Shown here piece after piece: positions 1-64,000 of a stretch of DNA of 64,000 nt. The notes beneath the pieces were generated by a model. That model was not told the DNA's origin and searched no databases. It saw nothing but the letters and a program-made list of their open reading frames with translations. Origin of the DNA: Minisyncoccota bacterium (lineage in GTDB: Bacteria > Patescibacteriota > Minisyncoccia > Phycocordibacterales > UBA9973); the NCBI GenBank assembly GCA_041664285.1, contig JBAYLA010000003.1, positions 4,684-68,683 of the forward strand, written 5' to 3'. Made by a program: the position numbers and the translations under genes. Numbering within the stretch: position 1 is the stretch's first letter; the number at the start of each line of letters is the position of its first letter.

Positions 1-381
1 AGTGCCGATAATTGAAACTTGTGTGCCGATTGCTAGATCAGAGATAGTTCCATCTACTGATTTTGTAACTTTTGTATTATTGTCTACGAAAACTATTTTT
101 GATCCACCAGCGAAAGGGGTTGCTGAGCCTCCTTGGCCAACTCCTTCTGCTATTAGTTGTACTGTGATGCTGTTGGTATCTTTTGCAATAATTTGTCCAA
201 TCGTAAACCCTCCTGCGCCCCTTGCACTTCCTTTTACCCCTAGGGGACCATTTTGACCAAAAGCTTGCATGCCTTGATTTTTGGTTGGTGTTTGACTCTT
301 TCCATAAACCATACCTCCATAAAATGCTCCAACCAAAATGATAATTCCTACTATTACCAAACCAATTTTTTTATTATTCAT
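1..381 (-). CDS. hypothetical small secreted/membrane-anchored protein, 3'-truncated by window edge (N-term MNNKKIGLVIVGIIILVGAFYGG... TM/signal anchor, Gly-rich)
   Basis: Reverse-strand reading frame with ATG at 379-381 running off the window start; hydrophobic N-terminus; the listed +strand ORF 2..256 lies antisense to it and is rejected. Confidence 0.45.
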   Translation of the reverse strand, partial: MNNKKIGLVIVGIIILVGAFYGGMVYGKSQTPTKNQGMQAFGQNGPLGVKGSARGAGGFTIGQIIAKDTNSITVQLIAEGVGQGGSATPFAGGSKIVFVDNNTKVTKSVDGTISDLAIGTQVSIIGT

Positions 382-421
382 ATTTTTTATTTATCATAAT
401 AATAATTAACTAATAATTTTT

Positions 422-1648
422 TTACTCATACCTTAATGCGTCTATTGGATTTAATGAAGCTGCATGTTGAGCGGGATAGTAACCAAAAACAATGCCAATC
501 ACTGTGGATACTCCAAAAGCTAGTAAGACTGAAGACAAAGAAACTTGAGCTTGCACAATTCCCAAATAAGCTAAACTAACAGATATTAGCCAACCAAGTA
601 TTATTCCTATTGTTCCCCCAACAAACGTAATAACAACTGCTTCTGTTAAGAATTGCGTATTGATGTCTTTACGTTTGGCTCCAATGGCTTTGCGTAAACC
701 TATCTCTCTCGTACGTTCTGTTACAGTGGTTAGCATCATATTCATAATTCCAATTCCTCCTACTAGAAGAGAAATACCTGCAACAGCAGCGAGAAGAGTG
801 GTGAAAGTGCTTGTAACACTTGAGGCGGTAGCGAGAATATCAGCTTGATTCATTGTGCCAAAATCAGCTTTGGTCGAATCTATAATATTATGACGATCAA
901 GCAATAATGTTGTTATGTCTACTTGGACTTGGCTAGAAGCATCAGAACTTTCTGCAGAAACATCAATTTCACTTAAATATTTATTGCCAGATAGATATCT
1001 TTGAGCGGTCGTATAAGGTATATAAACTATGTCGTCACTATTACTAAAACCAGAACCCCCTTTTGATTTTGTGATACCGATTACTTTATATTCCGAACCA
1101 GAAATACGAATTTTTTGACCAACAACATCAGTAACATTTTCGCCAAATAAATCATCTCTCGTGGTTGGTCCCAAGACAGCAACTTTTGAACCGTCTTTTA
1201 CATTTTGATCTGAAATAAAATTTCCTTCATCAATTGAAACGTTACGAACGGTTGCATAAGATGGTTCAGTCCCCATTATGCTGGTATTAGTGTTTGTTCC
1301 TGAAGCAGTTATTTGTTTACGCGAAGAAACTTCCCTTACTACTCCAGCGACATTTGAAATCTGGGTTTCTATTGCATCAGCATCTTCTAAGGTTAATGTT
1401 TGAGCTCCACCACGAGCAGCATTTGGACCACCACTAAAAGAACGAGTAGCTCCAGGAGTAATCATAATTAAATTTGCTCCAATTGATTCAATACTCGAAG
1501 AAATTGAATTTTTTGAACCTTGACCAATTGCGGTCATGGCAATAACTGAAGCAATACCAATAACAACACCAAGCATAGTAAGCCCTGTTCTAACTTTGTT
1601 TGAAAAAAGTGCACTATATGTTTCTTCTAAAATGTCTTTTATTTTCAT
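422..1648 (-). CDS. ABC transporter permease, MacB/FtsX family
   Basis: N-terminal TM helix, large periplasmic domain, C-terminal FtsX-like 3-TM bundle; translationally coupled to upstream ATPase (stop/start overlap). Confidence 0.9.
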   Translation of the reverse strand: MKIKDILEETYSALFSNKVRTGLTMLGVVIGIASVIAMTAIGQGSKNSISSSIESIGANLIMITPGATRSFSGGPNAARGGAQTLTLEDADAIETQISNVAGVVREVSSRKQITASGTNTNTSIMGTEPSYATVRNVSIDEGNFISDQNVKDGSKVAVLGPTTRDDLFGENVTDVVGQKIRISGSEYKVIGITKSKGGSGFSNSDDIVYIPYTTAQRYLSGNKYLSEIDVSAESSDASSQVQVDITTLLLDRHNIIDSTKADFGTMNQADILATASSVTSTFTTLLAAVAGISLLVGGIGIMNMMLTTVTERTREIGLRKAIGAKRKDINTQFLTEAVVITFVGGTIGIILGWLISVSLAYLGIVQAQVSLSSVLLAFGVSTVIGIVFGYYPAQHAASLNPIDALRYE

Positions 1649-2328
1649 AAAGTTTTTTTATCACTTAATATCATTCCATCTTTGATATGGATAATTCTAT
1701 CTGCATGCTCTGCAACATCTTGTTCGTGGGTGATAAGAATAATTGTACGACCCAAATCACGATTTAATTTTTGAAAGGTAGCTAAAACAATTTCTCCGGT
1801 TTTTGTATCAAGGTTTCCAGTTGGTTCATCTGCCAGAATAAGTGCTGGATTATTTACAAGGGCGCGGGCAATAGCTACACGTTGAATTTGTCCGCCGGAA
1901 AGTTGGTTGGAAAGATGTCCAAAATGACTTTCTCCCAGCCCAGCGTCAAACAACGCTTTTTTCGCACGTTGATCTCGTTCAGCGCCATGAATCCCTTCAT
2001 AAACAAGCGGTAAGGAAACATTTCGCAAAACTGTTGTGCGTGGCAAAAGATTGAATGATTGAAAAACAAATCCAATTTTATCTCTTCTGATATCTGCCAG
2101 TTCGTCGTCGGAAAGAGTGGAAACATCTTTTCCGTCAAGAAAATAAGTTCCAGAAGAAGGACTATCAAGCGCCCCTAAGATATGCATCAGAGTTGATTTA
2201 CCAGATCCGGATGGTCCCATAATGGCAACATATTCTCCATTTTTAATAGTGAAAGTTATATTATTTAGGGCTTTGAAATCTTCTTCCCCGCTTTTGTATA
2301 TTTTGGTAATATTTTTAATTTCAATCAT
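1645..2328 (-). CDS. ABC transporter ATP-binding protein (MacB/LolD-like)
   Basis: Walker [10 protein letters not shown], signature [15 protein letters not shown], Walker [13 protein letters not shown]-loop. Confidence 0.95.
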
Positions 2329-2334
2329 AAAAAA

Positions 2335-3960
2335 TTACATTCCCGGAGGACCTCCTCCACCTAACAAACTTTTAGTGCTAGTGGTACTGTTTTTAGTGGT
2401 ACTAGTGCTAGTGACAGTACGAGAAACAACCTGATCTCCTTCTTTTAGCCCTGAAATAATTTCTGTGTTGGTGTCGTCAGAAACTCCAATTTCTACTGTT
2501 ACTTGATTAGGAGCTATACTAGAAGGTGTTCCTTGGGAACCTGTACTGGGGGCGGGAAGTGGAGTAGCAAACATCAAAACATATTTCACAGTGCCTTGAG
2601 TTTTTATTGCACTAGAAGGAATCATAAGCGTATTTGTTTTTGAATCAGTAATAATTGAAGCAGAAACGCTCATACCTGGTTTTATTTGATCATTTTCTGT
2701 GTCAAAAGCAATTTTTATACTATACGACACAACACCGCTAGAAACTGTTCCCATAGTATCAATTTCTGCCACAGATCCGGTCATTGATAGATTTTCTATT
2801 GCATCAAAAGTAATTGTTGCTTTTTGTCCAAGTTTTATTTTTGCCACATCTACTTCGTTCATTGAAAGAGTAGCAATTTTTTTATTAGTGATTATTGAAC
2901 CAAGTGTACCTGAAGCAGTGTCTCCAACCTTAGCAGAGACGCTTGCAATTGTTCCATCAAAAGGTGCAGAAACATAATAATCAGCTAAAGCTTGTTGCGC
3001 ATCAGCTAAAGCATTTTGTTTTTGAGTGACAGTAATCAAAGCGTTTTGCATGTCAATATCATTACTTGGGATAGAGTCTTTATAACTTTGAATATTTTCT
3101 TTAGCGGTGAGTAAAGCAGAGCTGTGTCCATTGATCGTATTTGTATATCCAGATAAAGTACTTTGGGCTGAAGTAAAATCAGATGAGCGTCCTGTATTTT
3201 CTGCTAAATAATTAACATAATTGTTCAAATCTTTTATAGCATTGGATAAAAGTTGAGTTGTGTCGTAAGTTTTACTAATCAAGGCATCAATCTCACTTTG
3301 CTTAGAATTATAATCTAGAGTATTGAAATCATTTTTGTTTTTATCATAGGCTGTTTGGGCGGTATAATAAGCTGTTTCTGCTGTAGTTCTGTAATCTATT
3401 GCAGTTTTTCCACTGTTTCGTGCGGCATTATCTGACAGGGTTCCCTGAGCTAAAAGATTTTGAATTCCATTTAAAGTAGAAGGTAGATCTAAGAAAGTAG
3501 TCGAAACAGTGTTAAAACCATCAACATAAACTTTGGTTAAGCTTGCATTGGTGTTATCGTTAGAGTTTTGAATTTGAAGTTTCTGTAAAGATAAATTTGC
3601 ACTTTGCAAACTTATTTTGGCATCTCGGATAGTTTTTTCTGCATCAGAATTGTCGATTGAAAAAAGTGTTTTACCTTTTGTAACTTTATCACCAGCTTTT
3701 ACTCCTACATGAGTAATTGTTCCAGAAACTTTTGCAATCAAATCAATTTGGCTAGAGCTTTCTACTTGTCCACTTGCGGTAATAGAGGAGATAATCGTTC
3801 CTTTTTGTACTTTTGTTGTAATATATTGTGTTTCTCCGGCAGAACTGGTTATCTTTATATAAATTGAATATCCTCCATACAAAACAGCTATTATTATAAT
3901 TATACTAATAATTTTATGCGCAATGGCAAAGGCTTTAATCTTCAAGAAAAAGTTTTTCAT
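2335..3960 (-). CDS. efflux periplasmic adaptor (HlyD/MacA membrane-fusion family)
   Basis: N-terminal TM anchor, long coiled-coil hairpin region, lipoyl/beta-barrel-like segments; first gene of adaptor-ATPase-permease operon; C-terminal Thr/Ser/Gly/Pro-rich tail. Confidence 0.85.
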   Translation of the reverse strand: MKNFFLKIKAFAIAHKIISIIIIIAVLYGGYSIYIKITSSAGETQYITTKVQKGTIISSITASGQVESSSQIDLIAKVSGTITHVGVKAGDKVTKGKTLFSIDNSDAEKTIRDAKISLQSANLSLQKLQIQNSNDNTNASLTKVYVDGFNTVSTTFLDLPSTLNGIQNLLAQGTLSDNAARNSGKTAIDYRTTAETAYYTAQTAYDKNKNDFNTLDYNSKQSEIDALISKTYDTTQLLSNAIKDLNNYVNYLAENTGRSSDFTSAQSTLSGYTNTINGHSSALLTAKENIQSYKDSIPSNDIDMQNALITVTQKQNALADAQQALADYYVSAPFDGTIASVSAKVGDTASGTLGSIITNKKIATLSMNEVDVAKIKLGQKATITFDAIENLSMTGSVAEIDTMGTVSSGVVSYSIKIAFDTENDQIKPGMSVSASIITDSKTNTLMIPSSAIKTQGTVKYVLMFATPLPAPSTGSQGTPSSIAPNQVTVEIGVSDDTNTEIISGLKEGDQVVSRTVTSTSTTKNSTTSTKSLLGGGGPPGM

Positions 3961-3974
3961 ATAATTATAATTTA

Positions 3975-4478
3975 TTATTGTATTGGTGTTAGTGCCTGAG
4001 GGGGAGGAGGAGGGATAGGCATACCAGCTGGCATTATTCTGATAAGTTTCGCCTCTATTTGGCCTTGAGCATTTGGAGATCCGATAATCACAACAAAATC
4101 ATCAATTATAAGGTCGCTAGCCTTAATTTCTGACATCATTTTTTGTATTTTTGTATCATCTTTTAGTAGAATTACTTTTTCTGTATTATCTTTGTCCTGG
4201 ACGATGATTGTCGGCAAAGTTATTTTTATTATTTTACCAATAGCTCCATTGGCATTTGGGAAATTATCTTGACCAAACATCGGACGATTGGGCCTCATTC
4301 CGAAATTATGTTCATAATTGTCTCCCCATGCACGTCCGAAAGATGCCTTACGAAAACCGACTGTGATTCCAGCTGAAAAGATTAGCAGGGCAACTATAAT
4401 AACCCCAAGTACACACAAAACTTTTAAAGTGATTCTTGATTCAAAAACTTTTTTTATATCCTCGTATATTTTTTTCAT
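3975..4478 (-). CDS. hypothetical membrane-anchored protein
   Basis: single N-terminal TM helix; C-terminal poly-Pro tail (PIPPPPPQALTPIQ); no recognised domain. Confidence 0.5.
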   Translation of the reverse strand: MKKIYEDIKKVFESRITLKVLCVLGVIIVALLIFSAGITVGFRKASFGRAWGDNYEHNFGMRPNRPMFGQDNFPNANGAIGKIIKITLPTIIVQDKDNTEKVILLKDDTKIQKMMSEIKASDLIIDDFVVIIGSPNAQGQIEAKLIRIMPAGMPIPPPPPQALTPIQ

Positions 4479-4494
4479 TTTTTATATAGCTTAA

Positions 4495-4899
4495 TTAAGC
4501 CGTTAATAATAATTGATTTCTAATAATTTGTTTCATTAAATATTTTAATGATAAAAAGAAAATAAAAACTAAAGAAAGAGTAAAAACTATACTTAATACA
4601 GGTAAGGACTCTGCAAGAGAGAACACAAATTCTCTCCAAGCAGAAAGGATTAATCCACTATCAGAAAAAGCCAAAGATAGGTATTCATAAAAACCAGATT
4701 GGGCTAAATCACTCCCTAATATTTTAAAGGCTGGCACTAATCCAACCAAAGAGGTGATTCCCACTAAAACAAAAAGCCATAATTTTATTTGAGTATTATG
4801 TTTTTCACGCTTCACTAGAGTAAGCCAAATATTTTGACTTAAATTAAGGTTTTCTTCATACTTAGCTTTTTGAAACACCTTAGTTAATCTGTCTTGCAT
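4495..4899 (-). CDS. membrane protein, putative anti-sigma factor
   Basis: Immediately downstream (same strand) of ECF sigma gene; cytoplasmic N-term followed by TM helices; assignment by position only. Confidence 0.4.
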   Translation of the reverse strand: MQDRLTKVFQKAKYEENLNLSQNIWLTLVKREKHNTQIKLWLFVLVGITSLVGLVPAFKILGSDLAQSGFYEYLSLAFSDSGLILSAWREFVFSLAESLPVLSIVFTLSLVFIFFLSLKYLMKQIIRNQLLLTA

Positions 4900-4961
4900 A
4901 TATAGAAGGGTATACGTAACAGCAAGTCATTTTGGTGCAAGATCTTGGAAAATTATAAATT

Positions 4962-5045
4962 AAACTTTTTTCGGTACGGATTTTTTGAAGCTTAAAAAAT
5001 CCTGAAGTTTTTGCGCCGTCGCGCTCAAAACCCCTTCAAAAGTTT
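4962..5045. repeat. copy A of a ~90-110 bp intergenic repeat element (palindromic core GGATTTTTTGAAGCTTAAAAAATCC; ends AAACTTTT...AAAAGTTT)
   Basis: Near-identical to reverse complement of 45831-45912 and to 63727-63819; overlaps stop codon of sigma gene. Confidence 0.6.
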
Positions 5046-5619
5046 ATTTATAATTTTCCAACATCCTTCGCATTTCTATAATAGCTCTACGGTGAATACT
5101 TTTAACAGTATTTAGTGGTTTGTTTAAAATACGCCCTATTTCTTCAAAAGTCATTTCTTCTTGATAATGGAGAATTAAAACTTCTTGGTAACCTGGACGA
5201 AGTTTCGCTAGTATTTTATTTAAAAAAATGCTATCTTCCAATTTTTGCAGAGCTTCTTCTGGTAACAAGTTTTCATCTGGTATCTTTTCAGCTAAAGAAT
5301 CTATATCTTCATCATCTTCGTTTTTTATATCAGAAAATAATAAGCTCTTCTTTTTTCTTAAAAAATCGGTCACAGCATTTCTGGCAATAATAAAAATCCA
5401 AGTTTTAAAGCTTGCTTTTCGTAGATCAAAACGCGCAATATTTTTCCAAGCTTTTATAAAAATTTCTTGAACTAGGTCAGATGCCTCATTTTTGTTGGTG
5501 AGGCGCGCAGTAAAATTATAAAGTGGTGTTGTATAGCGAGTGATTAAAACTTTAAACGCTTCTTCGTCACCATTTTTATACAAAACAATGATTTCTTCAT
5601 CTGATTCATTTGATAGCAT
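5044..5619 (-). CDS. RNA polymerase ECF-type sigma-70 family factor
   Basis: Region 2 (LVQEIFIKAWKNIARFD...FKTWIFIIARNA) and region 4 HTH (MTFEEIGRILNKPLNTVKSIHRRAI). Confidence 0.9.
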   Translation of the reverse strand: MLSNESDEEIIVLYKNGDEEAFKVLITRYTTPLYNFTARLTNKNEASDLVQEIFIKAWKNIARFDLRKASFKTWIFIIARNAVTDFLRKKKSLLFSDIKNEDDEDIDSLAEKIPDENLLPEEALQKLEDSIFLNKILAKLRPGYQEVLILHYQEEMTFEEIGRILNKPLNTVKSIHRRAIIEMRRMLENYK

Positions 5620-5628
5620 TTTCTAAAT

Positions 5629-5681
5629 ATACCCCCACCCCTATTTAAAATCAAAGAATATAAAAATAGGTGTGGGGGTAT
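5629..5681. repeat. GC-rich palindromic hairpin element, CCCCCAC-core family (ATACCCCCACCCCTATTT / AAATAGGTGTGGGGGTAT, 18-nt loop)
   Basis: Inverted repeat seen directly; right arm plus tail GTGTGGGGGTATAACATA identical to copy at 33747-33773; lies upstream of ECF sigma start. Confidence 0.6.
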
Positions 5682-5693
5682 AACATAAAAAAA

Positions 5694-5719
5694 CTCCGAC
5701 CAGAGGTTGGAGTTTTTTT
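5694..5719. terminator. bidirectional rho-independent terminator (CTCCGACC-AGA-GGTTGGAG flanked by A6/T7)
   Basis: 8-bp stem with flanking T-run on + strand and A-run (T-run on - strand); 10 nt downstream of surface-protein gene 3' end. Confidence 0.6.
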
Positions 5720-5729
5720 ATGTTGCTTC

Positions 5730-8078
5730 TTATTGCACTGTAGTGGTTGTAGTTTTCTTACCAGATGGAAGATCAGAAATAACTGTAGTTTTTTTACGGA
5801 AAGACTGATCAAAAATGTATCTAGCTAAAAATGCAAGGATGAGGATCAAGATAAGCAATAGAAGCCATCCGAATAGATTTGTTGGAAGAAAGCCAGCTCC
5901 AAATACGTTTGCTCCAAGTGGTAAGATAGTTGTTTCATCTTTTGTTGCACTCCAGACTTGGGCAGAAACATTAGCATTGACTGATTGAGGTTGTCCAGCA
6001 GGGTCTGTATAACTTAAAGTTGCAGGGAAGTTCAAATTTGTTCCTTCAGCAATATTGTCTCGGACTCGAGTTTTGATGGTAACAGTTCCTTGACCATTGG
6101 CCTTCAGAGTTCCTAAAGTAAAGATTAAAGTATTTCCAGATCTATTTGGGTTATTTGGATTTGAAGAAATGTAATCTACTTCATAGGGAAGATCTACCCT
6201 TAGGGTAAGATTAGAAATTGCTCCTGTGCCTATATTTTGATAGCTGACGGTGTAGTTAATTTCATCTCCAGGACGTGGTCTAGTGTTGTCTATCGTCGGA
6301 ACGATTGGTTGGTTGCGATCAACAGAAGAGGTAATAAGGACAAGTGAAGTCGGAATAGGTTTTGGATTAACGATTGTTTGATTACGAACGGTTATTGTTT
6401 CTGAATCTACAGCAGTCCCGAAATTATTACTACAGGTAAGGGTAAAAGTTCTACTGCCTGTTAATGATCCAGTGTAGAAACTTCCTGGACCAATGCTTTT
6501 TGTTCCTGCCCATCCAACAGATCCTCCTGATGCATTACAATAAGTCGCATTGGTAGTAATCCAACGAAGAGTAGCAGAACCGTTGTAGGCTACATTTGTC
6601 TGATCGGAATAAAGCACTACTGTTGGACGATTGTTAACAACAATATTATATCTGCAAGGGAGTACTCCGCCGTAATTTATGGCACTTGTATCTCGGCAAG
6701 TTTGAATAATGTATGTACAAGGCAGTACACCTCCGTAATTATTAGCATTTATATCTTGGCAAGTTTGAATGTAGTTATTATATCTGCATGGCAATACTCC
6801 ACCATAATTTATAGCACTTGTATCTCGGCAAGTTTGAATGTATGTACAAGGTAATGTTCCTCCATAATTGTTGGCACTTGTGTCTTGGCAAGTCTGTTGT
6901 TGATATTGGTTTACATAAACAGTGGCTGCAGCGCTTGCTTGCTGTCCATTTGTGCCATAACAAGTGATTGTATAATTATTTGTATACGTTGGATAGACAG
7001 AAGAAGATCCGGAAGTTGCACTGCCTCCGTTCCATGAACCAGAACAATAAGATGCATTAGTAGAATTCCAAGTCAAAATTGAACTATTGCCATTCTGAAT
7101 AGAAGAAGGATTGGCATAAAGAGTGACGGTTGGAGTTTGGGTTGTTTGATTTACAGAAACAGTAGCTGAAGCACTGGCTTGCTGTCCGGTACTATTCACA
7201 CAAGTAACACTGTAAGTGGTAGTGACGTTTGGATTAACTATTCCTGATCCACTTGTAGCGGTACTGGAAGTCCAATAAGAAGAACAAGAAGTTGCGTTTG
7301 CAGAATTCCAGACTAAGGTTGAATTACCTCCATATTGAATACTAGATGGATTGGCATAAAGAGTGACGGTAGGAGTTTGCACAAAACATGCTTCATTTGT
7401 ATATGACTGAGTAGAAGATCCAGAACAATAAGCTCCACCGTTACTTGGACTTGGATTGGTGCAGGTACGAGTTTGAGTGCCTGAATATCCACATTGAGTA
7501 CTCTTAGCACTCCAGTCGCTCCAGCCACCGTTTACAGGCACTGAACATGGGGGATTTGTATATGATTGACTAGAAGGTCCAGAACAATAAGCTCCACCGT
7601 TAGCAGGAGTTGGATTGGTACAAGTACGAGTTTGAGTGCCTGAATATCCACATTGAGTACATTTAGCACTCCAATCACTCCATCCTCCGTTTACGGGAGT
7701 TGGGGCAGGGGTACAGGAAGGAGTAGTGAAATTCAAAGTATCACCAATAGCCTTGCCATATCTATTTGAAGCCATTGCTCGATAAGAATATAAACTATTT
7801 TCAGAAAGATTGTTTATTGTTGCTGAAAAAAATTGATCAGAAGAAAAAGTTTGACTTGGAGTGCTGTAGATAGTTGAATTACCTGGCCCCCAATCAAACC
7901 ATACGGTAGTAGGTGAGCCATGAGTTACAAAATCACCCTCTATTGTGGCACTATGGCAACTTAAAGCTATAGGCCCTGCCAAAGCAATTTTAGTAGGAAT
8001 TAAAGTAGAGGCAAAAAGACCAAACAGAGCAATAGCGCTTATTGTTAAAAATTTTGTTTTAAATGTTGTATTTTTCAT
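5730..8078 (-). CDS. large cell-surface protein: signal peptide, FN3-like N-domain, 2 thrombospondin type-1-like repeats, 2 Ig-like ~78-aa repeats, 4 tandem ~23-aa Cys repeats, DUF11-like domain, C-terminal TM anchor
   Basis: WSDWSAK[CS]TQCGYSGTQTRTCTNP...C x2 (TSP1 W-S-x-W-S / C-S-x-T-C-G pattern); QTC[QR]DTSA[IN]NYGG[TV]LPC[RT]Y x4; C-terminal LLLLILILILAFLA hydrophobic anchor. Confidence 0.85.
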   Translation of the reverse strand: MKNTTFKTKFLTISAIALFGLFASTLIPTKIALAGPIALSCHSATIEGDFVTHGSPTTVWFDWGPGNSTIYSTPSQTFSSDQFFSATINNLSENSLYSYRAMASNRYGKAIGDTLNFTTPSCTPAPTPVNGGWSDWSAKCTQCGYSGTQTRTCTNPTPANGGAYCSGPSSQSYTNPPCSVPVNGGWSDWSAKSTQCGYSGTQTRTCTNPSPSNGGAYCSGSSTQSYTNEACFVQTPTVTLYANPSSIQYGGNSTLVWNSANATSCSSYWTSSTATSGSGIVNPNVTTTYSVTCVNSTGQQASASATVSVNQTTQTPTVTLYANPSSIQNGNSSILTWNSTNASYCSGSWNGGSATSGSSSVYPTYTNNYTITCYGTNGQQASAAATVYVNQYQQQTCQDTSANNYGGTLPCTYIQTCRDTSAINYGGVLPCRYNNYIQTCQDINANNYGGVLPCTYIIQTCRDTSAINYGGVLPCRYNIVVNNRPTVVLYSDQTNVAYNGSATLRWITTNATYCNASGGSVGWAGTKSIGPGSFYTGSLTGSRTFTLTCSNNFGTAVDSETITVRNQTIVNPKPIPTSLVLITSSVDRNQPIVPTIDNTRPRPGDEINYTVSYQNIGTGAISNLTLRVDLPYEVDYISSNPNNPNRSGNTLIFTLGTLKANGQGTVTIKTRVRDNIAEGTNLNFPATLSYTDPAGQPQSVNANVSAQVWSATKDETTILPLGANVFGAGFLPTNLFGWLLLLILILILAFLARYIFDQSFRKKTTVISDLPSGKKTTTTTVQ
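6645..6905. repeat. four tandem ~66-69 bp coding repeats inside surface-protein gene
   Basis: DNA tandem repeats encoding QTC[QR]D...LPC[RT]Y units; coding, not CRISPR. Confidence 0.6.
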
Positions 8079-8285
8079 AATATGATTTTTATCATACTAG
8101 TTTACCTTTGTCAAGTATTACTAGATAATAATTTTAATTGTATAAAAGTAAAAATCGACATTTTTACCCTTCCGGAATTATCAATGATAAATATTAATTT
8201 CCATTAATAACTTTGGAAGGGAGAGGAGATGCATAACATCTCCTCATAGATTGATTAAAACTTATAGGAGGGATTTTAGAAGAAT

Positions 8286-8855
8286 TTAATGTGTGTTAAC
8301 GTCGGGAGGTTGTCCTCCGTCGCTACCACCTTTTGAGCCAGATAGTGCCCATACTGCTAGCCCGGTTAATATGATGCCAGCAATAGTCAACTTTCCCCAA
8401 TGCTGACTCAACAAGGATGGTTCTTCAACCTTTTTATCATCGGCGGGGATTAATGGAAGCGGGTCTTTTTTTAAAGCTTCCATTTCGCGTGTTGCGGGTT
8501 TGGTTTGCTCCTCTTTTATGAGAAACAGTTTGTTATATCCTGCGACACACCCGCAGAGATATAACTCACTTCCTTTGACCGCTACTTGAGCCTTATCAGA
8601 AAGTTCCGATAAGACTGCTTTGTTAGAACGTGTGGAATTCCAAATACGAGTCCCCACCAACTCTCCTGCTGGGGAGCACATAACACCGTCCGGCAGTTTT
8701 TTCAGTACTTGGGCTTCGGGGTATTCCACCTCCTGTCCAAACTGAAGGTACCTTCCTTGACCCGTGGGGTCAGGCCTTCCTTCTTCCGCCCAGGCTAGCA
8801 CGGAGAAGCCCAAAATTGCCGCGGCCATTATAATGGCCAAACCTAATCTTTTCAT
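8286..8855 (-). CDS. secreted/membrane-anchored hypothetical protein, compositionally atypical (GC-rich) gene
   Basis: Signal peptide MKRLGLAIIMAAAILGFSVLAWA, C-terminal TM helix; gene visibly much more GC-rich than flanks; adjacent to tRNA-Arg. Confidence 0.6.
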   Translation of the reverse strand: MKRLGLAIIMAAAILGFSVLAWAEEGRPDPTGQGRYLQFGQEVEYPEAQVLKKLPDGVMCSPAGELVGTRIWNSTRSNKAVLSELSDKAQVAVKGSELYLCGCVAGYNKLFLIKEEQTKPATREMEALKKDPLPLIPADDKKVEEPSLLSQHWGKLTIAGIILTGLAVWALSGSKGGSDGGQPPDVNTH

Positions 8856-9125
8856 CTTGTAACCTCCATTTCTAAAGAATTTTTTAGGGTTAAATCCATA
8901 ATATCGTTGGGACTATTCCCCCCCTTTTTTTGTTTTACTTACAATGTACTTTTGGGGACAACCCCCATATATTTAAAAGGATTATTCCTATTATTTTTCA
9001 AATAGAATTGTATCATAGATGGGTCAAAAAGTCAATAGTCCTAAATAGAGTATTGCTTAGCCTAAAAAATTTAATTTTTATATAAAAATCTTTGATTCTA
9101 TAATTAAATTTGAATTTTGTATTAG

Positions 9126-9197
9126 TGCCCTCGGCAGGAATCGAACCTGCATCGCAACTTCCGCAAAGTTGCGTCCTATCCATTGAACGACGAAGGC
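9126..9197 (-). tRNA. tRNA-Arg (anticodon read as GCG from my fold; 4-nt variable loop)
   Basis: Cloverleaf: acceptor GCCTTCG/CGAGGGC, D-arm GTTC-AATGGATA-GGAC, anticodon stem CAACT/AGTTG loop TTGCGGA, T-arm GCAGG-TTCGATT-CCTGC; no encoded CCA. Confidence 0.7.
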
Positions 9198-9234
9198 AAT
9201 AACTTTAGATTAACAGTTTTTTTTAAAAAGTCTA

Positions 9235-9729
9235 TCAGAACCCGAGAGCTTCCATGATTTTTTCTGAAGCGTGCTCTTTCATTTCAACTTCGGGAATATT
9301 TTTAGAAAGCATGATGGAGTGAATATCTTGCGCTATTGTTTTATCTATCGGCATAGAAATAATTGGCATGAAAGCTCTTTCTGAATGTATAAAAAATATT
9401 GGTTTTAGATCCGTTTCTTCCTTGAGGTCTACTTGAATCCAAAAAGATTTTATATTTTCATAAGGATAAAGACGATTTCTGATTGTTAAGCCCTTTTGAT
9501 TTAATTCATAAGTAACCATATCTGGTTTTTTAATGGCAAAAAATCCTAACAAGACTCCAGATAGTATTAAAAGTACTGCAAAAAAATAATTTTCAAAAAT
9601 AATAGAGGCGATGGAACTGGTTACCACAATAATTCCGAGAGCCCAAAACCAATCAGGGCTGCGATCCTTTTCTTCGTATTCTAAAGCAGACCAAATTAAT
9701 TTTTCATCAGAGTTTTCAATTATTTCCAT
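9235..9729 (-). CDS. hypothetical membrane protein
   Basis: two TM helices after acidic N-terminus; no recognised domain. Confidence 0.5.
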   Translation of the reverse strand: MEIIENSDEKLIWSALEYEEKDRSPDWFWALGIIVVTSSIASIIFENYFFAVLLILSGVLLGFFAIKKPDMVTYELNQKGLTIRNRLYPYENIKSFWIQVDLKEETDLKPIFFIHSERAFMPIISMPIDKTIAQDIHSIMLSKNIPEVEMKEHASEKIMEALGF

Positions 9730-9736
9730 AGAATAA

Positions 9737-9997
9737 TTATACTAAATTTAAACGTTTATTGCGATAGAAGAGCAAGATATCTATTGAGACCATTATACTA
9801 TTGAGAATATAAAGATAAATTACTGGATCAAAATTGTAAAAAATCTTATGTAAAATTCCCGAGATATAACCAAATAAAATTACCAATAAAAATAACAAGC
9901 TTTTTCCATTATTTTGTCGAGAAGTATAAGAACGATAAATAGAAAAAGGCCAAGCAAAACCGAAACCTAACAACATTCCAATTTCAAAAATAGACAT
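9737..9997 (-). CDS. small 3-TM membrane protein (possibly LAB_N/PQ-loop-like)
   Basis: 86 aa, three hydrophobic segments; weak resemblance to lipid-A-disaccharide-synthase N-terminal-domain-like small proteins. Confidence 0.45.
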   Translation of the reverse strand: MSIFEIGMLLGFGFAWPFSIYRSYTSRQNNGKSLLFLLVILFGYISGILHKIFYNFDPVIYLYILNSIMVSIDILLFYRNKRLNLV

Positions 9998-10077
9998 ATA
10001 TTTATTATAACATAACCTAGAGACAGGTTGTGCATTTGTCTAGGCTTCACACAAGTTTTTTGCTATACTTTATAGAT

Positions 10078-10563
10078 ATGAAAGATAAGAAATTTACACT
10101 TTTTCATTTATTTTGGGGGATTGTAGGATTATTAATTGCTCAAGCTTTTCTCTTTTGGTTTTGGCCTAATGCAAGTATAAATACAGGCTTGATTTTGATT
10201 TTTGGAATAGTGGGGGTGGGGATGAATATCTATGTGGCTATTGAAGCCATTGAAGAAGTGAGTAGTCGTTTAGAGATGCTCATTTTTTTATCTCTTATCG
10301 TTTTAGAATTTATTCTATTTTTCTCTTTTGAGTACTGGTTTCTTATTTTAGAACAACCAGCAAGTTTTCCTACACTGACGGCTGACTTTCTTAATCTTGT
10401 TTTACATAGTACTATGGTGTTTATTTTTAATCCGATTCATTTACCAGCAACCGCGGTTGGGAGTGCTCTTATCCTCATTAATACTCTTGGTACTTTAGGT
10501 CTTGTTTTATTTATTCTTCAAAATGTTTGGCAACTTCGTCCCGCTAATCCTGATTCTCTCTAA
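10078..10563 (+). CDS. hypothetical polytopic membrane protein
   Basis: ATG at 10078 (track ORF begins at an upstream GTG 10030); 4-5 TM helices. Confidence 0.5.
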   Translation: MKDKKFTLFHLFWGIVGLLIAQAFLFWFWPNASINTGLILIFGIVGVGMNIYVAIEAIEEVSSRLEMLIFLSLIVLEFILFFSFEYWFLILEQPASFPTLTADFLNLVLHSTMVFIFNPIHLPATAVGSALILINTLGTLGLVLFILQNVWQLRPANPDSL

Positions 10564-11174
10564 GTTATTTTTTGTTTTAGTGCTTGCAATTTTTTCAATA
10601 AAAATGGATGAATAATCTTTTCTTCATCGTGTTCAATGAATTCTTGGGTGGAAACTGCAAGCCCCGCTTGTTCATACTCAAAAGCTTTTTCCATAGCTTG
10701 ATATTTGTCTACTTGTCTGGCAAATGAAGATACTGAATCTTGTCCATTTTCAAATCTCATCCATAATTCAAAAATTATTTTCCCTTTCTCTCCTAGCTTT
10801 TCACAAATTCTAGTCATAGCCGAGAGTTCAAGCTCATGTTTTTCTTTTCTTAAAATTTCTTCATTTACATTAGTTTTAAGAATAGCCAAATCTCCAACTG
10901 CCGGGTCTGATTCCGGCCAGTCATGAATTTCTAACATATCTAAAAGTTCTTCTAGTTCTTTCGAAGAGAATTCTGTGAGAGAATCAATTTCAGAAATAAC
11001 TAAATTCCTAGTAGAGATAATGTGTTCTTGGACAGACTCAGGATTCTTTACATCCCTATTAACCCAGCCTGTTCTTTTTAAAGCTTGGAGATTTCTTATT
11101 ACATTAGGGGCAAGATTAGAATATTTTAACTTAAATTTATTTTTTGGGAATGGTTCCATGCGTAGCACTGGCAA
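10560..11174 (-). CDS. HD-domain phosphohydrolase (YfbR-like 5'-deoxynucleotidase family)
   Basis: RTGW...ESVQEH...IHDWPE...D motifs of HD superfamily. Confidence 0.7.
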   Translation of the reverse strand: MPVLRMEPFPKNKFKLKYSNLAPNVIRNLQALKRTGWVNRDVKNPESVQEHIISTRNLVISEIDSLTEFSSKELEELLDMLEIHDWPESDPAVGDLAILKTNVNEEILRKEKHELELSAMTRICEKLGEKGKIIFELWMRFENGQDSVSSFARQVDKYQAMEKAFEYEQAGLAVSTQEFIEHDEEKIIHPFLLKKLQALKQKIT

Positions 11175-11179
11175 TAAGG

Positions 11180-12010
11180 TTATTTCAAATTTAGTTGTAA
11201 CTTGATTTTTTGAGCAATCTCGTCAGCCGTAAAATTAGCTTTAATTAAAAAATCATTGGCTCCCAAGGATAGGGCTTTTTTTCTATCCTCTTCCTCTCCC
11301 AAATTAGTAAGCATAATAACCGGTAAGTTTTTAATTGCGTTGTTTTGATGTGAACGAATTTTTTCTAGTATCTCAAAACCATTCATAGATGGTAAGATAA
11401 TATCCAATAAAACAATTAATGGAGCAAATTCTTCAATTTTTTTTATAACAACTGCTCCATCATCTACGATAAAAACATTAAAACCATCTATTTTTAATTT
11501 TTTTAACAAAATATTAGATAAAAATGAATCATCTTCAACTAATAAAACCTTAGTACCTTCATTTGACCCATCTTCTTTTTTTATATTTATATCTTCTGAT
11601 TTACTTAAAACACTACTGATTTCTTCTTTTTTTATATTTATATCTTCTGATTCACTTAAAACATTTTTGACTTTTTCCACAATCTCTTCTACATCAATCT
11701 GGGCCTTAATCATATAATCAATTGCTCCCAATTTTTTTATTTTTTCCAGTTCAACCGGCTGACCTGAATTAGAAATGATTATTATTGGAATTTTGTTGTT
11801 CTTTTTTTGCAAATTTTCCATAACTTCATAACCATTCATCTTCGGCATAATGATGTCAAGCAGAATTATATCCGGGTTCCATTCGTTAATTTTTGCTAAG
11901 CCATCTTCACCATTAACACTAATTTTTACGTCATAACCTACTTTAGTTAATTTTGCTGACAAGACATTAGCTAATACTTCCTCGTCTTCAATTATTAATA
12001 TTTTTTTCAT
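11180..12010 (-). CDS. response regulator with two tandem receiver (REC) domains and no output domain
   Basis: Two CheY-like domains (IIEDEE..D..LLDIIMP.MNG ; LLVEDD..D..LLDIILP.MNG...K) separated by a duplicated SEDINIKKE linker. Confidence 0.85.
   Translation of the reverse strand: MKKILIIEDEEVLANVLSAKLTKVGYDVKISVNGEDGLAKINEWNPDIILLDIIMPKMNGYEVMENLQKKNNKIPIIIISNSGQPVELEKIKKLGAIDYMIKAQIDVEEIVEKVKNVLSESEDINIKKEEISSVLSKSEDINIKKEDGSNEGTKVLLVEDDSFLSNILLKKLKIDGFNVFIVDDGAVVIKKIEEFAPLIVLLDIILPSMNGFEILEKIRSHQNNAIKNLPVIMLTNLGEEEDRKKALSLGANDFLIKANFTADEIAQKIKLQLNLK
11576..11669. repeat. 2 x ~51 bp tandem direct repeat inside tandem-REC gene (encodes duplicated linker)
   Basis: TTTTTTATATTTATATCTTCTGATT[TC]ACTTAAAACA repeated. 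Confidence 0.5.
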
Positions 12011-12040
12011 ATTTATTTATGTATATTATAAACTATTTTA

Positions 12041-14149
12041 TTAAATATTTCCAACAATAGGAATAAAAAAGTCTACTTCTGTGCCCTTACCTTCTTCGCT
12101 TTTCAAACTAATCGTGCCATTATGTTTTTCTATAATATTCTTAACTAAAAATAATCCCAATCCAGATCCTTCCGTTTCCAGCTTAATCGCATTAGCTGCT
12201 CTAAAAAACTTAGAAAACAACTTTGGTTGATCAGTGTCTGGGATACCCACTCCCTGATCTTTAATTTTAACATGCAAACTCTGCTTGTCAATTTCAGCAA
12301 GAATTTGAATTTTTCCGTATTCGGGAGTGTAATTTATGGCATTACTTAATAAATTTTGCATAACCATGACCATTCTTTCTTTATCTAAAGATATTTTTGG
12401 TAGTCCGGTGGGGATTTCAACATTTAACTCTTGATGATTTTTTGCCACCAAACTATCGATATTACTAATCGCTATATCTAAAACTTCTTTAAAATCAGAA
12501 ATTTCAAAATTAAATCCGAATCTGCCTTCTTCAATACGGGAAACATTTAATAAATCATTAACTAATCTAATTACTCTCTCATTGCTTATATATCCTTTAT
12601 TTAATAATTCTTGCTGTTCCGCGTTTAATTTTCCGGCATCACCTTCTAAAACCATCTTAATTCCCCACTTAATAGCTGACAGAGGGGTTCTTAGTTGATG
12701 GGCAGCTATGGAAATAAATTCTGACTTGATTTTATCAATTCCTTTTTCGCGAGTGGTGTCATAAAATATTTTCATCACGCCAATCTGCTCGTTATTAATA
12801 TCTAATACTTTAGCTGTAATAACTTTATAGGTAGATTCTCGTTGATTTTCTTTTATAGTAATTTCTTCATTTATAAAAATTTGTTCCTTGGTATTTTCCT
12901 TAATTTCCTTAATCTCATAATATTTTTTAATAACTGATTTAAAATTGGAAATGCTAAATTTATTGTCTGTAGCTATTTGTTTATCTAAATCGGCGTTACT
13001 TAAACCAAAAACCCTAGAAGCAGCCGGGTTAATTATATTGATTTTATAATGTTTATCTAAAACAATGATTGGGTCAGTAAAATTAGCAATAATAGCCATG
13101 GTTTTATTTTTTTCCTTTTCCATTTCTTCGCGAGCCTTGGTGTTGTCTTCTAAAATATTAAGTAAAGCTTTTTTTGATTCATCTAACTCTTTTATTTTAT
13201 TTTGTAGCTCTTCAGTTTTTTTACTTACTTTTTTTTCTAAATTTAAATTTAACTCTTCTAATTCCTTGGCTAACTTTTTAGTTTTTTCTTCTTTTATAAT
13301 TTCTTGATTAGCTGATTTAATTAAAAGATAGCCGATTATTATATAAAGTAAAAATATAATTGAACTAATTATTCGTGCCTGTCCGCCTTGAGTTAAAAAT
13401 ATTTGAATAAATAAAACTAAGCCGATTAACATCGTTAGTAGTTCTGTCAAAACCAACTTAATTTCAAATAAATTATTTTTTAAAATAGCATATGCTGTGA
13501 AAATTACTAAAAAAATAGATAAATAGGGGGTTAATTCATTAGAAATAGGGTTAACGGTGCGATCAAACACCGGCCAAATTCCGCTAAAAATTAAAGGGCC
13601 AATAGTTGATAATAATACTCCCCAAATAAAATATTTTATTTGCCATTTTTTAAAGCCAGATTCTTTATAATATGCTCTAACTAAATAATAAAGTCCCAAA
13701 CAAGAAATTAAAACTACGAAAGGTTTACCTAATAAAATATTTAAAGTTCCGGTGGTTTCAGAGTTAAGGTATGGATAATCCGGACTAACGGCAGTCATAA
13801 AATATGGTGTAGCTATAGCCATATAACTCATGAGTATTCCGGTTACGTTTAAAAAAATAATTTTTAACCTTATATACTTAACGTGATTAGTAAAATAATA
13901 AACAAAAATCAGATAATAAGCGCTAAGCATAAAGGCTCCTACCCAATGGGCTCTAGACCAAAATAATTTATTGCTGTTAGGGAAATATACAGCCGCCCAA
14001 CTAAAACACAATGAAGCATAAAAGAAAAAACACCAACCTAAATGAAACGTAGCTTTGTTTTTGCCTCCTCGCCATACTATATAAGCCGCTAGAATATTCA
14101 AAAGGGCGAGAATAAACATTATAATAGCTTTGATTTTTTCAATATCCAT
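12041..14149 (-). CDS. sensor histidine kinase, polytopic N-terminal domain + coiled coil + PAS + HisKA + HATPase_c
   Basis: ~8 TM helices; H-box SIAAHQLRTPL; N, G1, G2 boxes (NLLSNAINYT, DQGVGIP, GSGLGL). Confidence 0.9.
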   Translation of the reverse strand: MDIEKIKAIIMFILALLNILAAYIVWRGGKNKATFHLGWCFFFYASLCFSWAAVYFPNSNKLFWSRAHWVGAFMLSAYYLIFVYYFTNHVKYIRLKIIFLNVTGILMSYMAIATPYFMTAVSPDYPYLNSETTGTLNILLGKPFVVLISCLGLYYLVRAYYKESGFKKWQIKYFIWGVLLSTIGPLIFSGIWPVFDRTVNPISNELTPYLSIFLVIFTAYAILKNNLFEIKLVLTELLTMLIGLVLFIQIFLTQGGQARIISSIIFLLYIIIGYLLIKSANQEIIKEEKTKKLAKELEELNLNLEKKVSKKTEELQNKIKELDESKKALLNILEDNTKAREEMEKEKNKTMAIIANFTDPIIVLDKHYKINIINPAASRVFGLSNADLDKQIATDNKFSISNFKSVIKKYYEIKEIKENTKEQIFINEEITIKENQRESTYKVITAKVLDINNEQIGVMKIFYDTTREKGIDKIKSEFISIAAHQLRTPLSAIKWGIKMVLEGDAGKLNAEQQELLNKGYISNERVIRLVNDLLNVSRIEEGRFGFNFEISDFKEVLDIAISNIDSLVAKNHQELNVEIPTGLPKISLDKERMVMVMQNLLSNAINYTPEYGKIQILAEIDKQSLHVKIKDQGVGIPDTDQPKLFSKFFRAANAIKLETEGSGLGLFLVKNIIEKHNGTISLKSEEGKGTEVDFFIPIVGNI
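12044..12790. repeat. ~750 bp direct repeat (3' end of HK gene), ~85-90% identical to 15001-15745
   Basis: Near-identical DNA and protein (HisKA+HATPase) between the two kinase genes. Confidence 0.6.
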
Positions 14150-14151
14150 GA

Positions 14152-14964
14152 CTATTTTTGATTATTTTCTGTCAATCTAGTAATTTCTTTTTTTAATTCT
14201 ATCATTTTTAATTCTCTGCCCACTACTTGTTTTTCGAATCTCTCTAGCTCAGCAACTTTATTATCTAATTCTTGATTGCTGGCAATTAATTTTTCACTAT
14301 GTTGGGCTAATTCTTTAGTTTGTTCGTTTAACTGCTGCCCTTTTTCTTTAAGTAATGCCTCTCGTTCAAATAATATTTTGGCGCTATAACCAGAAAATGA
14401 TCCAACGATGATATAAAAAATAGCTGTGGTTACTGTTTTTGTTAAAGCAATAGATAAATTTTGAAACTCAATAGTTGTTACGTCATAACGGGGGATATGG
14501 GCAATAATTCCGTAATATTCAGCTACAACTAATAAATTAATTAAAACACCAGCAACAATGGCGGTTACAATTGAGCCTCTGTACCCAAAAATTAACGAAG
14601 CGGAAACTACTGGCATAAAAAAGAAAACTGTAGAGATACTTTCAACTCCTCCGGCCGAATGCATAATTATGATAAAAAAAACCAACTCTAAAATAATCTG
14701 AACATAATTAATTAAAGTTAACAATCCTTTAGAAAAATTCTTTTGTACCTTCTTTATCGCAAAATATAATATTAAATTTATAACTCCAAAAATAATAAAT
14801 AATAAAACCATAGTGGCAAAAGGAAAGCCAACATTAGAGTGGCTGATAGTTTTAGTTAAAACACCGATTAACAAAACTGCAACCATATAAATCCAGCGAG
14901 TTTTAATAATCCACTCGCTAGTAGTGATTTTTCGTTCTAAGCTTCCGTTCACATCTTTTGACAT
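14152..14964 (-). CDS. 6-TM membrane protein with C-terminal signalling-helix/coiled coil, no kinase domain (paralog of 17184-18053)
   Basis: C-terminal ...ELERFEKQVVGRELKMIELKKEI; immediately upstream of kinase gene. Confidence 0.6.
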   Translation of the reverse strand: MSKDVNGSLERKITTSEWIIKTRWIYMVAVLLIGVLTKTISHSNVGFPFATMVLLFIIFGVINLILYFAIKKVQKNFSKGLLTLINYVQIILELVFFIIIMHSAGGVESISTVFFFMPVVSASLIFGYRGSIVTAIVAGVLINLLVVAEYYGIIAHIPRYDVTTIEFQNLSIALTKTVTTAIFYIIVGSFSGYSAKILFEREALLKEKGQQLNEQTKELAQHSEKLIASNQELDNKVAELERFEKQVVGRELKMIELKKEITRLTENNQK

Positions 14965-14997
14965 AAAATTATTTTAGCTGTCAATTAATTTTAAAAT

Positions 14998-16560
14998 CTA
15001 AGTTTTATTAATTGGTAAAGTAAAGCTTACTTCTGTGCCTTTACCTTCTTCGCTTTTCAAACTAATCGTGCCATTATGTTTTTCTATAATATTCTTAACT
15101 AAAAATAATCCCAATCCAGATCCCTCTGTTTTCATCTTAATCGCATTGGATGCTCTAAAAAACTTAGAAAACATTTTAGGTTGATCTTCTTTAGGAATAC
15201 CTACTCCTTGATCTTTAATTTTGACATTAAGATACTGCTTATCAATTTCAATAATTATTTGAATTTTGCCATATTCTGGAGTGTATTTTATAGCATTACT
15301 TAATAAATTCTGCATAACCATGACCATTCTTTCTTTATCTAAAGATATTTTTGGTAGTCCGGTGGGGATTTCAACATTTAACTCTTGATGATTTTGGGTC
15401 ACTAGACTATCAACGTTGCTAACAGCTACATTTAAAATTTCCTGAAAATCAGTTTTCTCAAAATTAAATCCAAATCTGCCTTCTTCAATACGGGAAACAT
15501 TTAATAAATCATTAACTAACAGGATAATTCTTTCATTGCTTTGATACCCTTTATTGAGTAGTTCTTGCTGTTCGGCATTTAATTTGCCCATATCGCCATC
15601 CAATATCATTTTTATTATCCACTTAATAGCCGAGAGAGGTGTTCTTAATTGATGAGCGGCGATAGAAATGAATTCAGACTTCATTTTATCAATTGCTTTT
15701 TCACGTGTTGTGTCGTAAAAGATCTTCATTAATCCGAGATAATTTAGATTTTTATCCAAAACTTTAGAAGTAACAACTTTATAAACCCTTTCTTCGTTGT
15801 TATACGTAACAATAGCTTCTTCCAGTTTGGTGCCATCCGATTCCTCAATCAATTTTTCAACCGAGAATTTATTATGAATAATGTTGGCAAAATTATTCAA
15901 ACTAAAGTTATTGCTATCTAATATTTCAATACCCAGATCATTATCACTGATGTTTAAAATTTCTTTGGCTGAGGAATTAAATAGTGCTAGCTTGTGGTAA
16001 TTATTTAAAAAAATAATCGGGGTTGAAAAACTTGATACTAAAGCCATGGTCTTCTCTTTTTCTGTTTCAGCTTTTTTCTTTTCTTCGTTGACATCCTCCA
16101 GCATATTCAGCAAAGCTTTCTGAGATTTTTGTAGCTTTCCTTCACTTTCCTTAAAACTTGTAAGATCAAAAAAACTTATAAAAAAACCAATAATTTCTCC
16201 TTGTTGATTTTTTCGCAGTAAAGTAGAAACACCGACATAAATCTGATTTGTGTCTTTAGTTTTAAAAATAACCTCTAGAGAAGACAATGACCCTTTTTCG
16301 ATTGTTGTTTTGGTTATTTGTTCAACATCTGAATTGCTGAGAAGTTTTTTTAATGTCTCGCCAACAAGTTCTTCTGTTCCATATCCAGAAATTTTTTCTA
16401 TGGATGGATTTGTTTCTAAAATAATGCCCGTCGGACTAACCATGCATATTGGTAGAGGTAAAAAAGAAAATAAATCACGCGCGTAGCTTTCTAGTAATGT
16501 CAAATCATCCAGCATAATGGCAACTTTATCTTTTTCTGAAGTGAGGTTTTTTATTTCCAT
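14998..16560 (-). CDS. cytoplasmic sensor histidine kinase (PAS - coiled coil - PAS - HisKA - HATPase_c), no TM
   Basis: H-box SIAAHQLRTPL, HATPase motifs; C-terminal ~245 aa ~88% identical to 12041-14149 product. Confidence 0.9.
   Translation of the reverse strand: MEIKNLTSEKDKVAIMLDDLTLLESYARDLFSFLPLPICMVSPTGIILETNPSIEKISGYGTEELVGETLKKLLSNSDVEQITKTTIEKGSLSSLEVIFKTKDTNQIYVGVSTLLRKNQQGEIIGFFISFFDLTSFKESEGKLQKSQKALLNMLEDVNEEKKKAETEKEKTMALVSSFSTPIIFLNNYHKLALFNSSAKEILNISDNDLGIEILDSNNFSLNNFANIIHNKFSVEKLIEESDGTKLEEAIVTYNNEERVYKVVTSKVLDKNLNYLGLMKIFYDTTREKAIDKMKSEFISIAAHQLRTPLSAIKWIIKMILDGDMGKLNAEQQELLNKGYQSNERIILLVNDLLNVSRIEEGRFGFNFEKTDFQEILNVAVSNVDSLVTQNHQELNVEIPTGLPKISLDKERMVMVMQNLLSNAIKYTPEYGKIQIIIEIDKQYLNVKIKDQGVGIPKEDQPKMFSKFFRASNAIKMKTEGSGLGLFLVKNIIEKHNGTISLKSEEGKGTEVSFTLPINKT
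15001..15745. repeat. second copy of ~750 bp HK 3'-end repeat
   Basis: see 12044-12790. Confidence 0.6.
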
Positions 16561-17162
16561 GTTACTTTATATTCATGATATTCATCTCCTCGGGAAAGAC
16601 ACTTTGTTTCTTCGAAATTGATTTCGTCGCTTTTAAATAACATATGAAAAAATCCACAAAAATAACTTCCTAGATACATACAGAAAATAGGATGTAATTC
16701 GTTGTTATTTTTTATTTGGAAAATTGAATATTTTTTTTCTTCATTAAGCTCTAAAGGGATAAGATCTCCTGAAGTATAATGTTTATGCCAAATTTTGGGG
16801 GCTTCTTCAAAAAATACCTTTTCCTTAGAAAGGAAATAATTAATAAACAATTTGAGCATTAGCGATGTTTTACTGGCAAACATTCCCATTTCTTTCATTT
16901 TTTTATCATCAAAAGAGAAAACTTTCTTTATAGCTAGCAGAGAAATAACACGTAAACCTATAGGATTAAAAGATAGTGTTTCAATTTTTTTATAATCAAT
17001 TGGACAACCAAGAGAAGCTAACTCTTCTTCTAACTTCTTTAATCCATCTTCACCCTTTTCTCTCAAAATATAGTTGCAGTCTGTTTTAAAAACTACCCCT
17101 CTAACTTCTCCCGGGGAAGCCATTAATTTATCAATCAATTCTTTATTTAATTCTTGGTTCAT
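16551..17162 (-). CDS. ~200-aa cytoplasmic protein of unknown family (paralog of 18130-18738); possible ligand-binding/sensor accessory
   Basis: Shared motifs GEVRG...KEKGE[DE]GLKK...HPI[FH]C...[KT]C..RGDEYH; no TM. Confidence 0.5.
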   Translation of the reverse strand: MNQELNKELIDKLMASPGEVRGVVFKTDCNYILREKGEDGLKKLEEELASLGCPIDYKKIETLSFNPIGLRVISLLAIKKVFSFDDKKMKEMGMFASKTSLMLKLFINYFLSKEKVFFEEAPKIWHKHYTSGDLIPLELNEEKKYSIFQIKNNNELHPIFCMYLGSYFCGFFHMLFKSDEINFEETKCLSRGDEYHEYKVTWK

Positions 17163-17183
17163 AATAATATATTAGATTAATTT

Positions 17184-18053
17184 TTAATTTGTTGTATTAA
17201 TTTTAGCGTTTGTTATTTTTTTAATTTCTTCTTTTAATTCTACCATTTTCAATTCACGATCAACAGAAAGTTCTTGAAATCTTTTTAGGTCTTTCATTTT
17301 ATTTTCTAAGTCCTCAGTTCTTTTTTGTACTTGATTGTCTAAATTATTAGCTATATCTTGTAATTCTTTTGTTCTGGCGAGAACTCTTTCTTCTAGTACA
17401 GCTTTGGATTTTTCTAATTCGACTTTTGTTTTTTCTAACTCCCCGGTTCTTTTTCTAAGAATGTCGGTAAGACCACTGGTTGCAAGGCCGGACAAAATAA
17501 ACGTTACAAAAACAAAAGAAAGAGTGGCAACAACATATTTGGGATCTAGATAGAGATTTTCCCTGAATTGAGCAAAGGGAATATAGGGAATTATCTGAAA
17601 GTATTCCAAACAGGTCAATGCTCCGAACCACAAAAAAGCAACCAGGCTTACCAAAGTTCCTTTTATTTTATCTAAAACAATATTGCAATAAATAATAGTA
17701 AAAAGATAAAAAATAACTCCTATCCATACGATGCCACCATTAGCATAGATAATAATTGTTAAAAAAAATAATTCAAATATAGTAGAATAGACAAGATATA
17801 AATTGCTGATTCCTGAAACAGTTTCCATTTTCTTGACTAGGGTTTTAAAAATAAGAGCACTTATAATCCAAAAAAAGATAATTAGAACAGTAAGCCAAGT
17901 GTATTGAGAATGGGGGAAAAAATCTAGTGACCAAATAAGCAAAACGCCCAAAAAAAATGAGATAAGCGTTACAAGTCTTAGCTTTAATGTATATGCAGTT
18001 TTATCAAGAATGTCCCTTAACTCTGGGGTTTCGTCTAAAACTTTAATTGGCAT
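17184..18053 (-). CDS. 6-TM membrane protein with C-terminal coiled coil (paralog of 14152-14964)
   Basis: C-terminal ...RFQELSVDRELKMVELKEEI mirrors paralog. Confidence 0.6.
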   Translation of the reverse strand: MPIKVLDETPELRDILDKTAYTLKLRLVTLISFFLGVLLIWSLDFFPHSQYTWLTVLIIFFWIISALIFKTLVKKMETVSGISNLYLVYSTIFELFFLTIIIYANGGIVWIGVIFYLFTIIYCNIVLDKIKGTLVSLVAFLWFGALTCLEYFQIIPYIPFAQFRENLYLDPKYVVATLSFVFVTFILSGLATSGLTDILRKRTGELEKTKVELEKSKAVLEERVLARTKELQDIANNLDNQVQKRTEDLENKMKDLKRFQELSVDRELKMVELKEEIKKITNAKINTTN

Positions 18054-18129
18054 AAAATTTCTTGATGAATTATTTTTATACTTCTATTTTAGCATATTTA
18101 AATAGGAATATATATTGAAAATTAATAAG

Positions 18130-18738
18130 CTACCATTTAATTAAAAATTGATGGTACTCATCTCCTCGGTGAACGCATTTTATCTCCTGACAATCTATTA
18201 TTGTCTTAGTGTCAGAAGCCAACTTTACTATATTTGAAAAATAACCACTAAGATGTAAGCAATGTATTGGGTGAAAATTAAAATTTTTAATGTCTACAAT
18301 TATATATTTTTTTTCCTCATTTATTTCTTCAACAACTAAATCACCAATCGTGTAATATTTTCTCCACATCTCAGGTGCCTTTTGGGCCAAAGAATTCATA
18401 GAGCCCATATAATATTGGAAAAATAATTTAATAATATAAGAAAGCTTAGAGCCTAAAATGCCAATTTCTTTCATTTTTTCATCACTAAAATTAAAAGTTT
18501 TCTTTATAACAAGTAATCCTATTATTTCTTGCCATATTGGGTAAAATTCCCACTTATTTAATTCTTTCTGTCCTCTTGTAACACCAAGACGGGCTACTGC
18601 TTCTTCAAACTTTTTTAACCCTTCTTTACCTTTTTCTTTAATAATAAAATCACTCTCGTTTATAAGAGCTATGCCTCTTACTTCACCCTTTTTGTTCATC
18701 AATTGACTTATTTCTTCTTGCAAAATTATTTCTTCCAT
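18130..18738 (-). CDS. ~200-aa cytoplasmic protein, paralog of 16551-17162
   Basis: same conserved Cys/His-containing motifs. Confidence 0.5.
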   Translation of the reverse strand: MEEIILQEEISQLMNKKGEVRGIALINESDFIIKEKGKEGLKKFEEAVARLGVTRGQKELNKWEFYPIWQEIIGLLVIKKTFNFSDEKMKEIGILGSKLSYIIKLFFQYYMGSMNSLAQKAPEMWRKYYTIGDLVVEEINEEKKYIIVDIKNFNFHPIHCLHLSGYFSNIVKLASDTKTIIDCQEIKCVHRGDEYHQFLIKW

Positions 18739-18811
18739 ATAATTTAAAAATTATTCTTTATATTTCTATTTTAACATATTTTAATAGGAATATATGGAGT
18801 TGCTTTCAATG

Positions 18812-18896
18812 CGGAGGCGGTGAGATTCGAACTCACGGTGCCTTGCGGCACTCCTGTTTTCAAGACAGGTGCACTAAACCACTATGCGACGCCTCC
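18812..18896 (-). tRNA. tRNA-Ser (anticodon TGA), long variable arm
   Basis: Acceptor GGAGGCG/CGCCTCC, anticodon stem CCTGT/ACAGG loop CTTGAAA, variable arm AGTGCCGCAAGGCACC, T-arm GTGAG-TTCGAATC-CTCAC. Confidence 0.85.
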
Positions 18897-18944
18897 GTTT
18901 ATTTAATTTTTACCGAGCTTAGTTAATCCAGAGACCTCATTGTA

Positions 18945-18966
18945 CTAAATACTATGCGACGCCTCC
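18945..18966. repeat. 22-nt direct repeat of tRNA-Ser 5' end (CTAAA..ACTATGCGACGCCTCC), 70 bp from the tRNA
   Basis: 18875-18896 vs 18945-18966, 20/22 identical. Confidence 0.5.
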
Positions 18967-19016
18967 ATACCACAAACCCTACTGTATTTTTGCTTTTTTC
19001 TCAAGTTTTTAAAACT

Positions 19017-19045
19017 AAAATACCCCAGATAATCCGGGGTATTTT
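19017..19045. terminator. rho-independent terminator hairpin AAAATACCCC-agataatcc-GGGGTATTTT
   Basis: 10-bp stem with A/T-rich flanks directly after 19054-19317 gene 3' end. Confidence 0.6.
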
Positions 19046-19053
19046 AGTTTTGT

Positions 19054-19317
19054 TTATTGATTTGATGGCTTTTCTATGGTAATGATTTCTTTGATATCAG
19101 CCCACTTCTTTTTAGCAATATAGAAAATATATATAATTTCTAATATTCCAACAGTGTTTACTACCAATAACACAAGAAACCACACTTTTTGGTTGTTTTT
19201 GCCAGCTATCCACAAAGCACAACCCTTCCAAAACAAAGACCATATTAAAATTGGTAAAATAGCCCAACCCCAACTACTCAAACCATTATACATTAACAAT
19301 GCATTATATTGTTCCAT
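19054..19317 (-). CDS. small membrane protein, unknown function
   Basis: 87 aa, two or three TM helices, Trp-rich. Confidence 0.45.
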   Translation of the reverse strand: MEQYNALLMYNGLSSWGWAILPILIWSLFWKGCALWIAGKNNQKVWFLVLLVVNTVGILEIIYIFYIAKKKWADIKEIITIEKPSNQ

Positions 19318-19364
19318 AATAGGGTATTATACCATAAATAGATTTTTATGTTAATATTCTTCAT

Positions 19365-19814
19365 ATGACTACAGGTAGATTTATGGGGATTGATTATGGA
19401 ACTAAGAGAATAGGAGTAGCAATTTCAGACGAAAACCATACCTTAGCTTTCCCGAAAGAAATTGTTTTAAATGATTTAAATACTTTTAAAAAGATTAATG
19501 ACATAATAAAGAAGGAAAAAGTGGAAGAAATCGTGGTGGGGGAGTCGGTTGATTTTTCAGGTAAATTAAATGTTTTATCAGGTAGGATTGAAGTTTTTAT
19601 TTTAGAACTTAAAGAGAGGTTCAAGTTGCCAGTGCATAAACAAAAAGAGTTTCTGACTTCAGTAGAGGCCCGAAAATCTGGAATTAATAAAAAAAGTTTA
19701 AATTCACCACAGTCACATAGTAAAGTAAAACAAATAAAATCTGGCCGAGTAGATGCATCCGCTGCGGCACTTATATTACAGAGGTATTTAGATCGAAGAA
19801 ATAAACAAAAATGA
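19365..19814 (+). CDS. ruvX: Holliday-junction resolvase-like nuclease RuvX/YqgF (pre-16S rRNA nuclease)
   Basis: N-terminal GIDYGTKRIGVAISD, ...VGES motif; RNase H-like fold family. Confidence 0.85.
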   Translation: MTTGRFMGIDYGTKRIGVAISDENHTLAFPKEIVLNDLNTFKKINDIIKKEKVEEIVVGESVDFSGKLNVLSGRIEVFILELKERFKLPVHKQKEFLTSVEARKSGINKKSLNSPQSHSKVKQIKSGRVDASAAALILQRYLDRRNKQK

Positions 19815-20140
19815 TTAATATAGAAGATTTTAAAAAAATAGATATTGTGGTTGGGGAAATTTTGTCTGTGGAGAAAGTTCCAGAGACAGATAAACTTTTG
19901 AAGCTTTCTGTTAATTTAGCTGAAGCTTTGCCGCGGCAGATAGTTTCTGGAATTTCTTTGTATTTTTCTGATTGTTCAGTTTTAGTGGGAAAGAAATGCA
20001 TGTTTGTAGCAAATTTAGAACCTAGAATGATACGAGGGATTGAAAGTAATGGGATGATCTTGGCTATTTCTACCGAAGATGGAAAGTTTTCACTTTTAGA
20101 ACCGAATGATGATATTCCAGTCGGTACCCATGCAAAGTGA
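19811..20140 (+). CDS. tRNA-binding protein (EMAP/Myf/Trbp111-like OB-fold, CsaA-like)
   Basis: IVVGEILSVEKVPETDKLLKLSVNLAE...; overlaps ruvX stop. Confidence 0.75.
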   Translation: MINIEDFKKIDIVVGEILSVEKVPETDKLLKLSVNLAEALPRQIVSGISLYFSDCSVLVGKKCMFVANLEPRMIRGIESNGMILAISTEDGKFSLLEPNDDIPVGTHAK

Positions 20141-20216
20141 TAGCGATGGAGACTTAAATATCGTATATGGAGTACTATATATCAATAGCACTCGGACATT
20201 AAACAAACTATTTAGC

Positions 20217-20246
20217 TTGTTTATGCTCCTCGTTTATTGATATAAT
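20217..20246 (+). promoter_or_regulatory. candidate sigma-70 promoter TTGTTT-18-TATAAT; -10 ends 7 nt before pilM ATG (leaderless or near-leaderless)
   Basis: hexamers seen in sequence; spacing counted by hand. Confidence 0.35.
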
Positions 20247-20252
20247 ATTACT

Positions 20253-21350
20253 ATGTTTAGTAATTCATTTAATAGAATTCTTTTCAGATTTTTTCCTCTA
20301 CCTAAAATTCTTTCAAAACCATCTTTTGGTTTAGATATTTCAGATGAATCATTAAAATTTGTAGAGCTTATTGCTAATAAAAATGGGATTAGGGTTGGAC
20401 GATATGGAGAGCGAAGTATCCCACTTGGAGTTATTGAATCTGGGAAAATTAAAGATTCAAAGAAAATAGAGGAAATTCTTTCCACTCTAAGAAAAGAAGA
20501 AGGAATAAAATCTGTACGTGTTTCTTTGCCCGAAGAACAAGTGTACCTCTTTCCTTTAAAGTTAGAAAAATCAGGTTTGAAAGATGTTCGAGAAGGAATT
20601 GAGCTTGCCTTGGAAGATCATATACCGATATTAGCCCAAGATACGATTTTTGATTTTGAAATAGTTAATGAGAATACTCAATATTTAGAGGTTCAAGTTA
20701 CAGCTATACCAAAAAATATAATTGAAAATTATTTATTAATTTTTGAACATTCTCAAATATCAGTTAAGTCTTTTGAGCTTGAGGCACAGGCAGCCTTTAG
20801 AGCTGTTATTAAAAAAAATGATATGGAGACTTATATGATTGTAGATTTTGGGAAAAAAAGAACTGGTATTTTTATTGTTTCAAAAGGTATTGTGGTATTT
20901 ACCTTTACTCTTGATTTAGGAGGAGTGATGTTGACTCAGATGATTCAAAAAAACTTCAATATAAGTTTTGAAGAAGCAGAAAAAATGAAAGAAGAATACG
21001 GCCTAGAGCGCAATACTAATAATAAAGAAATATTTGCGGTACTTTTAAATAGTGTTTCTGTTTTACGGGATGAGATAGCCAAACATTTTTTATATTGGCA
21101 TACACATAAAGACGAAGAGGGTAAAAACAATCTACCCATTAGAAAAATAATTTTTTGCGGTGGCGATTCTAATTTAAAAGGATTTCCCGATTACATTTCT
21201 GTCAGTATGAAAAGTCCTGTGGAGATGGCTAATGTTTGGATTAATATATTAAACACAGAAAATTCTGTTCCAGAAATGAGCTTTATGCAGTCACTTTCTT
21301 TTACTACTGCTTTAGGATTAGCCTTAAGAGATTTTGATGGTGATGAATAA
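20253..21350 (+). CDS. pilM: type IV pilus assembly ATPase-fold protein PilM
   Basis: actin-like fold family; FGLDISDESLKFVEL...; followed by PilN/PilO-like genes. Confidence 0.85.
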   Translation: MFSNSFNRILFRFFPLPKILSKPSFGLDISDESLKFVELIANKNGIRVGRYGERSIPLGVIESGKIKDSKKIEEILSTLRKEEGIKSVRVSLPEEQVYLFPLKLEKSGLKDVREGIELALEDHIPILAQDTIFDFEIVNENTQYLEVQVTAIPKNIIENYLLIFEHSQISVKSFELEAQAAFRAVIKKNDMETYMIVDFGKKRTGIFIVSKGIVVFTFTLDLGGVMLTQMIQKNFNISFEEAEKMKEEYGLERNTNNKEIFAVLLNSVSVLRDEIAKHFLYWHTHKDEEGKNNLPIRKIIFCGGDSNLKGFPDYISVSMKSPVEMANVWINILNTENSVPEMSFMQSLSFTTALGLALRDFDGDE

Positions 21351-21355
21351 ATTGT

Positions 21356-21898
21356 ATGATTAATTTAATTCCCAAAGAAGAAAAGAAGAAGATGGTCATA
21401 GATTTTTATTTTAGATTTGCAATTTTATTTGTAGGAATGCTTGATTTTTGTATTTTAATTGCTTTTGTTTCTCTCTTGCCATCATATTTTGTTACTTCTA
21501 TAAAATATTCTTTGATTAGTACAAAATTAGAAAACCAACAACTAGAACCATTACCTATTTTAGGACAAGAATCACTGGCTTCGGTTAAAGACATAGATAC
21601 TAAGCTTGTTTTAATTGAAAAGTTTGAAAAAAATAAATTTCTTCTTTCTGTGAAGGTAATTAATGCCGTTCTTCTTAAAAAAAGGTCTGATATTAAAATT
21701 ACCCAAATTTTATATGAAAACAATGAAAAAAATGGTAGAAAAATTAGTCTTACCGGAGTAGCTCCTTCTCGTGAGGTTTTGCTTTTGTTTCGCAAAGCAC
21801 TAGAGGATAGCCCTGATTTTAAAAATATTGTTTTGCCAATTTCAAATTTTGTGAAAGGGTCTGATATCGATTTTAATTTAAGCTTAAGTCCTTCGTAA
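21356..21898 (+). CDS. pilN: type IV pilus inner-membrane component PilN-like
   Basis: N-terminal LIPKEEKKK + single TM, periplasmic domain; position after pilM. Confidence 0.6.
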   Translation: MINLIPKEEKKKMVIDFYFRFAILFVGMLDFCILIAFVSLLPSYFVTSIKYSLISTKLENQQLEPLPILGQESLASVKDIDTKLVLIEKFEKNKFLLSVKVINAVLLKKRSDIKITQILYENNEKNGRKISLTGVAPSREVLLLFRKALEDSPDFKNIVLPISNFVKGSDIDFNLSLSPS

Positions 21899-21915
21899 GA
21901 TGATAGAATAAAATT

Positions 21916-22455
21916 ATGAAAAATAATCTTCAAAAAATATTACTTGTTATCTTTATCGCACTTTTGTTATTGGGTTGTTTGGCTTTTGTATTTTTATATA
22001 AAAAAATAAATGATAATAATCAAAAAATACAAGAGAATACAACAAGCTTTCAAACAGAGGCACGTAGACGTGAAGAAATTGCTTCTCTTGATCGAGTCCT
22101 TCAAAAAAATGCTTCAAATAGAATTTTGCTTGAAAGTCATTTTATAAAGAGTTCTGACGTTGTTCCATTTTTAAATATGATTGAAAGAGTGGGGAAGGAG
22201 GCAGGAGTTTCTTCAAAAATTAATTCTGTTGATGCCAAGGTAAATAATTCAGGATTAACGGTTGATTTAAAAATAGAAGGTAAATTTGAAGCAATTTATA
22301 AATTTTTAACCTTATTGGAAAATTCTCCATATGTGCTCGATTTTATATCAATGGATATACATAGACTCTCATCTCCAGTTACATTAGATAAAAATGTTAA
22401 AAATGAAAGCTGGGTGGCCGTTTTTAAGATACAACTTTTAAGTTTTATTCCATGA
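21916..22455 (+). CDS. pilO: type IV pilus inner-membrane component PilO-like
   Basis: single TM + coiled coil + periplasmic domain; position. Confidence 0.55.
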   Translation: MKNNLQKILLVIFIALLLLGCLAFVFLYKKINDNNQKIQENTTSFQTEARRREEIASLDRVLQKNASNRILLESHFIKSSDVVPFLNMIERVGKEAGVSSKINSVDAKVNNSGLTVDLKIEGKFEAIYKFLTLLENSPYVLDFISMDIHRLSSPVTLDKNVKNESWVAVFKIQLLSFIP

Positions 22456-22760
22456 AAATAGATTTTTTTAAAAAAGAAAAAAGTTTTAAGAAAAAAGATT
22501 TTATTTTTCATTTAAATCTTTATTGGATAGTTGTTCTTATTATTACAATTAGCATAATTTTTCTTTCTTTTATTTTTAGTTATCGTCTTTTTATGCAAAT
22601 AAATCAAGAACCTATTTTATCAGTCACGAACAAGAACGGACAACTTCCTGTAGTTAACCAAGATCGTATCGAAAAAGTATTAAATGTTTTTTCTGAAAGA
22701 GAAAGTAATTCAAAGCAAATATTAAACTCTTCTTTATCTGTCGTTGACCCTTCGCTGTAA
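22452..22760 (+). CDS. small membrane protein, possibly pilus-associated (PilP position)
   Basis: single TM; overlaps pilO stop. Confidence 0.4.
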   Translation: MKIDFFKKEKSFKKKDFIFHLNLYWIVVLIITISIIFLSFIFSYRLFMQINQEPILSVTNKNGQLPVVNQDRIEKVLNVFSERESNSKQILNSSLSVVDPSL

Positions 22761-22820
22761 AAATGGTAATTTAAATAAGTTCTAGATAAAAATTTTTAAA
22801 AGGTTGGCTGTTATATATAT

Positions 22821-22893
22821 GCGCGGTTAGCTCAGTTGGTAGAGCAACCCGTTTACACCGGGAAGGTCAGGGGTTCGAGTCCCTTACCGCGCA
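22821..22893 (+). tRNA. tRNA-Val (anticodon TAC)
   Basis: GCGCGGT acceptor, GCTC-AGTTGGTA-GAGC D-arm, loop TTTACAC, T-arm AGGGG-TTCGAGT-CCCTT. Confidence 0.85.
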
Positions 22894-22932
22894 CCCTCGG
22901 CCGTAGCCCATGGGCGAGGCATGTACCATTTT

Positions 22933-23004
22933 GCCCTTGTAGTTCAATGGATAGAACGAAGCTCTTCTAAGGCTTTGATGTAGGTTCGATTCCTACCAAG
23001 GGCA
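22933..23004 (+). tRNA. tRNA-Arg (anticodon TCT)
   Basis: GCCCTTG acceptor, GTTC-AATGGATA-GAAC D-arm, stem AAGCT/GGCTT loop CTTCTAA, T-arm GTAGG-TTCGATT-CCTAC. Confidence 0.85.
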
Positions 23005-23089
23005 CAAAACTGAAAGTTTTGTGAGTCCGCAGCGCGACGGCGCGAGGAGCGGGTCGCGAAATTTTTCAGCAGAAAAATATTTGCGACCA

Positions 23090-23749
23090 ATGAAAATTAA
23101 TATTCTATATGAAGATTCTAATATTCTAGCCATAGACAAACCATCTGGAATTTTAGTGCATCCAGATAAATGGAGCAAAGAAAAAACAATTCTTGATTTA
23201 TTTATTAAAAAATATCCCAAATTAGAAATAGTGCACCGTTTAGATAAAGATACTTCTGGAGTAATGTTATTGGCTAAAAACAAAAAGACTCACGAATTTC
23301 TCAAAAGCCAATTTCAGAATAGGGATGTAAAGAAAATTTATGTGGCAATAGTATCCGGTTCCGTAAACAATGATCGTGGAGTGATCAATAAGCCAATTGG
23401 GCGAAGCCCAAAAGATTTCCGAAGGCGTCTTGCTGGCAGAGGAGCTAGAGGTGAGATGCGAGAAGCTGTTACCGAATACCGTGTCCTCAAACGTCTAAAA
23501 AATTTTACTTATCTTGAAGTTCGTCCTAAAACTGGCCGAACACATCAGATTCGCGTGCATTTAAAATATTTAAATCATCCGGTAGTTTGTGATTCTCTTT
23601 ATAATCCAGATAACCCATGCCCAAAGGGTTTAAAACGCTTAGCCCTTCATGCAAAATCAATAGAATTTAAAAATTTGAAAGGAGAAATTATTAAAGTTGA
23701 ATCATCTATACCAAAAGAGTTTAAAGAAATGGTAAATCCACACACTTAA
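23090..23749 (+). CDS. pseudouridine synthase, RluA family
   Basis: HRLDKDTSGVMLLAKN catalytic-Asp motif; start moved to ATG 23090 (track ORF begins at GTG 23021 inside GC-rich leader). Confidence 0.85.
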   Translation: MKINILYEDSNILAIDKPSGILVHPDKWSKEKTILDLFIKKYPKLEIVHRLDKDTSGVMLLAKNKKTHEFLKSQFQNRDVKKIYVAIVSGSVNNDRGVINKPIGRSPKDFRRRLAGRGARGEMREAVTEYRVLKRLKNFTYLEVRPKTGRTHQIRVHLKYLNHPVVCDSLYNPDNPCPKGLKRLALHAKSIEFKNLKGEIIKVESSIPKEFKEMVNPHT

Positions 23750-23776
23750 TTTTTTTGCTTTAAATTAAGTGTGTGG
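23738..23776. repeat. palindromic hairpin CCACACACTTAATTT / AAATTAAGTGTGTGG overlapping rluA stop (CCCCCAC-core family member / terminator)
   Basis: 15-bp perfect inverted repeat, T-rich loop. Confidence 0.5.
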
Positions 23777-23789
23777 GTAAAATAATAAG

Positions 23790-25493
23790 ATGAAAGACGA
23801 AATTAGGAATTGCCCAAACTGTCACAAAGACTTCACTATTGAGTCGGAAGATTTTAATTTTTATGAAAAAATAAAAGTGCTTGCACCAACCTGGTGTCCA
23901 GAGTGTCGAATGATTCGACGTATGGCTTGCCAGAATTGCTGGTCTTTGTTTTATAGAAATTGCGATAAATGCGGCAAACGCACACTTTCTATGTATCCAC
24001 CTTCGCAGAAAATTACTGTCTATTGTCAGCCATGTTGGTGGGCAGATGATTGGGATGGTACAGAATTTGCCATGGATTATAAGTCAGATCGTCCATTTTT
24101 GGAACAATTAAAAGAACTTTCCGAAAAAACTCCATATCCGGCTCTAGAAACAGGGTATCTAACTTTAAAAAATTGTGACTATAGTAATTCTATTGGTTAT
24201 TCTAAAAATTGCATGCTCGCAACTTGGGCGGATAATTGTGAAAATGTTTACTTTTCTTCTTTTTTAAATGGAGCTAAGGATGTATCAGATAGTTTGCGAA
24301 TTTTTAAATCCGAATTGTGTTATGAATCTATTGGGCAGCGTAAATGTTACCGTATTTTTTATTCACAGGAATGTGATGATTGTAGTGAAGTTTGGTTTTC
24401 TCGTAATTGTTATGGGTGTATGAATTGTGTAGGTTGTGTGAATTTGCGTGGTGCGTCAAATTGTATTTTTAATATTAAATATACAAAAGAAGAATACTCG
24501 AACAAATTAAAAGAATTAAAATTAGATACTCGTTCTGGGATAAATGTTTTTCAAAAAGAAATTAAAGCATTTTGGGGAAAATTTCCTTACCGTTCTTATA
24601 CGGGAGATACTTTTAACCTACATGTTACCGGAGAGTATATTTATAAATCAAAAAATTCTAAAGAAATGTATATTACCAGCCATACGAAAGATAGTAAATG
24701 GTGCCAATTTATAACCTACAAACCGGTAGAAAATTGCATGGACTATTCTGGCTGGGGCAATAACGCAGAACTTATTTATGAAGCAACAAACGTGGGAGTT
24801 AATGTAAGTAATGTGAAATTCTCAATATATTGTTTTCCTGACGTTATGAATACGGAATATTCTTTATGGTGTATATCAGCAAAAAATAATTTTGGTTGTG
24901 CTAGTTTAAAACGTAAGAATTATTGTATTTTAAATAAAGAATACTCTAAAGAATCTTTTGATAAGCTCAAGGTACAAATAATTGAAGATATGAAAAACAA
25001 TCCATACATAGATGAAAAGGGAAGAGTGTGGAAGTATGGAGAATTATTTCAACCTGGTTTTAGTAAATTTGCTTATAATAATTCTACTGCTTATAAATTT
25101 TTCCCAAAAACCAAAGAAGAAGCATTAGCCTTAGGTTATACTTGGAATGAAGAAGTGGAACAACAAAATGAGGCAACCATAGATGGGAAAGATTTACCAG
25201 AAACTATTGAGGAGGTAGACAATTCAATTCTACAAGAAATAATTTCTTGTATTTCTTGTAGAAGAAAATATAAAATTACAAGTTTGGAATTGGATCTTCT
25301 TAAAAAAATGAACTTACCCCTTCCTCAAGAATGTCTAAAATGTAGAGAAAACAAAAGATTTAAGAGAATAAATAAACCTAAACTGTACAATAGAACTTGC
25401 ATGAAATGTGGCACCGACATTTATACCCCTTATGCACCTGAAGATCCCAGAATAGTTTATTGTGTAAAATGTTACCAAGATGAATTTTTGTAA
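23790..25493 (+). CDS. cysteine-rich multi-zinc-ribbon protein, unknown family (paralog of 26490-28238)
   Basis: N-terminal CPNC...18...CPEC and C-terminal CxxC pairs preceded by FY.K.N.P.P motif; central ~15-residue Cys-containing repeats (NC../.C..C). Confidence 0.7.
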   Translation: MKDEIRNCPNCHKDFTIESEDFNFYEKIKVLAPTWCPECRMIRRMACQNCWSLFYRNCDKCGKRTLSMYPPSQKITVYCQPCWWADDWDGTEFAMDYKSDRPFLEQLKELSEKTPYPALETGYLTLKNCDYSNSIGYSKNCMLATWADNCENVYFSSFLNGAKDVSDSLRIFKSELCYESIGQRKCYRIFYSQECDDCSEVWFSRNCYGCMNCVGCVNLRGASNCIFNIKYTKEEYSNKLKELKLDTRSGINVFQKEIKAFWGKFPYRSYTGDTFNLHVTGEYIYKSKNSKEMYITSHTKDSKWCQFITYKPVENCMDYSGWGNNAELIYEATNVGVNVSNVKFSIYCFPDVMNTEYSLWCISAKNNFGCASLKRKNYCILNKEYSKESFDKLKVQIIEDMKNNPYIDEKGRVWKYGELFQPGFSKFAYNNSTAYKFFPKTKEEALALGYTWNEEVEQQNEATIDGKDLPETIEEVDNSILQEIISCISCRRKYKITSLELDLLKKMNLPLPQECLKCRENKRFKRINKPKLYNRTCMKCGTDIYTPYAPEDPRIVYCVKCYQDEFL

Positions 25494-25534
25494 AAATTGC
25501 AAAGAAAGAAGGTTTATGTTAGATTAAATCCACT

Positions 25535-25945
25535 ATGGCAGGAAATAAAATCAATAAAATAAAATTTAGTCCAGTAGATATTGAGGAACGAAAGAAGCTT
25601 AATTTCAAGGCTGGAGATACAGTTTCTGTTTCTTCAAAGATTCTAGACGAAAAAGGTAAATTTCGTTTTCAGGCTTTTGAGGGGATTGTTCTCGCGAGGA
25701 AACACGGAACGGAAGTAGGTGCTACTTTTACTGTTAGAAAAATTGCTTCAGGAGTAGGAGTGGAAAGAATTTTTCCATTATATTCTCCGATGATAGGGAA
25801 GATTGAAATAACTAAAAAGGCTCACGCTCGCAGATCCAAGCTTTACTATATTCGTACAAAAGCTATCAAAGATGTTCGCAAAAAAATGCGTTCAGTCACT
25901 AATCAAGAAGAGGCAACGGAAGCAGTAGAGAAAGTTGTCGAATAA
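25535..25945 (+). CDS. rplS: 50S ribosomal protein L19 (with C-terminal extension)
   Basis: GDTVSVSSKI...FQAFEGIVLARKHG...RKIASGVGVERIFPLYSP. Confidence 0.9.
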   Translation: MAGNKINKIKFSPVDIEERKKLNFKAGDTVSVSSKILDEKGKFRFQAFEGIVLARKHGTEVGATFTVRKIASGVGVERIFPLYSPMIGKIEITKKAHARRSKLYYIRTKAIKDVRKKMRSVTNQEEATEAVEKVVE

Positions 25946-26000
25946 ATTTTGCCCCCGATCGCCTGCTCGTAAACTCGCATCGGCGATTCCGAAACGGATT

Positions 26001-26030
26001 GGGGGCAAAGCAAAGCAGTTTGCTTTGCCC
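26001..26030 (+). terminator. hairpin GGCAAAGCAAA-gcag-TTTGCTTTGCC after rplS (putative terminator/processing site abutting tRNA-Leu)
   Basis: 11-bp perfect stem; no long T-run, so uncertain. Confidence 0.35.
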
Positions 26031-26110
26031 AGGTGGCGAAACTGGTAGACGTACTACCTTGAGGTGGTAGCGCCCGCAAGGGCATGGGAGTTCAAATCTC
26101 CCCCTGGGCA
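26027..26110 (+). tRNA. tRNA-Leu (anticodon GAG)
   Basis: GCCCAGG acceptor, stem CTACC/GGTAG loop TTGAGGT, long variable arm, T-arm GGGAG-TTCAAAT-CTCCC. Confidence 0.85.
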
Positions 26111-26120
26111 CAAATAATTT

Positions 26121-26345
26121 ATGGATATAAATATTTTTAAATTAATAGGGGCCATTGGACTTCTTTTAATTTCTGTCGGCTTGTTGTTAAAAAATAGAAA
26201 ATACGAAGATGTTCTCTATATAGTTGGTGGTTGTTGCTTAGAAATTTACAGCATTCACATCAGAGATACTATTTTTATAGTTTTGCAAATTATTTTTATC
26301 TTATTTGCTATTTATAATCTTTTGAAAATTAAAAAAATTTTCTAA
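26121..26345 (+). CDS. small membrane protein, unknown function
   Basis: 74 aa, two or three TM helices; sits between tRNA-Leu and tRNA-His. Confidence 0.45.
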   Translation: MDINIFKLIGAIGLLLISVGLLLKNRKYEDVLYIVGGCCLEIYSIHIRDTIFIVLQIIFILFAIYNLLKIKKIF

Positions 26346-26386
26346 GTAGCATTTCTATAATTTTTTTGCTATAACTTAGAACACAT

Positions 26387-26461
26387 GGTGGTTATGGTGT
26401 AGCGGTAGCACAAAAGCTTGTGGAGCTTTTAGTTCGGGTTCGACCCCCGATAACCACCCCA
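26387..26461 (+). tRNA. tRNA-His (anticodon GTG) with encoded G-1 and encoded CCA
   Basis: Extra 5' G pairing with discriminator C; stem AAAGC/GCTTT loop TTGTGGA; 3' ...TAACCAC-C-CCA. Confidence 0.85.
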
Positions 26462-26489
26462 ATATAATTCCTGTATTATCTATAATATT

Positions 26490-28238
26490 ATGGAAACACA
26501 AATTAGAAATTGCCAGAACTGTAAAAAAGATTTCACGATAGAAGCGGAAGATTTTGATTTTTACAAGAAACTAAATGTTCCTGCTCCTACATGGTGTCCA
26601 GATTGTAGATTTATACGTAAGCTCACTTTTATAAATGAACGGTCTCTGTATAAGGGAGTTTGTGGTAATTGTAAAAAATCAATAATAACAATGTACCATC
26701 CGGATATCCCTTTTCCTTCCTGGTGTATTAAATGTCACTTAAGTGATATATGGGATGCACGTGATTATGGTAGAGAATATGATTTCTCTAGAAATTTTTT
26801 CGAACAGTTTAAAGAATTAAAATATAGTATTCCACACAGGGCACTTGATCAAAATGAAAGGAACGGAGAAGGCTGTGAGTATTCTAATCTATGCTATACC
26901 AGTAAAGATGTATATTTATCTTTTGATATTATTGCCTCAGAACATATCAAATACTCGGCACATGTTTTAAAATTTAATAAAAATTGTATGGACTCTATGA
27001 TTATAAAAGCCAATGATCGAGGGTATGAGTTGGTACAAGCGAGCCGAAATTATAATTCAACTTTTTTAGTTGAAAGCGATCAATGCATAGAATCACATTT
27101 TCTTTATGATTGTTCTAATTGTGTAAATTGTTGTTTGTCCTCGAATCTTCGAAACAAAAGCAATGTTTTCAGAAATCAGCAATTATCAAAAGAAGAATAC
27201 GAAAAAGCTGTTACTACTTTAAAACTTGAAACATATTCTGGTCAACTACGAGCTAAACAAGAATTTGCAACAATAGCTAAAAATGCTATTCATAAATATG
27301 CGCATATCAAAAATTCTGTAAATGCTATAGGAGATTTTATAGAAGATTCAAAAAATTTATACCATTGTTATGGTTTTGCAAAATCTGAAAATGTTAAATA
27401 TGGTTTTTGGGCGGCGAACATAATTAAAGATTCCCAAGATGTAATAATTCTAGGAAAAGTAGAGGAATGTTATGAATTTACTATGGGGGGCAGGGGCGGA
27501 AGTCGGCTAATTTTTTCTTTTAGCTGTGGTGGTACATGTAAAGATTTGTTTTATTGTGACAGTTGCAGGGGAAGCTCGAATTGCTTTGGCTGTATTAATT
27601 TAATTAAAAAACAGTATTGTATTTTTAATAAACAATATTCCAAAGAAGAATATTTTGAATTATTGCCTAAAATTATAAAACACATGAATGATATACCTTA
27701 CATAGATGCTTCTGGGAGAAAATATACTTTTGGTGAATTTTTTCCACCAGAAATTTCACCATTTGCTTATAATGAGACCATAGCATTTGAAGAACTTCCT
27801 CTTTCTAAAGATGAGATACTTTCTCAAGGTTACAAATGGAGAGACGAAGAATCAAAAACATATATTCCAACTTTAAAAACTGAAATGATTCCAGATAGCA
27901 TCAATGATGTAGTCGACATTATTTGCAATGAAATTATAGAATGTCCAAATAAAGGCAAAGTAGAAACACGATGCACATTAGCTTTTAGAATATTACCAGA
28001 TGAATTGTCTTTTTATCGGCAAATGAATTTACCTATTCCGAGATATTGTCCAAATTGTAGATATCATCAACGTTTAATTTGGAAAAATCCTTTCCATTTT
28101 TATAAACGACAATGCATGTGTGAATTATCAAATCATAATCATAATGAAAAATGCCAAATAGAATTTGAAACAATGTATTCACCAGATCGTCCTGAGATAA
28201 TTTATTGTAAGCAATGTTACCAGCAAGAAGTTTATTAA
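26490..28238 (+). CDS. cysteine-rich multi-zinc-ribbon protein, unknown family (paralog of 23790-25493)
   Basis: Same architecture and motifs (CQNC...CPDC; FYRQMNLPIPRYCPNCR; CKQCYQ at C-terminus). Confidence 0.7.
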   Translation: METQIRNCQNCKKDFTIEAEDFDFYKKLNVPAPTWCPDCRFIRKLTFINERSLYKGVCGNCKKSIITMYHPDIPFPSWCIKCHLSDIWDARDYGREYDFSRNFFEQFKELKYSIPHRALDQNERNGEGCEYSNLCYTSKDVYLSFDIIASEHIKYSAHVLKFNKNCMDSMIIKANDRGYELVQASRNYNSTFLVESDQCIESHFLYDCSNCVNCCLSSNLRNKSNVFRNQQLSKEEYEKAVTTLKLETYSGQLRAKQEFATIAKNAIHKYAHIKNSVNAIGDFIEDSKNLYHCYGFAKSENVKYGFWAANIIKDSQDVIILGKVEECYEFTMGGRGGSRLIFSFSCGGTCKDLFYCDSCRGSSNCFGCINLIKKQYCIFNKQYSKEEYFELLPKIIKHMNDIPYIDASGRKYTFGEFFPPEISPFAYNETIAFEELPLSKDEILSQGYKWRDEESKTYIPTLKTEMIPDSINDVVDIICNEIIECPNKGKVETRCTLAFRILPDELSFYRQMNLPIPRYCPNCRYHQRLIWKNPFHFYKRQCMCELSNHNHNEKCQIEFETMYSPDRPEIIYCKQCYQQEVY

Positions 28239-28296
28239 AGATATTATTTGTTTTTAGTTTTTAGACTATCAAGAATTGAACTGATATAATAAAAAT

Positions 28297-30845
28297 ATGG
28301 AGAAAGTTGAAAACATTCCAGGTCTTTCTCAAGTAGAGGCCGAAAAAATTTTAAAAATTGACGGTTTTAATGAATTACCCTCTCAGAAAAAACAGAGTGG
28401 TTTTTTTATTTTACTGAAAGTGTTGTCTGAGCCAATGCTTGTTTTGTTGCTTGGAGCTGGAGCAATCTATTTATTCTTAGGAGAAGCGAAAGATGCACTG
28501 ATGCTTCTGTCTTTTGTGTTCGTGGTTGTTGGTATCACATTTTATCAAGAAAGAAAAACAGAAAAAACACTTGAAGCCTTGCGTGATTTATCGAGTCCTA
28601 GAGCTTTGGTTATTAGAGATGGAGAGCAGAAAAGAATTGCAGGAAGGGAAGTTGTTAAAGGAGATATCATTATTGTTCATGAGGGGGATAGAATACCGGC
28701 TGATGCAGTTGTTCTTTCTTGTGAAAATCTTTCAGTGGATGAATCACTTTTAACAGGAGAATCAATGCCAGTTAGAAAAATGGAATGGGATGAAAAGATA
28801 ATAAAACAAAAACCAGGGGGGATGATTTACCTTTTGTTTATTCTGGGACAATGGTAGTAAATGGTCGAGGGATAGTGCAAGTAAATTTTACTGGTCTTAA
28901 TACTGAAATTGGTAAAATTGGCAGAAGTTTAGAAAATATCAAAGAAGAAGATACGCTTTTAAAGAAAGAAACAAAAAAAATTGTTCAATCAGTAGCTATT
29001 GTTGGGGTAATCCTTTGTTTACTTGTTGTTATATTTTACACGGTTGTTAAAGGTAGTTTAATTAATGGATTTTTGGCTGGAATAACATTAAGCATGGCAA
29101 TGCTCCCAGAGGAATTTCCAGTGGTACTTTTGATATTTTTAACTTTAGGTGCATGGAGAATTTCAAAAAGAAAAGTTCTTACTAGGCGACCTGCTGCTAT
29201 TGAGACATTAGGAGCAGCAACTGTTCTTTGTACAGACAAAACTGGAACACTTACATTAAATAAAATGGAATTAAGTAGTTTATACGCCAATGGTTCTTTT
29301 TGTGAAATTAAGGATCTAACTTTTAACAAACTTTTAGAAAAATTTGAAATTCTTTTGGAATTTGGAATTTTAGCTAGTAGAAAAGACCCATTTGATCCGA
29401 TTGAAAAAGAATTGAACAAAATTGGTAATTTATATCTTAAAAAAATAAAAGAAACTTATCATAATTACGATTTAGTAAGAGAGTATTCTTTGTCAAAAAA
29501 ACTTCTAGCCTTATCACATGTTTGGCAATCGAAAGATAAGAAAAATTTTATTCTTGCCTCTAAAGGAGCACCCGAAGCAATTTTAAAATTATGCAATTCA
29601 AGTGATGAGGAAAAGGAAAAAATTTTACAAAAAGTAAAAGAAATGTCTAAAAAGGGATTGCGGGTACTAGGGGTTGCTCGGGGAATATTTACGAGAGACG
29701 TTTTACCTGACCAACAACATGAATTTGATTTCGAATTTGTTGGTCTGCTTGGTTTTATTGATCCAGTACGAGCCACAGTTCCTAACGCTGTAAGAGAAGC
29801 TTATGATGCTGGAATAAAAGTAATTGTAATTACAGGAGATTACCCTGGTACGGCTCAATTTATAGCTAAAGAAATTGGAATAAAAAATATTGAAGAATAT
29901 TTAACAGGAGAAGATTTAGAAAAGATGGATCATTTAAAACTTCGAGAGAAAATAAAGACCATAAATATTTTTGCTAGAGTTGCACCAGAACAAAAATTAC
30001 TTATTGTAAACGCATTAAAAGCAAATGGTGAAATTGTTGCGATGACGGGTGATGGAGTAAATGATGCCCCAGCATTAAAGTCAGCTCATATTGGAGTTGC
30101 TATGGGAGAAAGAGGAACAGATGTGGCTCGAGAAGCTTCTTCCTTGGTTTTACTTAACGACGACTTTTCTTCAATTGTTGTCGCTGTTCGCTTGGGGCGA
30201 AGAATTTATAACAACTTAAAGAGGGCAATGGGATATATTTTAGCTGTACATGTTCCAATTGCCGGGATGTCTATTCTGCCTTTGTTTTTTAATATGCCGG
30301 TCGTATTGCTTCCAGCTCATATTGCTTTTTTAGAATTAATTATTGATCCTGCTTGCTCGACGGTTTTTGAAGCGGAAAAAGAAGATGAAAATATAATGAA
30401 AAGACCACCGAGGAACCTTCATCAGCGGATGTTTAATTTAAAAACAGTATCAATTAGTATGATGCAAGGGCTTGGTGTTTTGATAGCGACATTTGTTCTA
30501 TTTATTTTTGCCGTTAAGACGGGCAGGACTGAAATTGAAGCTCGATCAATTGCCTTTGTGGCATTAGTTTTGGGAAACTTAATGCTTATTGTTATTAACT
30601 TGTCATGGAGTAAAAATATTTTTAAAACCCTTAGATCTGCCAATAAAATATTCTATATGGTTTTCTTTGGAGCATTGTTGTGTTTAATGGCAGTATTATA
30701 TATACCGTTTTTTGCCAATCTTTTTCATTTAGGCCCACTAAATTATAAAGATTTTATTCTTGTAACTGCCGCTGTTTTATTAAGCTTAGCTTGGTTTGAA
30801 ATATTGAAATTATTTAAAAATAAAAATGAAATAAAATTTACTTGA
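28297..30845 (+). pseudogene. P-type cation-transporting ATPase (type II, Ca2+/Mg2+-like), interrupted by a frameshift in a G6 run at 28816-28821
   Basis: Two ORFs 28297-28857 and 28851-30845 in different frames; together give TGES, DKTGTLT, GDGVNDAPALK motifs and 8-10 TMs; inserting one G joins them (KPGGDDLPFVYSGTMVVNG). Confidence 0.75.
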
Positions 30846-30847
30846 TT

Positions 30848-31309
30848 TTATTTTTTTTCTTCTAGTTCTCCATCAATATGATCTAGCTTTTTTTCTAGTC
30901 TACTTAAAGTATTTTGTAAATTTTTAAGTTGGGTTTCTTCTGTTTCTATTTCACCTTCTTCTTTTTCTGTAATTTTTTTCTCACCGACAAGTCCAGTAAC
31001 AATAAGACGATTCCCAAGGAATTCAGTGACAAACAAACCAACCACTACAAGAATAGAAGTTCCAATAATAAGTGAGAAAATACTTCCTATACCCATATCA
31101 TCAGCTGTGTGCCATACTCCACGCCAAAACAGCACAATACCAGTACCCCCAATAAATGCATATAAAATAGGGTAATGACTTAACTTTATTCTAATTTTAT
31201 CTTCTAATTTATCAAAAAAGTCTACAAATTTTTTTATTGACATAGAAACTATTATACATGAAGATATGATAATATAAAAATATGGAAAAGAAGATAGTGA
31301 AAATTTCAA
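30848..31309 (-). CDS. hypothetical membrane protein with C-terminal acidic coiled coil
   Basis: two or three TM helices, then EKEEGEIETEETQLKNLQNTLSRLEKKL. Confidence 0.45.
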   Translation of the reverse strand: MKFSLSSFPYFYIIISSCIIVSMSIKKFVDFFDKLEDKIRIKLSHYPILYAFIGGTGIVLFWRGVWHTADDMGIGSIFSLIIGTSILVVVGLFVTEFLGNRLIVTGLVGEKKITEKEEGEIETEETQLKNLQNTLSRLEKKLDHIDGELEEKK

Positions 31310-31737
31310 AAAATCTTAAAGAAACCGCCGAAATAGCTAGAATGTTTTTCGATAAGATTTTAAAAGAAAAAAATAAAAATAAAGGTGCTTTGGTGATTGC
31401 TTTATCTGGAGACTTGGGTGCTGGGAAGACTTTTTTTACTCAAGTAGTGGCAAAATATCTTGGTATAAAGCATCATGTCACTAGTCCTACTTTTGTCATT
31501 ATGAAAAAATATCCAATCAAAACAAAAACACACAAATTTATTTTTCATTTTGATGCTTATCGTTTAGAAAGTTATAAAGAATTAATGCATTTAGGTTGGG
31601 AAGAAATTATTAATAATAAAGAGCATTTAGTTTTTATTGAATGGCCAGAAAATGTGAAAAAAGTTATTCCATTAGGAGCTAAATTTGTTTACATTTCACA
31701 TAAAGAAAATAACCAAAGAATTTTAGAACTTAAATAA
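31282..31737 (+). CDS. tsaE: tRNA t6A37 biosynthesis protein TsaE (YjeE P-loop ATPase)
   Basis: SGDLGAGKT P-loop, SPTF motif, HFDAYRL. Confidence 0.8.
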   Translation: MEKKIVKISKNLKETAEIARMFFDKILKEKNKNKGALVIALSGDLGAGKTFFTQVVAKYLGIKHHVTSPTFVIMKKYPIKTKTHKFIFHFDAYRLESYKELMHLGWEEIINNKEHLVFIEWPENVKKVIPLGAKFVYISHKENNQRILELK

Positions 31738-31740
31738 ATT

Positions 31741-32307
31741 ATGCAAACAAAAAAAAGTATTTGGGATAATAAGAAGTTGGTAGAAACTCTTGAAAAAGGT
31801 GGAGTTGTGGTTATGCCTACGGACACTATTTATGGGATTGCTGGGAAAGCACAGGACCTTATAACAGTAGAACATATTTATGCTTTACGAAAAAGAAGCC
31901 CTAATAAACCTTGTATTATTCTCATTGGTGATATTAATGAATTAGATAAATTTTCTATTACTCTTTCTGAAGAGCAAAAAAATGTTATAAAGAATTTTTC
32001 TTTACCTACAAGTTTTATCCTAGATTGTCCCCTTGAAGAATTTGCGTATTTGCATCGTGGAACGAAAACTTTAGCGTTTAGAATACCTCTAAACGAAGAT
32101 CTGAGGAAATTATTAATTCAAACGGGACCTCTCGTTGCACCTTCTGCAAACCCTGAAGGGTTGTCTCCGGCTAAAAGTATTATTGAAGCAAAAAAATATT
32201 TTGGCGACTCTGTTGATTTATATATAGATGGTGGAAATATTACCAACAAAGCCTCAAAAATTTTGAAATTAAATAAAGATGGAACGGTAATTGTCATTAG
32301 GGAATAA
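31741..32307 (+). CDS. tsaC: L-threonylcarbamoyladenylate synthase, TsaC/YrdC type
   Basis: YrdC-domain motifs (PTDTIYGI, KRSPNKPCIIL, APSAN). Confidence 0.8.
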   Translation: MQTKKSIWDNKKLVETLEKGGVVVMPTDTIYGIAGKAQDLITVEHIYALRKRSPNKPCIILIGDINELDKFSITLSEEQKNVIKNFSLPTSFILDCPLEEFAYLHRGTKTLAFRIPLNEDLRKLLIQTGPLVAPSANPEGLSPAKSIIEAKKYFGDSVDLYIDGGNITNKASKILKLNKDGTVIVIRE

Positions 32308-32330
32308 AAAGTAATTATTTAATTTTACAA

Positions 32331-33689
32331 TTACAAAAACGATACCAGTAGCGCTATGGCAAAAAGACCCATGACTATGAATGCAGTCCAGAGTCCAAGT
32401 TTAGAGGCTATGCCACTCTTATGTTCGCCCATTACATCACTCTTACTTGAAACCCTAGCAATAAAATAAATAAGTGGCACTGCAGCAATACCATTAAATA
32501 CGGCTGTAAAAACAAGCGCCTTAATAGGGTTAAAACCAATAAAGTTGAAAACCAATCCAACTAAAGTACCAACAATAATTACAAAATAAAAATTGCGAGA
32601 CTGTTTGAATTTACGGAACAAGCCCTCTTTCCAACTAAATGTCTCGGCTACTGCATAGGCAGAACTTCCAGCTAATACTGGGATACTTTGCAGACCAATA
32701 CCAACAACACCAATAGCAAAAATAAGTTTGGCTAAATATCCAGCATTAGGAAAAGTATGTACCAATGGTTCAAGTGCTCGGGCAGCATCAGCGGCCGTGC
32801 TTATGTTGGTTACTCCAGCTTGGTTTAAAACTACGGCTCCAACAATAATGATGAACCAAGCAGTTACATTGGAAAATAGCATTCCTATTGCATTATCAAT
32901 GCGTAAATTTTTTAAATACGATTTTGTTAACTTAGGAACACCACCATGTTGTGGAATTTTGTGTTTAGTAATTGCATCTTCAACCACATTACTTGTTTGC
33001 CAAAAGAATAAATATGGTGAAATAGTTGTACCAAAAATTCCTACGACAATGTATAAAAAAGAACTGTTTAATTGTATTTTAGGGATGAGGGTAGCTTTCA
33101 ATACTTCCATCCAAGGTACGGCAACTAAAAAAGCTGTAATAAAGTAAGCAAATAAAGCCATCGCTAACCATTTTAAAATTCGTATATAGGTGCGATAAGG
33201 AATGAGTACTTCCAGTAATATTATTAGCAAAGCAAAACCAATTGCTAAAACTGGGAATGAAAGACTGGGGATGATTAATCGGGTACTTTCTGCCATGGCT
33301 CCAATGTCAGCGCCGATATTAAGGGTGTTGGCGCATACCACTAATAACACAATTGGATATAATATTTTTTTTGGATAATGTTCACGAATAACCGCTGCTA
33401 ATCCTTTACCGGTGACAGCTCCTATTCTCATACAAGCTTCTTGTACGGCAGTCATAAGTGGAAGAGTGAAGAGCATAGTCCAAGGTAATAAAAAGCCAAA
33501 TTGTGCCCCAGCTTGAGAATAAGTAGCAATACCAGATGGATCATCATCGGCAGCACCGGTGACAATACCTGGACCAAGAATTTTCAAAAATCGCCCAAAT
33601 CGTTTTGGGGCTTTATTTTTTTTAACTATTTTGTCTAATGTATTATTCTGTTCAGAGTCAGCGATTATTTCATCAGGGAATTTGACCAT
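32331..33689 (-). CDS. mntH: NRAMP-family divalent metal (Mn2+/Fe2+) transporter MntH
   Basis: GPGIVTGAADDDPSGI... and MTAVQE motifs, 11-12 TMs; ATG at 33689 preferred over track GTG start at 33731, which lies inside the upstream palindrome. Confidence 0.9.
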   Translation of the reverse strand: MVKFPDEIIADSEQNNTLDKIVKKNKAPKRFGRFLKILGPGIVTGAADDDPSGIATYSQAGAQFGFLLPWTMLFTLPLMTAVQEACMRIGAVTGKGLAAVIREHYPKKILYPIVLLVVCANTLNIGADIGAMAESTRLIIPSLSFPVLAIGFALLIILLEVLIPYRTYIRILKWLAMALFAYFITAFLVAVPWMEVLKATLIPKIQLNSSFLYIVVGIFGTTISPYLFFWQTSNVVEDAITKHKIPQHGGVPKLTKSYLKNLRIDNAIGMLFSNVTAWFIIIVGAVVLNQAGVTNISTAADAARALEPLVHTFPNAGYLAKLIFAIGVVGIGLQSIPVLAGSSAYAVAETFSWKEGLFRKFKQSRNFYFVIIVGTLVGLVFNFIGFNPIKALVFTAVFNGIAAVPLIYFIARVSSKSDVMGEHKSGIASKLGLWTAFIVMGLFAIALLVSFL

Positions 33690-33720
33690 AAATAAAGTAT
33701 AGCTAATTTTTTTCTTTTGG

Positions 33721-33764
33721 TATACCCCCACACTTATTATTGATTAAATAAGTGTGGGGGTATA
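33721..33764. repeat. CCCCCAC-core palindrome (TATACCCCCACACTTATT / AATAAGTGTGGGGGTATA) in divergent mntH/murB promoter region
   Basis: 18-bp perfect inverted repeat; right arm + tail identical to 5664-5690. Confidence 0.6.
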
Positions 33765-33779
33765 ACATAGATACATAAT

Positions 33780-34793
33780 ATGAAAATTTTTAAGGACTAT
33801 AATTTGAAAGAGTTAAATACATTTAGGATTGAGGTGAAGGCTAAATTTTTTACTGAAATAAATAGCGAAAATGATTTAGTTGAACTTTTTAATCAAGAAG
33901 AATTTAAAAATAATCATAGAATGTTTTTGGGTGGCGGTAGTAATGTTTTATTTACAAAAGATTTTGATGGAATTGTGGTTTTAAATAAACTAAAAGGGAT
34001 AGAAACTACAAGGGAAGATTCTGAAAATGTCTTGGTCCGTTCTTTTGGAGGAGAGCTCTGGCAGGACCTTATAATGTTCGTGGTAAATAATGGATATTGG
34101 GGGATTGAAAATTTGGCTTTTATCCCAGGGACCGTTGGGGCTACTCCGATTCAAAATATTGGAGCGTATGGGATAGAACTCAAAGATATTTTGGAAAATG
34201 TTGAAACTTTTGAAGTTGGAACAGGGGAAAAGAAAATTTTTTCTAAAGAAGAGTGTGAATTAGGGTATAGAGATAGTGTTTTTAAAAATAAATTAAAGGA
34301 AAAATATTTTATCTCAGCCATAACTTTAAAGTTAAATAAAATACCAAGGCCAAATCTTTCTTATAAAATTCTATCTGATTATTTAGAAAAAAATAAAATC
34401 AAAATAAATGGTCCGAAAGATATTAGTGATGCTGTGACATTTATACGACAAAATAAATTGCCAAGTCCGAAGATGATAGGAAATGCAGGGAGCTTCTTTA
34501 AAAATGTTTTTATATCAAAAGAACAATTGAATCATTTACTAAAAATTTATCCAAATATGCCATATTTTGAGGAAGAAAAGGTTACAAAAATTCCAGCTGG
34601 ATGGCTCATTGAACAATGTGAATGGAAAGGGCATAAAGCTGGTAATGTCGGAGTTTATGAAAAACAAGCATTGGTTTTGGTTAATTATGGGGGGGCAACT
34701 GGGAGTGAAATTCTTGAATTGGCAAATAAAATTATAACATCTGTTAAAGAAAAATTTGGACTTGAATTACTCCCTGAAGTCAATATTGTGTAA
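33780..34793 (+). CDS. murB: UDP-N-acetylenolpyruvoylglucosamine reductase MurB
   Basis: FAD-binding domain GGGSNVLF; C-terminal MurB domain. Confidence 0.9.
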   Translation: MKIFKDYNLKELNTFRIEVKAKFFTEINSENDLVELFNQEEFKNNHRMFLGGGSNVLFTKDFDGIVVLNKLKGIETTREDSENVLVRSFGGELWQDLIMFVVNNGYWGIENLAFIPGTVGATPIQNIGAYGIELKDILENVETFEVGTGEKKIFSKEECELGYRDSVFKNKLKEKYFISAITLKLNKIPRPNLSYKILSDYLEKNKIKINGPKDISDAVTFIRQNKLPSPKMIGNAGSFFKNVFISKEQLNHLLKIYPNMPYFEEEKVTKIPAGWLIEQCEWKGHKAGNVGVYEKQALVLVNYGGATGSEILELANKIITSVKEKFGLELLPEVNIV

Positions 34794-34849
34794 AAAAAGT
34801 ATAAGGTTTACAATAAGGTTATTAAAAGGCTAATTAATTTTTTTTAGTT

Positions 34850-35317
34850 ATGGAAAAGAAAAATATGAATATAATTTTGGCAGTTGTTATCTGTGTAGTT
34901 TTAGTAGGAATTTTAATTTTTATTAGCATAAACAATAAAGAAAATATGGCTCCAAGTAATAATGATCTAAATAATGTCGCAAATAATACACCTACACCTG
35001 TTCCCACAGCAGGAGAAGGAGAGGTGGCAAAGGTGGGTGATGTGGTTTCAATGAATTACACTGGTCGTCTAGAAAATGGTACAGTTTTTGATTCTAATGT
35101 GGATCCAAAATTTAACCATGTGCAACCATTTGATTTTACCTTGGGTGCTGGACAAGTAATTGCTGGTTGGGATAAAGGAATAGTTGGAATGAAAGTGGGA
35201 GAAAAAAAGACACTAACAATACCACCAGCGGATGGTTATGGAGCAAATGGACAAGGTCCGATTCCTCCAAACTCCACTTTGATTTTTGATGTCGAGCTTT
35301 TAGCAATTAAAAAATAA
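34850..35317 (+). CDS. FKBP-type peptidyl-prolyl cis-trans isomerase, membrane-anchored
   Basis: N-terminal TM, then YTGRLENGTVFDSN...LGAGQVIAGWDKG...GEKKTLTIPP..GYG. Confidence 0.9.
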   Translation: MEKKNMNIILAVVICVVLVGILIFISINNKENMAPSNNDLNNVANNTPTPVPTAGEGEVAKVGDVVSMNYTGRLENGTVFDSNVDPKFNHVQPFDFTLGAGQVIAGWDKGIVGMKVGEKKTLTIPPADGYGANGQGPIPPNSTLIFDVELLAIKK

Positions 35318-35347
35318 TTTGCTCCAATATGTTGGGGACATAAATAT

Positions 35348-36169
35348 ATGGAAATATTACCAGAACAAAAAGTTAGAATATATCGTGGATTAAAAATTGC
35401 GCTCATTGTTTTCTTGGCTGTTTTGGTTGCTAATGCCTTGTTTGACGGTAGAGGGTATAGAGATGAAAACAAAACACCAAATACCATAACTTTCTCTGGT
35501 CATGGAGAAGTTACTGCTGTGCCTGATATTGCGAATGTCTATTTTACAATTAGCAAAGATGACACAACAGTTAAAGATGCTCAGGCAGGAGTGGCTGTAA
35601 TCGAGAAAAAAGCCTTAGATCTTTTGAAGGCAAAAGGAGTAGAAGATAAAGACATTAAGACAACTAATGCATCTTTCTATCCTAAATATGAATATAGAAA
35701 ATCTGTTTGTCCGCAACCAGCTCCATTAGATTCTATAACAGTGAGCGTCCCTTATTATTGTCCTAGTGGTAAACAAGTATTGATTGGTTATACAGCAAGT
35801 GAAAGCATTACAGTAAAAGTTCGCAACACAGATAGTGTTGGGGACATTATGCAAGGGCTCGGGACTACAGGTGTTTCTGATTTGAGTGGTCCAAGTTTTG
35901 CGATTGACAAAGAAGATGCATTAAAAGCACAAGCAAGGAAATTAGCTATTGATGATGCAAAAGCAAAGGCAAAAGTACTAGCCAAAGATTTAGGAGTGAG
36001 TTTAAAGAAGATTGTTTCTTTTTCTGAAAATGGGAATTACCCAATTATGTATGCTGAAAAAGCAATGACATCTTTGGATAGCGCAGGAAGTGCCCCATCC
36101 CCAGCAGTCCTTCCAAAAGGGGAGAATACAATATCTTCAGATGTAACGATAACTTACGAAATTAGATAA
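35348..36169 (+). CDS. SIMPL-domain (DUF541 / BP26-like) secreted protein
   Basis: N-terminal TM/signal; SIMPL-family pattern ITFSGHGEV...; inferred from family resemblance. Confidence 0.7.
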   Translation: MEILPEQKVRIYRGLKIALIVFLAVLVANALFDGRGYRDENKTPNTITFSGHGEVTAVPDIANVYFTISKDDTTVKDAQAGVAVIEKKALDLLKAKGVEDKDIKTTNASFYPKYEYRKSVCPQPAPLDSITVSVPYYCPSGKQVLIGYTASESITVKVRNTDSVGDIMQGLGTTGVSDLSGPSFAIDKEDALKAQARKLAIDDAKAKAKVLAKDLGVSLKKIVSFSENGNYPIMYAEKAMTSLDSAGSAPSPAVLPKGENTISSDVTITYEIR

Positions 36170-36222
36170 ATAATGTCTTTTTCTTTGGTTGATTGACTAT
36201 ATTGAGCAAATAGAGTATTATA

Positions 36223-36250
36223 AAAAAAGCCCTTGAAAGGGGGCTTTTTT
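36223..36250 (+). terminator. rho-independent terminator AAGCCC-ttgaaagg-GGGCTTTTTT
   Basis: GC stem followed by T6. Confidence 0.6.
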
Positions 36251-36275
36251 AAAAGAATTAAAATATTTTATTAAT

Positions 36276-36461
36276 ATGTCAAAAATAATCGAGTATTTTC
36301 AAGAAACAAAGACAGAATTGAAACATGTAATTTGGCCATCTCGAAACCAGACTTTGTACTATACGATAATAGTTATTATTTTATCTTTAGTTATCTCATA
36401 CTATTTGGGTATTTTTGATTTTATTTTTTCTCAAGGCTTACAAAAAATAATTACCCCATAA
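36276..36461 (+). CDS. secE: preprotein translocase subunit SecE
   Basis: 61 aa, single TM, position upstream of nusG-rplK. Confidence 0.8.
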
Positions 36462-36465
36462 ATCC

Positions 36466-37011
36466 ATGGCAAAACAAGAAACATTGGGAGTCAGAAATTG
36501 GTACGCAATACATACTTACGCTGGATACGAGAACGTTGTTCTTCGTAATTTAAAACAGCGCATTGACTCTCTTGGGATGAATGACAAGATTTTCAATGTG
36601 ATTGTTCCAGTTGAAAAGAAAATAAAAATTAAAGCAGGTAAACGAGTAGAAGTGGAAGAAAAAATTTATCCAGGCTATGTGTTAGTGGATATGATTGTAA
36701 CTGACGATTCTTGGTATGTAGTGAGGAATACTCCTCGAGTGACTGGCTTCGTAGGTGCAGGAGTGAACCCTGTTCCACTAAAAAGTGACGAAGTTGAATT
36801 TTTATTTAAGAAAATGAACGTAGGTACCACTAAGCATAATATTGATATGGTGGTTGGAGAAACTGTTTTGATTAATGATGGTCCTTTTAAAGATCTAGAG
36901 GGGAAAATAAGTTCTGTCGATCAGGATCGTGGAAAAGTTAAAGTCCTTGTTTCAATGTTTGGTCGCGAAACTCCAGTGGAGCTCGATTTCTTGCAAGTTA
37001 AGAAGATTTAA
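36466..37011 (+). CDS. nusG: transcription termination/antitermination factor NusG
   Basis: NGN domain ([11 protein letters not shown]), C-terminal KOW. Confidence 0.9.
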
Positions 37012-37029
37012 GTTAATCTGTATATTCAT

Positions 37030-37455
37030 ATGGCAAAGAAAATAACTAAAAAAATAAAACTACAAATTCAAGCTGCTAAAGCAACTCCAGCGCCTCCTTT
37101 AGGTCCAGCGCTTGGCCAGGCGGGTATTAACATTGGAGACTTTGTCACTAAATTTAATGCAGCGACACAAAAAATGGCTGGGGATAAAGTATCTGTAAAA
37201 ATCACTGTCTACGAAGATCGCAGTTATGATTTTATTGTTAAAACCCCTCCCGTAACAGGACTTATTTTAAAAGCAGCTGGAGTAGAAAAAGGTTCTGGTA
37301 AAAATGCTGCCACGAAAGCTGGGAAAATTACTCGTGCACAAGCCTTAGAGATAGCAAAGAAAAAAATGGCTGATTTGAATGCAAAAGACGATGAAGGCGC
37401 TATCAATATTATTGCTGGCTCTGCTCGCTCGATGGGGATTGAAGTGAAAGATTAG
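37030..37455 (+). CDS. rplK: 50S ribosomal protein L11
   Basis: [28 protein letters not shown]... Confidence 0.95.
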
Positions 37456-37471
37456 TTTCTTAATTAAAAAC

Positions 37472-38143
37472 ATGCAAACACTTACAGAAAAGGATTATAA
37501 AAAGATTCTCATTTGTTTAACTCTTTACATTACCTCTCTTTTTGCTGCCAACACACTTGGTATTAAAACTATGCCTTTTCTTTTTAGCACTCATCTTTCG
37601 GTGGCTGTTTTTTCTTTTCCGATTGTTTTCATTATGACAGACGTTATTGGAGAAGTTTATGGAAAAAAAATGGCGAATAATTTTGTTTTTGCTGGAGTAA
37701 TCTCTATTTTACTTTTTTTGTTTTATTCTTTTATCTCTGATGTTGCACCATGGTCACAGAATAGTTCATGGGCCAAAGATTCTTTCAGCACTATTTTTGG
37801 AATTTCTGCTCGTTTTTCCATAGCATCTATTGTTGCTTTTATTATTGCAGAATATCAAGATGTTTTATCTTTCTTTTTTTTAAAGAAAAAAATTGGTGAA
37901 AAACAATTTTGGCTTCGTTCAAATCTTTCAAATGTTTGGTCACAGTTTTTTGATAGTGCTATTTTTATACTTATTGCTTTTGTAGGCACTGGGAGATACT
38001 CAGGAAAGGATATGTTGCTGATGATTATTGCTTGGTGGATTTACAAAGTCTTTATGGGATTTCTCTTTACTCCACTTTCATATTTGGGAATTCGTTTACT
38101 AAGGGGGAAACAAAGTAATGCAAGTTATATCAATCAAAACTAA
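37472..38143 (+). CDS. YhhQ/DUF165-family (queuosine-precursor transporter-like) membrane protein
   Basis: 6 TMs; ...MTDVIGEVYG... and RSNLSNVWSQFFDSAIFILIAFVG motifs typical of the family. Confidence 0.7.
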   Translation: MQTLTEKDYKKILICLTLYITSLFAANTLGIKTMPFLFSTHLSVAVFSFPIVFIMTDVIGEVYGKKMANNFVFAGVISILLFLFYSFISDVAPWSQNSSWAKDSFSTIFGISARFSIASIVAFIIAEYQDVLSFFFLKKKIGEKQFWLRSNLSNVWSQFFDSAIFILIAFVGTGRYSGKDMLLMIIAWWIYKVFMGFLFTPLSYLGIRLLRGKQSNASYINQN

Positions 38144-38828
38144 AATATTTCAGGAGAATGAAGATTTATTTGCATTTATTTTGAAATACGTTAAGAAAAT
38201 TCCTGATAATTCTGTTTTAGTTGTAACTTCTAAGATAGTAGCTTTGTCTGAGGGGAGAACTTCGGAGTATAAAAACAAAAAGCAAAAATCTGAATTAATT
38301 AAAAAAGAAAGTGAATTTTCTTTAAAAACTAAAATTGTTTGGTTAACCGTTAAAGATGGCATGGTGTTAGCAAATGCTGGCATTGATGAATCAAATGCAA
38401 AAAATAAAATAATTCTTTTACCAAAAAATAGTTTTGAGAGTGCAGAAATTTTGCGTAAAAAACTGATGAAAAAATTTCGTTTAAAGAATTTTGGTGTTTT
38501 AATAACAGACTCACGATTAATGCCGTTTCGTGTTGGAGCCGTAGGGATAGCCTTAGGTTATGCCGGTTTCAAGGGTGTTAAAAATTATATAGGGAAAAAA
38601 GATATTTTTGGTAGAGTTTTTAAAATATCAAAAACTAATATTGCTGATGGTTTAGCCACAACTGCAGTGCTCTGCATGGGAGAAGGAAAAGAACAACAAC
38701 CACTGGCCTTAATAACAGATGCACCAGTTGTTTTTACTAAAAAAATAAAAACAAACGAGCTTGTTGTTAATTTTGCAAAAGACATTTACGCTCCATTTTT
38801 TACCAATTTAAAAAATGAAAGAAAATAA
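38118..38828 (+). CDS. CofE-like gamma-glutamyl ligase family protein (F420-0:gamma-glutamyl ligase fold)
   Basis: VVTSKIVALSEGR and LANAGIDESNA motifs; overlaps upstream and downstream genes. Confidence 0.7.
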   Translation: MQVISIKTKIFQENEDLFAFILKYVKKIPDNSVLVVTSKIVALSEGRTSEYKNKKQKSELIKKESEFSLKTKIVWLTVKDGMVLANAGIDESNAKNKIILLPKNSFESAEILRKKLMKKFRLKNFGVLITDSRLMPFRVGAVGIALGYAGFKGVKNYIGKKDIFGRVFKISKTNIADGLATTAVLCMGEGKEQQPLALITDAPVVFTKKIKTNELVVNFAKDIYAPFFTNLKNERK

Positions 38829-39831
38829 ATTACCATACTTAACCAAACTTATTCAAAAGCTTGCACCTAAAATAGGCGCAAGAGTTGTTGTAGAACCAGA
38901 ATGGGGAATCGCATCACAAATTATTTTTAAAAACGGTGTAGTGAGATCAGCACGAATGTATTCTCTCGATCTTAACTATATTGCTTCATCTGACATTGCT
39001 CGAGATAAAGATTTTGCAAAGTTTTTTATGAAGAAAAAAGGCTATCCTGTAGCGGAGGGAAAAACAATCTTTGAAAATAATTGGGCTAAGATAGTAAAAA
39101 GTAAGCGTACTGTTTTTTATGCTTCCAAATATGCCAAACAACTTGGTTATCCAGTTATTGTAAAACCCAATAGTAAAAGTCAGGGATTGGGAGTATGTTT
39201 GGCTTGGAATAAAAAAGAATTACATCATGCCTTGCTCGAAGTATTTAAAGAAGATAAGGTTGCCATTGTTGAACAATATTTGCCGGGGCGTGATTATCGG
39301 GTAGTTGTTTTAGATGGGGAAATAATCTCTGCTTATGAAAGAATTCCACTTTCTATTGTTGGTGATGGGACAAATTCTATTTTTTATCTTCTAAAGAAAA
39401 AACAAATACTTTTTGACAAACAAAATCGTGATACAAAAATAAATTTTAATGATAAAAGAATAAAATTAAAATTACAAAGGCAGAAATATTCTTTTCGAAC
39501 TATTTTACCAAAAGGTATAAAAATTTTTTTACTTGATAATGCCAATTTGTCGACGGGTGGAGATGCTTTTGATGTAACGAAAAAAATTCACTTAAGTTTT
39601 AAAAAAATTGCTACTAAACTTACAAAAAATATGGGACTTCGGATGGCTGGAGTAGATATTATGGTTACCAAAGGGGATATTACAAAAGATTCTAAAAATT
39701 GCAGTTATTATATTATTGAAATCAACGCTGCTCCAGGCTTAGACCATTATGTAACAACTGGTCAAACTCAACGTAAAAATATTGAAGCGATGTATTTGAA
39801 AGTTTTAAAAGCGCTTGGCAAAAAAGATTAG
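38815..39831 (+). CDS. ATP-grasp ligase, RimK / CofF / MptN-like (alpha-L-glutamate ligase family)
   Basis: VIVKPNSKSQGLGV, DYRVVVLDGEII.AYER, NLSTGGDA, IIEINAAPGL. Confidence 0.7.
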   Translation: MKENKLPYLTKLIQKLAPKIGARVVVEPEWGIASQIIFKNGVVRSARMYSLDLNYIASSDIARDKDFAKFFMKKKGYPVAEGKTIFENNWAKIVKSKRTVFYASKYAKQLGYPVIVKPNSKSQGLGVCLAWNKKELHHALLEVFKEDKVAIVEQYLPGRDYRVVVLDGEIISAYERIPLSIVGDGTNSIFYLLKKKQILFDKQNRDTKINFNDKRIKLKLQRQKYSFRTILPKGIKIFLLDNANLSTGGDAFDVTKKIHLSFKKIATKLTKNMGLRMAGVDIMVTKGDITKDSKNCSYYIIEINAAPGLDHYVTTGQTQRKNIEAMYLKVLKALGKKD

Positions 39832-39849
39832 CGGGAGTATATTAAAGAA

Positions 39850-40356
39850 ATGAAAAAGACCGAGAAAAAACTTACTAAAAACAGAAGACCTTCTTGGGAT
39901 GAATACTTTTTGGATATGGTTGAAATGGTTGGTTCACGTGGTACTTGTGATCGTGGTCGTTCGGGCGCAGTTTTAGTGAAAGATAAAAGAATTTTAGCTA
40001 CTGGGTATGTTGGTTCACCTGTTGGAATTGCTCATTGTGATGATGTGGGTCATGAAATGCATTCTGTTACCAGAGAAGATGGAACAACATCTCGCCATTG
40101 TCTTCGAACAGCTCATGCAGAATTAAATGCGATTGCTAATGCTGCACGTTTTGGTGTTGCTATTGATGGGGCAACTTTATACTGCAAAATGACTCCTTGT
40201 TATACTTGCGCTAAAACGATTATCAATGCTGGGATAAAACGAGTTTTTGTTTTGAAAGATTATCATATAACCAAACAAACAAAAAACATTTTTAAAAAAG
40301 CAAAAGTAAAGTTAGAAATTTTTAATAAGGAAATTGAATCTTACGAAGACCAATAA
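39850..40356 (+). CDS. comEB: dCMP deaminase (ComEB-type cytidine/deoxycytidylate deaminase)
   Basis: HAELNAI...PCYTCAK zinc-binding motifs. Confidence 0.9.
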   Translation: MKKTEKKLTKNRRPSWDEYFLDMVEMVGSRGTCDRGRSGAVLVKDKRILATGYVGSPVGIAHCDDVGHEMHSVTREDGTTSRHCLRTAHAELNAIANAARFGVAIDGATLYCKMTPCYTCAKTIINAGIKRVFVLKDYHITKQTKNIFKKAKVKLEIFNKEIESYEDQ

Positions 40357-40359
40357 TTT

Positions 40360-40689
40360 ATGGTTGATCTAAAAGCATTACAAAAAGAAGTGATGAGGAA
40401 TAAGGTAGAAAAAGGATTTAACACGACAGATGTAGCGCGAGAATTTTGTCGAGCTTACGAAGAGCTTTCTGAGGCCTTTTCTAAACATGATAAAAATCAA
40501 CCCGGGGTGGCTGAAGAATTTGCTGATGTGGTGATTTTTATTCTTGGGATGTGTGAAAAGCTCGGTTTTGATTTAGAAAAAGAACTTGTTAGAAAAATTG
40601 AAATAAATAAAAATAGAAAATATGTTAAAACAAAATCCCCTGAAGGGAAAGATGTTTTTATTCGAGTAAAAACAGACGAGGATCCTTAG
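40360..40689 (+). CDS. MazG-like nucleotide pyrophosphohydrolase (all-alpha NTP-PPase)
   Basis: E..E...E.ADV motif pattern (EELSEAF...EEFADVVIF). Confidence 0.75.
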   Translation: MVDLKALQKEVMRNKVEKGFNTTDVAREFCRAYEELSEAFSKHDKNQPGVAEEFADVVIFILGMCEKLGFDLEKELVRKIEINKNRKYVKTKSPEGKDVFIRVKTDEDP

Positions 40690-41210
40690 ATTTTCTCGTA
40701 AACTGAGAAAGTGTAATCAAAAGCATTTTCTTTATCTTTTTTATGTTCTTCGTGAGATATTTCATTCCAAACAACAGGGATAATCTCTGGGAAAAATACT
40801 TCAGCGTCAGGAAATGATGCATTGACGTGTGTAATATAAAGTTTGTCTGCTTTGTCTATAAATAATTTATATATTTGTCCTCCACCAATAATAAAATTCT
40901 CTTCATTTTTGTTTGAAGTTTTTTCGAGTAGATCCATAAGCTCTGGAACAGAATGTACAATTTCTGCACCCTCTTTTTTAAATGTTTTATCTTGAGTTAA
41001 AATAATGTTTCTACGATTAGGGAGTAGTCGCCCTATTTGTTTACCGTTTTCATCTTTACCTAAAGATTCAAATGTTTTCTGACCCATTATCACGGTGCGT
41101 CCTTTTGTTGTTTCTCGAAAATGTTTCATATCAGCAGGCAAATTCCACAAAAGATCATTTTTCTTCCCGAGTTCATTATTTTTACCAATGGCTGCGATGA
41201 TAGATATCAT
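40686..41210 (-). CDS. folA: dihydrofolate reductase
   Basis: IIAAIGKNNELG...LLW...MGQKTFESLG...IIGGGQIY. Confidence 0.9.
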   Translation of the reverse strand: MISIIAAIGKNNELGKKNDLLWNLPADMKHFRETTKGRTVIMGQKTFESLGKDENGKQIGRLLPNRRNIILTQDKTFKKEGAEIVHSVPELMDLLEKTSNKNEENFIIGGGQIYKLFIDKADKLYITHVNASFPDAEVFFPEIIPVVWNEISHEEHKKDKENAFDYTFSVYEKI

Positions 41211-41213
41211 AAT

Positions 41214-42086
41214 TTATATTGCAATTTCAAAAGGAATTCTATGATAACTTTCATAATTAAGTACTTCTGTGTCAGGAGCTTTCCAATCAAAAATCGATTT
41301 CCAATTTTTTGTTTCTATTTTAGATAATGAATATTTACTGGGGTCTCGAGACAATTGTTCTCTTGCTCCATCTACATGGTTTTCAAAAAGATGGATGTCA
41401 GCTAAGAATCCAACAAGTTTTCCTTCTTTTAGTCCAGATTCTTTTGCGAGTAAGCTAAGAAGTAGGGCATAGCTAGCAATATTAAAAGGTAAACCCAACA
41501 TAATATCGACTGAACGTTGATTCCACATCAAATTAAGTTTTCCATTTATTGTGGTGACTTGAAAAGAGTAATGGCAAGGGGGAAGCCCCATTTCTTCTAA
41601 TTGTAGAGGATTCCATGCACTCACAATCATTCTGCGATCACGCGGGTTTGTTTTTAATATTTCTACTAGTCTTTTTAATTGATCTACTCCTTTTCCTGTG
41701 TAATCAGTATTATAACTTTCATATTTTGCATTAAAATGTCTCCATTGAAAACCATAGATAGGTCCAAGATCACGTTCTTCAAGCATCCTCTTTTTTGAAA
41801 TTTCATCATGACCGTATGGAGCCTTTTTGGGGCTTGCCCATTCATCCCAAATATGATTATTTCGATCTAAGAGCCATTGTTTATCAGTAACACCATTTAT
41901 AAAAAATTCTAATTCTGTTGAAATTAAACGGAAGGGCATTTTTTTGGTTGTTAACAATGGAAAACCTTTTGACATATCATGTTCAAAAATAGCTCCAGCG
42001 ATAGTATGCGCAGCTGTACCTTGGCGGGTGCTAATTTTTTCACCATTTTCCAAAACATTTTTTACAATATCTAAATAAGCCTTCAT
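41214..42086 (-). CDS. thyA: thymidylate synthase ThyA
   Basis: PPCHYSFQ active-site Cys motif, canonical ThyA length and motifs. Confidence 0.95.
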   Translation of the reverse strand: MKAYLDIVKNVLENGEKISTRQGTAAHTIAGAIFEHDMSKGFPLLTTKKMPFRLISTELEFFINGVTDKQWLLDRNNHIWDEWASPKKAPYGHDEISKKRMLEERDLGPIYGFQWRHFNAKYESYNTDYTGKGVDQLKRLVEILKTNPRDRRMIVSAWNPLQLEEMGLPPCHYSFQVTTINGKLNLMWNQRSVDIMLGLPFNIASYALLLSLLAKESGLKEGKLVGFLADIHLFENHVDGAREQLSRDPSKYSLSKIETKNWKSIFDWKAPDTEVLNYESYHRIPFEIAI

Positions 42087-42124
42087 GTTTTCATTGTAAC
42101 CTTTTTTATTATTTTACGTAATCA

Positions 42125-42153
42125 TTGACAAAATAAGCTAGAAATGCTATTCT
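42125..42153 (+). promoter_or_regulatory. candidate promoter TTGACA-17-TATTCT upstream of helicase gene (GGGAG SD before ATG)
   Basis: hexamers seen in sequence. Confidence 0.3.
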
Positions 42154-42200
42154 TTTTATATCATTCTCATCTATACATAACATATTGGGAGTGACCCGAT

Positions 42201-43544
42201 ATGCAAAAAAATAATTCATCTGCCTCGAAGAAATTCGGCAGACATACTTCTACGTTAAAAAAACCAGCTCGTCATTCTTTTGGTAGCAGGCCTGTTCGAG
42301 TTGGTGGTTTTAGTAAAAGTTCTCGTTCACCCTCCTCTTCGGCCGGCAGACATTTCAGGAGTTCTGGGGGGAGGCCAACATTTAAATTTAAAAAGAGAAG
42401 TTCGAGTGGGGGCAGGGGGAAAAGAGGTGATCGTATAGATTTCTCTCGTTTCATTAAAAAAAATGTTTACGTCGAGGAAAAGCCTTATGTGTCTAAACAT
42501 GGCTTTGCTGATTTTCCTTTTAATCCTCAGCTTCACAAAAATATTACAAGAGCTGGATTTAAAAATCCTAGACCTATTCAAGATCAAGCTATTATCTCTG
42601 TAATGGAAGGTAAGGATGTTTTCGGTATGGCCAATACCGGCACCGGTAAAACGGCAGCATTCTTATTACCTTTAATTGAAAAAATTTCTAAAACCAAAGG
42701 ACAAGCTAAAAGAGAAACCGTTTTAATAATGGCACCTACCCGTGAACTTGCTCTTCAGATAGAATCTGATTTTAAAAATCTAGCTTTTGGCCTTGGTATG
42801 TTTTCGGTGGCTTGTGTAGGAGGGTTGCCGATCATGAAACAAATTAGAGAAATAAAACTCGGGGTTTCGTTTGTCATTGGTACTCCAGGACGTTTGCGAG
42901 ATTTAATTGAGAAAAAAGTTTTAGATTTATCTACTTGTCATTCAGTAGTGCTCGACGAAGCAGACAGAATGCTCGATATGGGATTTCGTGATGATATGGT
43001 TTATATAATTGGTAAAACTGCTAAAGATCGTCAAACACTTTTCTTTTCCGCGACCTTGTCTCCGGAGATTAGAAAATTAACCGAACAATATTTAAAAAAT
43101 CCAATTTTTATTTCTGTCATTTCTGGGGAGACTTTAAAAAATATTGATCAAGATGTAGTTCGAGTGAAAAGTAAAGAAGAAAAATTAGAAAAACTGCATG
43201 AAGTTTTAACTAAAGACGGATCAGACAAAGTTTTAATTTTTAGAGAAATGAAACATAGTGTGGATACCTTAGCCAAAGAACTTGCGCAAAGAGGTTTCAA
43301 AGTTGGGGGTATTCATGGTGACAAAAGAAGTCGAGAGCGTATTCGTATTTTGGATTCTTTTAAAAAAGATCACATTAATGTTTTGATTGCGACTGATGTT
43401 GCCGCACGTGGATTGGATATTCCAGACGTTACTCATGTCATCAACTACGACGTACCACAAACTTATGATACTTACATACACCGCATAGGCCGTACTGGCC
43501 GAAGTGGCAAAAAAGGCACAGCCTTAACCTTCGTGCCGGTGTAA
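42201..43544 (+). CDS. DEAD-box ATP-dependent RNA helicase with ~100-aa N-terminal Arg/Ser/Gly-rich extension
   Basis: Q-motif, AxTGTGKT, PTRELA, VLDEADRMLDMGF, SAT, HRIGRTGRSG. Confidence 0.9.
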   Translation: MQKNNSSASKKFGRHTSTLKKPARHSFGSRPVRVGGFSKSSRSPSSSAGRHFRSSGGRPTFKFKKRSSSGGRGKRGDRIDFSRFIKKNVYVEEKPYVSKHGFADFPFNPQLHKNITRAGFKNPRPIQDQAIISVMEGKDVFGMANTGTGKTAAFLLPLIEKISKTKGQAKRETVLIMAPTRELALQIESDFKNLAFGLGMFSVACVGGLPIMKQIREIKLGVSFVIGTPGRLRDLIEKKVLDLSTCHSVVLDEADRMLDMGFRDDMVYIIGKTAKDRQTLFFSATLSPEIRKLTEQYLKNPIFISVISGETLKNIDQDVVRVKSKEEKLEKLHEVLTKDGSDKVLIFREMKHSVDTLAKELAQRGFKVGGIHGDKRSRERIRILDSFKKDHINVLIATDVAARGLDIPDVTHVINYDVPQTYDTYIHRIGRTGRSGKKGTALTFVPV

Positions 43545-43582
43545 AAAAATTAGCTATTAATATAAATTAAGGGTAATTATAT

Positions 43583-44908
43583 ATGAAGAAAAGCAATATA
43601 AAATCACCACTAGATATTGCATATAATCGCCTCGACGAAGCTCATAGAGCTTGGCATCTTGCTCTGAATGGTTATCATAAAATTGATGATTTTAGAGCTG
43701 GGATTAATTCCGCTATTCAATCTTTAAGGAATCTAACTTTTGCCCTACAAAGCGAAAAAAGTAATTTTTCTAACTTTGATAGTTGGTATGAATCTTGGCG
43801 AATAAAAATGAGGGATGATCTTGTATTAAAAGAATTAAATGGTGCCAGGAATATTATTGTAAAACAAGAAGATCTAAAACTAAAAAGCAAAGCTACAGCT
43901 CAGGTAAAAGGCTGGGAGAATTACAAATCTTTATGTTTTGAATTTGATCCTATGTCTGACAGCTATGCTGTGGCTAAAGGATTTTATAATAACTATGTTG
44001 TGTATTTACCAGTATCAAAAGAAAATAAAAGTAGATTTATTTTTAATTTTGAAAGAAAATGGATTTACGAAAAGTTACCTGACGTTGAATTACTTGAAGC
44101 GGTAGCCTATAGTTATCATTTTTTTTGGGAAATGCTTAAAGATGCAGAAAAAGTATTTTCTTTACCCCAAAAAAATTCTTTAAGTAGTGGAGATTTTTGC
44201 CAAAGTGAAATAATCGATAATAAGTTCTTAAGGTGCATGGCAATTACTCGTCAAGAAAGGTCATTGATTTTTAGCTTAGAAAATGGTGGAGTCGTTTACA
44301 GTGGAAAAACATCTTCGTGGATTCCAACAGAAGATATAAAACAAAAAACAAAAAAAAGATATGGTGATATGTGGAAATCAAAGGAAATTATATCTATGTT
44401 GAACGGTATCTTTGTAAATAAATATCCATTTGACCAAGTAAAAAAGCTTATTCAAATAGCAATAGCAAGTATTAAAAGAGATAAATACCTTGTTCCAATG
44501 TCGTTTATTTTTACCGAAAAGCACAAGCCTCCTATGATCATTTCTCACACTTTCCAAAATCAACAAAGTAAAATTATAGCAATAAATAAAGTTGCGGATG
44601 AAATTATTAAGATTAAGGGGACCTCAATACTTCAGCTAGGAGAAGCATGGCTAGCACCGCTTAAAAAAGATGGTCATAATTTTCCATTACAAGATAGAAA
44701 AGATACAAAAGATGTTGTGCTTATACATTGGGTTTCTAGTGAAATGGGTAAAGTTATTACTATTCCTTTTAAGAAAAATATTTTTAATCAAATTATTTTT
44801 TCAAAAATAGAAGTTGAAGATTTTGATACAAATCAACCTCATAAAAATTTTCTACTTTTGCCGTTAATAGAAGCTTTACAAAAGGTTAAAAATAAAAATC
44901 CCCGATAA
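43583..44908 (+). CDS. hypothetical protein, 441 aa, no recognisable domain
   Basis: long uninterrupted ORF with SD-like spacing; orphan. Confidence 0.55.
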   Translation: MKKSNIKSPLDIAYNRLDEAHRAWHLALNGYHKIDDFRAGINSAIQSLRNLTFALQSEKSNFSNFDSWYESWRIKMRDDLVLKELNGARNIIVKQEDLKLKSKATAQVKGWENYKSLCFEFDPMSDSYAVAKGFYNNYVVYLPVSKENKSRFIFNFERKWIYEKLPDVELLEAVAYSYHFFWEMLKDAEKVFSLPQKNSLSSGDFCQSEIIDNKFLRCMAITRQERSLIFSLENGGVVYSGKTSSWIPTEDIKQKTKKRYGDMWKSKEIISMLNGIFVNKYPFDQVKKLIQIAIASIKRDKYLVPMSFIFTEKHKPPMIISHTFQNQQSKIIAINKVADEIIKIKGTSILQLGEAWLAPLKKDGHNFPLQDRKDTKDVVLIHWVSSEMGKVITIPFKKNIFNQIIFSKIEVEDFDTNQPHKNFLLLPLIEALQKVKNKNPR

Positions 44909-44916
44909 GGGGATTT

Positions 44917-45165
44917 TTATTTTGCTTTTACTAGTCCAGTTTTGAGGAGGGTAGCGTAGGTGCCACGCTTTTTCATGGTGCGCATGCCACGAGCGGATAC
45001 TTCTATATTGACTGTTTTATTAAGTTCCGGAACAAAAATCTTCTTTTTTTGAAGATTTGGGTATTTTCTTTTCTTGCCAGTTGGGTTAAATTTAGTCGCA
45101 CGGGTTCTATTAGAATATCCGCCTCCAACCACTGAACTCTTTTTTGTTATCATACATGTTTTCAT
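44917..45165 (-). CDS. rpmB: 50S ribosomal protein L28
   Basis: MKTCMITKK...RTRATKFNP...VSARGMRTMKKRG pattern. Confidence 0.8.
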   Translation of the reverse strand: MKTCMITKKSSVVGGGYSNRTRATKFNPTGKKRKYPNLQKKKIFVPELNKTVNIEVSARGMRTMKKRGTYATLLKTGLVKAK

Positions 45166-45197
45166 ATGTAGTTCTCACATGCTATCATATAATTTAT

Positions 45198-45818
45198 ATG
45201 GACGCAACCAATTCAATCTTTTATATCCTTATCCTTGTTATGTCTATCGTGATTCACGAAATCTCGCATGGTTTTATGGCGGAATATTTCGGTGATGATA
45301 CTGCGCGTAATGCTGGGAGACTAACACTGAATCCTATTTCACACATAGACTTATTCGGCTCAATTCTTTTACCAGCAGTTCTTATTTTAAGTAGCACTGG
45401 TTTTATTTTTGGTTGGGCCAAGCCCGTTCCCTATAATCCAAATAATTTAAGCAATAGAAAATGGGGAACAATTGCTGTTGCGGCAGCTGGTGTTCTGGCG
45501 AACTTTTTTATTGCTATTATTTTTGGAATTATAATACGTTTAACATCTGGTATGACCTTGCAACCTAATTTTTATTTTATAACTTCTGCCATTGTAATTG
45601 TAAATCTGGCTCTAGCTATTTTTAATCTTGTCCCGATTCCACCCCTCGATGGCTCTAAAATACTTTTTTCTTTCTTACCCGAGAGAGCTTTTTCTTTTAT
45701 TCTTGACTACGAACAATACTCTTTAATCCTATTACTTGTTTTTATTGTTTTCTTTTCTGATTATTTATATCCAATTTTAGCTTTTCTTTTTCATTTAATT
45801 ACTGGGCTTGCGCTTTAA
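45198..45818 (+). CDS. site-2-protease-family zinc metalloprotease (peptidase M50)
   Basis: HEISHG HExxH in TM helix, LNPISHIDLFG second metal ligand region; start moved to ATG 45198 to avoid overlap with rpmB start. Confidence 0.75.
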   Translation: MDATNSIFYILILVMSIVIHEISHGFMAEYFGDDTARNAGRLTLNPISHIDLFGSILLPAVLILSSTGFIFGWAKPVPYNPNNLSNRKWGTIAVAAAGVLANFFIAIIFGIIIRLTSGMTLQPNFYFITSAIVIVNLALAIFNLVPIPPLDGSKILFSFLPERAFSFILDYEQYSLILLLVFIVFFSDYLYPILAFLFHLITGLAL

Positions 45819-45926
45819 ATTTTAAAATACAACTTTTGAAGGGGTTTCGAGGCTGACGAGCCGAGAACTTCAGGATTTTTTAAGCTTCAAAAAATCTGTA
45901 CCGAAAAAAGTTGTATTTTAAAATTT
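45817..45926. repeat. copy B (inverted orientation) of the ~90-110 bp repeat element, with 21-bp terminal inverted repeats AAATTTTAAAATACAACTTTT / AAAAGTTGTATTTTAAAATTT
   Basis: reverse complement of 45831-45912 matches 4962-5045; directly upstream of rpsL. Confidence 0.6.
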
Positions 45927-45988
45927 GCATTTTTTGTGTGATTATAGTACATTGTTCACATAGTCCTGTAGGGCTATTTTATTTAGTA

Positions 45989-46414
45989 ATGCCAACAATC
46001 AATCAATTAATAAAGAAAAATAGAACCAAAATGCACGCTAAGCACAAGACCGTGGCTTTGGCTCGTGGTTTTAATGTTCTTAAAAACAAGCCGGTATTTT
46101 TCCCTTCACCTTTTAAGCGTGGAGTTTGCACTAAAGTTTCTACCACTACTCCTAAAAAGCCAAACTCAGCTCTTCGAAAAATTGCGAGAGTGCGTTTAAC
46201 TAATGGAATGGAAGTAACTGCTTATATCCCTGGAGAAGGTCATAATTTACAGGAACACTCTGTGGTTATGCTTCGTGGAGGACGTGTGAAAGACTTGATC
46301 GGAGTAAGATATCACATTGTTCGCGGAGTTCTAGATACTCAAGGAGTAGAAAAGAGACGACAATCCAGATCGCTTTATGGAAATAAAAAACCTAAGAAAG
46401 AAGTAAAGAAATAA
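45989..46414 (+). CDS. rpsL: 30S ribosomal protein S12
   Basis: [10 protein letters not shown]...[10 protein letters not shown]; track ORF N-extension (TTG 45911) rejected. Confidence 0.95.
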
Positions 46415-46421
46415 AAAATTT

Positions 46422-46892
46422 ATGCGAAGAAAAGTAAAAAATAGAAATATAGCACAGCCTGATTTCGTTTATAACTCTCAAAAATTAGAGAAGTTTATTA
46501 ACTATGTTATGTGGTCTGGGAAGAAAGAAACTTCCAGAAAAATAATGTATAAGGCTTTTGATATAATTAAGGAGAAAACAGGGAATCCAAATCCATTAGA
46601 GATTTTTGATTTAGCGATGAAAAATGCTGGTCCTTTAACGGAAGTACGTTCTAAGCGTATCGGAGGGGCCAACTATCAAGTTCCTAGAGAAGTACGTCCT
46701 GAAAGGAGACTTGCGCTTGCTATGCGATGGATTCGTGATGCGGCTCGAAGTAAAAAGGGTTCTCCTATGCACGTAAAATTGGCTGATGAATTAATTGCCG
46801 CTTCCAAGAACGAAGGTTCTGCTATTAAAAAGAAAGAAGATACTCACAAAATGGCTGAGGCCAACAAAGCTTTTGCTCATTTTGCTTGGTAA
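46422..46892 (+). CDS. rpsG: 30S ribosomal protein S7
   Basis: canonical S7 sequence and position. Confidence 0.95.
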   Translation: MRRKVKNRNIAQPDFVYNSQKLEKFINYVMWSGKKETSRKIMYKAFDIIKEKTGNPNPLEIFDLAMKNAGPLTEVRSKRIGGANYQVPREVRPERRLALAMRWIRDAARSKKGSPMHVKLADELIAASKNEGSAIKKKEDTHKMAEANKAFAHFAW

Positions 46893-46898
46893 TTATTT

Positions 46899-49049
46899 AT
46901 GGAACGAGACTATCCTTTAGAAAAAGTTAGAAATATTGGAATTATTGCGCACATTGATGCGGGAAAAACAACAACGACCGAGCGGGTGCTTTTTTATACT
47001 GGAGTGTCGCACAAAATCGGTGAAGTGCATGATGGGGAGACGACTACAGACTGGATGGAACAAGAACGAGAACGTGGAATCACTATTACTTCAGCAGCGG
47101 TAACTTGTTTCTGGACTCCTACCTACGCAGACCCAAAAGATAAAAGTAAAAAACATCGTTTTAACATTATTGATACTCCTGGGCACATTGATTTCACCGT
47201 TGAAGTGAAGAGATCATTGCGTGTGCTCGATGGCGCTGTAGTTGTATTTGACGGAGTAGCAGGAGTGGAACCACAATCTGAAACAAATTGGCGTTATGCA
47301 GACGAGGCGAAAGTTCCTCGTGTTTGTTTTGTGAACAAGCTGGACCGCACGGGTGCTTCCTTTGAACATTCATATGCAACTATTTTAGATAGATTGACCA
47401 AAAAAGCTATTCGTATGCAGATTCCCATTGGACTGGAAGAGAAACACGAAGGAGTGGTTGATTTATTAAGGATGAAAGCTTATTACTTTGAGGGAGAAAT
47501 GGGTAATAAGGTTATTGAAAAAGAAATTCCAGAAGAATTAAAAGCTGATGCAGAAAAATATCATAGTGCCTTGATTGAGAAAATAGTGGAGACGGATGAG
47601 GTGATGATGACTGAATACTTAGAGGGAATTGTCCCAAATCTAGATGTTCTAAAGAAAACTCTACGTAAGGCTGTTATTAATAATGAAATTTTCCCAGTGT
47701 TTGCTGGTTCAGCATTAAAGAACAAGGGTGTGCAACTTGTGCTTGATGCTGTCGTTGATTATTTACCAGCTCCGACAGATATTCCACCAATCGAAGGTAT
47801 CAATCCAGACAATGACGAGCCTGTTCTTCGTCATGCTTCTGACGCAGAGCCTTTTTCGGCTTTGGCTTTCAAGGTAGCGACTGATCCATTCGTTGGACAA
47901 ATTATTTTCTTCCGTGTTTATTCAGGAAGCTTGATGGCTGGAAGTTATATTTATAATCCTCGTACTCGTAACAAAGAACGTATTGGCCGAATATTGCGCA
48001 TGCATGCTAATGACAGAGAAGAAGTGAAACAAGTTTTTGCCGGAGAAATAGCCGCTGCCGTGGGATTAAAAGATACCATTACTTCAGATACTTTGTGTGA
48101 TGAGGACAGTCCTGTTGAATTAAACCGCATTGTTTTTCCTGAACCAGTTATTCAACTTCGCATTGAACCAAAAACAAAAGCCGACCAAGAAAAAATGGGA
48201 ATGGCACTTAATCGTCTGGCGCAAGAAGACCCAACCTTTAAAGTTACGACTGATCAAGAAACAGGGGAGACTATTATTGCGGGAATGGGAGAATTGCATC
48301 TTGAAATTATTGTGGATCGTATGAAAAGAGAATTTACTGTTGAGGCTAATGTTGGTAAACCACAAGTAGCTTACCGAGAAACAATTACTGGAAATTCAGA
48401 GGCTGAAGGAAAATACATCAAGCAATCAGGTGGACGTGGAAACTATGGACATGTGAAGATTAAAGTTAAACCAATGGTCATGCTCACAAAGGAAGAAGTG
48501 GAAGATTTACCAAAAAACACAAAGAGATCACCTGGTTTTGAATTTATAAATACTATTAAAGGAGGGGTAATTCCACAAGAGTATATTGCGCCTTGTGAAA
48601 AGGGATTCAAAGAAGGGCTCGATAGGGGAATTTTAGCTGGATTCAAAATAGTAAATGTTTCAGTAGAACTTTGGGATGGAAGTTATCATGAAGTTGACTC
48701 AAATGAAATGGCTTTCAAAATTGCATCCAGTATGGCTGTTCAAGATGCTTGTCGTCGTGCCAATCCGGTAATTTTGGAACCAATGATGAAAGTGGAAGTT
48801 GTTACTCCAGATAAATTCATGGGAGACGTTACAGGAAATCTTTCTTCTAAGCGTGGATTAATTGAAGGGATGGAAGATCGTGGAATGAACAAGGTAATTA
48901 AAGCAATTGTGCCTCTGTCAGAAATGTTTGGTTACATGACAGGTTTGCGTTCGATGACCGAAGGCCGTGCGTCTTTCACTATGGAATTCTTCCGTTACGA
49001 CATTGTGCCAAATAATGTCGCTGAAACTATCATCGCTGCAAGGAAATAA
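46899..49049 (+). CDS. fusA: elongation factor G
   Basis: [22 protein letters not shown]-motifs; domains II-V. Confidence 0.97.
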
Positions 49050-49062
49050 ACCTTTTCTCTAT

Positions 49063-49090
49063 TTGACAATGTTTTTTAATCTGCTATTAT
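49063..49090 (+). promoter_or_regulatory. candidate sigma-70 promoter TTGACA-16-TATTAT in fusA-tuf spacer; palindrome ACTGCA-ctttc-TGCAGT just downstream
   Basis: hexamers and spacing counted directly. Confidence 0.4.
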
Positions 49091-49225
49091 CTTAATAACT
49101 GCACTTTCTGCAGTTTTTATATTGGTTTTTTTTAATTATTAGCAATTATTAGTTAATTTAGTTAGTAATCAAGCCTTAGTGACTGGTTATCGTACATTAA
49201 GTTTTGACTATTAATCAATAATATT

Positions 49226-50422
49226 ATGGCAGCAGAAGAATTTAAAAGAGATAAGCCGCACATTAATGTCGGCACCATCGGTCACGTTGACCATGGAAAG
49301 ACCACTTTAACAGCTGCAATTTTGCATGTGTTAAGTATGGCTGGCAAGACCGTTCGTCTTCGAGGAGTTGATCAAATCGACAATGCTCCTGAAGAAAAAG
49401 CTAGAGGAATTACGATTAATATTTCTCATAACGAATATGCAACTGATGCTCGTCACTACGCACACATCGATGCTCCTGGACACGCGGACTACATTAAAAA
49501 CATGATTACTGGTGCCGCTCAAATGGACGGTGCTATTTTGGTGGTAGCAGCGACAGATGGCGCGATGCCTCAGACTCGTGAACACGTTCTTTTAGCAAAA
49601 CAAGTTGGGGTGCCAAAGATGATTGTTTTCTTGAACAAATGCGATATGGTTGATGATAAAGACATGATTGATATGGTTGAAGAAGAAATTCGTGAACTTC
49701 TTACTAAGCAAGGTTTTGACGGTGCTAATGCTCCTGTTATTCGTGGTTCAGCACTCAAAGCTCTTGAGTCCAAATCTGTGGATGATGAATGGGCAAAAAA
49801 GATTCTTGAATTAACAAATGCTCTTGATACTTATATTCCTGTTCCAGTTCGAGATACAGCTAAACCATTCCTTATGCCAGTTGAAGATATCTTTTCAATT
49901 GAAGGACGTGGTACTGTTGTAACTGGTAAAATTGACCGAGGAGTCATAAAAGTTGGAGAAGAAGTTGAAATCGTTGGAATTAAACCTACACAGAAAACAG
50001 TAGTGACTGGTATTGAAATGTTCAATAAAAATCTTCAAGAAGGTATGGCTGGAGACAATGCTGGAATTTTACTCCGAGGTCTCAAGAAAGAAGACATCAC
50101 TCGTGGACAAGTTTTAGCAAAACCAGGAACTGTTACTCCACACGATAACTTTACGGCTGAAATATATGTTTTGAAAAAAGAAGAGGGTGGACGTCATACG
50201 CCTTTCTTTAAAGGTTATAAGCCTCAGTTTTATATTCGTACAACAGACGTGACTGGTGATGTGACTTTGGCTGAAGGTACAGAAATGGTTATGCCAGGTG
50301 ATACAGTACAAATTACAGTAAAGTTAGTTACCCCAGTTGCTCTTGAAGAAACACAGAAGTTTGCTATTCGTGAAGGAGGCAAGACTGTCGGGGCAGGAGT
50401 CGTTATCAAAATTCTTGGTTAA
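49226..50422 (+). CDS. tuf: elongation factor Tu
   Basis: [22 protein letters not shown] motifs. Confidence 0.97.
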
Positions 50423-50428
50423 AAAATA

Positions 50429-50471
50429 CCACAGGCCAAGCCTAAGGGAAACCCTTAGGCTTGGCCTGTGG
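50429..50471 (+). terminator. 20-bp perfect GC-rich hairpin CCACAGGCCAAGCCTAAGGG-aaa-CCCTTAGGCTTGGCCTGTGG between tuf and rpsJ (terminator/attenuator)
   Basis: perfect inverted repeat seen directly; overlaps the S10 leader. Confidence 0.6.
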
Positions 50472-50482
50472 AACAAAAGTTC

Positions 50483-50923
50483 ATGGCAACAACAGAAAAA
50501 AAAATAAAAAAACCAAAAGTGGCAAAAACCGCAGTAGAGAAATCTACAAAGATACCAAAAGTATCGAAGGTTTCTTCTAAAAAAGAAAAGTCTACTCACG
50601 CAAGTGGTAGCGAAAGTAAAATTATACTTCGTATCAGAGTTCGTGCTTACGAGAGTAAGATTTTAGATGCATCTGTTAAACAAATTATGGATACTGCTAT
50701 CCGTTACGATGCGCAAATAATAGGTCCTGTGCCACTACCAACTGAAATAAAAAAGTATACAGTCAATCGTTCTGCTTTTATTTACAAAAATACCAGAGAA
50801 CAATTTGAAATAAGAGTACACAAAAGATTAATTGACATTATAAATCCGAATGCAAAAACAGTAGAAGCTCTGACTAATCTAACATTACCTTCTGGTGTTG
50901 ATATTGATGTGAAAATGATGTAA
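50483..50923 (+). CDS. rpsJ: 30S ribosomal protein S10 with ~45-aa Lys-rich N-terminal extension
   Basis: ILRIRVRAYESKILD...; ATG 50483 chosen (track start is GTG 50468 inside the hairpin). Confidence 0.9.
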   Translation: MATTEKKIKKPKVAKTAVEKSTKIPKVSKVSSKKEKSTHASGSESKIILRIRVRAYESKILDASVKQIMDTAIRYDAQIIGPVPLPTEIKKYTVNRSAFIYKNTREQFEIRVHKRLIDIINPNAKTVEALTNLTLPSGVDIDVKMM

Positions 50924-50949
50924 TACGAGTTTAACACCACAGCAAAAAT

Positions 50950-51564
50950 ATGAAATTTATATTAGGAACAAAAGAAAATATGGCAGAATACTTTTCCGAG
51001 ACAGGAGAAGTTATTCCAGTTTCTATTGTTTCTGCTCCACCAAGTGTTGTGACTAGAATTTTTGAGAAATCTAAAGATGGCTACAATTCTGTCCAAGTTG
51101 GGTTCGGAATACAAAAAAAGGAAAGAATTACAAAATCCCGAGCTGGCGCCATGAAAGGGGGTTTTTACAAAAACCTTAAAGAATTTAAACTAAAGAGTGC
51201 AGATACAATTAGTGTAAAAGAAGGCGACAACATTGATGTTTCTATTTTTGCTCCTGGTGATAAGATAATCGTATCTAGTATTTCTAAAGGTAAAGGTTTT
51301 CAAGGAGTCGTGAAGCGTCATGGTTTCAGCGGTGGACCACGTTCTCATGGACAGAAGCATTCAGAAAGGGAACCCGGAAGTATTGGAGGTGGACTTCGAA
51401 CTCACGTTCCAAAAGGAATGAGAATGGCAGGTAGAATGGGCGGAGATCGTATTACCCAGAAAAATCTTCAAGTTGTTTTTGTAGATAAAGAAAATAATTT
51501 AATTTTGATTAAGGGAGCAATTGCTGGTCGTCGTGGGACTTTAGTGGAAATAGTTAGTAGATAA
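50950..51564 (+). CDS. rplC: 50S ribosomal protein L3
   Basis: canonical L3 motifs. Confidence 0.95.
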   Translation: MKFILGTKENMAEYFSETGEVIPVSIVSAPPSVVTRIFEKSKDGYNSVQVGFGIQKKERITKSRAGAMKGGFYKNLKEFKLKSADTISVKEGDNIDVSIFAPGDKIIVSSISKGKGFQGVVKRHGFSGGPRSHGQKHSEREPGSIGGGLRTHVPKGMRMAGRMGGDRITQKNLQVVFVDKENNLILIKGAIAGRRGTLVEIVSR

Positions 51565-51565
51565 T

Positions 51566-52252
51566 ATGGCAACAGCAAAAATACAAAATAAAATATCAGC
51601 AAAAATATACAACCAAAAAGGAGCCGAGGCTGGAGTCATTGATCTTCCCGCAAAAGTTTTTGCCGCTAAGTGGCGAGCAGATTTGGTGCATCAAGTGGTA
51701 GAGGGTATGCGTTCCAATAAACGTGCTGGCACAGCTGATACCAAGGATCGCGGAGAAGTACGTGGTGGTGGTAAGAAACCTTGGAAACAAAAGGGAACTG
51801 GCCGTGCCCGACATGGGTCTAGTAGAAGTCCTATTTGGGTTGGTGGAGGTGTTACCCACGGACCACTTGCTGAGAAAAATTATAAAAGAAAAATTTCTAA
51901 AAAGATGCGTGCTCAAGCATTATTTTCTGTACTTTCAAAAAAGTTTAAAGATGGAGAAATTATTTTTATTGATACGCTTTCAGTGTCTTCAATAAAAACA
52001 AAAAATGCAGTTGAAGTTATGAAAAGCCTAGCGAAAGCTTCTGGCTTGAAAGCACTTGGAGGTTCTAAGAAAGCTCGAGTTCTAACAGCCCTTTTTGGAC
52101 GCAACGAACAAGCAGAAAAGAGCTTTAGGAATTTACCACAGCTTGAAATAGTTTTCTTAAAGAATTTAAATCCGCTTGACGTTTTAAATCACCAATATCT
52201 TTTAATAGAGAATCCGGTCGAAAGTATAAAATTTTTAGAAAGCAGAGGATAG
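51566..52252 (+). CDS. rplD: 50S ribosomal protein L4
   Basis: canonical. Confidence 0.95.
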   Translation: MATAKIQNKISAKIYNQKGAEAGVIDLPAKVFAAKWRADLVHQVVEGMRSNKRAGTADTKDRGEVRGGGKKPWKQKGTGRARHGSSRSPIWVGGGVTHGPLAEKNYKRKISKKMRAQALFSVLSKKFKDGEIIFIDTLSVSSIKTKNAVEVMKSLAKASGLKALGGSKKARVLTALFGRNEQAEKSFRNLPQLEIVFLKNLNPLDVLNHQYLLIENPVESIKFLESRG

Positions 52253-52283
52253 AGAATTTTTTAAAAAAATTTTTTAAAACGAC

Positions 52284-52553
52284 ATGACAACAATAATCAA
52301 AAATCCAAGAATCACCGAGAAAGCATCTTTTTCCCTTGAACAAAATGTTTATACTTTTGATATTACTGCTTCTGCTAATAAGACAGAAATAAAAAAAGCT
52401 ATCTTTGCACTCTATAAAGTAAAACCAATTAAAGTGAATGTCTTAACTATTCCTAGGAAAAAAATTATGTCCAAAGGCAAAGTTGGGAAAAAGGGTGGAG
52501 GTCGCAAAGCTTTTGTTTATTTAAAAAAGGGCGATAAGTTAGAATTTATATAG
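52284..52553 (+). CDS. rplW: 50S ribosomal protein L23
   Basis: canonical. Confidence 0.9.
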   Translation: MTTIIKNPRITEKASFSLEQNVYTFDITASANKTEIKKAIFALYKVKPIKVNVLTIPRKKIMSKGKVGKKGGGRKAFVYLKKGDKLEFI

Positions 52554-52579
52554 TCTTTCAGTAGGCTCAAGATAAAATT

Positions 52580-53419
52580 ATGAAAACATATAAACCAACA
52601 ACAAAATCTCGAAGACAAATGACTAATGTGAATTACAGAGGAGTTTTGACCACTTCGACACCTACCAAATCTCTTACCCACGGCTTTAGACGCAGTGTAG
52701 GAAGAAATAGCGCAGGGCGTATTACCATGAGACACAAAGGCAGTGGGCACAAGCGTCTTTTCAGAGAAGTTGATTTTTTATATGACAAAAAAGAAATACC
52801 AGCAAAAATAAAAACTATCGAATACGATCCAAATCGCTCAGCTTTTATTGGATTGGCTGTTTACAAAGATGGAGAGAAAAGATATGTGGTTGTACCCAAG
52901 GCTGTCAAAGTAGGGGACTCTTTCATTGTCTCTGAAAAAGCAGAAATTAAAACAGGCAACAGGCTTCCTTTGAAAAGTATCCCAGTTGGAACCTTTGTTT
53001 ATAATGTTGAAATCAAAAGACACGGCGGTGCTAAGATTGGCCGTAGTGCAGGAATTTTTGCCCAAGTGGTCGCAAATGCTGATGGATATACCAATTTGAA
53101 AATGCCTTCAACCGAAGTAAGAAAAATAAATGAAAATTGCTGGGCTTGTGTCGGGACTGTTTCTAACGAAGAACATCACTTAGAAAATTACGGTAAAGCG
53201 GGCCGAAGTCGCTGGAAAGGAATTCGTCCGACTGTTCGTGGTACTGCGATGAACCCAGTAGATCATCCATACGGAGGGGGAGAAGGCAGACAAGGCAGAG
53301 GAACCAAAAGACCGAAAACAATGTGGGGTAAAGTGACTGGAGGAAGGAAAACCCGTAGTCCGAAGAAATATTCAAATGTATTTTTGGTCTCTCGTAGGAA
53401 AACTGGAAAGAATAAATAA
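52580..53419 (+). CDS. rplB: 50S ribosomal protein L2
   Basis: canonical (GGEGRQ, RNxxxxxG motifs). Confidence 0.95.
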   Translation: MKTYKPTTKSRRQMTNVNYRGVLTTSTPTKSLTHGFRRSVGRNSAGRITMRHKGSGHKRLFREVDFLYDKKEIPAKIKTIEYDPNRSAFIGLAVYKDGEKRYVVVPKAVKVGDSFIVSEKAEIKTGNRLPLKSIPVGTFVYNVEIKRHGGAKIGRSAGIFAQVVANADGYTNLKMPSTEVRKINENCWACVGTVSNEEHHLENYGKAGRSRWKGIRPTVRGTAMNPVDHPYGGGEGRQGRGTKRPKTMWGKVTGGRKTRSPKKYSNVFLVSRRKTGKNK

Positions 53420-53430
53420 AAATAAACAAA

Positions 53431-53458
53431 AAACCTCCCAAACGGGAGGTTTTGTTTT
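53431..53458 (+). terminator. rho-independent terminator CCTCCC-aaac-GGGAGG + T-run after rplB
   Basis: seen directly. Confidence 0.6.
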
Positions 53459-53581
53459 CCCCCATATTTTATTGCCTTTTTCTATATAAATGGTATAAAC
53501 ATAAATGAATCTGCTCTTTGGTATTTTTTCTCTAGCCGGAGAAGCGGGTATCTTTAACTTTTTTTAAGGAGGGTTCCATAG

Positions 53582-53740
53582 ATGACAAAAAAAGAAAGGG
53601 TGGCGCGTATTAAAGCGCAAAACGATGCAGCCAAGAGGGCTATAGAGAAACAAAAGGCAATATCCAGAGCCACAACAGGAGGGTTATTGTTTACCACAAA
53701 TAAGAATCGGATTGAAGTCAAGAAATTCGTTCTTATCTGA
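53582..53740 (+). CDS. small basic protein (52 aa) with strong SD AAGGAGG; possibly a divergent ribosomal protein L33
   Basis: Not in ORF track (<60 aa). MTKKERVARIKAQNDAAKRAIEKQKAISRATTGGLLFTTNKNRIEVKKFVLI; ...FTTNKNR..EVKKF resembles L33 core YTTTKNKR...LELKKY. Confidence 0.4.
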   Translation: MTKKERVARIKAQNDAAKRAIEKQKAISRATTGGLLFTTNKNRIEVKKFVLI

Positions 53741-53826
53741 TGGAGTTGTTAATTTTAGTAAAGTTAAGGTTTCCGAGTAAGTTGTTTGGAAGTCTTACGA
53801 ATTTTTAATTCAAGGTATCTTTTTTA

Positions 53827-53869
53827 CGGAGGTTTCAACATTTTATCGTTGAGACCTCCGAGCTTTTTT
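53827..53869 (+). terminator. rho-independent terminator CGGAGGTTTCAAC-attttatc-GTTGAGACCTCCG + T6
   Basis: 13-bp stem (one G-U) with T-run. Confidence 0.65.
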
Positions 53870-53919
53870 ATATCTCCAAACGGCTCATTTCCCACTGTTT
53901 GAGCCATTCACTGTTTTAC

Positions 53920-53947
53920 TTGCATTTTTATATATATTTGTTAGTAT
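53920..53947 (+). promoter_or_regulatory. candidate promoter TTGCAT-16-TAGTAT upstream of rpsS
   Basis: hexamers seen; restart of r-protein transcription after terminator. Confidence 0.35.
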
Positions 53948-53997
53948 GATTTAAGGCTCAAATGAGAGCCATTTTGTTTATATAAGAAGAAAAATTC

Positions 53998-54345
53998 ATG
54001 ACCAGAAGTATCAAAAAAGGATTATATGTCGACGAAAGGCTCTTAAAAAAGATTGCCGGTAAAAACCCGTTGCAGACTCCAATGGTGAAGACTTGGAAAA
54101 GAGCTTGCGTGATTTCTCCCGAGATGCTTGGTTTCACTTTCGGTGTTTATAATGGCAAAGTTCATGTGGAAGTTTTAGTGACTGAAGATATGGTAGGTCA
54201 CAGACTTGGAGAATTTTCTCCAACCAAGAAATTTATGAAACATGGAGGAAAGATGCAGAAAGAGCTTGAACAAAAGAAAAAAGAAGCAGAAATAACAGCT
54301 GCTAAAGGGGCGACCGCAGCTGCAGCTGACGCTAAGAAAAAATAA
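53998..54345 (+). CDS. rpsS: 30S ribosomal protein S19 (with Lys/Ala-rich C-terminal extension)
   Basis: canonical. Confidence 0.95.
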   Translation: MTRSIKKGLYVDERLLKKIAGKNPLQTPMVKTWKRACVISPEMLGFTFGVYNGKVHVEVLVTEDMVGHRLGEFSPTKKFMKHGGKMQKELEQKKKEAEITAAKGATAAAADAKKK

Positions 54346-54356
54346 TTATCAAAACA

Positions 54357-54749
54357 ATGAAAGCATTTTTAAAAAACTACAGACAATCTCCAAGAAAAGT
54401 TCGTTTAGTCGCGGAACTTATCAAAGGTAAAAAAGTATCCGAGGCAATTGCGGAGCTTGATTTTTTAGCTAAACGCGCAGGATTACCGATTAAGAAGCTT
54501 TTACTCTCTGCTGTAGCTAATGCAAAAAGTACTGGAGTAGAAGTAGAGAACTTATTTGTAAAAGAATTGCGAGTAGACAAAGGTATTACCATGAAGAGAA
54601 TGATGCCGGCAGCGATGGGTACAGGACACCGAATAAACAAACGCACTAGCCACCTCAACCTTCTTTTAGCAGAAAAAGTTGTCGCTGTAAAAAAATCCCG
54701 CGGTCATAAACCTAAGGGCGAAACAAAAGCTAAAAAAGCAAATAAATAA
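54357..54749 (+). CDS. rplV: 50S ribosomal protein L22
   Basis: canonical. Confidence 0.95.
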   Translation: MKAFLKNYRQSPRKVRLVAELIKGKKVSEAIAELDFLAKRAGLPIKKLLLSAVANAKSTGVEVENLFVKELRVDKGITMKRMMPAAMGTGHRINKRTSHLNLLLAEKVVAVKKSRGHKPKGETKAKKANK

Positions 54750-54753
54750 TTTT

Positions 54754-55503
54754 ATGTCAAAAATAGTTCACCCATATGCACATAGATTGATAATACTGAG
54801 AGACTGGAAGTCTCGTTGGTTTGCTGATCCGAAAAAATATATCTCTTATTTAAAAGGGGATGTTTTAATACGTCAATATTTAGAAAAGAAATTACGAGGG
54901 ATGTATGTTTCTAGTATTGAAATTGAAAGAAGCCGAAAAGCTACTCGTTTTATAATTAAAACTTCTCGCCCAGGCCTTCTGATTGGCAGAAGTGGTGAAG
55001 GAGCGACTAAACTTAAAGAAGACATTTTAAAGAAAATGGATAAGTTAAAATTAGTCCGACCAGAAGACTTCAAACTTGAAATTGTAGAAGTTTCAAATCC
55101 AGAAGCTGATGCCGCTATTGTTGCTTATATGATTGCCGAAGGATTAGAAAAAAGAATGCCTTATCGCCGAGTCATCAAGCAAATTATAGAAAAAGTTATG
55201 CAGACCAACGGCGTTGAAGGTGCCAGGATTGTGTTATCAGGTCGTTTGGGTGGAGCTGAAATTGCTCGTACTGAAGAGCTGAAGCGTGGCTCTATTCCAC
55301 TTCAGAGTTTTAGGGCAGATATTGATTTCAAACGTGAACGTGCGACCCTTTCATATGGTGTGGTTGGTATAAAAGTTTGGATTTATCGTGGTAAAATTTT
55401 TGCTGACAAGAAACCCGCACGCAGTACTTATGTTTCTGCTGGTGCAGCTGATGCAAAAGAGAACGCTTCCGGTTCATTAAAAGGTTTAGAAAAGACAGAT
55501 TAA
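54754..55503 (+). CDS. rpsC: 30S ribosomal protein S3
   Basis: KH domain. Confidence 0.95.
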   Translation: MSKIVHPYAHRLIILRDWKSRWFADPKKYISYLKGDVLIRQYLEKKLRGMYVSSIEIERSRKATRFIIKTSRPGLLIGRSGEGATKLKEDILKKMDKLKLVRPEDFKLEIVEVSNPEADAAIVAYMIAEGLEKRMPYRRVIKQIIEKVMQTNGVEGARIVLSGRLGGAEIARTEELKRGSIPLQSFRADIDFKRERATLSYGVVGIKVWIYRGKIFADKKPARSTYVSAGAADAKENASGSLKGLEKTD

Positions 55504-55506
55504 TTT

Positions 55507-55935
55507 ATGTTAACTCCTAAAAAAGTAAAATTTAGAAAATGGCAAACTGGACGTTCAAATCCAAAAGCACGAACTGCAGATACTCGTGGCGTTAAATTGG
55601 CTTTTGGTTCTTTTGGTTTAAAATCTGAAACTCAAGCACGCATAAAGTCAACTCAAATTGAATCTGCTCGAAAAGTTATTTCTCGTACCTTAACCAAAAC
55701 TGGTAAATATTGGATTCGTATTTTTCCAGACCGTCCTTTTACTTCTAAGGCAGCTGAGGTGGGCATGGGAAAAGGGAAAGGGGATCCACAAGGATATTGT
55801 TTTGATGTTTTACCAGGACGAATTATTTTCGAAGTAGATGGAGTGGATGAAGCTATCGCTCGTGAAGCTTTACGAAAAGCAGGCAGTAAGCTTCCAATTA
55901 AAACTCGAATTGTTTCGAGAGCCCATAAACAATAA
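55507..55935 (+). CDS. rplP: 50S ribosomal protein L16
   Basis: canonical. Confidence 0.95.
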   Translation: MLTPKKVKFRKWQTGRSNPKARTADTRGVKLAFGSFGLKSETQARIKSTQIESARKVISRTLTKTGKYWIRIFPDRPFTSKAAEVGMGKGKGDPQGYCFDVLPGRIIFEVDGVDEAIAREALRKAGSKLPIKTRIVSRAHKQ

Positions 55936-55938
55936 TAT

Positions 55939-56127
55939 ATGAAAAACAACAAAGTAAATTTCAAAGAAATGAAAAAAGATGAATTAGAAAAGAAATTAAT
56001 TTCTTTAAGAGAAGAAATTAGAGTTATAAAATTTAGAACAGAAGGTTCAAAATCAAAAAATGTTAAAGAACTTGCGACCCTAAGAAAACAAATTGCTAAG
56101 GTCTTAACTGAAATAAATAAAAAATAA
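55939..56127 (+). CDS. rpmC: 50S ribosomal protein L29
   Basis: canonical. Confidence 0.9.
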
Positions 56128-56131
56128 TTAT

Positions 56132-56413
56132 ATGGCAAATAAAGTAAAAAAAGAAATAACAGAAAAGAAAGGCAATATTTTAAAAGGTGTTGTTGTTTCT
56201 GATAAAATGGACAAGACCATTGTTGTTTCTGTGTCCAGATTTGTTAAGCATCCACTTTATGGAAAATTTTATAAAATCAGCAAAAAATACAAAGCACACG
56301 ATAGCAATAATCAATTTAAAATAGGTGATAAAGTAGAAATAGTTGAAACTCGACCAATTTCTAAAGATAAAAGATTTAAAGTAGTTACCCACGCTAAAGC
56401 GGGGCAAGAATAA
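56132..56413 (+). CDS. rpsQ: 30S ribosomal protein S17
   Basis: canonical. Confidence 0.95.
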
Positions 56414-56417
56414 TTTT

Positions 56418-56789
56418 ATGATTCAAAATGAAACTTTAGTAAAAATAACAGACAATGCTGGAGGCACCGTTGGAAAGGTGTTTAAGATTTTAGGGTCTTC
56501 TAAGAAAAGATATGCCAGACTTGGCGAGTTGGTTATTATTTCTGTAAAAGTGGCTAGTCCTAGAAAGGGAGTTAAAAAGAAAGATGTTCATCAAGCTGTA
56601 GTTGTGCGTACCAGAGGTGCCTATAGACGTAAAGATGGTTCCTATATTCGTTTTGATGATAATGCTGTAGTTATTTTAGAAAAAGGAAAGAAAGATCCGA
56701 AAGCTGGTCGCGTCTTTGGCCCGATTCCGAGAGAATTAGCTGAGAAAGGATTCCAGAAAATAATTTCTTTAGCACAAGAAGTAATTTAA
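56418..56789 (+). CDS. rplN: 50S ribosomal protein L14
   Basis: canonical. Confidence 0.95.
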   Translation: MIQNETLVKITDNAGGTVGKVFKILGSSKKRYARLGELVIISVKVASPRKGVKKKDVHQAVVVRTRGAYRRKDGSYIRFDDNAVVILEKGKKDPKAGRVFGPIPRELAEKGFQKIISLAQEVI

Positions 56790-56799
56790 TAATAAATTT

Positions 56800-57018
56800 A
56801 TGAAAATCAAAAAAGGAGATAATGTAAAAATTATTACTGGTAAAGACAAAGGAAAATCTGGAAAGATTGTCCGTGTTTTAGTTAAAGAAAATAAAGTGGT
56901 GGTAGAAGGATTGAATATGATGAAGAAACATCAGCGTCCCAGAAAAACTAACGAGAAAGGAAGTATGGTTAATATAGCTATGCCTATTGCTGCTTCTAAT
57001 GTTAAAAAAGTAGAATAA
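56800..57018 (+). CDS. rplX: 50S ribosomal protein L24 (short, 72 aa)
   Basis: KOW motif. Confidence 0.9.
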   Translation: MKIKKGDNVKIITGKDKGKSGKIVRVLVKENKVVVEGLNMMKKHQRPRKTNEKGSMVNIAMPIAASNVKKVE

Positions 57019-57035
57019 TTTATCAAAAGAAATAT

Positions 57036-57602
57036 ATGAAACATTTAACCGTAAAAGAAAAAGAAAAGGAAAGTTTTGAAAAAATGAAAAGTGTTTTTCA
57101 TTACAAAAACGCCTTAGCCACACCAAAGATGGAAAAGATTGTCATCAATGTTGGTACTGGAACGATGGTGAAAAAAGATAAGAATAAAAATGAAGCCATT
57201 GGTGATCGTTTAGCAAAAATTACTGGTCAAAAGACTGCTTTACGTGGAGCCAAACAATCTATCTCATCTTTCAAAATTCGTCAGGGTGACCCTGTTGGAG
57301 TGGTGGTTACCTTACGTGGTAAAAGAATGTATGTCTTTTTAGAAAAGCTTATTAATATTGCTCTTCCTCGAACTAAAGACTTTAGAGGTATTAATCGTAA
57401 TGCTGTAGACAATATTGGCAATCTTACTATCGGTATAAAGGAACATACAATCTTTCCAGAAACAGCAGATGAAGATATCAGAGATATTTTTGGAATGTCT
57501 ATCACCTTAGTTTCTTCTGCTAAAAATAAAAAAGAAGGTACAGCCTTTTTTGAAATTTTAGGTATTCCTTTTAAGAAAGAAGAGGATTCTAAGAAGAAAT
57601 AA
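57036..57602 (+). CDS. rplE: 50S ribosomal protein L5
   Basis: canonical. Confidence 0.95.
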   Translation: MKHLTVKEKEKESFEKMKSVFHYKNALATPKMEKIVINVGTGTMVKKDKNKNEAIGDRLAKITGQKTALRGAKQSISSFKIRQGDPVGVVVTLRGKRMYVFLEKLINIALPRTKDFRGINRNAVDNIGNLTIGIKEHTIFPETADEDIRDIFGMSITLVSSAKNKKEGTAFFEILGIPFKKEEDSKKK

Positions 57603-57603
57603 A

Positions 57604-57644
57604 GTCAAACCCCCACACCTTTTAAAAAGGTGTGGGGGTTTGAC
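57604..57644. repeat. CCCCCAC-core perfect palindrome GTCAAACCCCCACACCTTTT/AAAAGGTGTGGGGGTTTGAC directly after rplE stop
   Basis: 20-bp perfect inverted repeat with no loop; atypical ~180 bp gap before rpsZ. Confidence 0.6.
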
Positions 57645-57781
57645 TAATCTATGTTTTTTTGTTAGTATCTTAGGTAAGGGAAGATAGCTTTAATTAATCC
57701 ATTTTTCTCCTTTAACTCTTTATTTGTAAAGATTTAAAGAAAAAAAGTGAGATATTGTAAGGCTTTCCCATATATTATTTT

Positions 57782-57967
57782 ATGGCTAAAACATCAGTTG
57801 TCGCAAGAAGTAAAAAGAAACCTAAATTTTCTACTCGAGCTAAGAATCGATGTTTTCGCTGTGGCCGAGGAAATGCTTTTATGAGGGACTTCGGCTTGTG
57901 TCGTATTTGTTTTAGAGAATTAGCAAACGAAGGAATGTTGCCAGGAGTTAGGAAATCAAGTTGGTAG
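57782..57967 (+). CDS. rpsZ: 30S ribosomal protein S14 type Z (zinc-binding)
   Basis: CFRCGRGNA...CRIC. Confidence 0.95.
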
Positions 57968-57988
57968 TTAAACAAGTTCACTAAATTT

Positions 57989-58375
57989 ATGGATTCAATT
58001 TCAAACATGATAATAATAATGAAGAACGGATCACTTGCAGGCAAGGAGTCTGTATTAATTCCATATTCAAAGATGAAAAATGCTATTGGTGAGTGTTTGA
58101 AAAAAGCAGGATATATTTCTGAAATTTCCAAAAAAGTAAAAAAAGGTCAGCCTTTGTTGGAAGTGGGTTTGATTTACATAGACAAGAAACCAAAAATTAC
58201 AGAAGTAGAAAGAATTTCTAAGCAGTCCAGACGAGTTTACTTTGGGATGAAGGATATTCATTCTGTCCGAAACGGGACAGGGATACTTGTGCTTTCAACG
58301 CCTAAAGGGATTTTATCAGGGAAAGAAGCTCGCAAGGAGCAAGTCGGAGGAGAAGCATTATTCAGGCTTTGGTAA
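57989..58375 (+). CDS. rpsH: 30S ribosomal protein S8
   Basis: canonical. Confidence 0.95.
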   Translation: MDSISNMIIIMKNGSLAGKESVLIPYSKMKNAIGECLKKAGYISEISKKVKKGQPLLEVGLIYIDKKPKITEVERISKQSRRVYFGMKDIHSVRNGTGILVLSTPKGILSGKEARKEQVGGEALFRLW

Positions 58376-58407
58376 TTGGAATAAATTAAATTTTATAAAG
58401 AAAATAT

Positions 58408-58941
58408 ATGAGTAGAATAGGCAAACAAGAAATACAAATACCAGCAGGAGTCAAAGTCACCCAAGATGGCAATACTGTTACAGTTGTTGGGCCAAAGGGT
58501 ACCTTGAGTAGAGTTTTTAGAGATGATATTACGATTATTATTTCTGATAAAAATATAACTTTGAATATAAAAAGGAACGATAAGTTTTCCAAGTCTCTTT
58601 GGGGTACTTATGCTTCTCATCTAAAAAATATGATTGTGGGAGTAGTCACACCATATCAAAAGAAATTAATTTTAGAAGGGGTGGGGTTCAAGTCAGAAGT
58701 TAAAGGCAAAGAATTTAATTTTGCTTTAGGGTTTTCTCATCCAGTGATTGTTAAAATACCAGAAGGCATTACTGCGACTGCTGAGAAAAATAACATTACG
58801 ATTACCGGAATTGATAAGGAATTAGTTGGAAGTTTTACAGCAGCCATTCGCGCCTTGAAAAAGCCTGAGCCTTATAAGGGTAAAGGTATGCGTTACGAAG
58901 GTGAAGTTATAAGAAGAAAACAAGGTAAAAAGACAGTATAG
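58408..58941 (+). CDS. rplF: 50S ribosomal protein L6
   Basis: canonical. Confidence 0.95.
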   Translation: MSRIGKQEIQIPAGVKVTQDGNTVTVVGPKGTLSRVFRDDITIIISDKNITLNIKRNDKFSKSLWGTYASHLKNMIVGVVTPYQKKLILEGVGFKSEVKGKEFNFALGFSHPVIVKIPEGITATAEKNNITITGIDKELVGSFTAAIRALKKPEPYKGKGMRYEGEVIRRKQGKKTV

Positions 58942-58968
58942 TATAGTTAAAAAAGTTCATAAATTAAA

Positions 58969-59310
58969 ATGCAAACAAAACAAGACAAAAGAATAAGACT
59001 GAAAAAGAAGATAAGGGTAAAAATCCAAGGTACGGCAGCACGCCCAAGGCTTACAGTCTTTCGTTCAAATAAATTTATCTATGCTCAAGTTATCAATGAC
59101 CTAACTGGCAAGACTTTGGCGCAAGCAAGCGATGTGAAGATAACTAAGGGGACAAAGAGTGAAAGAGCCAAAGAAGTAGGACGAGCAATCGGAGCTGCTT
59201 GTTTAAAAGCTAAAATCAAGAAAGTTATTTTTGATCGTAATGGATTTAAATATACTGGACGAATTAAATTAGTAGCGGATGAGGCTCGAGCAGGGGGATT
59301 AGAATTTTAA
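58969..59310 (+). CDS. rplR: 50S ribosomal protein L18
   Basis: canonical. Confidence 0.95.
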   Translation: MQTKQDKRIRLKKKIRVKIQGTAARPRLTVFRSNKFIYAQVINDLTGKTLAQASDVKITKGTKSERAKEVGRAIGAACLKAKIKKVIFDRNGFKYTGRIKLVADEARAGGLEF

Positions 59311-59318
59311 CCAAGTAG

Positions 59319-59915
59319 GTGATTTTATCAAATCATATGGATAAACCAAAAGACAACATAAGAGACAACAAAAAGAATTCTGGTCGTCGCGGATCATCTT
59401 TTAACAGAGTGAAGCCAGAATTTGATCAAAAGATCTTGAACATTCGTCGTGTTACCCGTGTGGTGGCTGGCGGAAGAAGATTTTCTTTTAGTGTTGCTAT
59501 CGTTGCAGGGGATAGAAAAGGAAGTGTTGGTTTAGGTTTAGGAAAAGCTGGAGATACAGCCTTAGCAATCAACAAAGCGCTTCGAAATGCCAAGAAAAAT
59601 ATGGTTAGATTGAATCTTACAAAAACCATGTCTATTCCTCATGAACTTTCTGCTAAATTTTCAAGTTCCTATATTATGCTTATGCCGAACAAGGGGCGTG
59701 GGCTTGTAGCGGGTTCAGTTGTTCGTGATATTGTGAAACTTTCTGGAGTGAAAGATGTCACAGGCAAGATTCTTTCTAATAGTAAAAATAAGTTAAACAA
59801 TGCGAAAGCAGTGATGGCAGCCCTTTCTCAAATTTCTTCCAAATACACAAAGATAGTTCCAGAAAGTGTCGTGATTGCCAATAAAGAAGTTGTTATTCCT
59901 GAAGTAGAAAAATAA
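59319..59915 (+). CDS. rpsE: 30S ribosomal protein S5 (N-terminal extension)
   Basis: canonical. Confidence 0.95.
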   Translation: MILSNHMDKPKDNIRDNKKNSGRRGSSFNRVKPEFDQKILNIRRVTRVVAGGRRFSFSVAIVAGDRKGSVGLGLGKAGDTALAINKALRNAKKNMVRLNLTKTMSIPHELSAKFSSSYIMLMPNKGRGLVAGSVVRDIVKLSGVKDVTGKILSNSKNKLNNAKAVMAALSQISSKYTKIVPESVVIANKEVVIPEVEK

Positions 59916-59916
59916 T

Positions 59917-60219
59917 ATGCAAATACATAATTTAAAAAGAAAACATAAGAACAAAAAAGATAGACTTGTTGGCCGTGGAGGTAAACATGCAAAAACTTCT
60001 GGCCGTGGAGGCAAGGGACAGACAGCTCGTGCTGGAAACAAGCGTCGTCCTGAACTTCGTGATATCATAAAGAAGTTACCTAAGAATCGTGGTTATCAAT
60101 TCAAATCCATTCAGAAAGTCTTTATCTTAGGAAAGGATAAGCTTACCACGAAAGAAGAAAAGTTTTCTGAGATCAGAAAAAGACTAGGAATCAAAGGGAA
60201 GAAGATTAAAATTAAGTAA
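59917..60219 (+). CDS. rplO: 50S ribosomal protein L15 (short, 100 aa); no L30 gene between rpsE and rplO
   Basis: GRGGK...GRGGKGQ Gly-rich N-terminal motif, position. Confidence 0.8.
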   Translation: MQIHNLKRKHKNKKDRLVGRGGKHAKTSGRGGKGQTARAGNKRRPELRDIIKKLPKNRGYQFKSIQKVFILGKDKLTTKEEKFSEIRKRLGIKGKKIKIK

Positions 60220-60236
60220 TTTTAAAAACATAAAAC

Positions 60237-61508
60237 ATGCAGAATTTCTGGAATAAAATAAAATTAATTTGGACAGACACAACCTTACGCAATAAAGTTT
60301 TATTTGTTTTTTTTGCATTGATAATTTTTAGATTACTTTCTGCTATTCCAATTCCAGGAATTGATGCTGTGGAGCTTAGTAGATTTCTCTCTAATAACCA
60401 ATTTTTTGGGATTTTAAATATATTCTCTGGAGGTGGACTTTCTAATCTTTCTATCATCATGCTTGGAGTGGGTCCATATATTACTGGTTCTATTATCATG
60501 CAGCTTCTTACTATCATGGTTCCTTCTTTGAAGAGGATTTATCACGAGGAAGGAGAAGCAGGGAGAAAGAAGTTTTCTCAATATTCTAGATTACTCACTG
60601 TTCCACTTGCGGCCATTCAGGGTTTTAGTCTTTTGTATATTCTTGAACAGCAAAATATTTTAGTTAATTTAACCACCTTTGATCGTATTACCAACTTGCT
60701 AATAGTAGTTGCTGGTTCAGTATTGATTATGTGGGTGGGTGAACTCATTTCTGAGTTTGGTATTGGTAATGGAGTGTCACTTATAATTTTTGCTGGTATT
60801 GTCTCTAGGCTTCCGTCTTGGGTTAATGAGCATATTTTCACTTTTGATGTTTCTCAAATTCCTATGTATTTAGTATTTGCCGTAGTGGCGATAATTATTT
60901 TGGCGGGTATTGTATTGGTCACTGAAGCAGAACGTCCAATTCCTGTTACTTATGCGAAACGTGTCCGAGGAATGAAAATGTATGGTGGAGGCTCTACTTA
61001 TTTGCCTTTACGTGTTAACCAAGCTGGAGTTATTCCAATAATTTTTGCGCTTTCTATTTTGCTTTTTCCGCAAATGATTGGGGCTTTCTTGTCTCGTTTT
61101 AGCAATCCAATTATTTCAAGTATCTCTGATTTCCTTATGGCCTTTACTCAAACGAGTGTGATTTATGCAATATTTTATTTTATTTTTGTCTTTCTCTTTA
61201 CTTACTTTTACACAGCTGTTACTTTTGACCCTGAAGCGCTTTCCACTAATTTACAAAAAAATGGTGCCTTTATTCCAGGTATTCGTCCGGGTGTTTCTAC
61301 CTCTGAATACATTTCGAAAGTATTGAGTCGGATAACTCTTTTAGGAGCTACATTCTTAGGAATTGTTGCCATCCTGCCTTTAGTTATGCAATTCATCACT
61401 GGGAACACTTCTTTTGCCCTAGGAGGTACGTCTATCCTGATCGTTGTTTCTGTTGTTCTAGACTTAATCAAAAAAGTCGACGCACAGATCTCCATGCGAG
61501 AGTATTAA
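60237..61508 (+). CDS. secY: preprotein translocase subunit SecY
   Basis: 10 TMs, canonical. Confidence 0.95.
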   Translation: MQNFWNKIKLIWTDTTLRNKVLFVFFALIIFRLLSAIPIPGIDAVELSRFLSNNQFFGILNIFSGGGLSNLSIIMLGVGPYITGSIIMQLLTIMVPSLKRIYHEEGEAGRKKFSQYSRLLTVPLAAIQGFSLLYILEQQNILVNLTTFDRITNLLIVVAGSVLIMWVGELISEFGIGNGVSLIIFAGIVSRLPSWVNEHIFTFDVSQIPMYLVFAVVAIIILAGIVLVTEAERPIPVTYAKRVRGMKMYGGGSTYLPLRVNQAGVIPIIFALSILLFPQMIGAFLSRFSNPIISSISDFLMAFTQTSVIYAIFYFIFVFLFTYFYTAVTFDPEALSTNLQKNGAFIPGIRPGVSTSEYISKVLSRITLLGATFLGIVAILPLVMQFITGNTSFALGGTSILIVVSVVLDLIKKVDAQISMREY

Positions 61509-61569
61509 AAGACTAGGTAAGTTTTTAACCAAAAAAATAATTTGTTCTAATAAATAAAGAAAAATTTTT

Positions 61570-61752
61570 ATGGAAAGTAATGGTATTGAAAAAAACAAAA
61601 GAAGAGTTGAAATAAGTAATAGAATGAAAGCTATAGAGCAAGAGAGGATAGCTTTAAATGAAATAATAAAACAAAAAGCTGCCGAAGAATTTAGCAAGTT
61701 ACAGCAATTAGATGTTGAATATAAACAACTTGATAAAGAATTAAAAAGCTAA
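61570..61752 (+). CDS. hypothetical small coiled-coil protein (60 aa)
   Basis: ORF only; no SD; low support. Confidence 0.3.
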   Translation: MESNGIEKNKRRVEISNRMKAIEQERIALNEIIKQKAAEEFSKLQQLDVEYKQLDKELKS

Positions 61753-61772
61753 AATTTTAAGTTAAGTTCTAT

Positions 61773-62372
61773 CTAACGCAACTTCTTGTACTCCTCAATC
61801 TCTTTTAGAATATCCTTTGCAACTTTTGGGATAGGCTGATTGCCGTTGATTATTTTTATTTTATTTAAACTCTTAAAATATTTTACAGTTTTACTGACTT
61901 GTTTTTTGTGATAATTAATTCTTTTAGCGATAATTTTTTTTGTATCAAGCACTCTATAAATAGCTTTCATTTTTCCCTTACTTCGTTTTAATGAACGTCT
62001 ATAAACTTCCTTATCGGGTAGGTTAATATAAAAAGCTAAAAAGTCTTCCTTGCGTGAATCCAGCATTTTTTTTAAGAGTTGGGCTTCTGGTTTTAGTCTT
62101 CCCCCTAGAAAAAGTAAGTTCTTGTTTTTAGGTTTATTGTTTATTTCTTTAATTAAAAATTTTTTTATCAAAACAACCGGCAATGGTAGACCTTTTCCTG
62201 TTGTTCTTCTAGCTAAATCACCATTTTTGCTTTTTTCTTTTAAAAGATTACGAGAATACACCCCTGTTTCTACAAATTTTAAAGCATATTTCTTTTTTAG
62301 AATATTAGCTTGGGTTTCTTTGCCGGAGGCTATCATTCCTAGAAGTACTATGTTAAATCCAAGCTTTTTCAT
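61773..62372 (-). CDS. divergent adenylate-kinase-like NMP-kinase family protein (paralog, opposite strand to adk)
   Basis: P-loop LLGMIASGKETQ (cf. GxPGxGKGTQ), GGRLKP in place of GFPRT; rest highly Lys-rich. Confidence 0.5.
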   Translation of the reverse strand: MKKLGFNIVLLGMIASGKETQANILKKKYALKFVETGVYSRNLLKEKSKNGDLARRTTGKGLPLPVVLIKKFLIKEINNKPKNKNLLFLGGRLKPEAQLLKKMLDSRKEDFLAFYINLPDKEVYRRSLKRSKGKMKAIYRVLDTKKIIAKRINYHKKQVSKTVKYFKSLNKIKIINGNQPIPKVAKDILKEIEEYKKLR

Positions 62373-62433
62373 AATAAAGTCATTCTATTACAAAACCCTT
62401 GATTATTCAAGCTAAATTTTGTATTGTTAACTT

Positions 62434-63024
62434 ATGCAAACGCAAACTTTCGTATTTTTTGGAATCATTGGCTCCGGCAAGGGAACTCAGGTTGATTTGT
62501 TGCGAAAATATCTAAAAGACAAGAACATAGCTTCTGATATTTTATATACATCTACAGGTGATGAATTCAGAAAGGTTATTGGGAGTGGTAGTTATACTGG
62601 ACAAATAATAAAAGAAACTCTTGAAAAAGGATTTTTACAGCCTAACTTTATTACCACCAGTTTATTTACCAACATACTGATTTCCGGAATGAAAAATGAC
62701 ACCTGCCTGATCGCTGATGGATATCCACGAACTATTGCGCAGTCAGAAAGTTTTGAAGCAATGATGAAGTTTTATAAAAGAGAAAATATAAAAATTATTT
62801 ACATTGAATTATCCGAGCAAGAAGCGATGAAAAGAAATTTACTACGAGGCAGAACTGATGATACAGAAGAAGGAATTAAGAAAAGATTTGATGAATACAT
62901 AAATAACGTAGTTCCTTCCTTAAATTATTTCAAAGGAAAAGAGAATTATACAATTTTCACGATCAATGGAGAGCAAACGGTAGAAAATGTGCACCAAGAT
63001 ATCATTAAGGCCTTGAATTTTTAA
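62434..63024 (+). CDS. adk: adenylate kinase (short-LID type)
   Basis: GIIGSGKGTQ, STGDEFRK, DGYPRT, RxxD..E. Confidence 0.9.
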   Translation: MQTQTFVFFGIIGSGKGTQVDLLRKYLKDKNIASDILYTSTGDEFRKVIGSGSYTGQIIKETLEKGFLQPNFITTSLFTNILISGMKNDTCLIADGYPRTIAQSESFEAMMKFYKRENIKIIYIELSEQEAMKRNLLRGRTDDTEEGIKKRFDEYINNVVPSLNYFKGKENYTIFTINGEQTVENVHQDIIKALNF

Positions 63025-63025
63025 T

Positions 63026-63706
63026 ATGGAAGAAACAATTGTAATTTCACTTGGAGGTTCGCTCATCATCCCTGATGAACTAGACATCAATTTTTTAAAA
63101 GAATTCAGAACTCTAATCCTTTCTCAAGTTGCAAAAGGTAAAAAGTTTGTGATTATTACTGGAGGAGGAAAAATTAATAGAAAATACAATGAAGCAGCCA
63201 AGGAAATTACTAATCCTTCCCACGAAGATCTAGATTGGATCGGCATAGCGGCTCTTAAATTAAATGCAGAGTTGTTAAGAGTTATATTTGGTGAATATGC
63301 ATACAAAGAAGTGATTTCTAATCTTTCTAATAAATTTCCCTTTGAAAAATCAATTATTATTGGTTCGGCTTATAAACCGGGAAGTAGTTCTGATTTGGAT
63401 GCAGTATTGGCTGCCAAGACAATTGGAGCAAAAAAAATAATTAATCTATCAAATATTGATTATGTTTACGATTCTGATCCTAAAAAAAATCCAGATGCTA
63501 AAAAAATTGAAAATATATCTTGGGTAGATTATCGAACTCTAATTCCTACTGACTGGACTCCCAGACTTAATTCGCCACTTGATCCTATTGCTTCAAAGAT
63601 GGCAGAAGAGGCAGGCTTAGAAGTGATGATTATGAATGGCAAACCAATTGACAATCTGGCTAAATGCTTAAATGGAGAGAAATTTCAGGGAACTATTATT
63701 TCATAG
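63026..63706 (+). CDS. amino-acid-kinase-family protein, putative archaeal-type UMP kinase (PyrH-like)
   Basis: IVISLGGSLI... and ITGGG motifs; size 226 aa. Confidence 0.6.
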   Translation: MEETIVISLGGSLIIPDELDINFLKEFRTLILSQVAKGKKFVIITGGGKINRKYNEAAKEITNPSHEDLDWIGIAALKLNAELLRVIFGEYAYKEVISNLSNKFPFEKSIIIGSAYKPGSSSDLDAVLAAKTIGAKKIINLSNIDYVYDSDPKKNPDAKKIENISWVDYRTLIPTDWTPRLNSPLDPIASKMAEEAGLEVMIMNGKPIDNLAKCLNGEKFQGTIIS

Positions 63707-63710
63707 CAGC

Positions 63711-63834
63711 AAAACTTTTAAAAATCAAATTTTTTTCGGCACAGAATTTTCAAGAAACATTCAGCCTTAAAAATCTTGGAGTTCAGAGCTCGACAGCCTC
63801 GAAACCCCTGCAAAAGTTTATTTTAAAAAGTTTT
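63711..63834. repeat. copy C of the ~90-110 bp repeat element (AAAACTTTT...AAAAGTTTT ends)
   Basis: aligns with 4962-5045 along its full length (TTTTTTCGG[CT]ACAGA...AAAAATC[CT]TG.AGTT...CTCGAAACCCCT.CAAAAGTTT). Confidence 0.6.
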
Positions 63835-63846
63835 ACAAAAATTTTT

Positions 63847-64000
63847 ATGATAATTATAAAAACACCAAAAGAGATAGAAATCATTCGCGAAGGTGGCAAG
63901 CACTTAGCAACCGTTCTTTATAAAATAAAAGAAATGGTGAAGCCGGGTATTTCTACGAAAGACTTAGATATTTATGCGGAAAAACTAATTCGGGACATAG
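63847..64000 (+). CDS. map: methionine aminopeptidase type I, 3'-truncated by window end
   Basis: MIIIKTPKEIEIIREGGKHLA...; canonical position after adk. Confidence 0.8.
   Translation, partial: MIIIKTPKEIEIIREGGKHLATVLYKIKEMVKPGISTKDLDIYAEKLIRDI

Follow-up and report, generated by a model that had tools for sequence, protein, structure and literature searches.

Three copies of an intergenic palindrome

The window, meaning the whole 64,000-nucleotide stretch of DNA analysed here, contains three copies of an intergenic palindromic element: copy A located after an ECF sigma gene, copy B between an M50 peptidase gene and rpsL, and copy C between a pyrH-like kinase gene and map. A sequence-only reading had placed the three copies here, alignable from end to end, and sequence comparison bore this out, as it did the perfect 21-bp inverted ends of copy B. 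The contexts it gave, all intergenic, are also as described, apart from an 'anti-sigma' label for a 134-aa ORF that lacks Pfam support, and its inverted ends are present, with extents that were too short: copy A really spans 4946-5060.

4946..5060, plus strand: copy A, full element (sequence; covariance model (CM) match 116.7 bits), core 4963-5044
4946-4969 with 5038-5060: closing stem P1 of copy A, ~23 bp of closing stem in all
4978-4986 with 4994-5002: P2 of copy A
5008-5010 with 5027-5029: lower stem of P3, copy A
5013-5016 with 5021-5024: upper stem of P3, copy A, GCGC with GCGC, loop CGTC at 5017-5020
45817..45926, minus strand (opposite orientation): copy B, full element (sequence; CM match 112.6 bits), core 45831-45912
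45817-45837 and 45906-45926: perfect 21-bp inverted ends of copy B (sequence)
63711..63834, plus strand: copy C (sequence; CM match 78.6 bits), core 63728-63818
63711-63727 and 63819-63834: arms of copy C
23003..23090, minus strand: armless relative, part of the sister family 'family 2' (pattern match to the core of that family), immediately following tRNA-Arg(tct)
5681..5725, no strand assigned: canonical bidirectional intrinsic terminator, included as a reference and not as a copy (terminator scan: 20 pairs followed by a T-rich tail)

An independent repeat search paired 4946-5053 with 45822-45929 (copies A and B; 108 nt, 81% identity) and 45817-45886 with 63763-63832 (copies B and C; 70 nt, 80% identity). 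The 20-nt 3' segment TCRAAACCCCTKCAAAAGTT has exactly three matches in the window, where shuffles expect 0.06 and 0 of 100 shuffles reach three. The 4-bp stem that had been noticed to change in sequence while remaining paired does so (GCGC/GCGC in A, GGCT/AGCC in B and a weaker AGCT/AGCC in C). Fold z-scores for copy A were -7.2 and -7.4 as RNA and -7.7 and -7.0 as DNA. Copy C comes from a divergent subfamily in which P2 is lengthened, has features in common with L017, L037 and L127, and folds poorly (z of -1.0 and -2.6, versus -4.4 to -7.4 for copies A and B). It must be transcribed, because only ~12 nt separate the element from the ATG of map; gene callers were misled by it and extended the map ORF through copy C.

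The armless relative at 23003-23090 combines a P3-like hairpin (GCGC-CGTC-GCGC) with a P2-like A/T-rich hairpin, adjoining a small hairpin at 23003-23023; it folds with z of -4.6 and -3.8 and its CM match is weak (19.6 bits). Elsewhere, family-2 copies have perfect arms of 21-24 bp whose sequence is unrelated. The terminator at 5681-5725, with its A-rich/T-rich outer stem and G+C-rich tip, is the ordinary version of the hairpin that carries the repeat.

A repeat family in one CPR clade

The window copies belong to a real, previously undescribed family of ~120-base palindromic repeats, with more than 100 copies in one CPR clade. The search of the genome and its relatives that the sequence-only reading had proposed found more copies in both: three lie just beyond the window in the same genome, giving six in 78 kb, and a covariance model at E <= 1e-12 retrieved 115 copies, 112 of them distinct, so that the family size is a lower bound of at least 112 distinct copies. 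Elements are ~110-125 nt long. The exact 20-mer had 35 true matches across 21 species-level MAGs and was also present in 96 metagenome stretches. Hosts comprise 21 species-level MAGs of the Candidatus Nomurabacteria/Paceibacterota type and about 90 metagenome contigs, and the family is restricted to the Nomurabacteria/Paceibacteria-type CPR clade. In the MAG scan each genome had only ~1-3 exact-pattern matches, and subfamilies were common to different genomes instead of being confined within one.

No match to the core was found in viral contigs, phages or plasmids. At Rfam 15 gathering thresholds only tRNAs passed in the whole window; at E <= 10, copies A and B matched plant miRNA hairpins best, scoring 31 and 21 bits where the thresholds are at least 83. 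In the literature searched, no paper contained the sequence and none described a MITE or palindromic repeat in CPR bacteria.

The core folds into a covarying three-way junction

The 82-nt core, AAC...GTT, has a mean identity between copies of ~91%. As a single strand it forms a three-way junction of P1b (GG/CC), the A/U-rich hairpin P2 and the hairpin P3, whose loop is CGTC; there is no variation in the junction residues and strong covariation in the stems, and P3 carries a tandem TC/TC mismatch that is conserved (GA/GA when read on the other strand). The internal covariation claimed from three copies is real and highly significant in 112 sequences: 96.1% of cells were paired, 13 pairs changed on both sides versus 7.7 +/- 1.2 in shuffles (0 of 500 reach it), and 148 cells were compensated versus 29.4 in shuffles and at most 18 in slid controls. 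The P3 upper stem alone occurs in at least 10 different Watson-Crick versions. Mutual information recovered the predicted pairs only, with no tertiary covariation outside the helices, and RNAalifold independently returned the same helices plus the outer arms. Significant covariation in a consensus fold is what a structured RNA would have; by itself, however, covariation cannot separate RNA from single-stranded DNA.

Within P1b we prefer a pairing of GG with two of the four C's; copies L005 2478 and L135 16138 make this stem continuous, and RNAalifold predicts GGU/ACC. A GAAG/CTTC helix taken from the alignment of the earlier reading was rejected, as it had no compensatory change and two of its four pairs had 21 and 30 broken cells. 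A hammerhead (CUGAAG ... CGAAAC with GUA) was likewise dropped: no A9 and stem II follow CUGAAG, 10 of 33 copies have A at the would-be G12, compensated by its partner, and no Rfam hammerhead appeared at E <= 10 for copies A and B.

Locus-specific arms and their inheritance

A locus-specific stem carries the core at its tip and extends the pairing outward by 8-28 Watson-Crick pairs (mean 16). The arms, A-rich on the 5' side and T-rich on the 3' side, differ in sequence at every locus, even within one genome. Conservation decays outward from AAC/GTT, such that the inner ~10 nt are semi-conserved by subfamily and the outermost inverted ends are least conserved. A 1-nt bulge favours the 5' arm, by 32 cases to 9, indicating that it mostly travels with the core. 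Arm mismatches comprise 11 G-T and 10 A-C, with no excess of G-U over A-C. No pair of non-orthologous copies shares arms, and recent transposition is thus not visible; a 13-mer search of the arms among the loci was too noisy to interpret in A+T-rich DNA. The idea that arms serve as guides or spacers was set aside after three G+C-containing arms gave no exact match in viral contigs.

Arms at orthologous sites are inherited and accumulate compensatory substitutions, and the core is nearly unchanged but can flip, be lost or decay. Identity was 0.91-0.97 in the core, 0.71-0.78 in the arms and 0.67-0.87 in coding flanks. A core 91-97% identical between flanking genes at ~70% fits host-level selection, and hence function, better than a dormant selfish element. 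The copy C site is orthologous to copies in L007, L026, L033, L055, L117, L119, L123, L127 and L133, and retention at the same site extends to as many as ~10 species each between the pyrH-like gene and map and between map and a 922-aa gene. Within 6 of 20 orthologous sites the core is flipped while the arms are kept: upstream of rpsL (copy B versus L054/L124, with the same arms and an inverted core), in L006/L049/L073 versus L020/L114, and in L025 versus L128. Empty orthologous sites were found in L034, L080, L128, L044, L032, L064 and L033, and decayed copies in L036 and L123; in close relatives that lack the element, genes overlap or are separated by 8-nt spacers. Gene contexts were ++ for 38 copies, -- for 16, convergent for 18 and divergent for 10.

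Tests of mobility

The element had been called MITE-like, and this holds to the extent that it forms a small, non-coding, multi-copy family with inverted ends (~110-125 nt, 112 distinct copies, a closing stem that extends a mean of 16 bp past the core), but the defining features of MITEs were not found. Conserved terminal inverted repeats of the kind that a transposase binds are absent, the outer arms differing everywhere. Target-site duplications, a check that had also been proposed, did not appear: the longest flanking direct repeat averaged 2.8 nt, versus 3.0 nt in a mismatched-flank control, in a test that could reveal only duplications longer than 3 bp. An apparent ATTTTG/TATTGT target-site repeat at one locus did not generalise. 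Among ~130 loci, the ends flanked a coding region in none and no transposase-bearing parent or related IS was seen, one copy (L003) was truncated, and no recurrent neighbouring enzyme gene or partner protein was found.

Layouts of known systems were compared as well. In REP/REPIN-RAYT elements the REP arms (20-40 nt, GTAG-type motif at the 5' end) are conserved and the loop varies, whereas here the arms vary and the centre is conserved. An integron attC site was rejected because AAC/GTT lies inside a longer stem, conservation is concentrated in the centre, and the copies are flanked by housekeeping genes in synteny; architecture and context also led us to drop retron, TIGR array and box C/D readings.

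Structured RNA, mobile core or DNA repeat

A chance likeness or local duplication without wider meaning, which has nothing in its favour except the A+T-rich background, is already refuted and its likelihood is practically nil, given three matches against 0.06 expected, over 110 distinct copies spread across more than 20 species, and significant covariation. It is possible, though rather unlikely, that the element is a cis-acting structured RNA, selected by the host and not mobile, that punctuates operons through 3'-end formation or termination, protection from exonucleases, or processing by RNase III or another nuclease. Core conservation far above that of flanking genes at orthologous sites, an invariant junction and tandem mismatch within covarying stems, and the same-site retention in up to ~10 species all speak for such an RNA. 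So do the position of the element, which occupies the spacer directly after stop codons, the canonical terminators that take the same positions elsewhere (L007 and L112 upstream of the 922-aa gene; L033, L064 and L117 at a convergent site), and the necessary transcription of the element between the pyrH-like gene and map. However, one would expect a sequence-specific RNA to keep one direction with respect to transcription, and 16 of 54 tandem contexts hold the core antisense, with flips of the core between orthologues; 10 copies lie between divergent genes, and the L070 copy has a canonical terminator on one side and a tRNA promoter on the other. A T-run of at least 5 at the hairpin base occurs in only ~25% of copies, with the same share in divergent contexts (8 of 38 ++ copies, 7 of 18 convergent, 2 of 10 divergent), the element is dispensable in close relatives, and the arms lack a G-U excess. 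A canonical intrinsic terminator was judged unlikely in its own right: the hairpin is stable and some sites match terminators, but T-tracts are too rare and map must be read through copy C.

We consider very improbable an independently transcribed small RNA or self-cleaving ribozyme on the complementary strand. That strand is the better RNA fold in 81 of 82 cores (-20.8 versus -16.9 kcal/mol) and is favoured by alifold energy (-23.3 versus -10.2), the TC/TC mismatch becomes a tandem sheared G-A motif on it, and an invariant junction with covarying stems is the pattern of ribozymes and aptamers; yet base composition can in itself make a G+T-rich strand fold better, no Rfam family matched even at E <= 10, and no promoter or terminator of its own is conserved, the flanks differing per locus and inspection of both strands by eye revealing no convincing internal sigma-70 promoter. 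Improbable to a lesser degree is that only the core is mobile or invertible, the 82-nt module entering the tips of pre-existing gene-end hairpins such as terminators in either direction, or being flipped by a dedicated recombinase. Inherited locus-specific arms around cores whose orientation and subfamily vary among orthologues are consistent with this (copy C versus L007/L026/L033; L016 versus L017; L025 versus L128, in which the arm bulge keeps its side), as is core identity between map and the 922-aa gene, which does not track flank identity among orthologues (rho 0.06). The arms of L069 resemble the outer stem of the canonical terminator of L033 at the same site, L117 has similar arms around a different G+C-rich hairpin, L036 has L022a-type inner arms around a 9-nt loop, and the perfect 21-24-bp arms of family 2 are of unrelated sequence. 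Against a mobile core, the empty sites at the pyrH-like-to-map, L006 and L022a loci have no hairpin at all, so arms and core were gained or lost jointly; the semi-conservation of the inner arms by subfamily and a 5'-arm bulge that mostly moves with the core also tie the two together, core identity between the pyrH-like gene and map does track flank identity (rho 0.57), and no clean case of the same arms around a small loop was found in a close relative.

We tentatively favour a non-autonomous palindromic DNA repeat of the REPIN, ERIC or MITE type whose hairpin form is recognised by a trans-acting protein. The earlier claim of a conserved RNA structure stands as far as the covarying fold goes, but the element lies in either orientation to genes and flips, its arms have no G-U excess, and with DNA parameters both strands fold equally well, so that a hairpin of single-stranded DNA accounts for the observations no less well than a structured RNA does. 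Several observations count against a DNA repeat: the lack of target-site duplications and the least-conserved outer ends, the reverse of a transposase-bound TIR; the lack of visible recent transposition and of a parent; the ~1-3 matches per genome; and a core conserved above genes. A-C mismatches also exceed G-T in the core stems, by about 20 to 5, which together with the better RNA fold of the complementary strand hints at one preferred folded strand.

The family consists of small, nested-palindromic, interspersed repeats with a conserved 82-nt core and a long locus-specific closing stem. If it works as DNA, a candidate recombinase, transposase or nuclease acting in trans would recognise the core as a hairpin or cruciform, and we propose that this requirement keeps the junction sequence invariant and the stems paired. 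Copies may have spread in ancestors of the clade and been inherited mostly vertically since. The occupied sites differ by species, copies can decay by internal deletion, and the core can invert between the inverted repeats closest to it (AAACTTTT/AAAAGTTT). Survival is confined to very short gene-end spacers, so some copies are co-transcribed, adding a long hairpin to the mRNA that may secondarily aid 3'-end formation or stability.

A stronger version, which we regard as doubtful, makes the core a new structure-targeting or invertible DNA module, whose T/Y-shaped junction is read as a hairpin by a putative CPR enzyme. Such a module might enter the tips of gene-end hairpins, or invert there, using them as 'safe sites' where spare DNA is scarce, and hairpin-templated copying might maintain the near-perfect locus-specific arms or create them in the first place. 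Should flipping be going on within populations, the core could switch neighbouring genes.

Genomes of CPR bacteria (Patescibacteria) are commonly regarded as lacking repeats and as having little mobile DNA, and to our knowledge almost nothing is known of their non-coding elements. More than 100 copies, a covariation-significant fold and a core conserved above essential genes imply a conserved binding partner, putatively an enzyme or an RNA- or DNA-binding protein. The layout is unusual for a palindromic repeat, with a conserved centre and a closing stem that is variable and always paired; also out of the ordinary is a centre that flips while the arms are inherited. With both traits the family offers a tractable system for studying palindrome maintenance in tiny genomes. 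The repeat is a clade-specific marker, and its covariance model could become a new family submission.

Comparison with known systems

The ERIC or IRU elements that Wilson and Sharp, for example, are said to have treated in 2006 are reportedly imperfect palindromes of ~120 bp, exclusively intergenic and mostly in transcribed spacers. The present family resembles them in these features and in its occurrence in either orientation, low to moderate copy number, unusual conservation across species and presence or absence at orthologous sites; we know of no transposase for either. The sequences are unrelated, however, ERIC is conserved over its full length whereas here only the centre is, within a locus-specific stem, and the host is a CPR bacterium. 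REP/REPIN elements with their RAYT transposase, a subject of Bertels and Rainey, are said to consist of two REPs in inverted order that carry a GTAG motif and are joined by a variable loop. Both families are non-autonomous hairpin repeats with long vertical inheritance, a sequence that would be kept by single-stranded hairpin recognition, and a gene-end position that may affect termination or stability, but REPINs have conserved arms and a variable loop, the opposite layout, and tens to hundreds of copies. MITEs such as Correia/NEMIS, RUP, BOX and bcr1 are likewise small, non-coding, multi-copy, intergenic and variably present, with inverted ends and long transcript hairpins; in contrast to them, the present family has no target-site duplication that we found, unconserved ends, no related IS that we saw, and a conserved, covarying interior.

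Bidirectional terminators share the A-rich 5' arm, the T-rich 3' arm and the gene-end location, and occupy the same positions in related genomes (compare 5681-5725), but the tip here is an 82-nt conserved junction instead of a short G+C stem-loop, T-tracts accompany ~25% of copies, and copies also lie between divergent genes and directly upstream of co-transcribed genes. Integron attC sites, which recombine as folded single strands, are similar in having AAC...GTT, an extrahelical base and a structure conserved above sequence; they differ in having conserved boxes at the outer ends and a variable centre, and in lying in cassette arrays, unlike the syntenic housekeeping neighbours here. The T-shaped ITRs at the ends of the parvovirus AAV exist as flip and flop isomers and are recognised as folded DNA by an HUH protein. 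Like them, our element is a long stem capped by two small palindromes, with an asymmetric tip in two orientations between identical arms; ITRs are the ends of a linear viral genome, whereas the CPR copies occupy internal chromosomal sites; with no sequence similarity and no Rep gene known for the repeat, the likeness is one of form only.

Repeat copies in the window

All three repeat copies proposed in the sequence-only reading are present at their positions, their sequences read as described and align end to end, and the gene context claimed for each was borne out:

4946-5060 (+): copy A, following an ECF sigma gene
45817-45926 (-): copy B, between an M50 peptidase gene and rpsL
63711-63834 (+): copy C, between a pyrH-like kinase gene and map

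A repeat search of the window paired A with B as an inverted repeat (108 nt, 81% identity) and B with C over 70 nt (80% identity), and the 20-nt 3' segment TCRAAACCCCTKCAAAAGTT had exactly three window matches against 0.06 expected from shuffles. Relative to shuffled sequence, A and B folded on either strand with z scores of -4.4 to -7.4 under RNA parameters and -5.0 to -7.7 under DNA parameters; copy C diverges from them, and its fold is weak. The G+C content of the window is ~33%, and its genes have counterparts of ~65-90% amino-acid identity in Candidatus Nomurabacteria MAGs. The public 318-aa map (Peptidase_M24) call, at 8951-9907 of database locus L135 (window 63664 onward), starts within the upstream kinase gene and spans copy C. 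The gene caller was led astray here by the repeat, and the true map start is likely the ATG at window 63847.

Size and distribution of the family

In a scan for the exact pattern, with each species represented by one genome, 37 stretches were returned, comprising 35 full elements in 21 assemblies and two chance matches; the same kind of scan of metagenomes returned 96. A covariance model trained on 36 copies then found 115 copies at E <= 1e-12 in the retrieved DNA, 112 of them distinct. The window's own genome carries six copies within 78 kb, the three outside the window lying 2.9 kb to its left and 0.6 and 6.9 kb to its right; the copy at 0.6 kb is flanked by map and a 922-aa gene. Scanning viral contigs for the core pattern gave zero matches, the core sequence had no match in phage and plasmid collections, and no Rfam family matched the repeat. 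In the literature searched, the repeat sequence did not occur and no repeat of this type was described for CPR.

The element-bearing assemblies are labeled Nomurabacteria, Paceibacterota, Minisyncoccia and Saccharibacteria, the last of these probably through mislabeling. Gene order and sequences are Nomurabacteria-like at the repeat-bearing loci of several "Saccharibacteria" TPA MAGs, and also at L033 (JAMPXW010000001), which was deposited as Burkholderiales; the taxon labels or binning of these entries are probably wrong.

A conserved core with covarying stems

The 82-nt core, AACTTTTTYCGGTACGGATTTTTTGAAGCTTAAAAAATCCTGAAGTTCTCGGCTCGTCAGCCTCGAAACCCCTTCAAAAGTT, is bounded by AAC and GTT and sits on a closing stem (P1); as a single strand it folds into a three-way junction of a GG/CC stem, an A/T-rich hairpin (P2) and a hairpin with loop CGTC (P3). 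Between randomly paired copies the core is 91% identical, and it varies mainly in its stems and with compensation. P2 (GGATTTTTT/AAAAAATCC) exchanges G-C with A-U, U-A with A-U and U-A with C-G; the lower P3 stem, TTC/GAA, has a C-G pair in 85 copies and U-A in 19; and the upper P3 stem occurs in at least 10 distinct Watson-Crick versions, among them GGCT/AGCC, GCGC/GCGC, GCCC/GGGC, GCTC/GAGC, GGCC/GGCC, GCAC/GTGC and GCCT/AGGC. Across the 112 sequences, 13 pairs were altered on both sides (7.7 +/- 1.2 in shuffles, with 0 of 500 reaching 13), and 148 compensated cells compared with 29.4 in shuffles and at most 18 in slid controls. Mutual information recovered the predicted stem pairs and nothing else, and RNAalifold independently predicted identical helices. 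The unpaired junction residues GGTAC, TGAA and AAACCCCT are invariant, as are the C, G and C of loop CGNC and a TC/TC tandem mismatch. A GAAG/CTTC pairing implied by the sequence-only reading found no support in the covariation of these 112 sequences; in its place, GG pairs with two of four C's, in a GG/CC stem that runs continuous with P1 in two copies.

Locus-specific arms

Outside AAC/GTT, the closing stem of every copy is extended by 8-28 (mean 16) further Watson-Crick pairs, whose two strands, the arms, are specific to each locus and differ among copies of one genome. Many copies have a one-base bulge, more often in the 5' arm (32) than in the 3' arm (9). At orthologous sites the arms are recognizably alike and differ by compensatory changes, as upstream of rpsL (ATTTTAAAATACAAC vs ATTTTTGAAATACAGC) and at a second site (TGTTGGAACAT vs TGTCGGAACAT), and mismatches in the arms divide evenly between G-T (11) and A-C (10), with no strand bias. 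Identity at these sites is 0.91-0.97 in cores, compared with 0.71-0.78 in arms and 0.67-0.87 in coding flanks, and the core is therefore constrained in sequence and the arms only to pair.

Orientation, inversion, gain and loss

The repeat is found in every kind of gene context and takes up very short spacers, in which ~10-40 nt separate the core from the ORFs; 38 of 101 copies are co-directional with the shown strand sense, 16 are antisense, 18 convergent and 10 divergent. Inversion of the core with retention of the arms was seen at six of 20 orthologous sites. Copy B differs in this way from its counterparts at L054 and L124, the core having flipped between kept arms, and between L025 and L128 the core has flipped while the arm bulge remains on the same side, which places the flip breakpoints within the innermost AAACTTTT/AAAAGTTT.

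Several orthologous sites in related species are without the element, the genes there overlapping or separated by 8-nt spacers with no palindrome. Decayed copies include one that keeps its stem with a 12-nt loop (L036) and one with a 5' deletion (L123). A canonical intrinsic terminator takes the place of the repeat at sites in L007, L112, L033, L064 and L117. At two sites where other species have the repeat, similar arms enclose other contents: a perfect 16-bp G+C-rich hairpin at L117 11500-11590 and, at L025 7190-7340, a strongly diverged element in which P2-like and GGCT-TGTC-AGCC hairpins persist. The window itself has one terminator whose A-rich/T-rich outer stem shares the style of the repeat arms:

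5681-5725: canonical bidirectional terminator, AACATAAAAAAACTCCGACC-AGA-GGTTGGAGTTTTTTTATGTT, flanked by the sigma gene and the gene for the 782-aa CLIPPER-domain protein

A sister family

A second family (family 2), with the core GCACGGATATTTTTTTGCTAAAAAATTCCTCGTGCTCGCGCCGTCGCGCTCCCAAGTC, has a different junction and shares the P2-like and GCGC-CGTC-GCGC hairpins with the main family. Its copies and an armless relative are:

L022 1212-1302: family 2 copy
L070 1163-1253: family 2 copy
L098 9317-9407: family 2 copy
L010 1609-1702: family 2 copy
Window 23003-23090: armless relative after tRNA-Arg (22933-23005), with a GCGC-GACG-GCGC hairpin and an A/T-rich hairpin

The arms are perfect and 21-24 bp long in three of the four copies and mutually unrelated in sequence; their perfection suggests that one arm was copied from the other. 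In the armless relative a small hairpin, CACAAAAC-TGA-AAGTTTTGTG, precedes the other two, and a pseudouridine synthase gene starts directly downstream, at 23090.

Other features of the window

Further features were observed in the window:

6644-7696: tandem repeats with periods of ~63, 159 and 240 nt, within the ORF at 5730-8078 (the 782-aa CLIPPER-domain protein)
12056-12355 and 15010-15309: paralogous segments (86% identity over 300 nt) within neighboring sensor-kinase genes
~18000-20500: switch of both gene strand and GC skew, minus-strand genes to the left and plus-strand genes to the right
23782-23917 and 26482-26617: paralogous segments (76% identity) in 567- and 582-aa genes flanking tRNA genes
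61773-62372 (-) and 62434-63024 (+): back-to-back adenylate-kinase-family genes where the ribosomal protein/secY cluster ends

Cumulative GC skew reaches its minimum at about 18-20 kb. The switch region could be a replication origin or merely an operon divergence point; its neighbors are RuvX, a tRNA-binding protein and PilM, with neither dnaA nor dnaN nearby. Relatives of the 567- and 582-aa genes recur close to the repeat at L018, L023 and L028.

Nature of the element

Several known classes were rejected. The sequence-only reading had called the copies MITE-like; for a classical MITE, a target-site duplication signal is lacking and conservation is lowest at the outer ends, and no parent IS was seen among about 130 loci. 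The repeat is not a hammerhead ribozyme, and attC sites were rejected on the reversed layout and the housekeeping genes as neighbors. A plain terminator does not fit a T-run at the base of only about a quarter of copies, in equal share in divergent contexts; at L070 one copy follows a canonical terminator, and copy C, 12 nt from the map start codon, must therefore be read through. The arms are not recognizable as guides against viruses, three G+C-containing arms having no exact match in viral contigs.

Stems that are required to pair imply a fold in a single strand. That the orientation to neighboring genes is free and can change speaks against mRNA, as do the arms' lack of G-U preference and the equal folding of both strands as DNA; the fold is therefore more likely to be read from DNA in hairpin or cruciform form. 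The element is present in some relatives and absent from others, it decays, its subfamilies are trans-specific, and it survives strictly between genes. A non-autonomous repeat behaves in this way, and we therefore favor, tentatively, a REPIN/ERIC-like palindromic DNA element, whose core would be kept by recognition from a putative trans-acting protein and whose transcript effects, if any, would be secondary. The main weakness of this reading is that there is no sign of recent movement and that the core stays conserved at its sites as a functional element would; this leaves room for a cis-acting RNA role selected by the host, which we consider rather unlikely. Insertion or flipping of the core alone would account for the orientation and subfamily differences between orthologues but is contradicted by empty sites without any hairpin, and we regard it as improbable. 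Very doubtful, by our estimate, is an sRNA or ribozyme made specifically from the complementary strand. The case for it is that this strand gives the better RNA fold in 81 of 82 cores and that the conserved mismatch reads on it as tandem G-A.

Interspersed intergenic palindromic repeats, as favored here, are a known kind of element; judged by Rfam, the sequence collections and the literature searched, this family is a new one. Relative to REP, MITE and attC elements its layout is reversed, with a conserved three-way junction at the tip, a variable but always paired stem, and a tip that flips between inherited arms.

Follow-up and report, generated by a model that had tools for sequence, protein, structure and literature searches.

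The four GC-rich palindromes in a window of 64,000 nucleotides from a Minisyncoccota bacterium are best explained as copies of a very small non-autonomous, MITE-like DNA transposon (a "nano-MITE"), and not as an operator or a special terminator; we put the probability of this reading at roughly 0.8. The copies are polymorphic between relatives, they are flanked by duplicated target sequence, they survive in frame within genes, and they are spread across Patescibacteria. The movement may be of the cut-and-paste kind, individual copies, e.g., the one between mntH and murB, may have gained a function for the host, and the anatomy of the element, which recalls piggyBac/IS1380, suggests a transposase of the DDE type.

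All four inverted repeats listed in a preliminary description of this DNA were confirmed, with boundaries 1-3 nt off the coordinates given there (Table 1). They are hairpin palindromes with the core CCCCCACAC/GTGTGGGGG and terminal inverted repeats of 13-21 nt, lying in DNA of 29-40% G+C, and the folding energies of the hairpins as RNA lie between -22 and -36 kcal/mol, with z from -5 to -9. In the window, about 0.9 half-sites are expected by chance. The sequence GTGTGGGGGT, with at most one mismatch, is matched 7 times (0.89 expected), a number attained in 0 of 100 shuffles, and all seven matches fall in the four palindromes; a relaxed scan of the window revealed no further convincing copy. 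At site 4, a diverged copy, the arms carry a variant core, CCACACAC, in which the change at core position 4 is matching in both arms. The earlier view of the palindromes as copies of a single element, as opposed to coincidental terminators, was borne out. The 18-mer common to two copies, GTGTGGGGGTATAACATA, is present at 5670-5687 and 33752-33769, and it comprises the 9 nt at the end of the element, the TATA of the duplicated target (4 nt), and 5 nt of flank. In the site-1 18-mer this 5-nt flank is ancestral, because the empty site of a relative also has those 5 nt.

Table 1. Coordinates of the palindromes and of associated features in the window.
Feature	Position	Strand	Arms	Description
ECF-type sigma-70 gene	5044-5619	minus		Pfam assignment
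-10 box TATATT of the ECF-type sigma-70 gene	5626..5631	-		promoter scan: TTGATT-17-TATATT
Site 1	5628..5682	.	5628-5646 / 5664-5682, 19 nt, one mismatch (CCCCCACCC)	47-nt element 5632-5678 (CCCCCACCC...GTGTGGGGG); duplicated TATA at 5628-5631 and 5679-5682
Hairpin-plus-T-run terminator of the upstream DUF11 gene	5682..5724	+		context, outside the element; unchanged beside the L159 empty site
Site 4, diverged copy	23733..23781	.	23738-23752 / 23762-23776, 15 nt, perfect	element 23737-23777 (TCCACACAC...GTGTGTGGG); TAAA at 23733-23736 and 23778-23781
Site 2	33721..33764	.	33718-33738 / 33747-33767, 21 nt, 95% complementary	36-nt element 33725-33760; TATA at 33721-33724 and 33761-33764
Empty target GGGCTTGCGCTTT at the end of the M50 peptidase gene	45804..45816	+		L122 comparison
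Site 3	57603..57645	.	57603-57623 / 57625-57645, 21 nt, perfect	29-nt element 57610-57638; arms lengthened to 21 nt (AGTCAAA.../...TTTGACT)
rpsN promoter TTGACT-17-TAGTAT, conserved	57640..57668	+		context; promoter scan; same boxes in element-free L157 and L158

Site 1 is a clean insertion, and its TATA duplication was verified against an empty site. The orthologous site of a relative (L159) reads ...ATGT-TATA-TTTAGAAAATG, with a single TATA and without the element, and the window reads ...ATGT-TATA-(47-nt element)-TATA-TTTAGAAAATG; the alignment of the two (A2) shows an exact 51-nt insertion, i.e., the 47-nt element plus the second TATA. The duplicated target consists of the first four bases of the sigma gene -10 box, which is located 6 nt ahead of the ATG in a leaderless layout, and TATATT-TAGAAA-ATG is also found at the empty site. 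The element lies between the canonical terminator of the DUF11 gene and the start of the next gene, within the -10 box of the latter.

Site 2 is located between two divergent genes, mntH on the minus strand, with its ATG at 33689, and murB, whose ATG is at 33780. The overlap with a GTG start of mntH that had been described for this copy did not stand, as gene calls and the conserved N-terminus identify the ATG at 33689 as the start codon, which is 34 nt away from the palindrome; the overlap appeared because the ORF had been over-extended. L122 and L124/L125 share this insertion, with arms and duplication identical at 36/36 nt, and murB third codon positions are 52% identical in the same comparison. 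The element is absent from L123, L126, and L127, and L123 has only GGTATA-tttat-TATACCA at this place. Far more conserved than neutral sites, the mntH-murB copy may have been co-opted or may play a secondary regulatory role.

Site 3 abuts the rplE stop codon (57600-57602; distance 0 nt), as the preliminary description had stated. Its flanks are inverted, not direct (CAAA/TTTG, extending to AGTCAAA/TTTGACT). The element is absent in L157, whose RplE is 96% identical and which reads TAA-tcg-TTGACT, and it is absent in L158 too. The right arm overlaps the -35 box of the rpsN promoter, which is followed by a conserved leader reaching rpsN at 57782, with leader blocks common to L157 and L158. The atypical 180-bp gap before rpsZ/rpsN, pointed out in the preliminary description, is accounted for mainly by the conserved internal promoter and a conserved ~110-nt leader common to the relatives, and the site-3 element is a recent addition to the rplE-rpsN gap.

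The diverged copy at site 4 is inserted in the final codons of an rluA-like gene, whose end now lies within the element (ATG GTA AAT CCA CAC ACT TAA), and the ancestral end, GTA AAA TAA, is found duplicated beyond it; the L122 orthologue ends GTG GTA AAA TGA, with the element absent. L122 also provides a filled site for which the window holds the empty target. Downstream of its M50 gene, a family member of 134 bp with CTTG on either side splits the 13-mer GGGCTTGCGCTTT, and taking out this member together with one CTTG gives the 13-mer that is uninterrupted in the window; the filled site is complicated by an extra 20 nt recreating the gene end. Relative to orthologues or to an ancestral gene end, sites 3 and 4 and the 134-bp member are insertions as well.

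The family palindrome was found at more than 120 genome loci, and 71 of 120 are labelled Patescibacteria, from many classes, these taxon labels being those of metagenome bins, in which mis-binned contigs are possible. An inner stem of the family type is present at 59 of the 71 Patescibacteria-labelled loci and in 1 of 28 viral-contig matches. Metagenomes add more than 120 loci with members of 110-140 bp, and longer members (110-310 bp) are abundant there; the family has hundreds of loci in public genomes and metagenomes. The element occurs in multiple dispersed copies of 26-310 bp, a size that leaves no room for a transposase gene, its ends read 5'-CCCCCACAC(C)WAW... and the complement, and half-sites are practically never single but paired. 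Where the two repeats abut, elements of 26-48 bp result (mode 28-29 bp); otherwise the repeats enclose up to ~300 bp of variable DNA. Long members have terminal repeats of 10-25 nt, and only their terminal 10-13 nt are common, the interiors being unrelated. The copy number differs even among relatives, with 4 in 64 kb of the window, 2 in 21 kb of L122, and 0 in L123, L126, and L127.

Target duplication was also apparent at the level of the family. Identical direct 4-mers stand beside CCCCC..GGGGG in 43 of 81 short copies (mean of 5000 permutations 12.3, maximum 26), and when only flanks that are not self-palindromic are counted, 30 are direct and 4 inverted. For long copies, identical flanks were found in 52 of 126 (permutation mean 6.7, maximum 15), with the outer bases T..A in 41 and C..G in 6. 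The flank profile beside the core is T-W-W-A, and TTAA is rare among the perfect duplications (1/43 and 1/52). About 40-60% of the copies are without a perfect duplication, for which age may be the cause.

The gene context of the family is an ordinary mix: 36 copies lie between tandem, 10 between divergent, and 7 between convergent genes, and 18 are within ORFs. The intergenic classes occur in ordinary proportions, so that the family can be read neither as a terminator design nor as an operator. In all 18 in-ORF copies the length is 1 mod 3 (background 39/81), which keeps the element plus its duplication in frame, and the hosts are real genes, encoding a P-type ATPase, Mur ligase, PolA, PolX, FGAM synthase, QueA, PheT, and others. 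The ATPase of L033, when compared with that of the window, has the extra segment YPHTKDFGVGV; in-frame copies are read as ..PHT..GVGV.., ..TPTP..VWGF.., or ..PPH..CGG... Within ORFs only the 28-48-bp forms occur, each contributing 10-16 residues; nearly all of the 110-140-bp forms are intergenic. A number of copies touch or overlap a -35 or -10 box. A gene start at a distance of 12-13 nt is present for 8 of 32 sides of TATA-flanked copies and for 1 of 132 sides with other flanks, and the genes downstream are unrelated to each other; this spacing fits insertion into -10 boxes.

The mechanism that we propose assumes that a transposase acting in trans would cut the target with a 4-bp stagger, and that because of this cut a 4-bp direct repeat would surround every insertion. 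The preferred target would be T-N-N-A, mainly TAAA, TTTA, and TATA, and less often C-N-N-G. Copies would persist where they do little harm, that is in spacers, often in the TATA within -10 boxes of leaderless genes, and the shortest forms would persist also in genes if the element and the duplication together make a multiple of three. Mobilisation in trans is something that we only infer, since in ~2.1 Mb of fetched DNA neither an autonomous copy (an end pair 0.4-5 kb apart around an ORF) nor a recurrent transposase near the copies was found.

The 9-13-nt ends are conserved phylum-wide and, together with the mntH-murB arms described above, they exceed in conservation what is expected of a purely selfish, decaying element, which speaks for a protein that still recognises them or for use by the host. 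A further-reaching account, which we consider rather unlikely, is that the ends are kept by a conserved recognising protein, either a piggyBac/IS1380-type prokaryotic transposase that has yet to be described or its domesticated derivative, and that some copies were recruited by the host, e.g., as a hairpin/cruciform module at the mntH/murB -35 region or, in leaderless genes with a hit -10 box, as a portable -35.

The preliminary description also mentioned a REP-like element, which came close to the answer. In its specific form, this explanation would have a RAYT transposase (HUH Y1) move the copies in the form of single-stranded hairpins, in the manner of REP/REPIN elements. The family indeed comprises short GC-rich palindromes (26-48 bp), dispersed and mostly extragenic, with no coding capacity, and with loops that vary between conserved ends. 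However, HUH Y1 enzymes (IS200/IS605, RAYTs) insert beside a fixed tetranucleotide and make no duplication, whereas the family has 4-bp target duplications of varied sequence. The GTAG or CGTC tag is absent from the flank profile, no gene, whatever its kind, was seen to recur beside the copies, and numerous copies lie inside genes, which makes this route improbable.

It was also suggested that the copy between mntH and murB is an operator of a metal-responsive regulator, i.e., a palindrome bound by a dimeric transcription factor (e.g., the metal sensor MntR, Fur, or CsoR) with mntH among the genes under its control. Its place between the two gene starts, the conservation of its arms far past the neutral expectation in three genomes, and the copies at -35 or -10 boxes would suit such a role, and TATACCCCC...GGGGGTATA resembles the G/C-tract operators of CsoR/RcnR-type repressors. 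The half-site spacing, however, varies from 1 to more than 100 nt, and the stems are complementary beyond the core, which is a signature of a hairpin or terminal repeat and not of a fixed dyad. Moreover, neighbouring genes are functionally unrelated, copies lie within coding regions, and the element is missing from the orthologous promoters of L159 (sigma), L157 and L158 (rpsN), and L123, L126, and L127 (murB); no regulator gene linked to the copies was found. We regard an operator as very improbable.

Slightly more doubtful still is a preferred intrinsic (Rho-independent) terminator design, in which GC-rich stems halt transcription at gene ends. The strength of the hairpins and the position of sites 3 and 4 directly after stop codons are in line with it, a lenient scan marks site 3 as terminator-like on both strands, and a T-rich tail follows on one strand in 24 of 81 copies. 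However, 57 of 81 have no such tail and none has it on both strands. Nor do all copies map to 3' ends, the outcome that had been named as favouring terminators: site 2 lies in a divergent intergenic region, and site 1 comes after a separate canonical terminator, inside the -10 box of the next gene. Divergent locations are as common as convergent ones, 18 copies are within ORFs, orthologous gene ends in relatives lack the element, and the phylum-wide conservation of the stem sequence and the target duplications would be left unexplained. Least credible is a role in DNA uptake, with the palindromes as signals for the competence machinery that Patescibacteria depend on, comparable to the DUS of Neisseria or the USS of Haemophilus. 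In its favour, the short motif is shared across a lineage believed to import DNA, the DUS of Neisseria are frequently arranged as inverted pairs, and uptake sequences are found in coding regions too, but the half-sites of the family are almost never alone, its copies arise from insertion and target duplication and not from point mutation of resident sequence, and they are sparse and unevenly distributed (0-4 per 16-64 kb in close relatives).

The usual description of Patescibacteria is one of streamlined genomes with little mobile DNA. Minimal transposable palindromes that are still polymorphic among close relatives show active genome turbulence in these ultrasmall bacteria (CPR), and they offer a ready marker for strain-level comparison. 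The transposon-like element also accounts for odd "GC stems", for start codons that were over-extended, and for the inserts of 10-16 residues seen in annotated proteins. Repeated hits on the -10 boxes of leaderless genes suggest a route by which elements can rewire promoters. The transposase, if found, could be turned into a highly compact transposition system (ends of ~13 bp) to serve a phylum with almost no genetic tools.

Several known systems resemble the family in part. The ends of piggyBac/IS1380 elements are CCC...GGG and their 4-bp duplication is TTAA, with the variants TAAA, TCAA, and CTAA, IS1380 being the prokaryotic relative (PMC10813416). The family is similar in anatomy alone (CCC/GGG ends, a 4-bp AT-rich duplication, T..A outer bases); TTAA is rare in it, no such transposase was found near the copies, and piggyBac is eukaryotic, and the possible relationship is only a lead. 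With REP/REPIN it shares the size, the GC-rich hairpin, the mostly extragenic location, and a highly conserved stem. REP families are, however, defined with a GTAG or CGTC head (PMC3733652), which the family does not have, and it differs also in its target duplications and in its copies inside genes, not being confined to extragenic DNA.

Rickettsia palindromic elements (RPE) are palindromic mobile repeats in the reduced genomes of host-dependent bacteria, where ten families with consensus sequences of ~100-150 bp are known and insertion occurs repeatedly in frame in unrelated housekeeping genes, adding a peptide segment (PMC10969869). The 18/18 in-frame copies in unrelated protein-coding genes parallel this in a separate host-dependent lineage with reduced genomes. 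The RPE description sets the family apart by size class and host lineage, as RPE of ~100-150 bp add ~30-50 residues and the in-ORF forms of the family, 28-48 bp long, add 10-16. Like the family, MITEs have terminal inverted repeats, target-site duplication, no coding capacity, many dispersed copies, and presence/absence polymorphism between relatives. However, usual MITEs are ~50-500 bp long, whereas most family copies are 26-48 bp and consist of two abutting terminal repeats, and the family spans a phylum-level radiation, not a genus; we know of no parent insertion sequence for it. Insertion near promoters and occasional in-frame insertion in genes are described for MITEs (PMC10969869), as found here.

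The four palindromes lie where the preliminary description placed them, with arm coordinates re-derived here (see table). The window comes from a metagenome-assembled genome of Candidatus Paceibacterota and has a G+C content of 29-40%; in it GTGTGGGGGT, with at most one mismatch, is matched seven times against 0.89 expected, none of 100 shuffles reaches seven, and all seven matches fall within the four palindromes. A looser scan of the window gave no convincing further copy. The predicted RNA folds of the four hairpins range from -22 to -36 kcal/mol; no Rfam family reached its gathering score in the window, and permissive Rfam scans around sites 2 and 3 returned generic hairpin noise alone, e.g., microRNA precursors. 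Two of the copies are at gene ends, a third shortly precedes a gene start and the fourth is in a promoter region between divergent genes; a dedicated terminator does not fit this mixed placement. The overlap of site 2 with a GTG start of mntH, proposed earlier, results from over-extension of the ORF, the called start being the ATG at 33689. Two further strong palindromes in the window, CCACAGGCCAAGCCTAAGGG/CCCTTAGGCTTGGCCTGTGG and AAAACTAAAATACCCCAGAT/ATCCGGGGTATTTTAGTTTT, fall outside the family and probably act as terminators or attenuators.

Coordinates of the palindromes and of other features discussed (window positions, or positions in L-numbered loci fetched from other genomes)
Feature	Position	Arms	Context	Strand
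Site 1	5628-5682	5628-5646 / 5664-5682	between canonical terminator (5682-5724) of DUF11 gene and ATG (5619) of ECF-type sigma-70 gene	minus (sigma gene)
Site 2	33721-33764	33718-33738 / 33747-33767	between divergent mntH (Nramp) and murB	
Site 3	57603-57645	57603-57623 / 57625-57645	starts immediately past rplE stop	
Site 4	23733-23781	23738-23752 / 23762-23776	overlaps stop of rluA-like gene; ends 12 nt ahead of next ATG	
Palindrome CCACAGGCCAAGCCTAAGGG/CCCTTAGGCTTGGCCTGTGG	50429-50471		between tuf and rpsJ	
Palindrome AAAACTAAAATACCCCAGAT/ATCCGGGGTATTTTAGTTTT	19011-19051			
rpsN leader and promoter	57640-57781; L157 10553-10655; L158 9757-9897			
rplE-rpsN junction of a relative	L158 8825-9898		ribosomal protein operon	
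MITE-like insert	45817-45926		between M50 peptidase gene and rpsL	
P-type cation ATPase	28297-28857 and 28851-30845		two overlapping ORFs	
M50 peptidase gene end	L122 20640-20830			
Inverted pair GGATCCCGTTAGAAGC...GCTTCTAACGGGATCC	L122 9875-10010		upstream of murB	
15-mer of that pair	L010 ~3060-3080		adjoins CCCCCACAC palindrome	
Nested or adjacent copies	L066 2286-2333; L043 6231-6276; L031 5874-5960			
Copies in prepilin-like genes	L108 6676-6715; L119 5608-5641		leader peptides	

Relatives of the window genome were retrieved through MurB, RplE and the sigma factor, and the decisive case of insertion is site 1. In L159 (sigma factor 87% identical), this site is empty and reads GGAGTTTTTTTATGT-TATA-TTTAGAAAATG (...ATGT-TATA-TTTAGAAA); the window has GGAGTTTTTTTATGT-TATA-(47-nt element)-TATA-TTTAGAAAATG, i.e., an exact 51-nt insertion with TATA duplicated (alignment A2). 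The insertion hit a leaderless gene's -10 box, TATATT. An exact 30-mer of the empty allele had no match in metagenomes. Site 3 is empty in L157 (RplE 96% identical), which reads TAA-tcg-TTGACT-17-TAGTAT, and the element is absent from L158 too. At site 4, the present end of the rluA-like gene, ..ATG GTA AAT CCA CAC ACT TAA, lies within the element, and its ancestral end, GTA AAA TAA, sits beyond it; the orthologue in L122, without the element, ends GTG GTA AAA TGA. A 134-bp member with CTTG/CTTG flanks is present in L122 and not in the window, and excising it together with one CTTG leaves GGGCTTGCGCTTT, the 13-mer found at the end of the window's M50 peptidase gene. L122 has 20 additional nt that restore the gene end; its M50 gene ends in ACTGGGTTGGTATTGTAA, and five bases further on the ancestral end stands a second time, interrupted by the element, GGGCTTG-(134-bp element)-CTTGCGCTTTGA (G-L-A-L-stop).

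Site 2 is an old insertion. L122 (MurB 74% identical), L124 and L125 (83%) share it, TATA duplication included; L123 has just GGTATA-tttat-TATACCA, which is consistent with a footprint of excision or deletion, and no copy was found in L126 and L127 (21 kb each). Between the window and L122, the arms and duplication are identical at 36 of 36 positions and the loop is changed, and third codon positions of murB are 52% identical over the same genomes. Either a protein may still read the ends, or this copy may have joined the control region of mntH and murB. The examined MurB N-termini contain no translated palindrome. A further family of repeats is represented in L122 by an inverted pair, GGATCCCGTTAGAAGC...GCTTCTAACGGGATCC, which is inserted upstream of murB and absent in the window; its 15-mer recurs, beside a CCCCCACAC palindrome, in an unrelated Paceibacterota contig. 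A second insert of the window, MITE-like and unrelated to the family, has inverted ends that match perfectly over 21 nt (AAATTTTAAAATACAACTTTT / AAAAGTTGTATTTTAAAATTT, 68 nt between them); L122, L126 and L127 lack it at its place between the M50 peptidase gene and rpsL.

The 180-bp gap between rplE and rpsN, called atypical in the preliminary description, is accounted for mainly by a promoter and a conserved leader ahead of rpsN, common to relatives. The internal promoter (TTGACT-17-TAGTAT) and the leader of rpsN (S14) are conserved in the window and in two relatives, with blocks that include AAGGGnnnnnGCTTTAATyAATCC and GAGATATTGtAAGGCtcCCC; this is a candidate ribosomal-protein leader without an Rfam match. 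In this clade the junction is also a hot spot of insertion (P0122 contig gene table): one relative has three extra genes here (DUF5678, Asp_protease_2 and PGDYG) and another carries a pair that includes a pilin-like gene.

When one genome per species was scanned with ACCCCCACAC-N(0-30)-GTGTGGGGGT, at least 120 stretches matched, where about 17 loci are expected by chance (our own arithmetic, uniform composition assumed). By record title, 71 of the 120 matches listed belong to Patescibacteria of many classes (Saccharibacteria, Nomura-, Paceibacterota, Falkow-, Wolfe-, Berkel-, Doudna-, Moran-, Campbell-, Giovannoni-, Yonath- and Buchananbacteria). The ends are conserved over the whole radiation. 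Patescibacterial copies extend the palindrome inward (C-W-A-W ... W-T-W-G), often to a perfect palindrome of 30-31 nt; among the matches listed, such a stem is present in 59 of 71 Patescibacterial and 1 of 28 viral-contig matches. Carriage by phages was rejected, the 28 + 6 viral-contig matches being unrelated terminators or repeats. Family-type copies in bins labelled Elusimicrobia, Omnitrophota, Nitrospirae, Brocadiaceae and "Deltaproteobacteria" could reflect real spread or mis-binning.

Among the matches listed, 43 of 81 copies carry identical 4-mers as direct repeats around CCCCC...GGGGG (permutation mean 12.3, maximum 26 in 5000), most commonly TAAA (16), TATA (12) and TTTA (11). With self-palindromic flanks set aside, direct repeats number 30 and inverted ones 4; direct flanks are expected of a transposon, inverted ones of a hairpin or of a site bound by a dimer. 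Relative to transcription, TTTA- and TAAA-flanked copies differ weakly (9 vs 4). Of 32 sides flanked by TATA, 8 have the start of a long ORF 12-13 nt past GGGGG, compared to 1 of 132 other sides (among the matches listed), in the layout TATAYT, 6-7 nt, ATG, i.e., a -10 box and a leaderless start. The genes downstream are unrelated (SET-domain protein, RF2, DnaX, RsuA, aminopeptidase N, G6PD, sigma factor). Taken with the empty site 1, these findings suggest that TATA targets in -10 boxes are preferred and speak against a regulon. In several TATA-flanked copies, a -35-like hexamer lies in the loop, 17 nt upstream (TTGATT in site 1).

The operator for a metal-responsive regulator suggested in the preliminary description was rejected. 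The grounds are variable spacing (half-sites 1-30 nt apart among the genome-set matches listed, >100 nt in long members), unrelated neighbouring genes and orthologous promoters without the element; regulation survives solely as a possible secondary role of site 2. The terminator design was rejected for gene context and missing T tails: among the matches listed, a T-rich tail follows one strand of 24 of 81 copies and both strands of none, and the genes flanking family-type copies are tandem in 36 cases, divergent in 10 and convergent in 7, with 18 copies inside ORFs. Copies are not confined to 3' ends, and the mix is ordinary for spacers. A DNA uptake sequence was rejected, as half-sites never occur alone and the copies are insertions. 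The earlier view that these are copies of one element rather than coincidental terminators holds.

Insertion extends into genes. All 18 in-ORF copies have a length of 1 mod 3, against 39 of 81 in the background (among the matches listed), so that element and duplication have a combined length divisible by three; the three reading frames encode ..PHT..GVGV.., ..TPTP..VWGF.. and ..PPH..CGG... The host genes are genuine: P-type ATPase, Mur ligase, M16 peptidase, QueA, histidine kinase, PolX, DNA polymerase I (in the linker between exonuclease and polymerase domains), FGAM synthase (just past the PurS domain) and PheT (between B3_4 and B5 domains). The ATPase of L033 has precisely YPHTKDFGVGV extra when compared to that of the window. 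The window's P-type cation ATPase is itself divided into two ORFs, identically in public gene calls; possible explanations are a frameshift, a pseudogene and an assembly error. Two of the in-ORF copies fall in the leader peptides of type IV prepilin-like genes, where their right arm, GTG TGG GGG TTT, gives the Gly-Phe of the G|FTLIEL cleavage/methylation site.

Longer members were sought in metagenomes with CCCCCACACC-N(90-120)-GGTGTGGGGG, which matched at least 120 stretches. Among the matches listed, 126 elements of 110-140 bp were extracted, almost all intergenic, with terminal repeats of 10-25 nt and highly heterogeneous interiors (83 singletons on clustering); 52 of the 126 have identical 4-bp flanks (permutation mean 6.7, maximum 15), with outer bases T..A in 41 and C..G in 6. 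Since these and one 310-bp member were found, the four window copies are the smallest end of a size series. Elsewhere, a copy within a copy, back-to-back half copies and a decayed copy beside an intact one suggest repeated hits at the same spots.

No end pair 0.4-5 kb apart enclosing an ORF, as expected of an autonomous element, was present in ~2.1 Mb of fetched DNA, and no transposase recurring near copies emerged when 851 and later 1483 ORFs of these loci were clustered. The clusters are housekeeping families, with the exception of small GIY-YIG proteins, found at 6 of 120 loci (among the matches listed), 1-4 kb from copies and in no fixed arrangement. The large window ORFs without known function are not transposases. 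The features that define a MITE are present, save that no parent element was found in this DNA. Literature searches gave no description of this motif, or of palindromic repeats or MITEs in CPR/Patescibacteria; the family, with ends CCCCCACAC...GTGTGGGGG, is new and its kind known. What distinguishes it is minimal size, reach across the phylum and in-frame insertion in core genes.

Compared to known systems, membership of the REP/RAYT group is contradicted by the duplications and by the absence of the GTAG/CGTC tag (PMC3733652). The in-gene copies behave as Rickettsia palindromic elements are described to do (PMC10969869), although size and lineage differ. In anatomy, the family resembles piggyBac, whose prokaryotic relatives are the IS1380 elements (PMC10813416): the CCC...GGG ends and the 4-bp duplication at T-N-N-A are alike, a likeness that offers a lead.

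Follow-up and report, generated by a model that had tools for sequence, protein, structure and literature searches.

A candidate fibrillar-adhesin-like surface protein with compact thrombospondin type-1 repeats in Candidatus Paceibacterota

The means by which CPR/Patescibacteria cells recognize their hosts and stay attached to them are for the most part obscure, and the annotation of most of their surface proteins reads "hypothetical". Described here is an open reading frame on the minus strand of a 64,000-nucleotide stretch of DNA (hereafter, the window) from a Candidatus Paceibacterota (CPR) MAG. The product of this frame (5730..8078; ATG start codon; 782 aa) is labelled "hypothetical" in its database entry, and the precomputed annotation of that entry contains no thrombospondin type-1 (TSP1) repeats. 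A preliminary description, made from the letters of the DNA and their translations, had nevertheless proposed two such repeats in an exported, anchored adhesin candidate. We here ask whether these repeats (TSRs) are genuine, how they are distributed among bacteria, and what kind of protein carries them.

From its N- to its C-terminus, the protein consists of a signal peptide, a fibronectin type III (FN3)-like N-domain, two TSRs, two closely similar Ig-like units, four disulfide-loop repeats (termed QTC repeats), a third Ig-like unit, a DUF11/CLIPPER domain, a transmembrane (TM) helix and a tail (Table 1). The proposed signal peptide and C-terminal hydrophobic anchor were both borne out; the N-terminal stretch is basic and then hydrophobic, with a modelled helix at residues 10-25 (low pLDDT) and a layout that is kept in homologues, and a TM helix is modelled near the C-terminus. 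All Cys residues except C140 are predicted to pair inside domains. The hairpin that follows the stop codon is likely, judging by its stem and T-runs, to be a bidirectional terminator, and if it acts as a terminator the gene would be monocistronic.

Table 1. Predicted features of the gene and its immediate flanks (positions in the window; Cys numbers refer to the protein)
Feature	Residues	Position	Strand	Basis or remark
Promoter-like site, TTGACA-18-AAAAAT		8085..8114	-	Consensus scan, a consensus match alone; just 5' of the start codon
Signal peptide, MKNTTFKTKF...ALA followed by GP	1-34	7977..8078	-	Read from the sequence
FN3-like N-terminal domain, Cys41 and Cys122 at its flanks	35-125	7704..7976	-	AF2; titin FN3 signature
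TSP1 repeat 1, Cys 143/153/165/178 and odd Cys140	128-180	7539..7697	-	Profile, phmmer, AF2, Foldseek
TSP1 repeat 2, Cys 196/206/218/231	181-233	7380..7538	-	Pfam TSP_1, phmmer, AF2, Foldseek
Ig-like unit 1, Cys265/Cys293	237-314	7137..7370	-	Identity to unit 2; AF2 beta-sandwich, pLDDT ~90
Ig-like unit 2, Cys345/Cys373	315-392	6903..7136	-	Identity to unit 1; AF2
Four QTC disulfide-loop repeats	393-490	6609..6902	-	TRF 69-nt period; family consensus
Ig-like unit 3, Cys514/Cys549, in the conserved stalk	491-575	6354..6608	-	AF2, pLDDT ~92
DUF11/CLIPPER domain, membrane-proximal stalk	576-710	5949..6353	-	Pfam PF01345, TIGR01451
Juxtamembrane motif LGANVFGAGFLPxNLFGW, TM helix, tail ending GKKTTTTTVQ, stop	TM helix 735-758	5730..5948	-	Conservation, AF2
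Palindromic hairpin, 20 pairs, T-runs on both strands		5682..5724	.	Directly 3' of the stop codon

The two TSR units, each 53 aa long, make up a tandem duplication with a 159-nt unit (1.9 copies at 89% identity and without indels) in which 10 synonymous and 8 non-synonymous codon differences separate the copies. The Pfam TSP_1 profile (PF00090) matches the whole protein with 22.1 bits in two stretches, at a cut-off of 21.6; when the units are scored singly, unit 2 reaches 26.0 bits and unit 1 stays below the cut-off with 16.2 bits. A phmmer search of the PDB sequences with the two-unit stretch retrieved the TSRs of UNC5B (6OOL, E=4e-16) and TSP-1 (1LSL, E=9.1e-11) as well as properdin, C8, C7 and ADAMTS13. 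Structure prediction of the repeats, proposed as a check in the preliminary description, yielded an AF2 model (pLDDT 88.8; two beta-strands per unit) that matched TSR structures only: the best 50 Foldseek matches were all TSR proteins, with 3R6B first (E=5.4e-8), probabilities of up to 1.00, and single-domain alignments at 3.4-3.8 A over ~60 columns. The predicted fold agrees with the elongated, three-stranded TSR form, in which one irregular strand is joined by a beta-hairpin. In addition, 21 columns are invariant in an alignment of the units with metazoan TSRs. The preliminary description had itself allowed for the reading that profile searches would miss TSP1 and leave a generic Cys-rich motif with a chance likeness to it, and some observations lean that way, including a whole-protein Pfam margin of just 0.5 bit, the failure of unit 1 alone, and the absence of two canonical Cys out of six, of one Trp, and of two Arg. 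A chance likeness is nonetheless extremely improbable and disfavoured, given a phmmer match to TSR structures that spans both units, the invariant columns, the uniform Foldseek result, and a graded series that joins these units to six-Cys bacterial units scoring 36-46 bits on the same profile (as compared to 16-26 bits for four-Cys units). Sequence comparison and modelling together thus make a solid case that the two repeats are true homologues of eukaryotic TSP1 repeats.

The details of the proposed TSP1 pattern held up less completely than its overall identity. Two units of approx. 50 aa with W-S-x-W-S are present as proposed, but the predicted R-x-R-x-C reads Q-T-R-T-C, with one Arg, and C-S-x-T-C-G is absent, being replaced by K-C-T-Q-C-G in unit 1 and K-S-T-Q-C-G in unit 2. 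Rather than the six Cys of a canonical TSR, each unit has four structural Cys (C2, C3, C4, and C6), along with two Trp (in WSDWS) and one Arg (in QTRTC). A Lys occupies the canonical C1 position (K139/K192; K, Q or R in the variant generally) and a Tyr occupies C5 (Y173/Y226), and neither unit shows the six-Cys, three-disulfide arrangement (C1-C5, C2-C6, C3-C4); because only C2, C3, C4, and C6 are present, we filed the units as a variant of the TSP1 family and not as canonical members. Cys140 was considered as a retained C1 of unit 1 and rejected, as the register places it one residue past C1; only the C2-C6 and C3-C4 disulfides would be expected to form in these TSRs. The four-Cys form is consistent over ~40 CPR units, is monophyletic in a neighbour-joining tree, and was found only in one large Paceibacterota/Nomurabacteria family, and the reduced Trp/Arg core (two Trp, one Arg) is common to all compact prokaryotic TSRs. 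The O-fucosylation motif C-x-x-S/T-C-G does not occur in the unit sequences; to our knowledge, enzymes for O-fucosylation and for C-mannosylation of WxxW are not to be expected in bacteria. With one D, one K, one R, and one E each, the units carry almost no net charge, and this, together with the single Arg, means that the binding of heparin or sulfated glycans typical of many animal TSRs is not expected; the TSRs may be mere spacers.

To place these units among bacteria, 185,579 species genomes were scanned with two peptide patterns derived from an alignment of CPR units only, such that all counts are lower bounds. At least 116 TSR stretches were confirmed, and Patescibacteria accounted for 53 of the 80 loci kept in this pattern-limited scan. 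The earlier remark that TSP1 repeats are uncommon in bacteria consequently applies to bacteria as a whole but not to Patescibacteria, where they are recurrent. Outside the four-Cys family, compact TSRs with six Cys were found in Moran-, Yanofsky- and Kaiserbacteria and in bins labelled Saccharibacteria, as well as in MAGs labelled Rickettsiales, Gammaproteobacteria, Bdellovibrionales, Thermodesulfovibrionia, Planctomycetales, and Omnitrophota; their carriers include type IV pilin-like proteins (with an N-methyl pilin motif), TadE-like, Big_2, and F5/8-type-C proteins. A literature search for bacterial or CPR type-1 TSRs found no relevant paper, and the one CPR paper that mentions thrombospondin concerns type-3 repeats.

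This distribution also bears on the origin of the repeats. The 42-55% identity to mollusc SCO-spondin-like repeats, and a GC content of the gene (~0.40) above that of its flanks (~0.33), could be explained if the TSRs came from a contaminating eukaryote, from a chimeric assembly, or by a single very recent transfer out of an animal or protist; the higher GC content, however, fits the T/S/N/G/A/P-rich composition of the product. Moreover, the repeats are flanked by domains of bacterial type within a single intact ORF, several CPR assemblies that are independent of one another contain syntenic orthologues with the same four-Cys TSRs, this form of the repeat is both lineage-specific and monophyletic, and compact TSRs elsewhere are fused to the N-methyl pilin motif, TadE, and Big_2. 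We therefore regard an origin of any of these three kinds as effectively refuted, with next to no probability.

Among the other modules, the N-domain is modelled with high confidence as a beta-sandwich at residues 30-118 (pLDDT ~95). Weak phmmer matches of this domain to titin FN3 domains sum to E=7.7e-7, with no single stretch being significant; Pfam FN3 does not match anywhere in the protein, and some homologues carry a precomputed PF16656 annotation. The two Ig-like repeats of ~78 aa that had been noted earlier are present (78 aa each, 60-63% mutual identity), but the total is three, as the more divergent unit 3 follows the QTC repeats; for the Ig-like units, no Pfam match and no PDB sequence relative were found. 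Likewise, the four tandem QTC repeats were confirmed, although not with a strict length of 23 aa, as the spacing varies from 20 to 23 aa. These repeats were detected by TRF as 3.0-3.7 copies of the 69-nt period; the loop consensus is C-Q-D-x-x-A-x-N-Y-x-G-x-L-P-C, and each copy has one Cys pair (397/411, 417/431, 440/454, and 461/475). AF2 confidence is low over the QTC repeats, and searches of Pfam, NCBIfam, and the PDB brought up no relative; matches to LRR-kinase structures in the PDB were rejected as being caused by periodicity.

The DUF11-like C-terminal domain proposed earlier is clearly recovered by PF01345 (DUF11, now "CLIPPER"; 43.2 bits versus a cut-off of 24.6; residues 592-701) and, just above threshold, by TIGR01451 (24.5 bits versus 24). 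A profile of the family matched a single PDB entry, 9IFR, weakly (E=0.37), and a search with the single sequence missed this entry. The isopeptide bond of 9IFR involves Lys715 and Asn806, with Asp748 as the catalytic residue; in the weak profile alignment this Lys falls on Pro594, a residue with at least 90% conservation in the family. The first-strand region of the domain has no Lys, and a conserved Asp (in VDLP) and Asn703 are present; from these residues, the CLIPPER domain seems to be without the isopeptide Lys. Some DUF11 domains are noted to have no isopeptide bond (PMC12617251). With regard to the anchor, no NCBIfam or Pfam sorting-signal model matched the last 78 aa at E<=10, and the C-terminus does not have the form of a sortase, exosortase or archaeosortase sorting signal, the tail of ~24 aa after the helix being itself conserved.

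The protein belongs to a large Paceibacterota/Nomurabacteria family in which ~20% of the members carry TSRs and ~80% have none, implying that the TSR module is dispensable for the core role of the family. A comparison of repeat copy number among relatives, as had been suggested, revealed considerable variation (TSR 0-5, QTC 0-13), and the units of one protein are mutual nearest neighbours. Identity across relatives declines from 84-90% for CLIPPER and 70-80% for Ig-like unit 3 to 32-64% for the N-domain, the most variable part of the family, which falls into two classes that do not track genome relatedness. The family thus pairs a stalk that is conserved near the membrane with a tip that changes fast. 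The gene is present as one copy at a conserved chromosomal position; a search for a second family member beyond MacB at the edge of the window found none there.

The gene is followed directly downstream by an ECF-type sigma factor and a pair of small membrane proteins, an order that is also found at locus L008. One could accordingly read the protein as a single-pass receptor or sensor, whose ectodomain would bind a cue and whose juxtamembrane motif and Thr-rich tail would signal inward, possibly to this sigma factor and its membrane partners; the motif and the tail show more conservation than is usual for a plain anchor, and the gene order is shared as described. However, a strong putative terminator, the hairpin of Table 1, lies between the gene and the sigma factor, profile searches of the cytoplasmic tail recognized no signalling domain in its ~24 residues, and other family members do not have the sigma/MacB cluster next to the gene. 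More specifically, the sigma/HlyD/ABC/MacB cluster adjoins the gene in the window and at L008, L004-6, L010, and L082, but not at L083 or L084; functional coupling to this cluster was rejected on that account, as the adjacency looks like lineage synteny. We rate a receptor or sensor function as quite improbable.

The reading that we favour is that the gene encodes a Sec-exported, single-pass surface protein, C-terminally anchored in the membrane and built like a fibrillar adhesin, which probably has a role in attachment. The signal peptide, the stalk of beta-sandwiches and repeats and the TM anchor of the fibrillar adhesin layout are seen here, and the FN3-like tip and the TSRs are candidate adhesive domains. 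From the membrane outwards, the conserved stalk would consist of the CLIPPER/DUF11 domain and then Ig-like unit 3, beyond which the four QTC loops, two Ig-like units, two TSRs and FN3-like tip would form a variable spacer and head, with one or more disulfides of its own holding each extracellular module together. The stalk would keep a rapidly evolving tip, which would bind the ligand, at a distance from the cell for attachment to the surface of a host or partner cell; the TSRs would be either rigid, protease-resistant extensions or binding modules, and TSR and QTC numbers would shift by tandem duplication, loss, and homogenisation. DUF11/CLIPPER has been characterized experimentally as a stalk domain of fibrillar adhesins (PMC12617251), and membrane proteins with DUF11 and fibronectin domains in the CPR predator Vampirococcus have been read as adhesion candidates (PMC8080830). 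Against this reading, the nearly uncharged TSRs may be mere spacers, most of the family does without them, the CLIPPER domain seems to be without the isopeptide Lys, and no disulfide oxidoreductase is known from the window. Export, disulfide pairing, adhesion, and a ligand are all predictions here, the adhesin role being deduced from the architecture, and on this analysis the protein is a plausible candidate attachment protein.

The main competitor is a structural surface-coat or spacer protein of S-layer or glycocalyx type without a specific ligand, whose distal modules would vary under phage or predator receptor pressure. Divergence that rises towards the tip is also expected from such receptor-escape selection; a single copy at a conserved position, strong conservation of the stalk and of the anchor, TSR units without a charged binding face in their sequence, and the occurrence of DUF11 in archaeal envelope and porin-type proteins (PMC12617251) are likewise compatible with a coat. 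By contrast, there is no recognisable self-assembly or lattice domain, and beads on a string, anchored by one TM helix and tipped by an FN3-like domain, are the layout of a fibrillar adhesin; full-length Foldseek searches returned generic beta-sandwich arrays only, of cell-adhesion and grappling-hook type, though at TM <= 0.19. We consider a coat function unlikely, and retain the fibrillar-adhesin-like protein as the working reading.

These results stand at the level of domain architecture and comprise the identities of the domains, topology signals, modular variation throughout the family and a conservation gradient. They establish the TSR, known chiefly from animals and from malaria parasites and usually treated as a eukaryotic extracellular-matrix module, as a recurrent bacterial surface module, and a conserved stalk with a modular, fast-changing head offers concrete candidates for determinants of host attachment and host range. 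As the four-Cys form lies at the edge of Pfam detection, single-copy members have been missed, as were the repeats in the precomputed annotation of this protein; the results may be of use for annotation, for the study of TSR fold evolution, and as a minimal two-disulfide TSR scaffold. A bolder conjecture, which we hold to be rather improbable, is that Patescibacteria harbor a pool of compact TSRs which is large, ancient, and diversified, that the eukaryotic TSR descended from this pool or was exchanged with it, and that episymbiotic CPR hold their hosts by TSR-tipped filaments, a counterpart of apicomplexan TSR adhesins. If so, the TSR would not be a eukaryotic invention, and nature itself would have run an experiment in the four-Cys form of the Paceibacterota, with a K/R-Tyr pair standing in for the C1-C5 disulfide layer.

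Among known systems, the closest at the level of the domain are the homologous metazoan TSRs (TSR2-3 of thrombospondin-1, UNC5 netrin receptors, properdin, and SCO-spondin), which share with the units described here the NGGWSxWS start, the CG turn, the TRxC strand, the CxNPxPxxGGxxC hairpin, the C2-C6 and C3-C4 cysteines, and an arrangement in tandem arrays in extracellular proteins. The bacterial unit is shorter (~52 aa), with two Trp as opposed to three and a single Arg where metazoan TSRs have two or three; it is without the C1-C5 disulfide (K/Q/R and Tyr) and C-x-x-(S/T)-C-G, and it occurs in a bacterial protein that has CLIPPER and is anchored by a C-terminal TM helix. The compact six-Cys prokaryotic TSRs have the same compact length and WxxW/QTRTC core as the four-Cys units, with an average identity of 56% to them, and one protein (L018) holds both types; they differ in keeping all six Cys and in having carriers other than the CLIPPER-stalk protein of the four-Cys family. 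Apicomplexan TRAP and circumsporozoite proteins likewise place a TSR on a single-pass, C-terminally anchored protein of a small attaching cell, and the circumsporozoite TSR likewise has only two disulfides; apicomplexan TSR adhesins, though, work via an actin-linked cytoplasmic tail and gliding machinery, and none of these proteins was among the phmmer PDB or Foldseek matches of the TSR units.

With regard to the whole protein, Vampirococcus lugosii, also a CPR bacterium, has surface proteins with DUF11 and FN3-type domains for which host attachment has been proposed (PMC8080830); these are likened here by description, and they are larger (1392-4163 aa), with no TSRs reported. The CLIPPER fibrillar adhesins (Costa et al. 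2025, PMC12617251; 9IFR) have long tandem arrays of the domain where a single membrane-adjacent copy is found here, and an isopeptide Lys where a near-invariant Pro aligns; the protein described here has, in place of a known sorting signal, a TM helix and a family-specific motif for its anchor. Nevertheless, both have the PF01345 domain and the same layout of a signal peptide, distal non-stalk domains, a beta-sandwich stalk and a C-terminal anchor.

The two thrombospondin type-1 repeats (TSRs; aa 128-180 and 181-233) that a preliminary description had proposed for the 782-aa surface protein were recovered by profile search, as Pfam family PF00090 (TSP_1) scored 22.1 bits over two stretches of the whole protein; this margin over the cut-off of 21.6 bits is narrow, and the assignment was thus checked independently. 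Scored singly, unit 2 passed (26.0 bits) and unit 1 failed (16.2 bits). A phmmer comparison of aa ~125-235 with all PDB chain sequences agreed with the assignment, matching the TSP domains of UNC5B (E=4e-16) and TSR2-3 of thrombospondin-1 (9e-11), along with UNC5D, properdin, C8, C7, and ADAMTS13. An AlphaFold2 model of aa 126-238, for which the input alignment comprised 37 tandem TSR pairs, had a mean pLDDT of 88.8, and all of its best 50 Foldseek matches in the PDB were TSR-containing proteins, with TSR2-3 of thrombospondin-1 as top match (E=5.4e-8, probability 1.00). The global TM-score of this two-unit model was low (~0.39) because of the angle between the units; single-unit alignments gave 3.4-3.8 A over ~60 columns.

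The DUF11-like domain was likewise borne out by PF01345 (aa 592-701, 43.2 bits, cut-off 24.6), and TIGR01451 (NCBIfam) scored slightly over its cut-off. A full-length model (pLDDT 76.7) resembled a string of beads, and weak sequence matches, significant only when summed, suggested a titin FN3 signature in the N-terminal domain. Relatives of the QTC units (short disulfide-loop repeats) and of the Ig-like units were not found in Pfam, NCBIfam, or PDB sequences. The 15-residue QTC loop, C-Q-D-x-x-A-x-N-Y-x-G-x-L-P-C, is highly conserved, with as many as 13 copies in a single protein, and may resemble C-x-D-x-x-A-x-N-Y motifs of marine Bacteroidota and phage proteins.

When all TSR units from homologues and from 80 bacterial loci were aligned, those of the 782-aa protein formed a tight subtype with the consensus PVNGGWSDWSxxxTQCGxSGxQTRTCTNPSPANGGAYCSGPSTQSYTNxAC. 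In contrast to metazoan TSRs, these units lack the third Trp, retain a single Arg, and keep only C2, C3, C4, and C6 of the canonical Cys; in ungapped register with six-Cys units, C1 is replaced by K/Q/R (K139, K192) and C5 by an invariant Tyr (Y173, Y226). Among the 80 loci kept, this four-Cys form was found only in L001-L019, all of which encode family proteins, and its 32 units formed one clade in a neighbour-joining tree, which was built from ~50-aa sequences without bootstrap and in which the class-defining columns feed into the distances. The L018 protein (Paceibacterota, 1283 aa) carries both subtypes, namely three four-Cys-type units (a YYAVDRT loop is inserted in two of them) together with a long six-Cys unit, and may be an intermediate or mosaic. 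An additional Cys, Cys140, stands in unit 1 one residue past the C1 position; a single nucleotide separates its codon from that of the Ser in unit 2 (TGT versus AGT), and S, D, or N occupies this position in other family units. Cys140 is the sole odd Cys among 25 and unpaired; it could have arisen by recent substitution, be polymorphic, reflect a sequencing error, or serve in intermolecular disulfide formation. The 24 remaining Cys of the mature protein were assigned, by position, to within-domain pairs, consistent with an ectodomain that is disulfide-stapled throughout.

The same protein sequence is deposited at NCBI as "hypothetical", and precomputed annotation on the ENA contig gives PF01345 alone for this protein. 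Nearly all of its 752 relatives are DUF11 proteins of Paceibacterota or Nomurabacteria. Repeat copy number varies among relatives: in 113 bacterial proteins among the matches listed, 23 have 1-5 TSRs, and the count of QTC loops (0-13) is independent of the TSR count. That TSP1 repeats are uncommon in bacteria, as initially supposed, agrees with a pattern-limited scan in which each of 185,579 species was represented by one genome and 116 TSR-encoding stretches were confirmed; the 80 loci kept were labelled as Patescibacteria lineages (53), unspecific (8), or other phyla (19). Loci other than L001-L019 encode a compact six-Cys form, WSxWSxCSxxCGGGTQTRTCTNP...QxCNTQAC, which scored 36-46 bits against TSP_1, above a mussel SCO-spondin unit (31.7), and lie in DNA with a GC content of 0.34 to 0.58. 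Six-Cys TSRs are fused to prokaryotic modules, and bacterial TSRs thus also occur on pilus-type carriers and possibly on sortase-anchored ones. Contamination was considered as the source of these TSRs and rejected, given their fusion to unmistakably prokaryotic modules and their spread over bacterial loci; the TSR is therefore a genuine, infrequent bacterial extracellular module, concentrated in CPR. One four-Cys family member, P0016, lies in a bin labelled Burkholderiales (L005; JAMPXW010000001.1, 276,871 nt); since its neighbour genes are 54-90% identical to the CPR genes of the window, this label is probably wrong, and the other non-CPR labels in the scan warrant equal caution.

Common to all family members are a signal peptide, an FN3-like domain at the N-terminus between two Cys, a variable set of middle modules, Ig-like unit 3, DUF11, and a highly conserved TM segment, LGANVFGAGFLPxNLFGWLLL...; most members end in (G)KKTTTTT(V/I)(Q/E/H). 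At E<=1e-30, a comparison of aa 576-782 with 1.84 billion cluster representatives found 208 proteins; of the best 150, about 70 showed a single end-to-end match at 51-77% identity, and the remainder of these 150 were giant multi-DUF11 proteins. Identity to orthologues drops from the membrane outward, with values of 84-90% for DUF11, 70-80% for Ig-like unit 3, 66-80% for the anchor, 71-90% for the TSRs (where present), and 32-64% for the N-domain. LGANVFGAGFLPxNLFGW, the juxtamembrane motif, hardly varies, and a conserved basic and poly-Thr sequence (GKKTTTTTVQ) closes the cytoplasmic tail; curated sorting-signal models in NCBIfam and Pfam gave no match at the C-terminus. As this conservation exceeds the need of a plain anchor, motif and tail could be a recognition site for sorting or for a partner protein, or a phosphorylation site; that the protein is a receptor signalling through its conserved tail strikes us, on sequence data, as improbable.

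The N-domain falls into two sequence classes, 'PTTVWFDWGPG...YSYRAMASN' and 'TGTPPAYARF.YS...TTYYY.LVVTN', whose distribution tracks neither genome relatedness nor the remainder of the protein. The closest genome (L001) has the other class (43% identity), although its neighbour genes match their window counterparts at 81-94% identity; this points to an exchange of tip cassettes. Tandem TSR units usually have their nearest relatives within their own protein (86-96% identity within versus ~74% between proteins), which indicates homogenisation or repeated duplication. Taken together, these features mark the family as a conserved stalk bearing a modular, fast-changing head; such a head could also belong to a surface coat under phage pressure, a reading that we regard as unlikely.

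Since a hairpin with T-runs sits right behind the stop codon, the surface-protein gene is probably its own transcription unit. The two TSR-like and four QTC units noted initially correspond to the 159-nt and 69-nt arrays, respectively. With each protein part as tblastn query, no second copy was found elsewhere in the whole window; the two 78-aa Ig-like units share 60-63% identity, and the third (aa 491-575) is 25-32% identical to them. Each family gene examined has a signal-peptide ORF of 190-300 aa immediately upstream, with a GC content (0.48-0.56) far over that of its locus (0.34-0.40), itself preceded by a conserved gene for a 164-aa membrane protein. These ORFs share an N-terminal domain in L001, L082, and L084 (weakly in L008), followed by Gly/Tyr/Pro/Arg-rich or collagen-like tails; those of the window, which had no match in Pfam or NCBIfam, and of L083 are unrelated occupants of the same slot. 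The surface protein might have a variable partner in the product of this upstream ORF. The downstream gene order (sigma factor, membrane proteins, HlyD/ABC/MacB trio) recurs in L008; in L004, L005, L006, and L010 the trio immediately precedes the family gene and shares its strand, in L082 it lies upstream on the opposite strand, and in L083 and L084 it is absent from the vicinity of the gene. RuvX and PilM are close to the family gene also in L083 and L084.

Features of the surface protein, its gene and surroundings, and comparison loci (L numbers); nucleotide positions refer to the window unless a locus is named
Feature	Position	Strand	Remark
Surface-protein ORF	5730..8078	-	ATG start, 782 aa
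Promoter-like site	8114-8085	-	Upstream of ORF; consensus match
Palindromic hairpin	5682-5724		20 pairs, flanking T-runs; immediately past stop codon
159-nt tandem array	7395-7694		1.9 copies, 89% identical, no indels; Tandem Repeats Finder
69-nt tandem array	6643-6893		3.0-3.7 copies; Tandem Repeats Finder
Tip-class region	7704-7976 (aa 35-125); L001 4260-4541		
Codon 140	7659-7661		
QTC loops	6609-6902		
Juxtamembrane motif and tail	5730-5948 (aa 711-782)		
Signal helix	residues 10-25		Full-length model, pLDDT low
FN3-like sandwich	residues 30-118		Full-length model, pLDDT ~95
Two TSRs	residues 133-231		Full-length model, pLDDT 58-84
Three Ig-like sandwiches	residues 237-310, 317-390, 486-564		Full-length model, pLDDT 85-92
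QTC region	residues 395-480		Full-length model, low confidence
DUF11 sandwich	residues 580-707		Full-length model, pLDDT ~92
TM helix	residues 735-758		Full-length model, pLDDT 78-90
Upstream signal-peptide ORF	8286-8855	-	Adjoins tRNA-Arg(gcg), 9125-9197
Upstream signal-peptide ORFs, other loci	L001 3108-3941; L082 6893-7801; L083 7197-7793; L084 6989-7804; L008 ~1100-2900		
ECF-type sigma-70 factor	5044-5619	-	Downstream of surface-protein gene (region 422-5619)
Two small membrane proteins	4495-4899, 3975-4478	-	Downstream; no family match
HlyD-like, ABC ATPase, MacB-FtsX permease	2335-3960, 1645-2328, 422-1648	-	
Regions rich in sensing and envelope genes	11180-16560, 19365-21350		Double-receiver response regulator, two PAS histidine kinases, 7TM histidine kinase, PilS-like 6TM protein; RuvX and PilM next, then two small ORFs without assignment
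L018 TSR protein	L018 4768-8616		InlB-type B-repeats
L052 six-Cys carrier	L052 4900-6789		Type IV pilin-like: N_methyl motif (N-terminal methylation), two TSRs
L037 six-Cys carrier	L037 5044-6339		TadE/TadF-like protein
L074 six-Cys carrier			Big_2
L035 six-Cys carrier			F5/8-type C
L047 TSR protein	L047 5440-6280		C-terminal LPxTG-like signal (SLPTAG, then hydrophobic stretch), by eye

Full-text literature searches found no papers on type-1 TSRs in CPR or other bacteria. While the domain types are already known, the four-Cys TSR variant specific to Paceibacterota, which profiles barely detect, the wider pool of compact six-Cys bacterial TSRs, and the modular stalk-and-head family bearing the four-Cys form are new. 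The surface protein would be exported by Sec and anchored in the membrane by its C-terminal helix, with disulfide-stapled modules holding it out from the cell and the fastest-evolving domain at the tip. This architecture would be that of a fibrillar-adhesin-like protein, and attachment to a host or partner, by a CPR cell expected to live attached, is the most economical reading. [quoted passage not shown] 9IFR was the sole, weak PDB match (E=0.37) of the family-domain profile, and the bond is probably absent from the DUF11 of the window protein, because in this weak alignment the isopeptide Lys (VVKTTT) lies opposite Pro594 (IVPTID), which is near-invariant in the family. Unlike heparin-binding animal TSRs, the TSR units of the window protein are close to neutral overall and contain only one Arg each, and ~80% of the family lacks TSRs; the repeats may be mere rigid extension modules. 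Membrane proteins with DUF11 and fibronectin domains in the CPR predator Vampirococcus have likewise been read as attachment proteins (PMC8080830).
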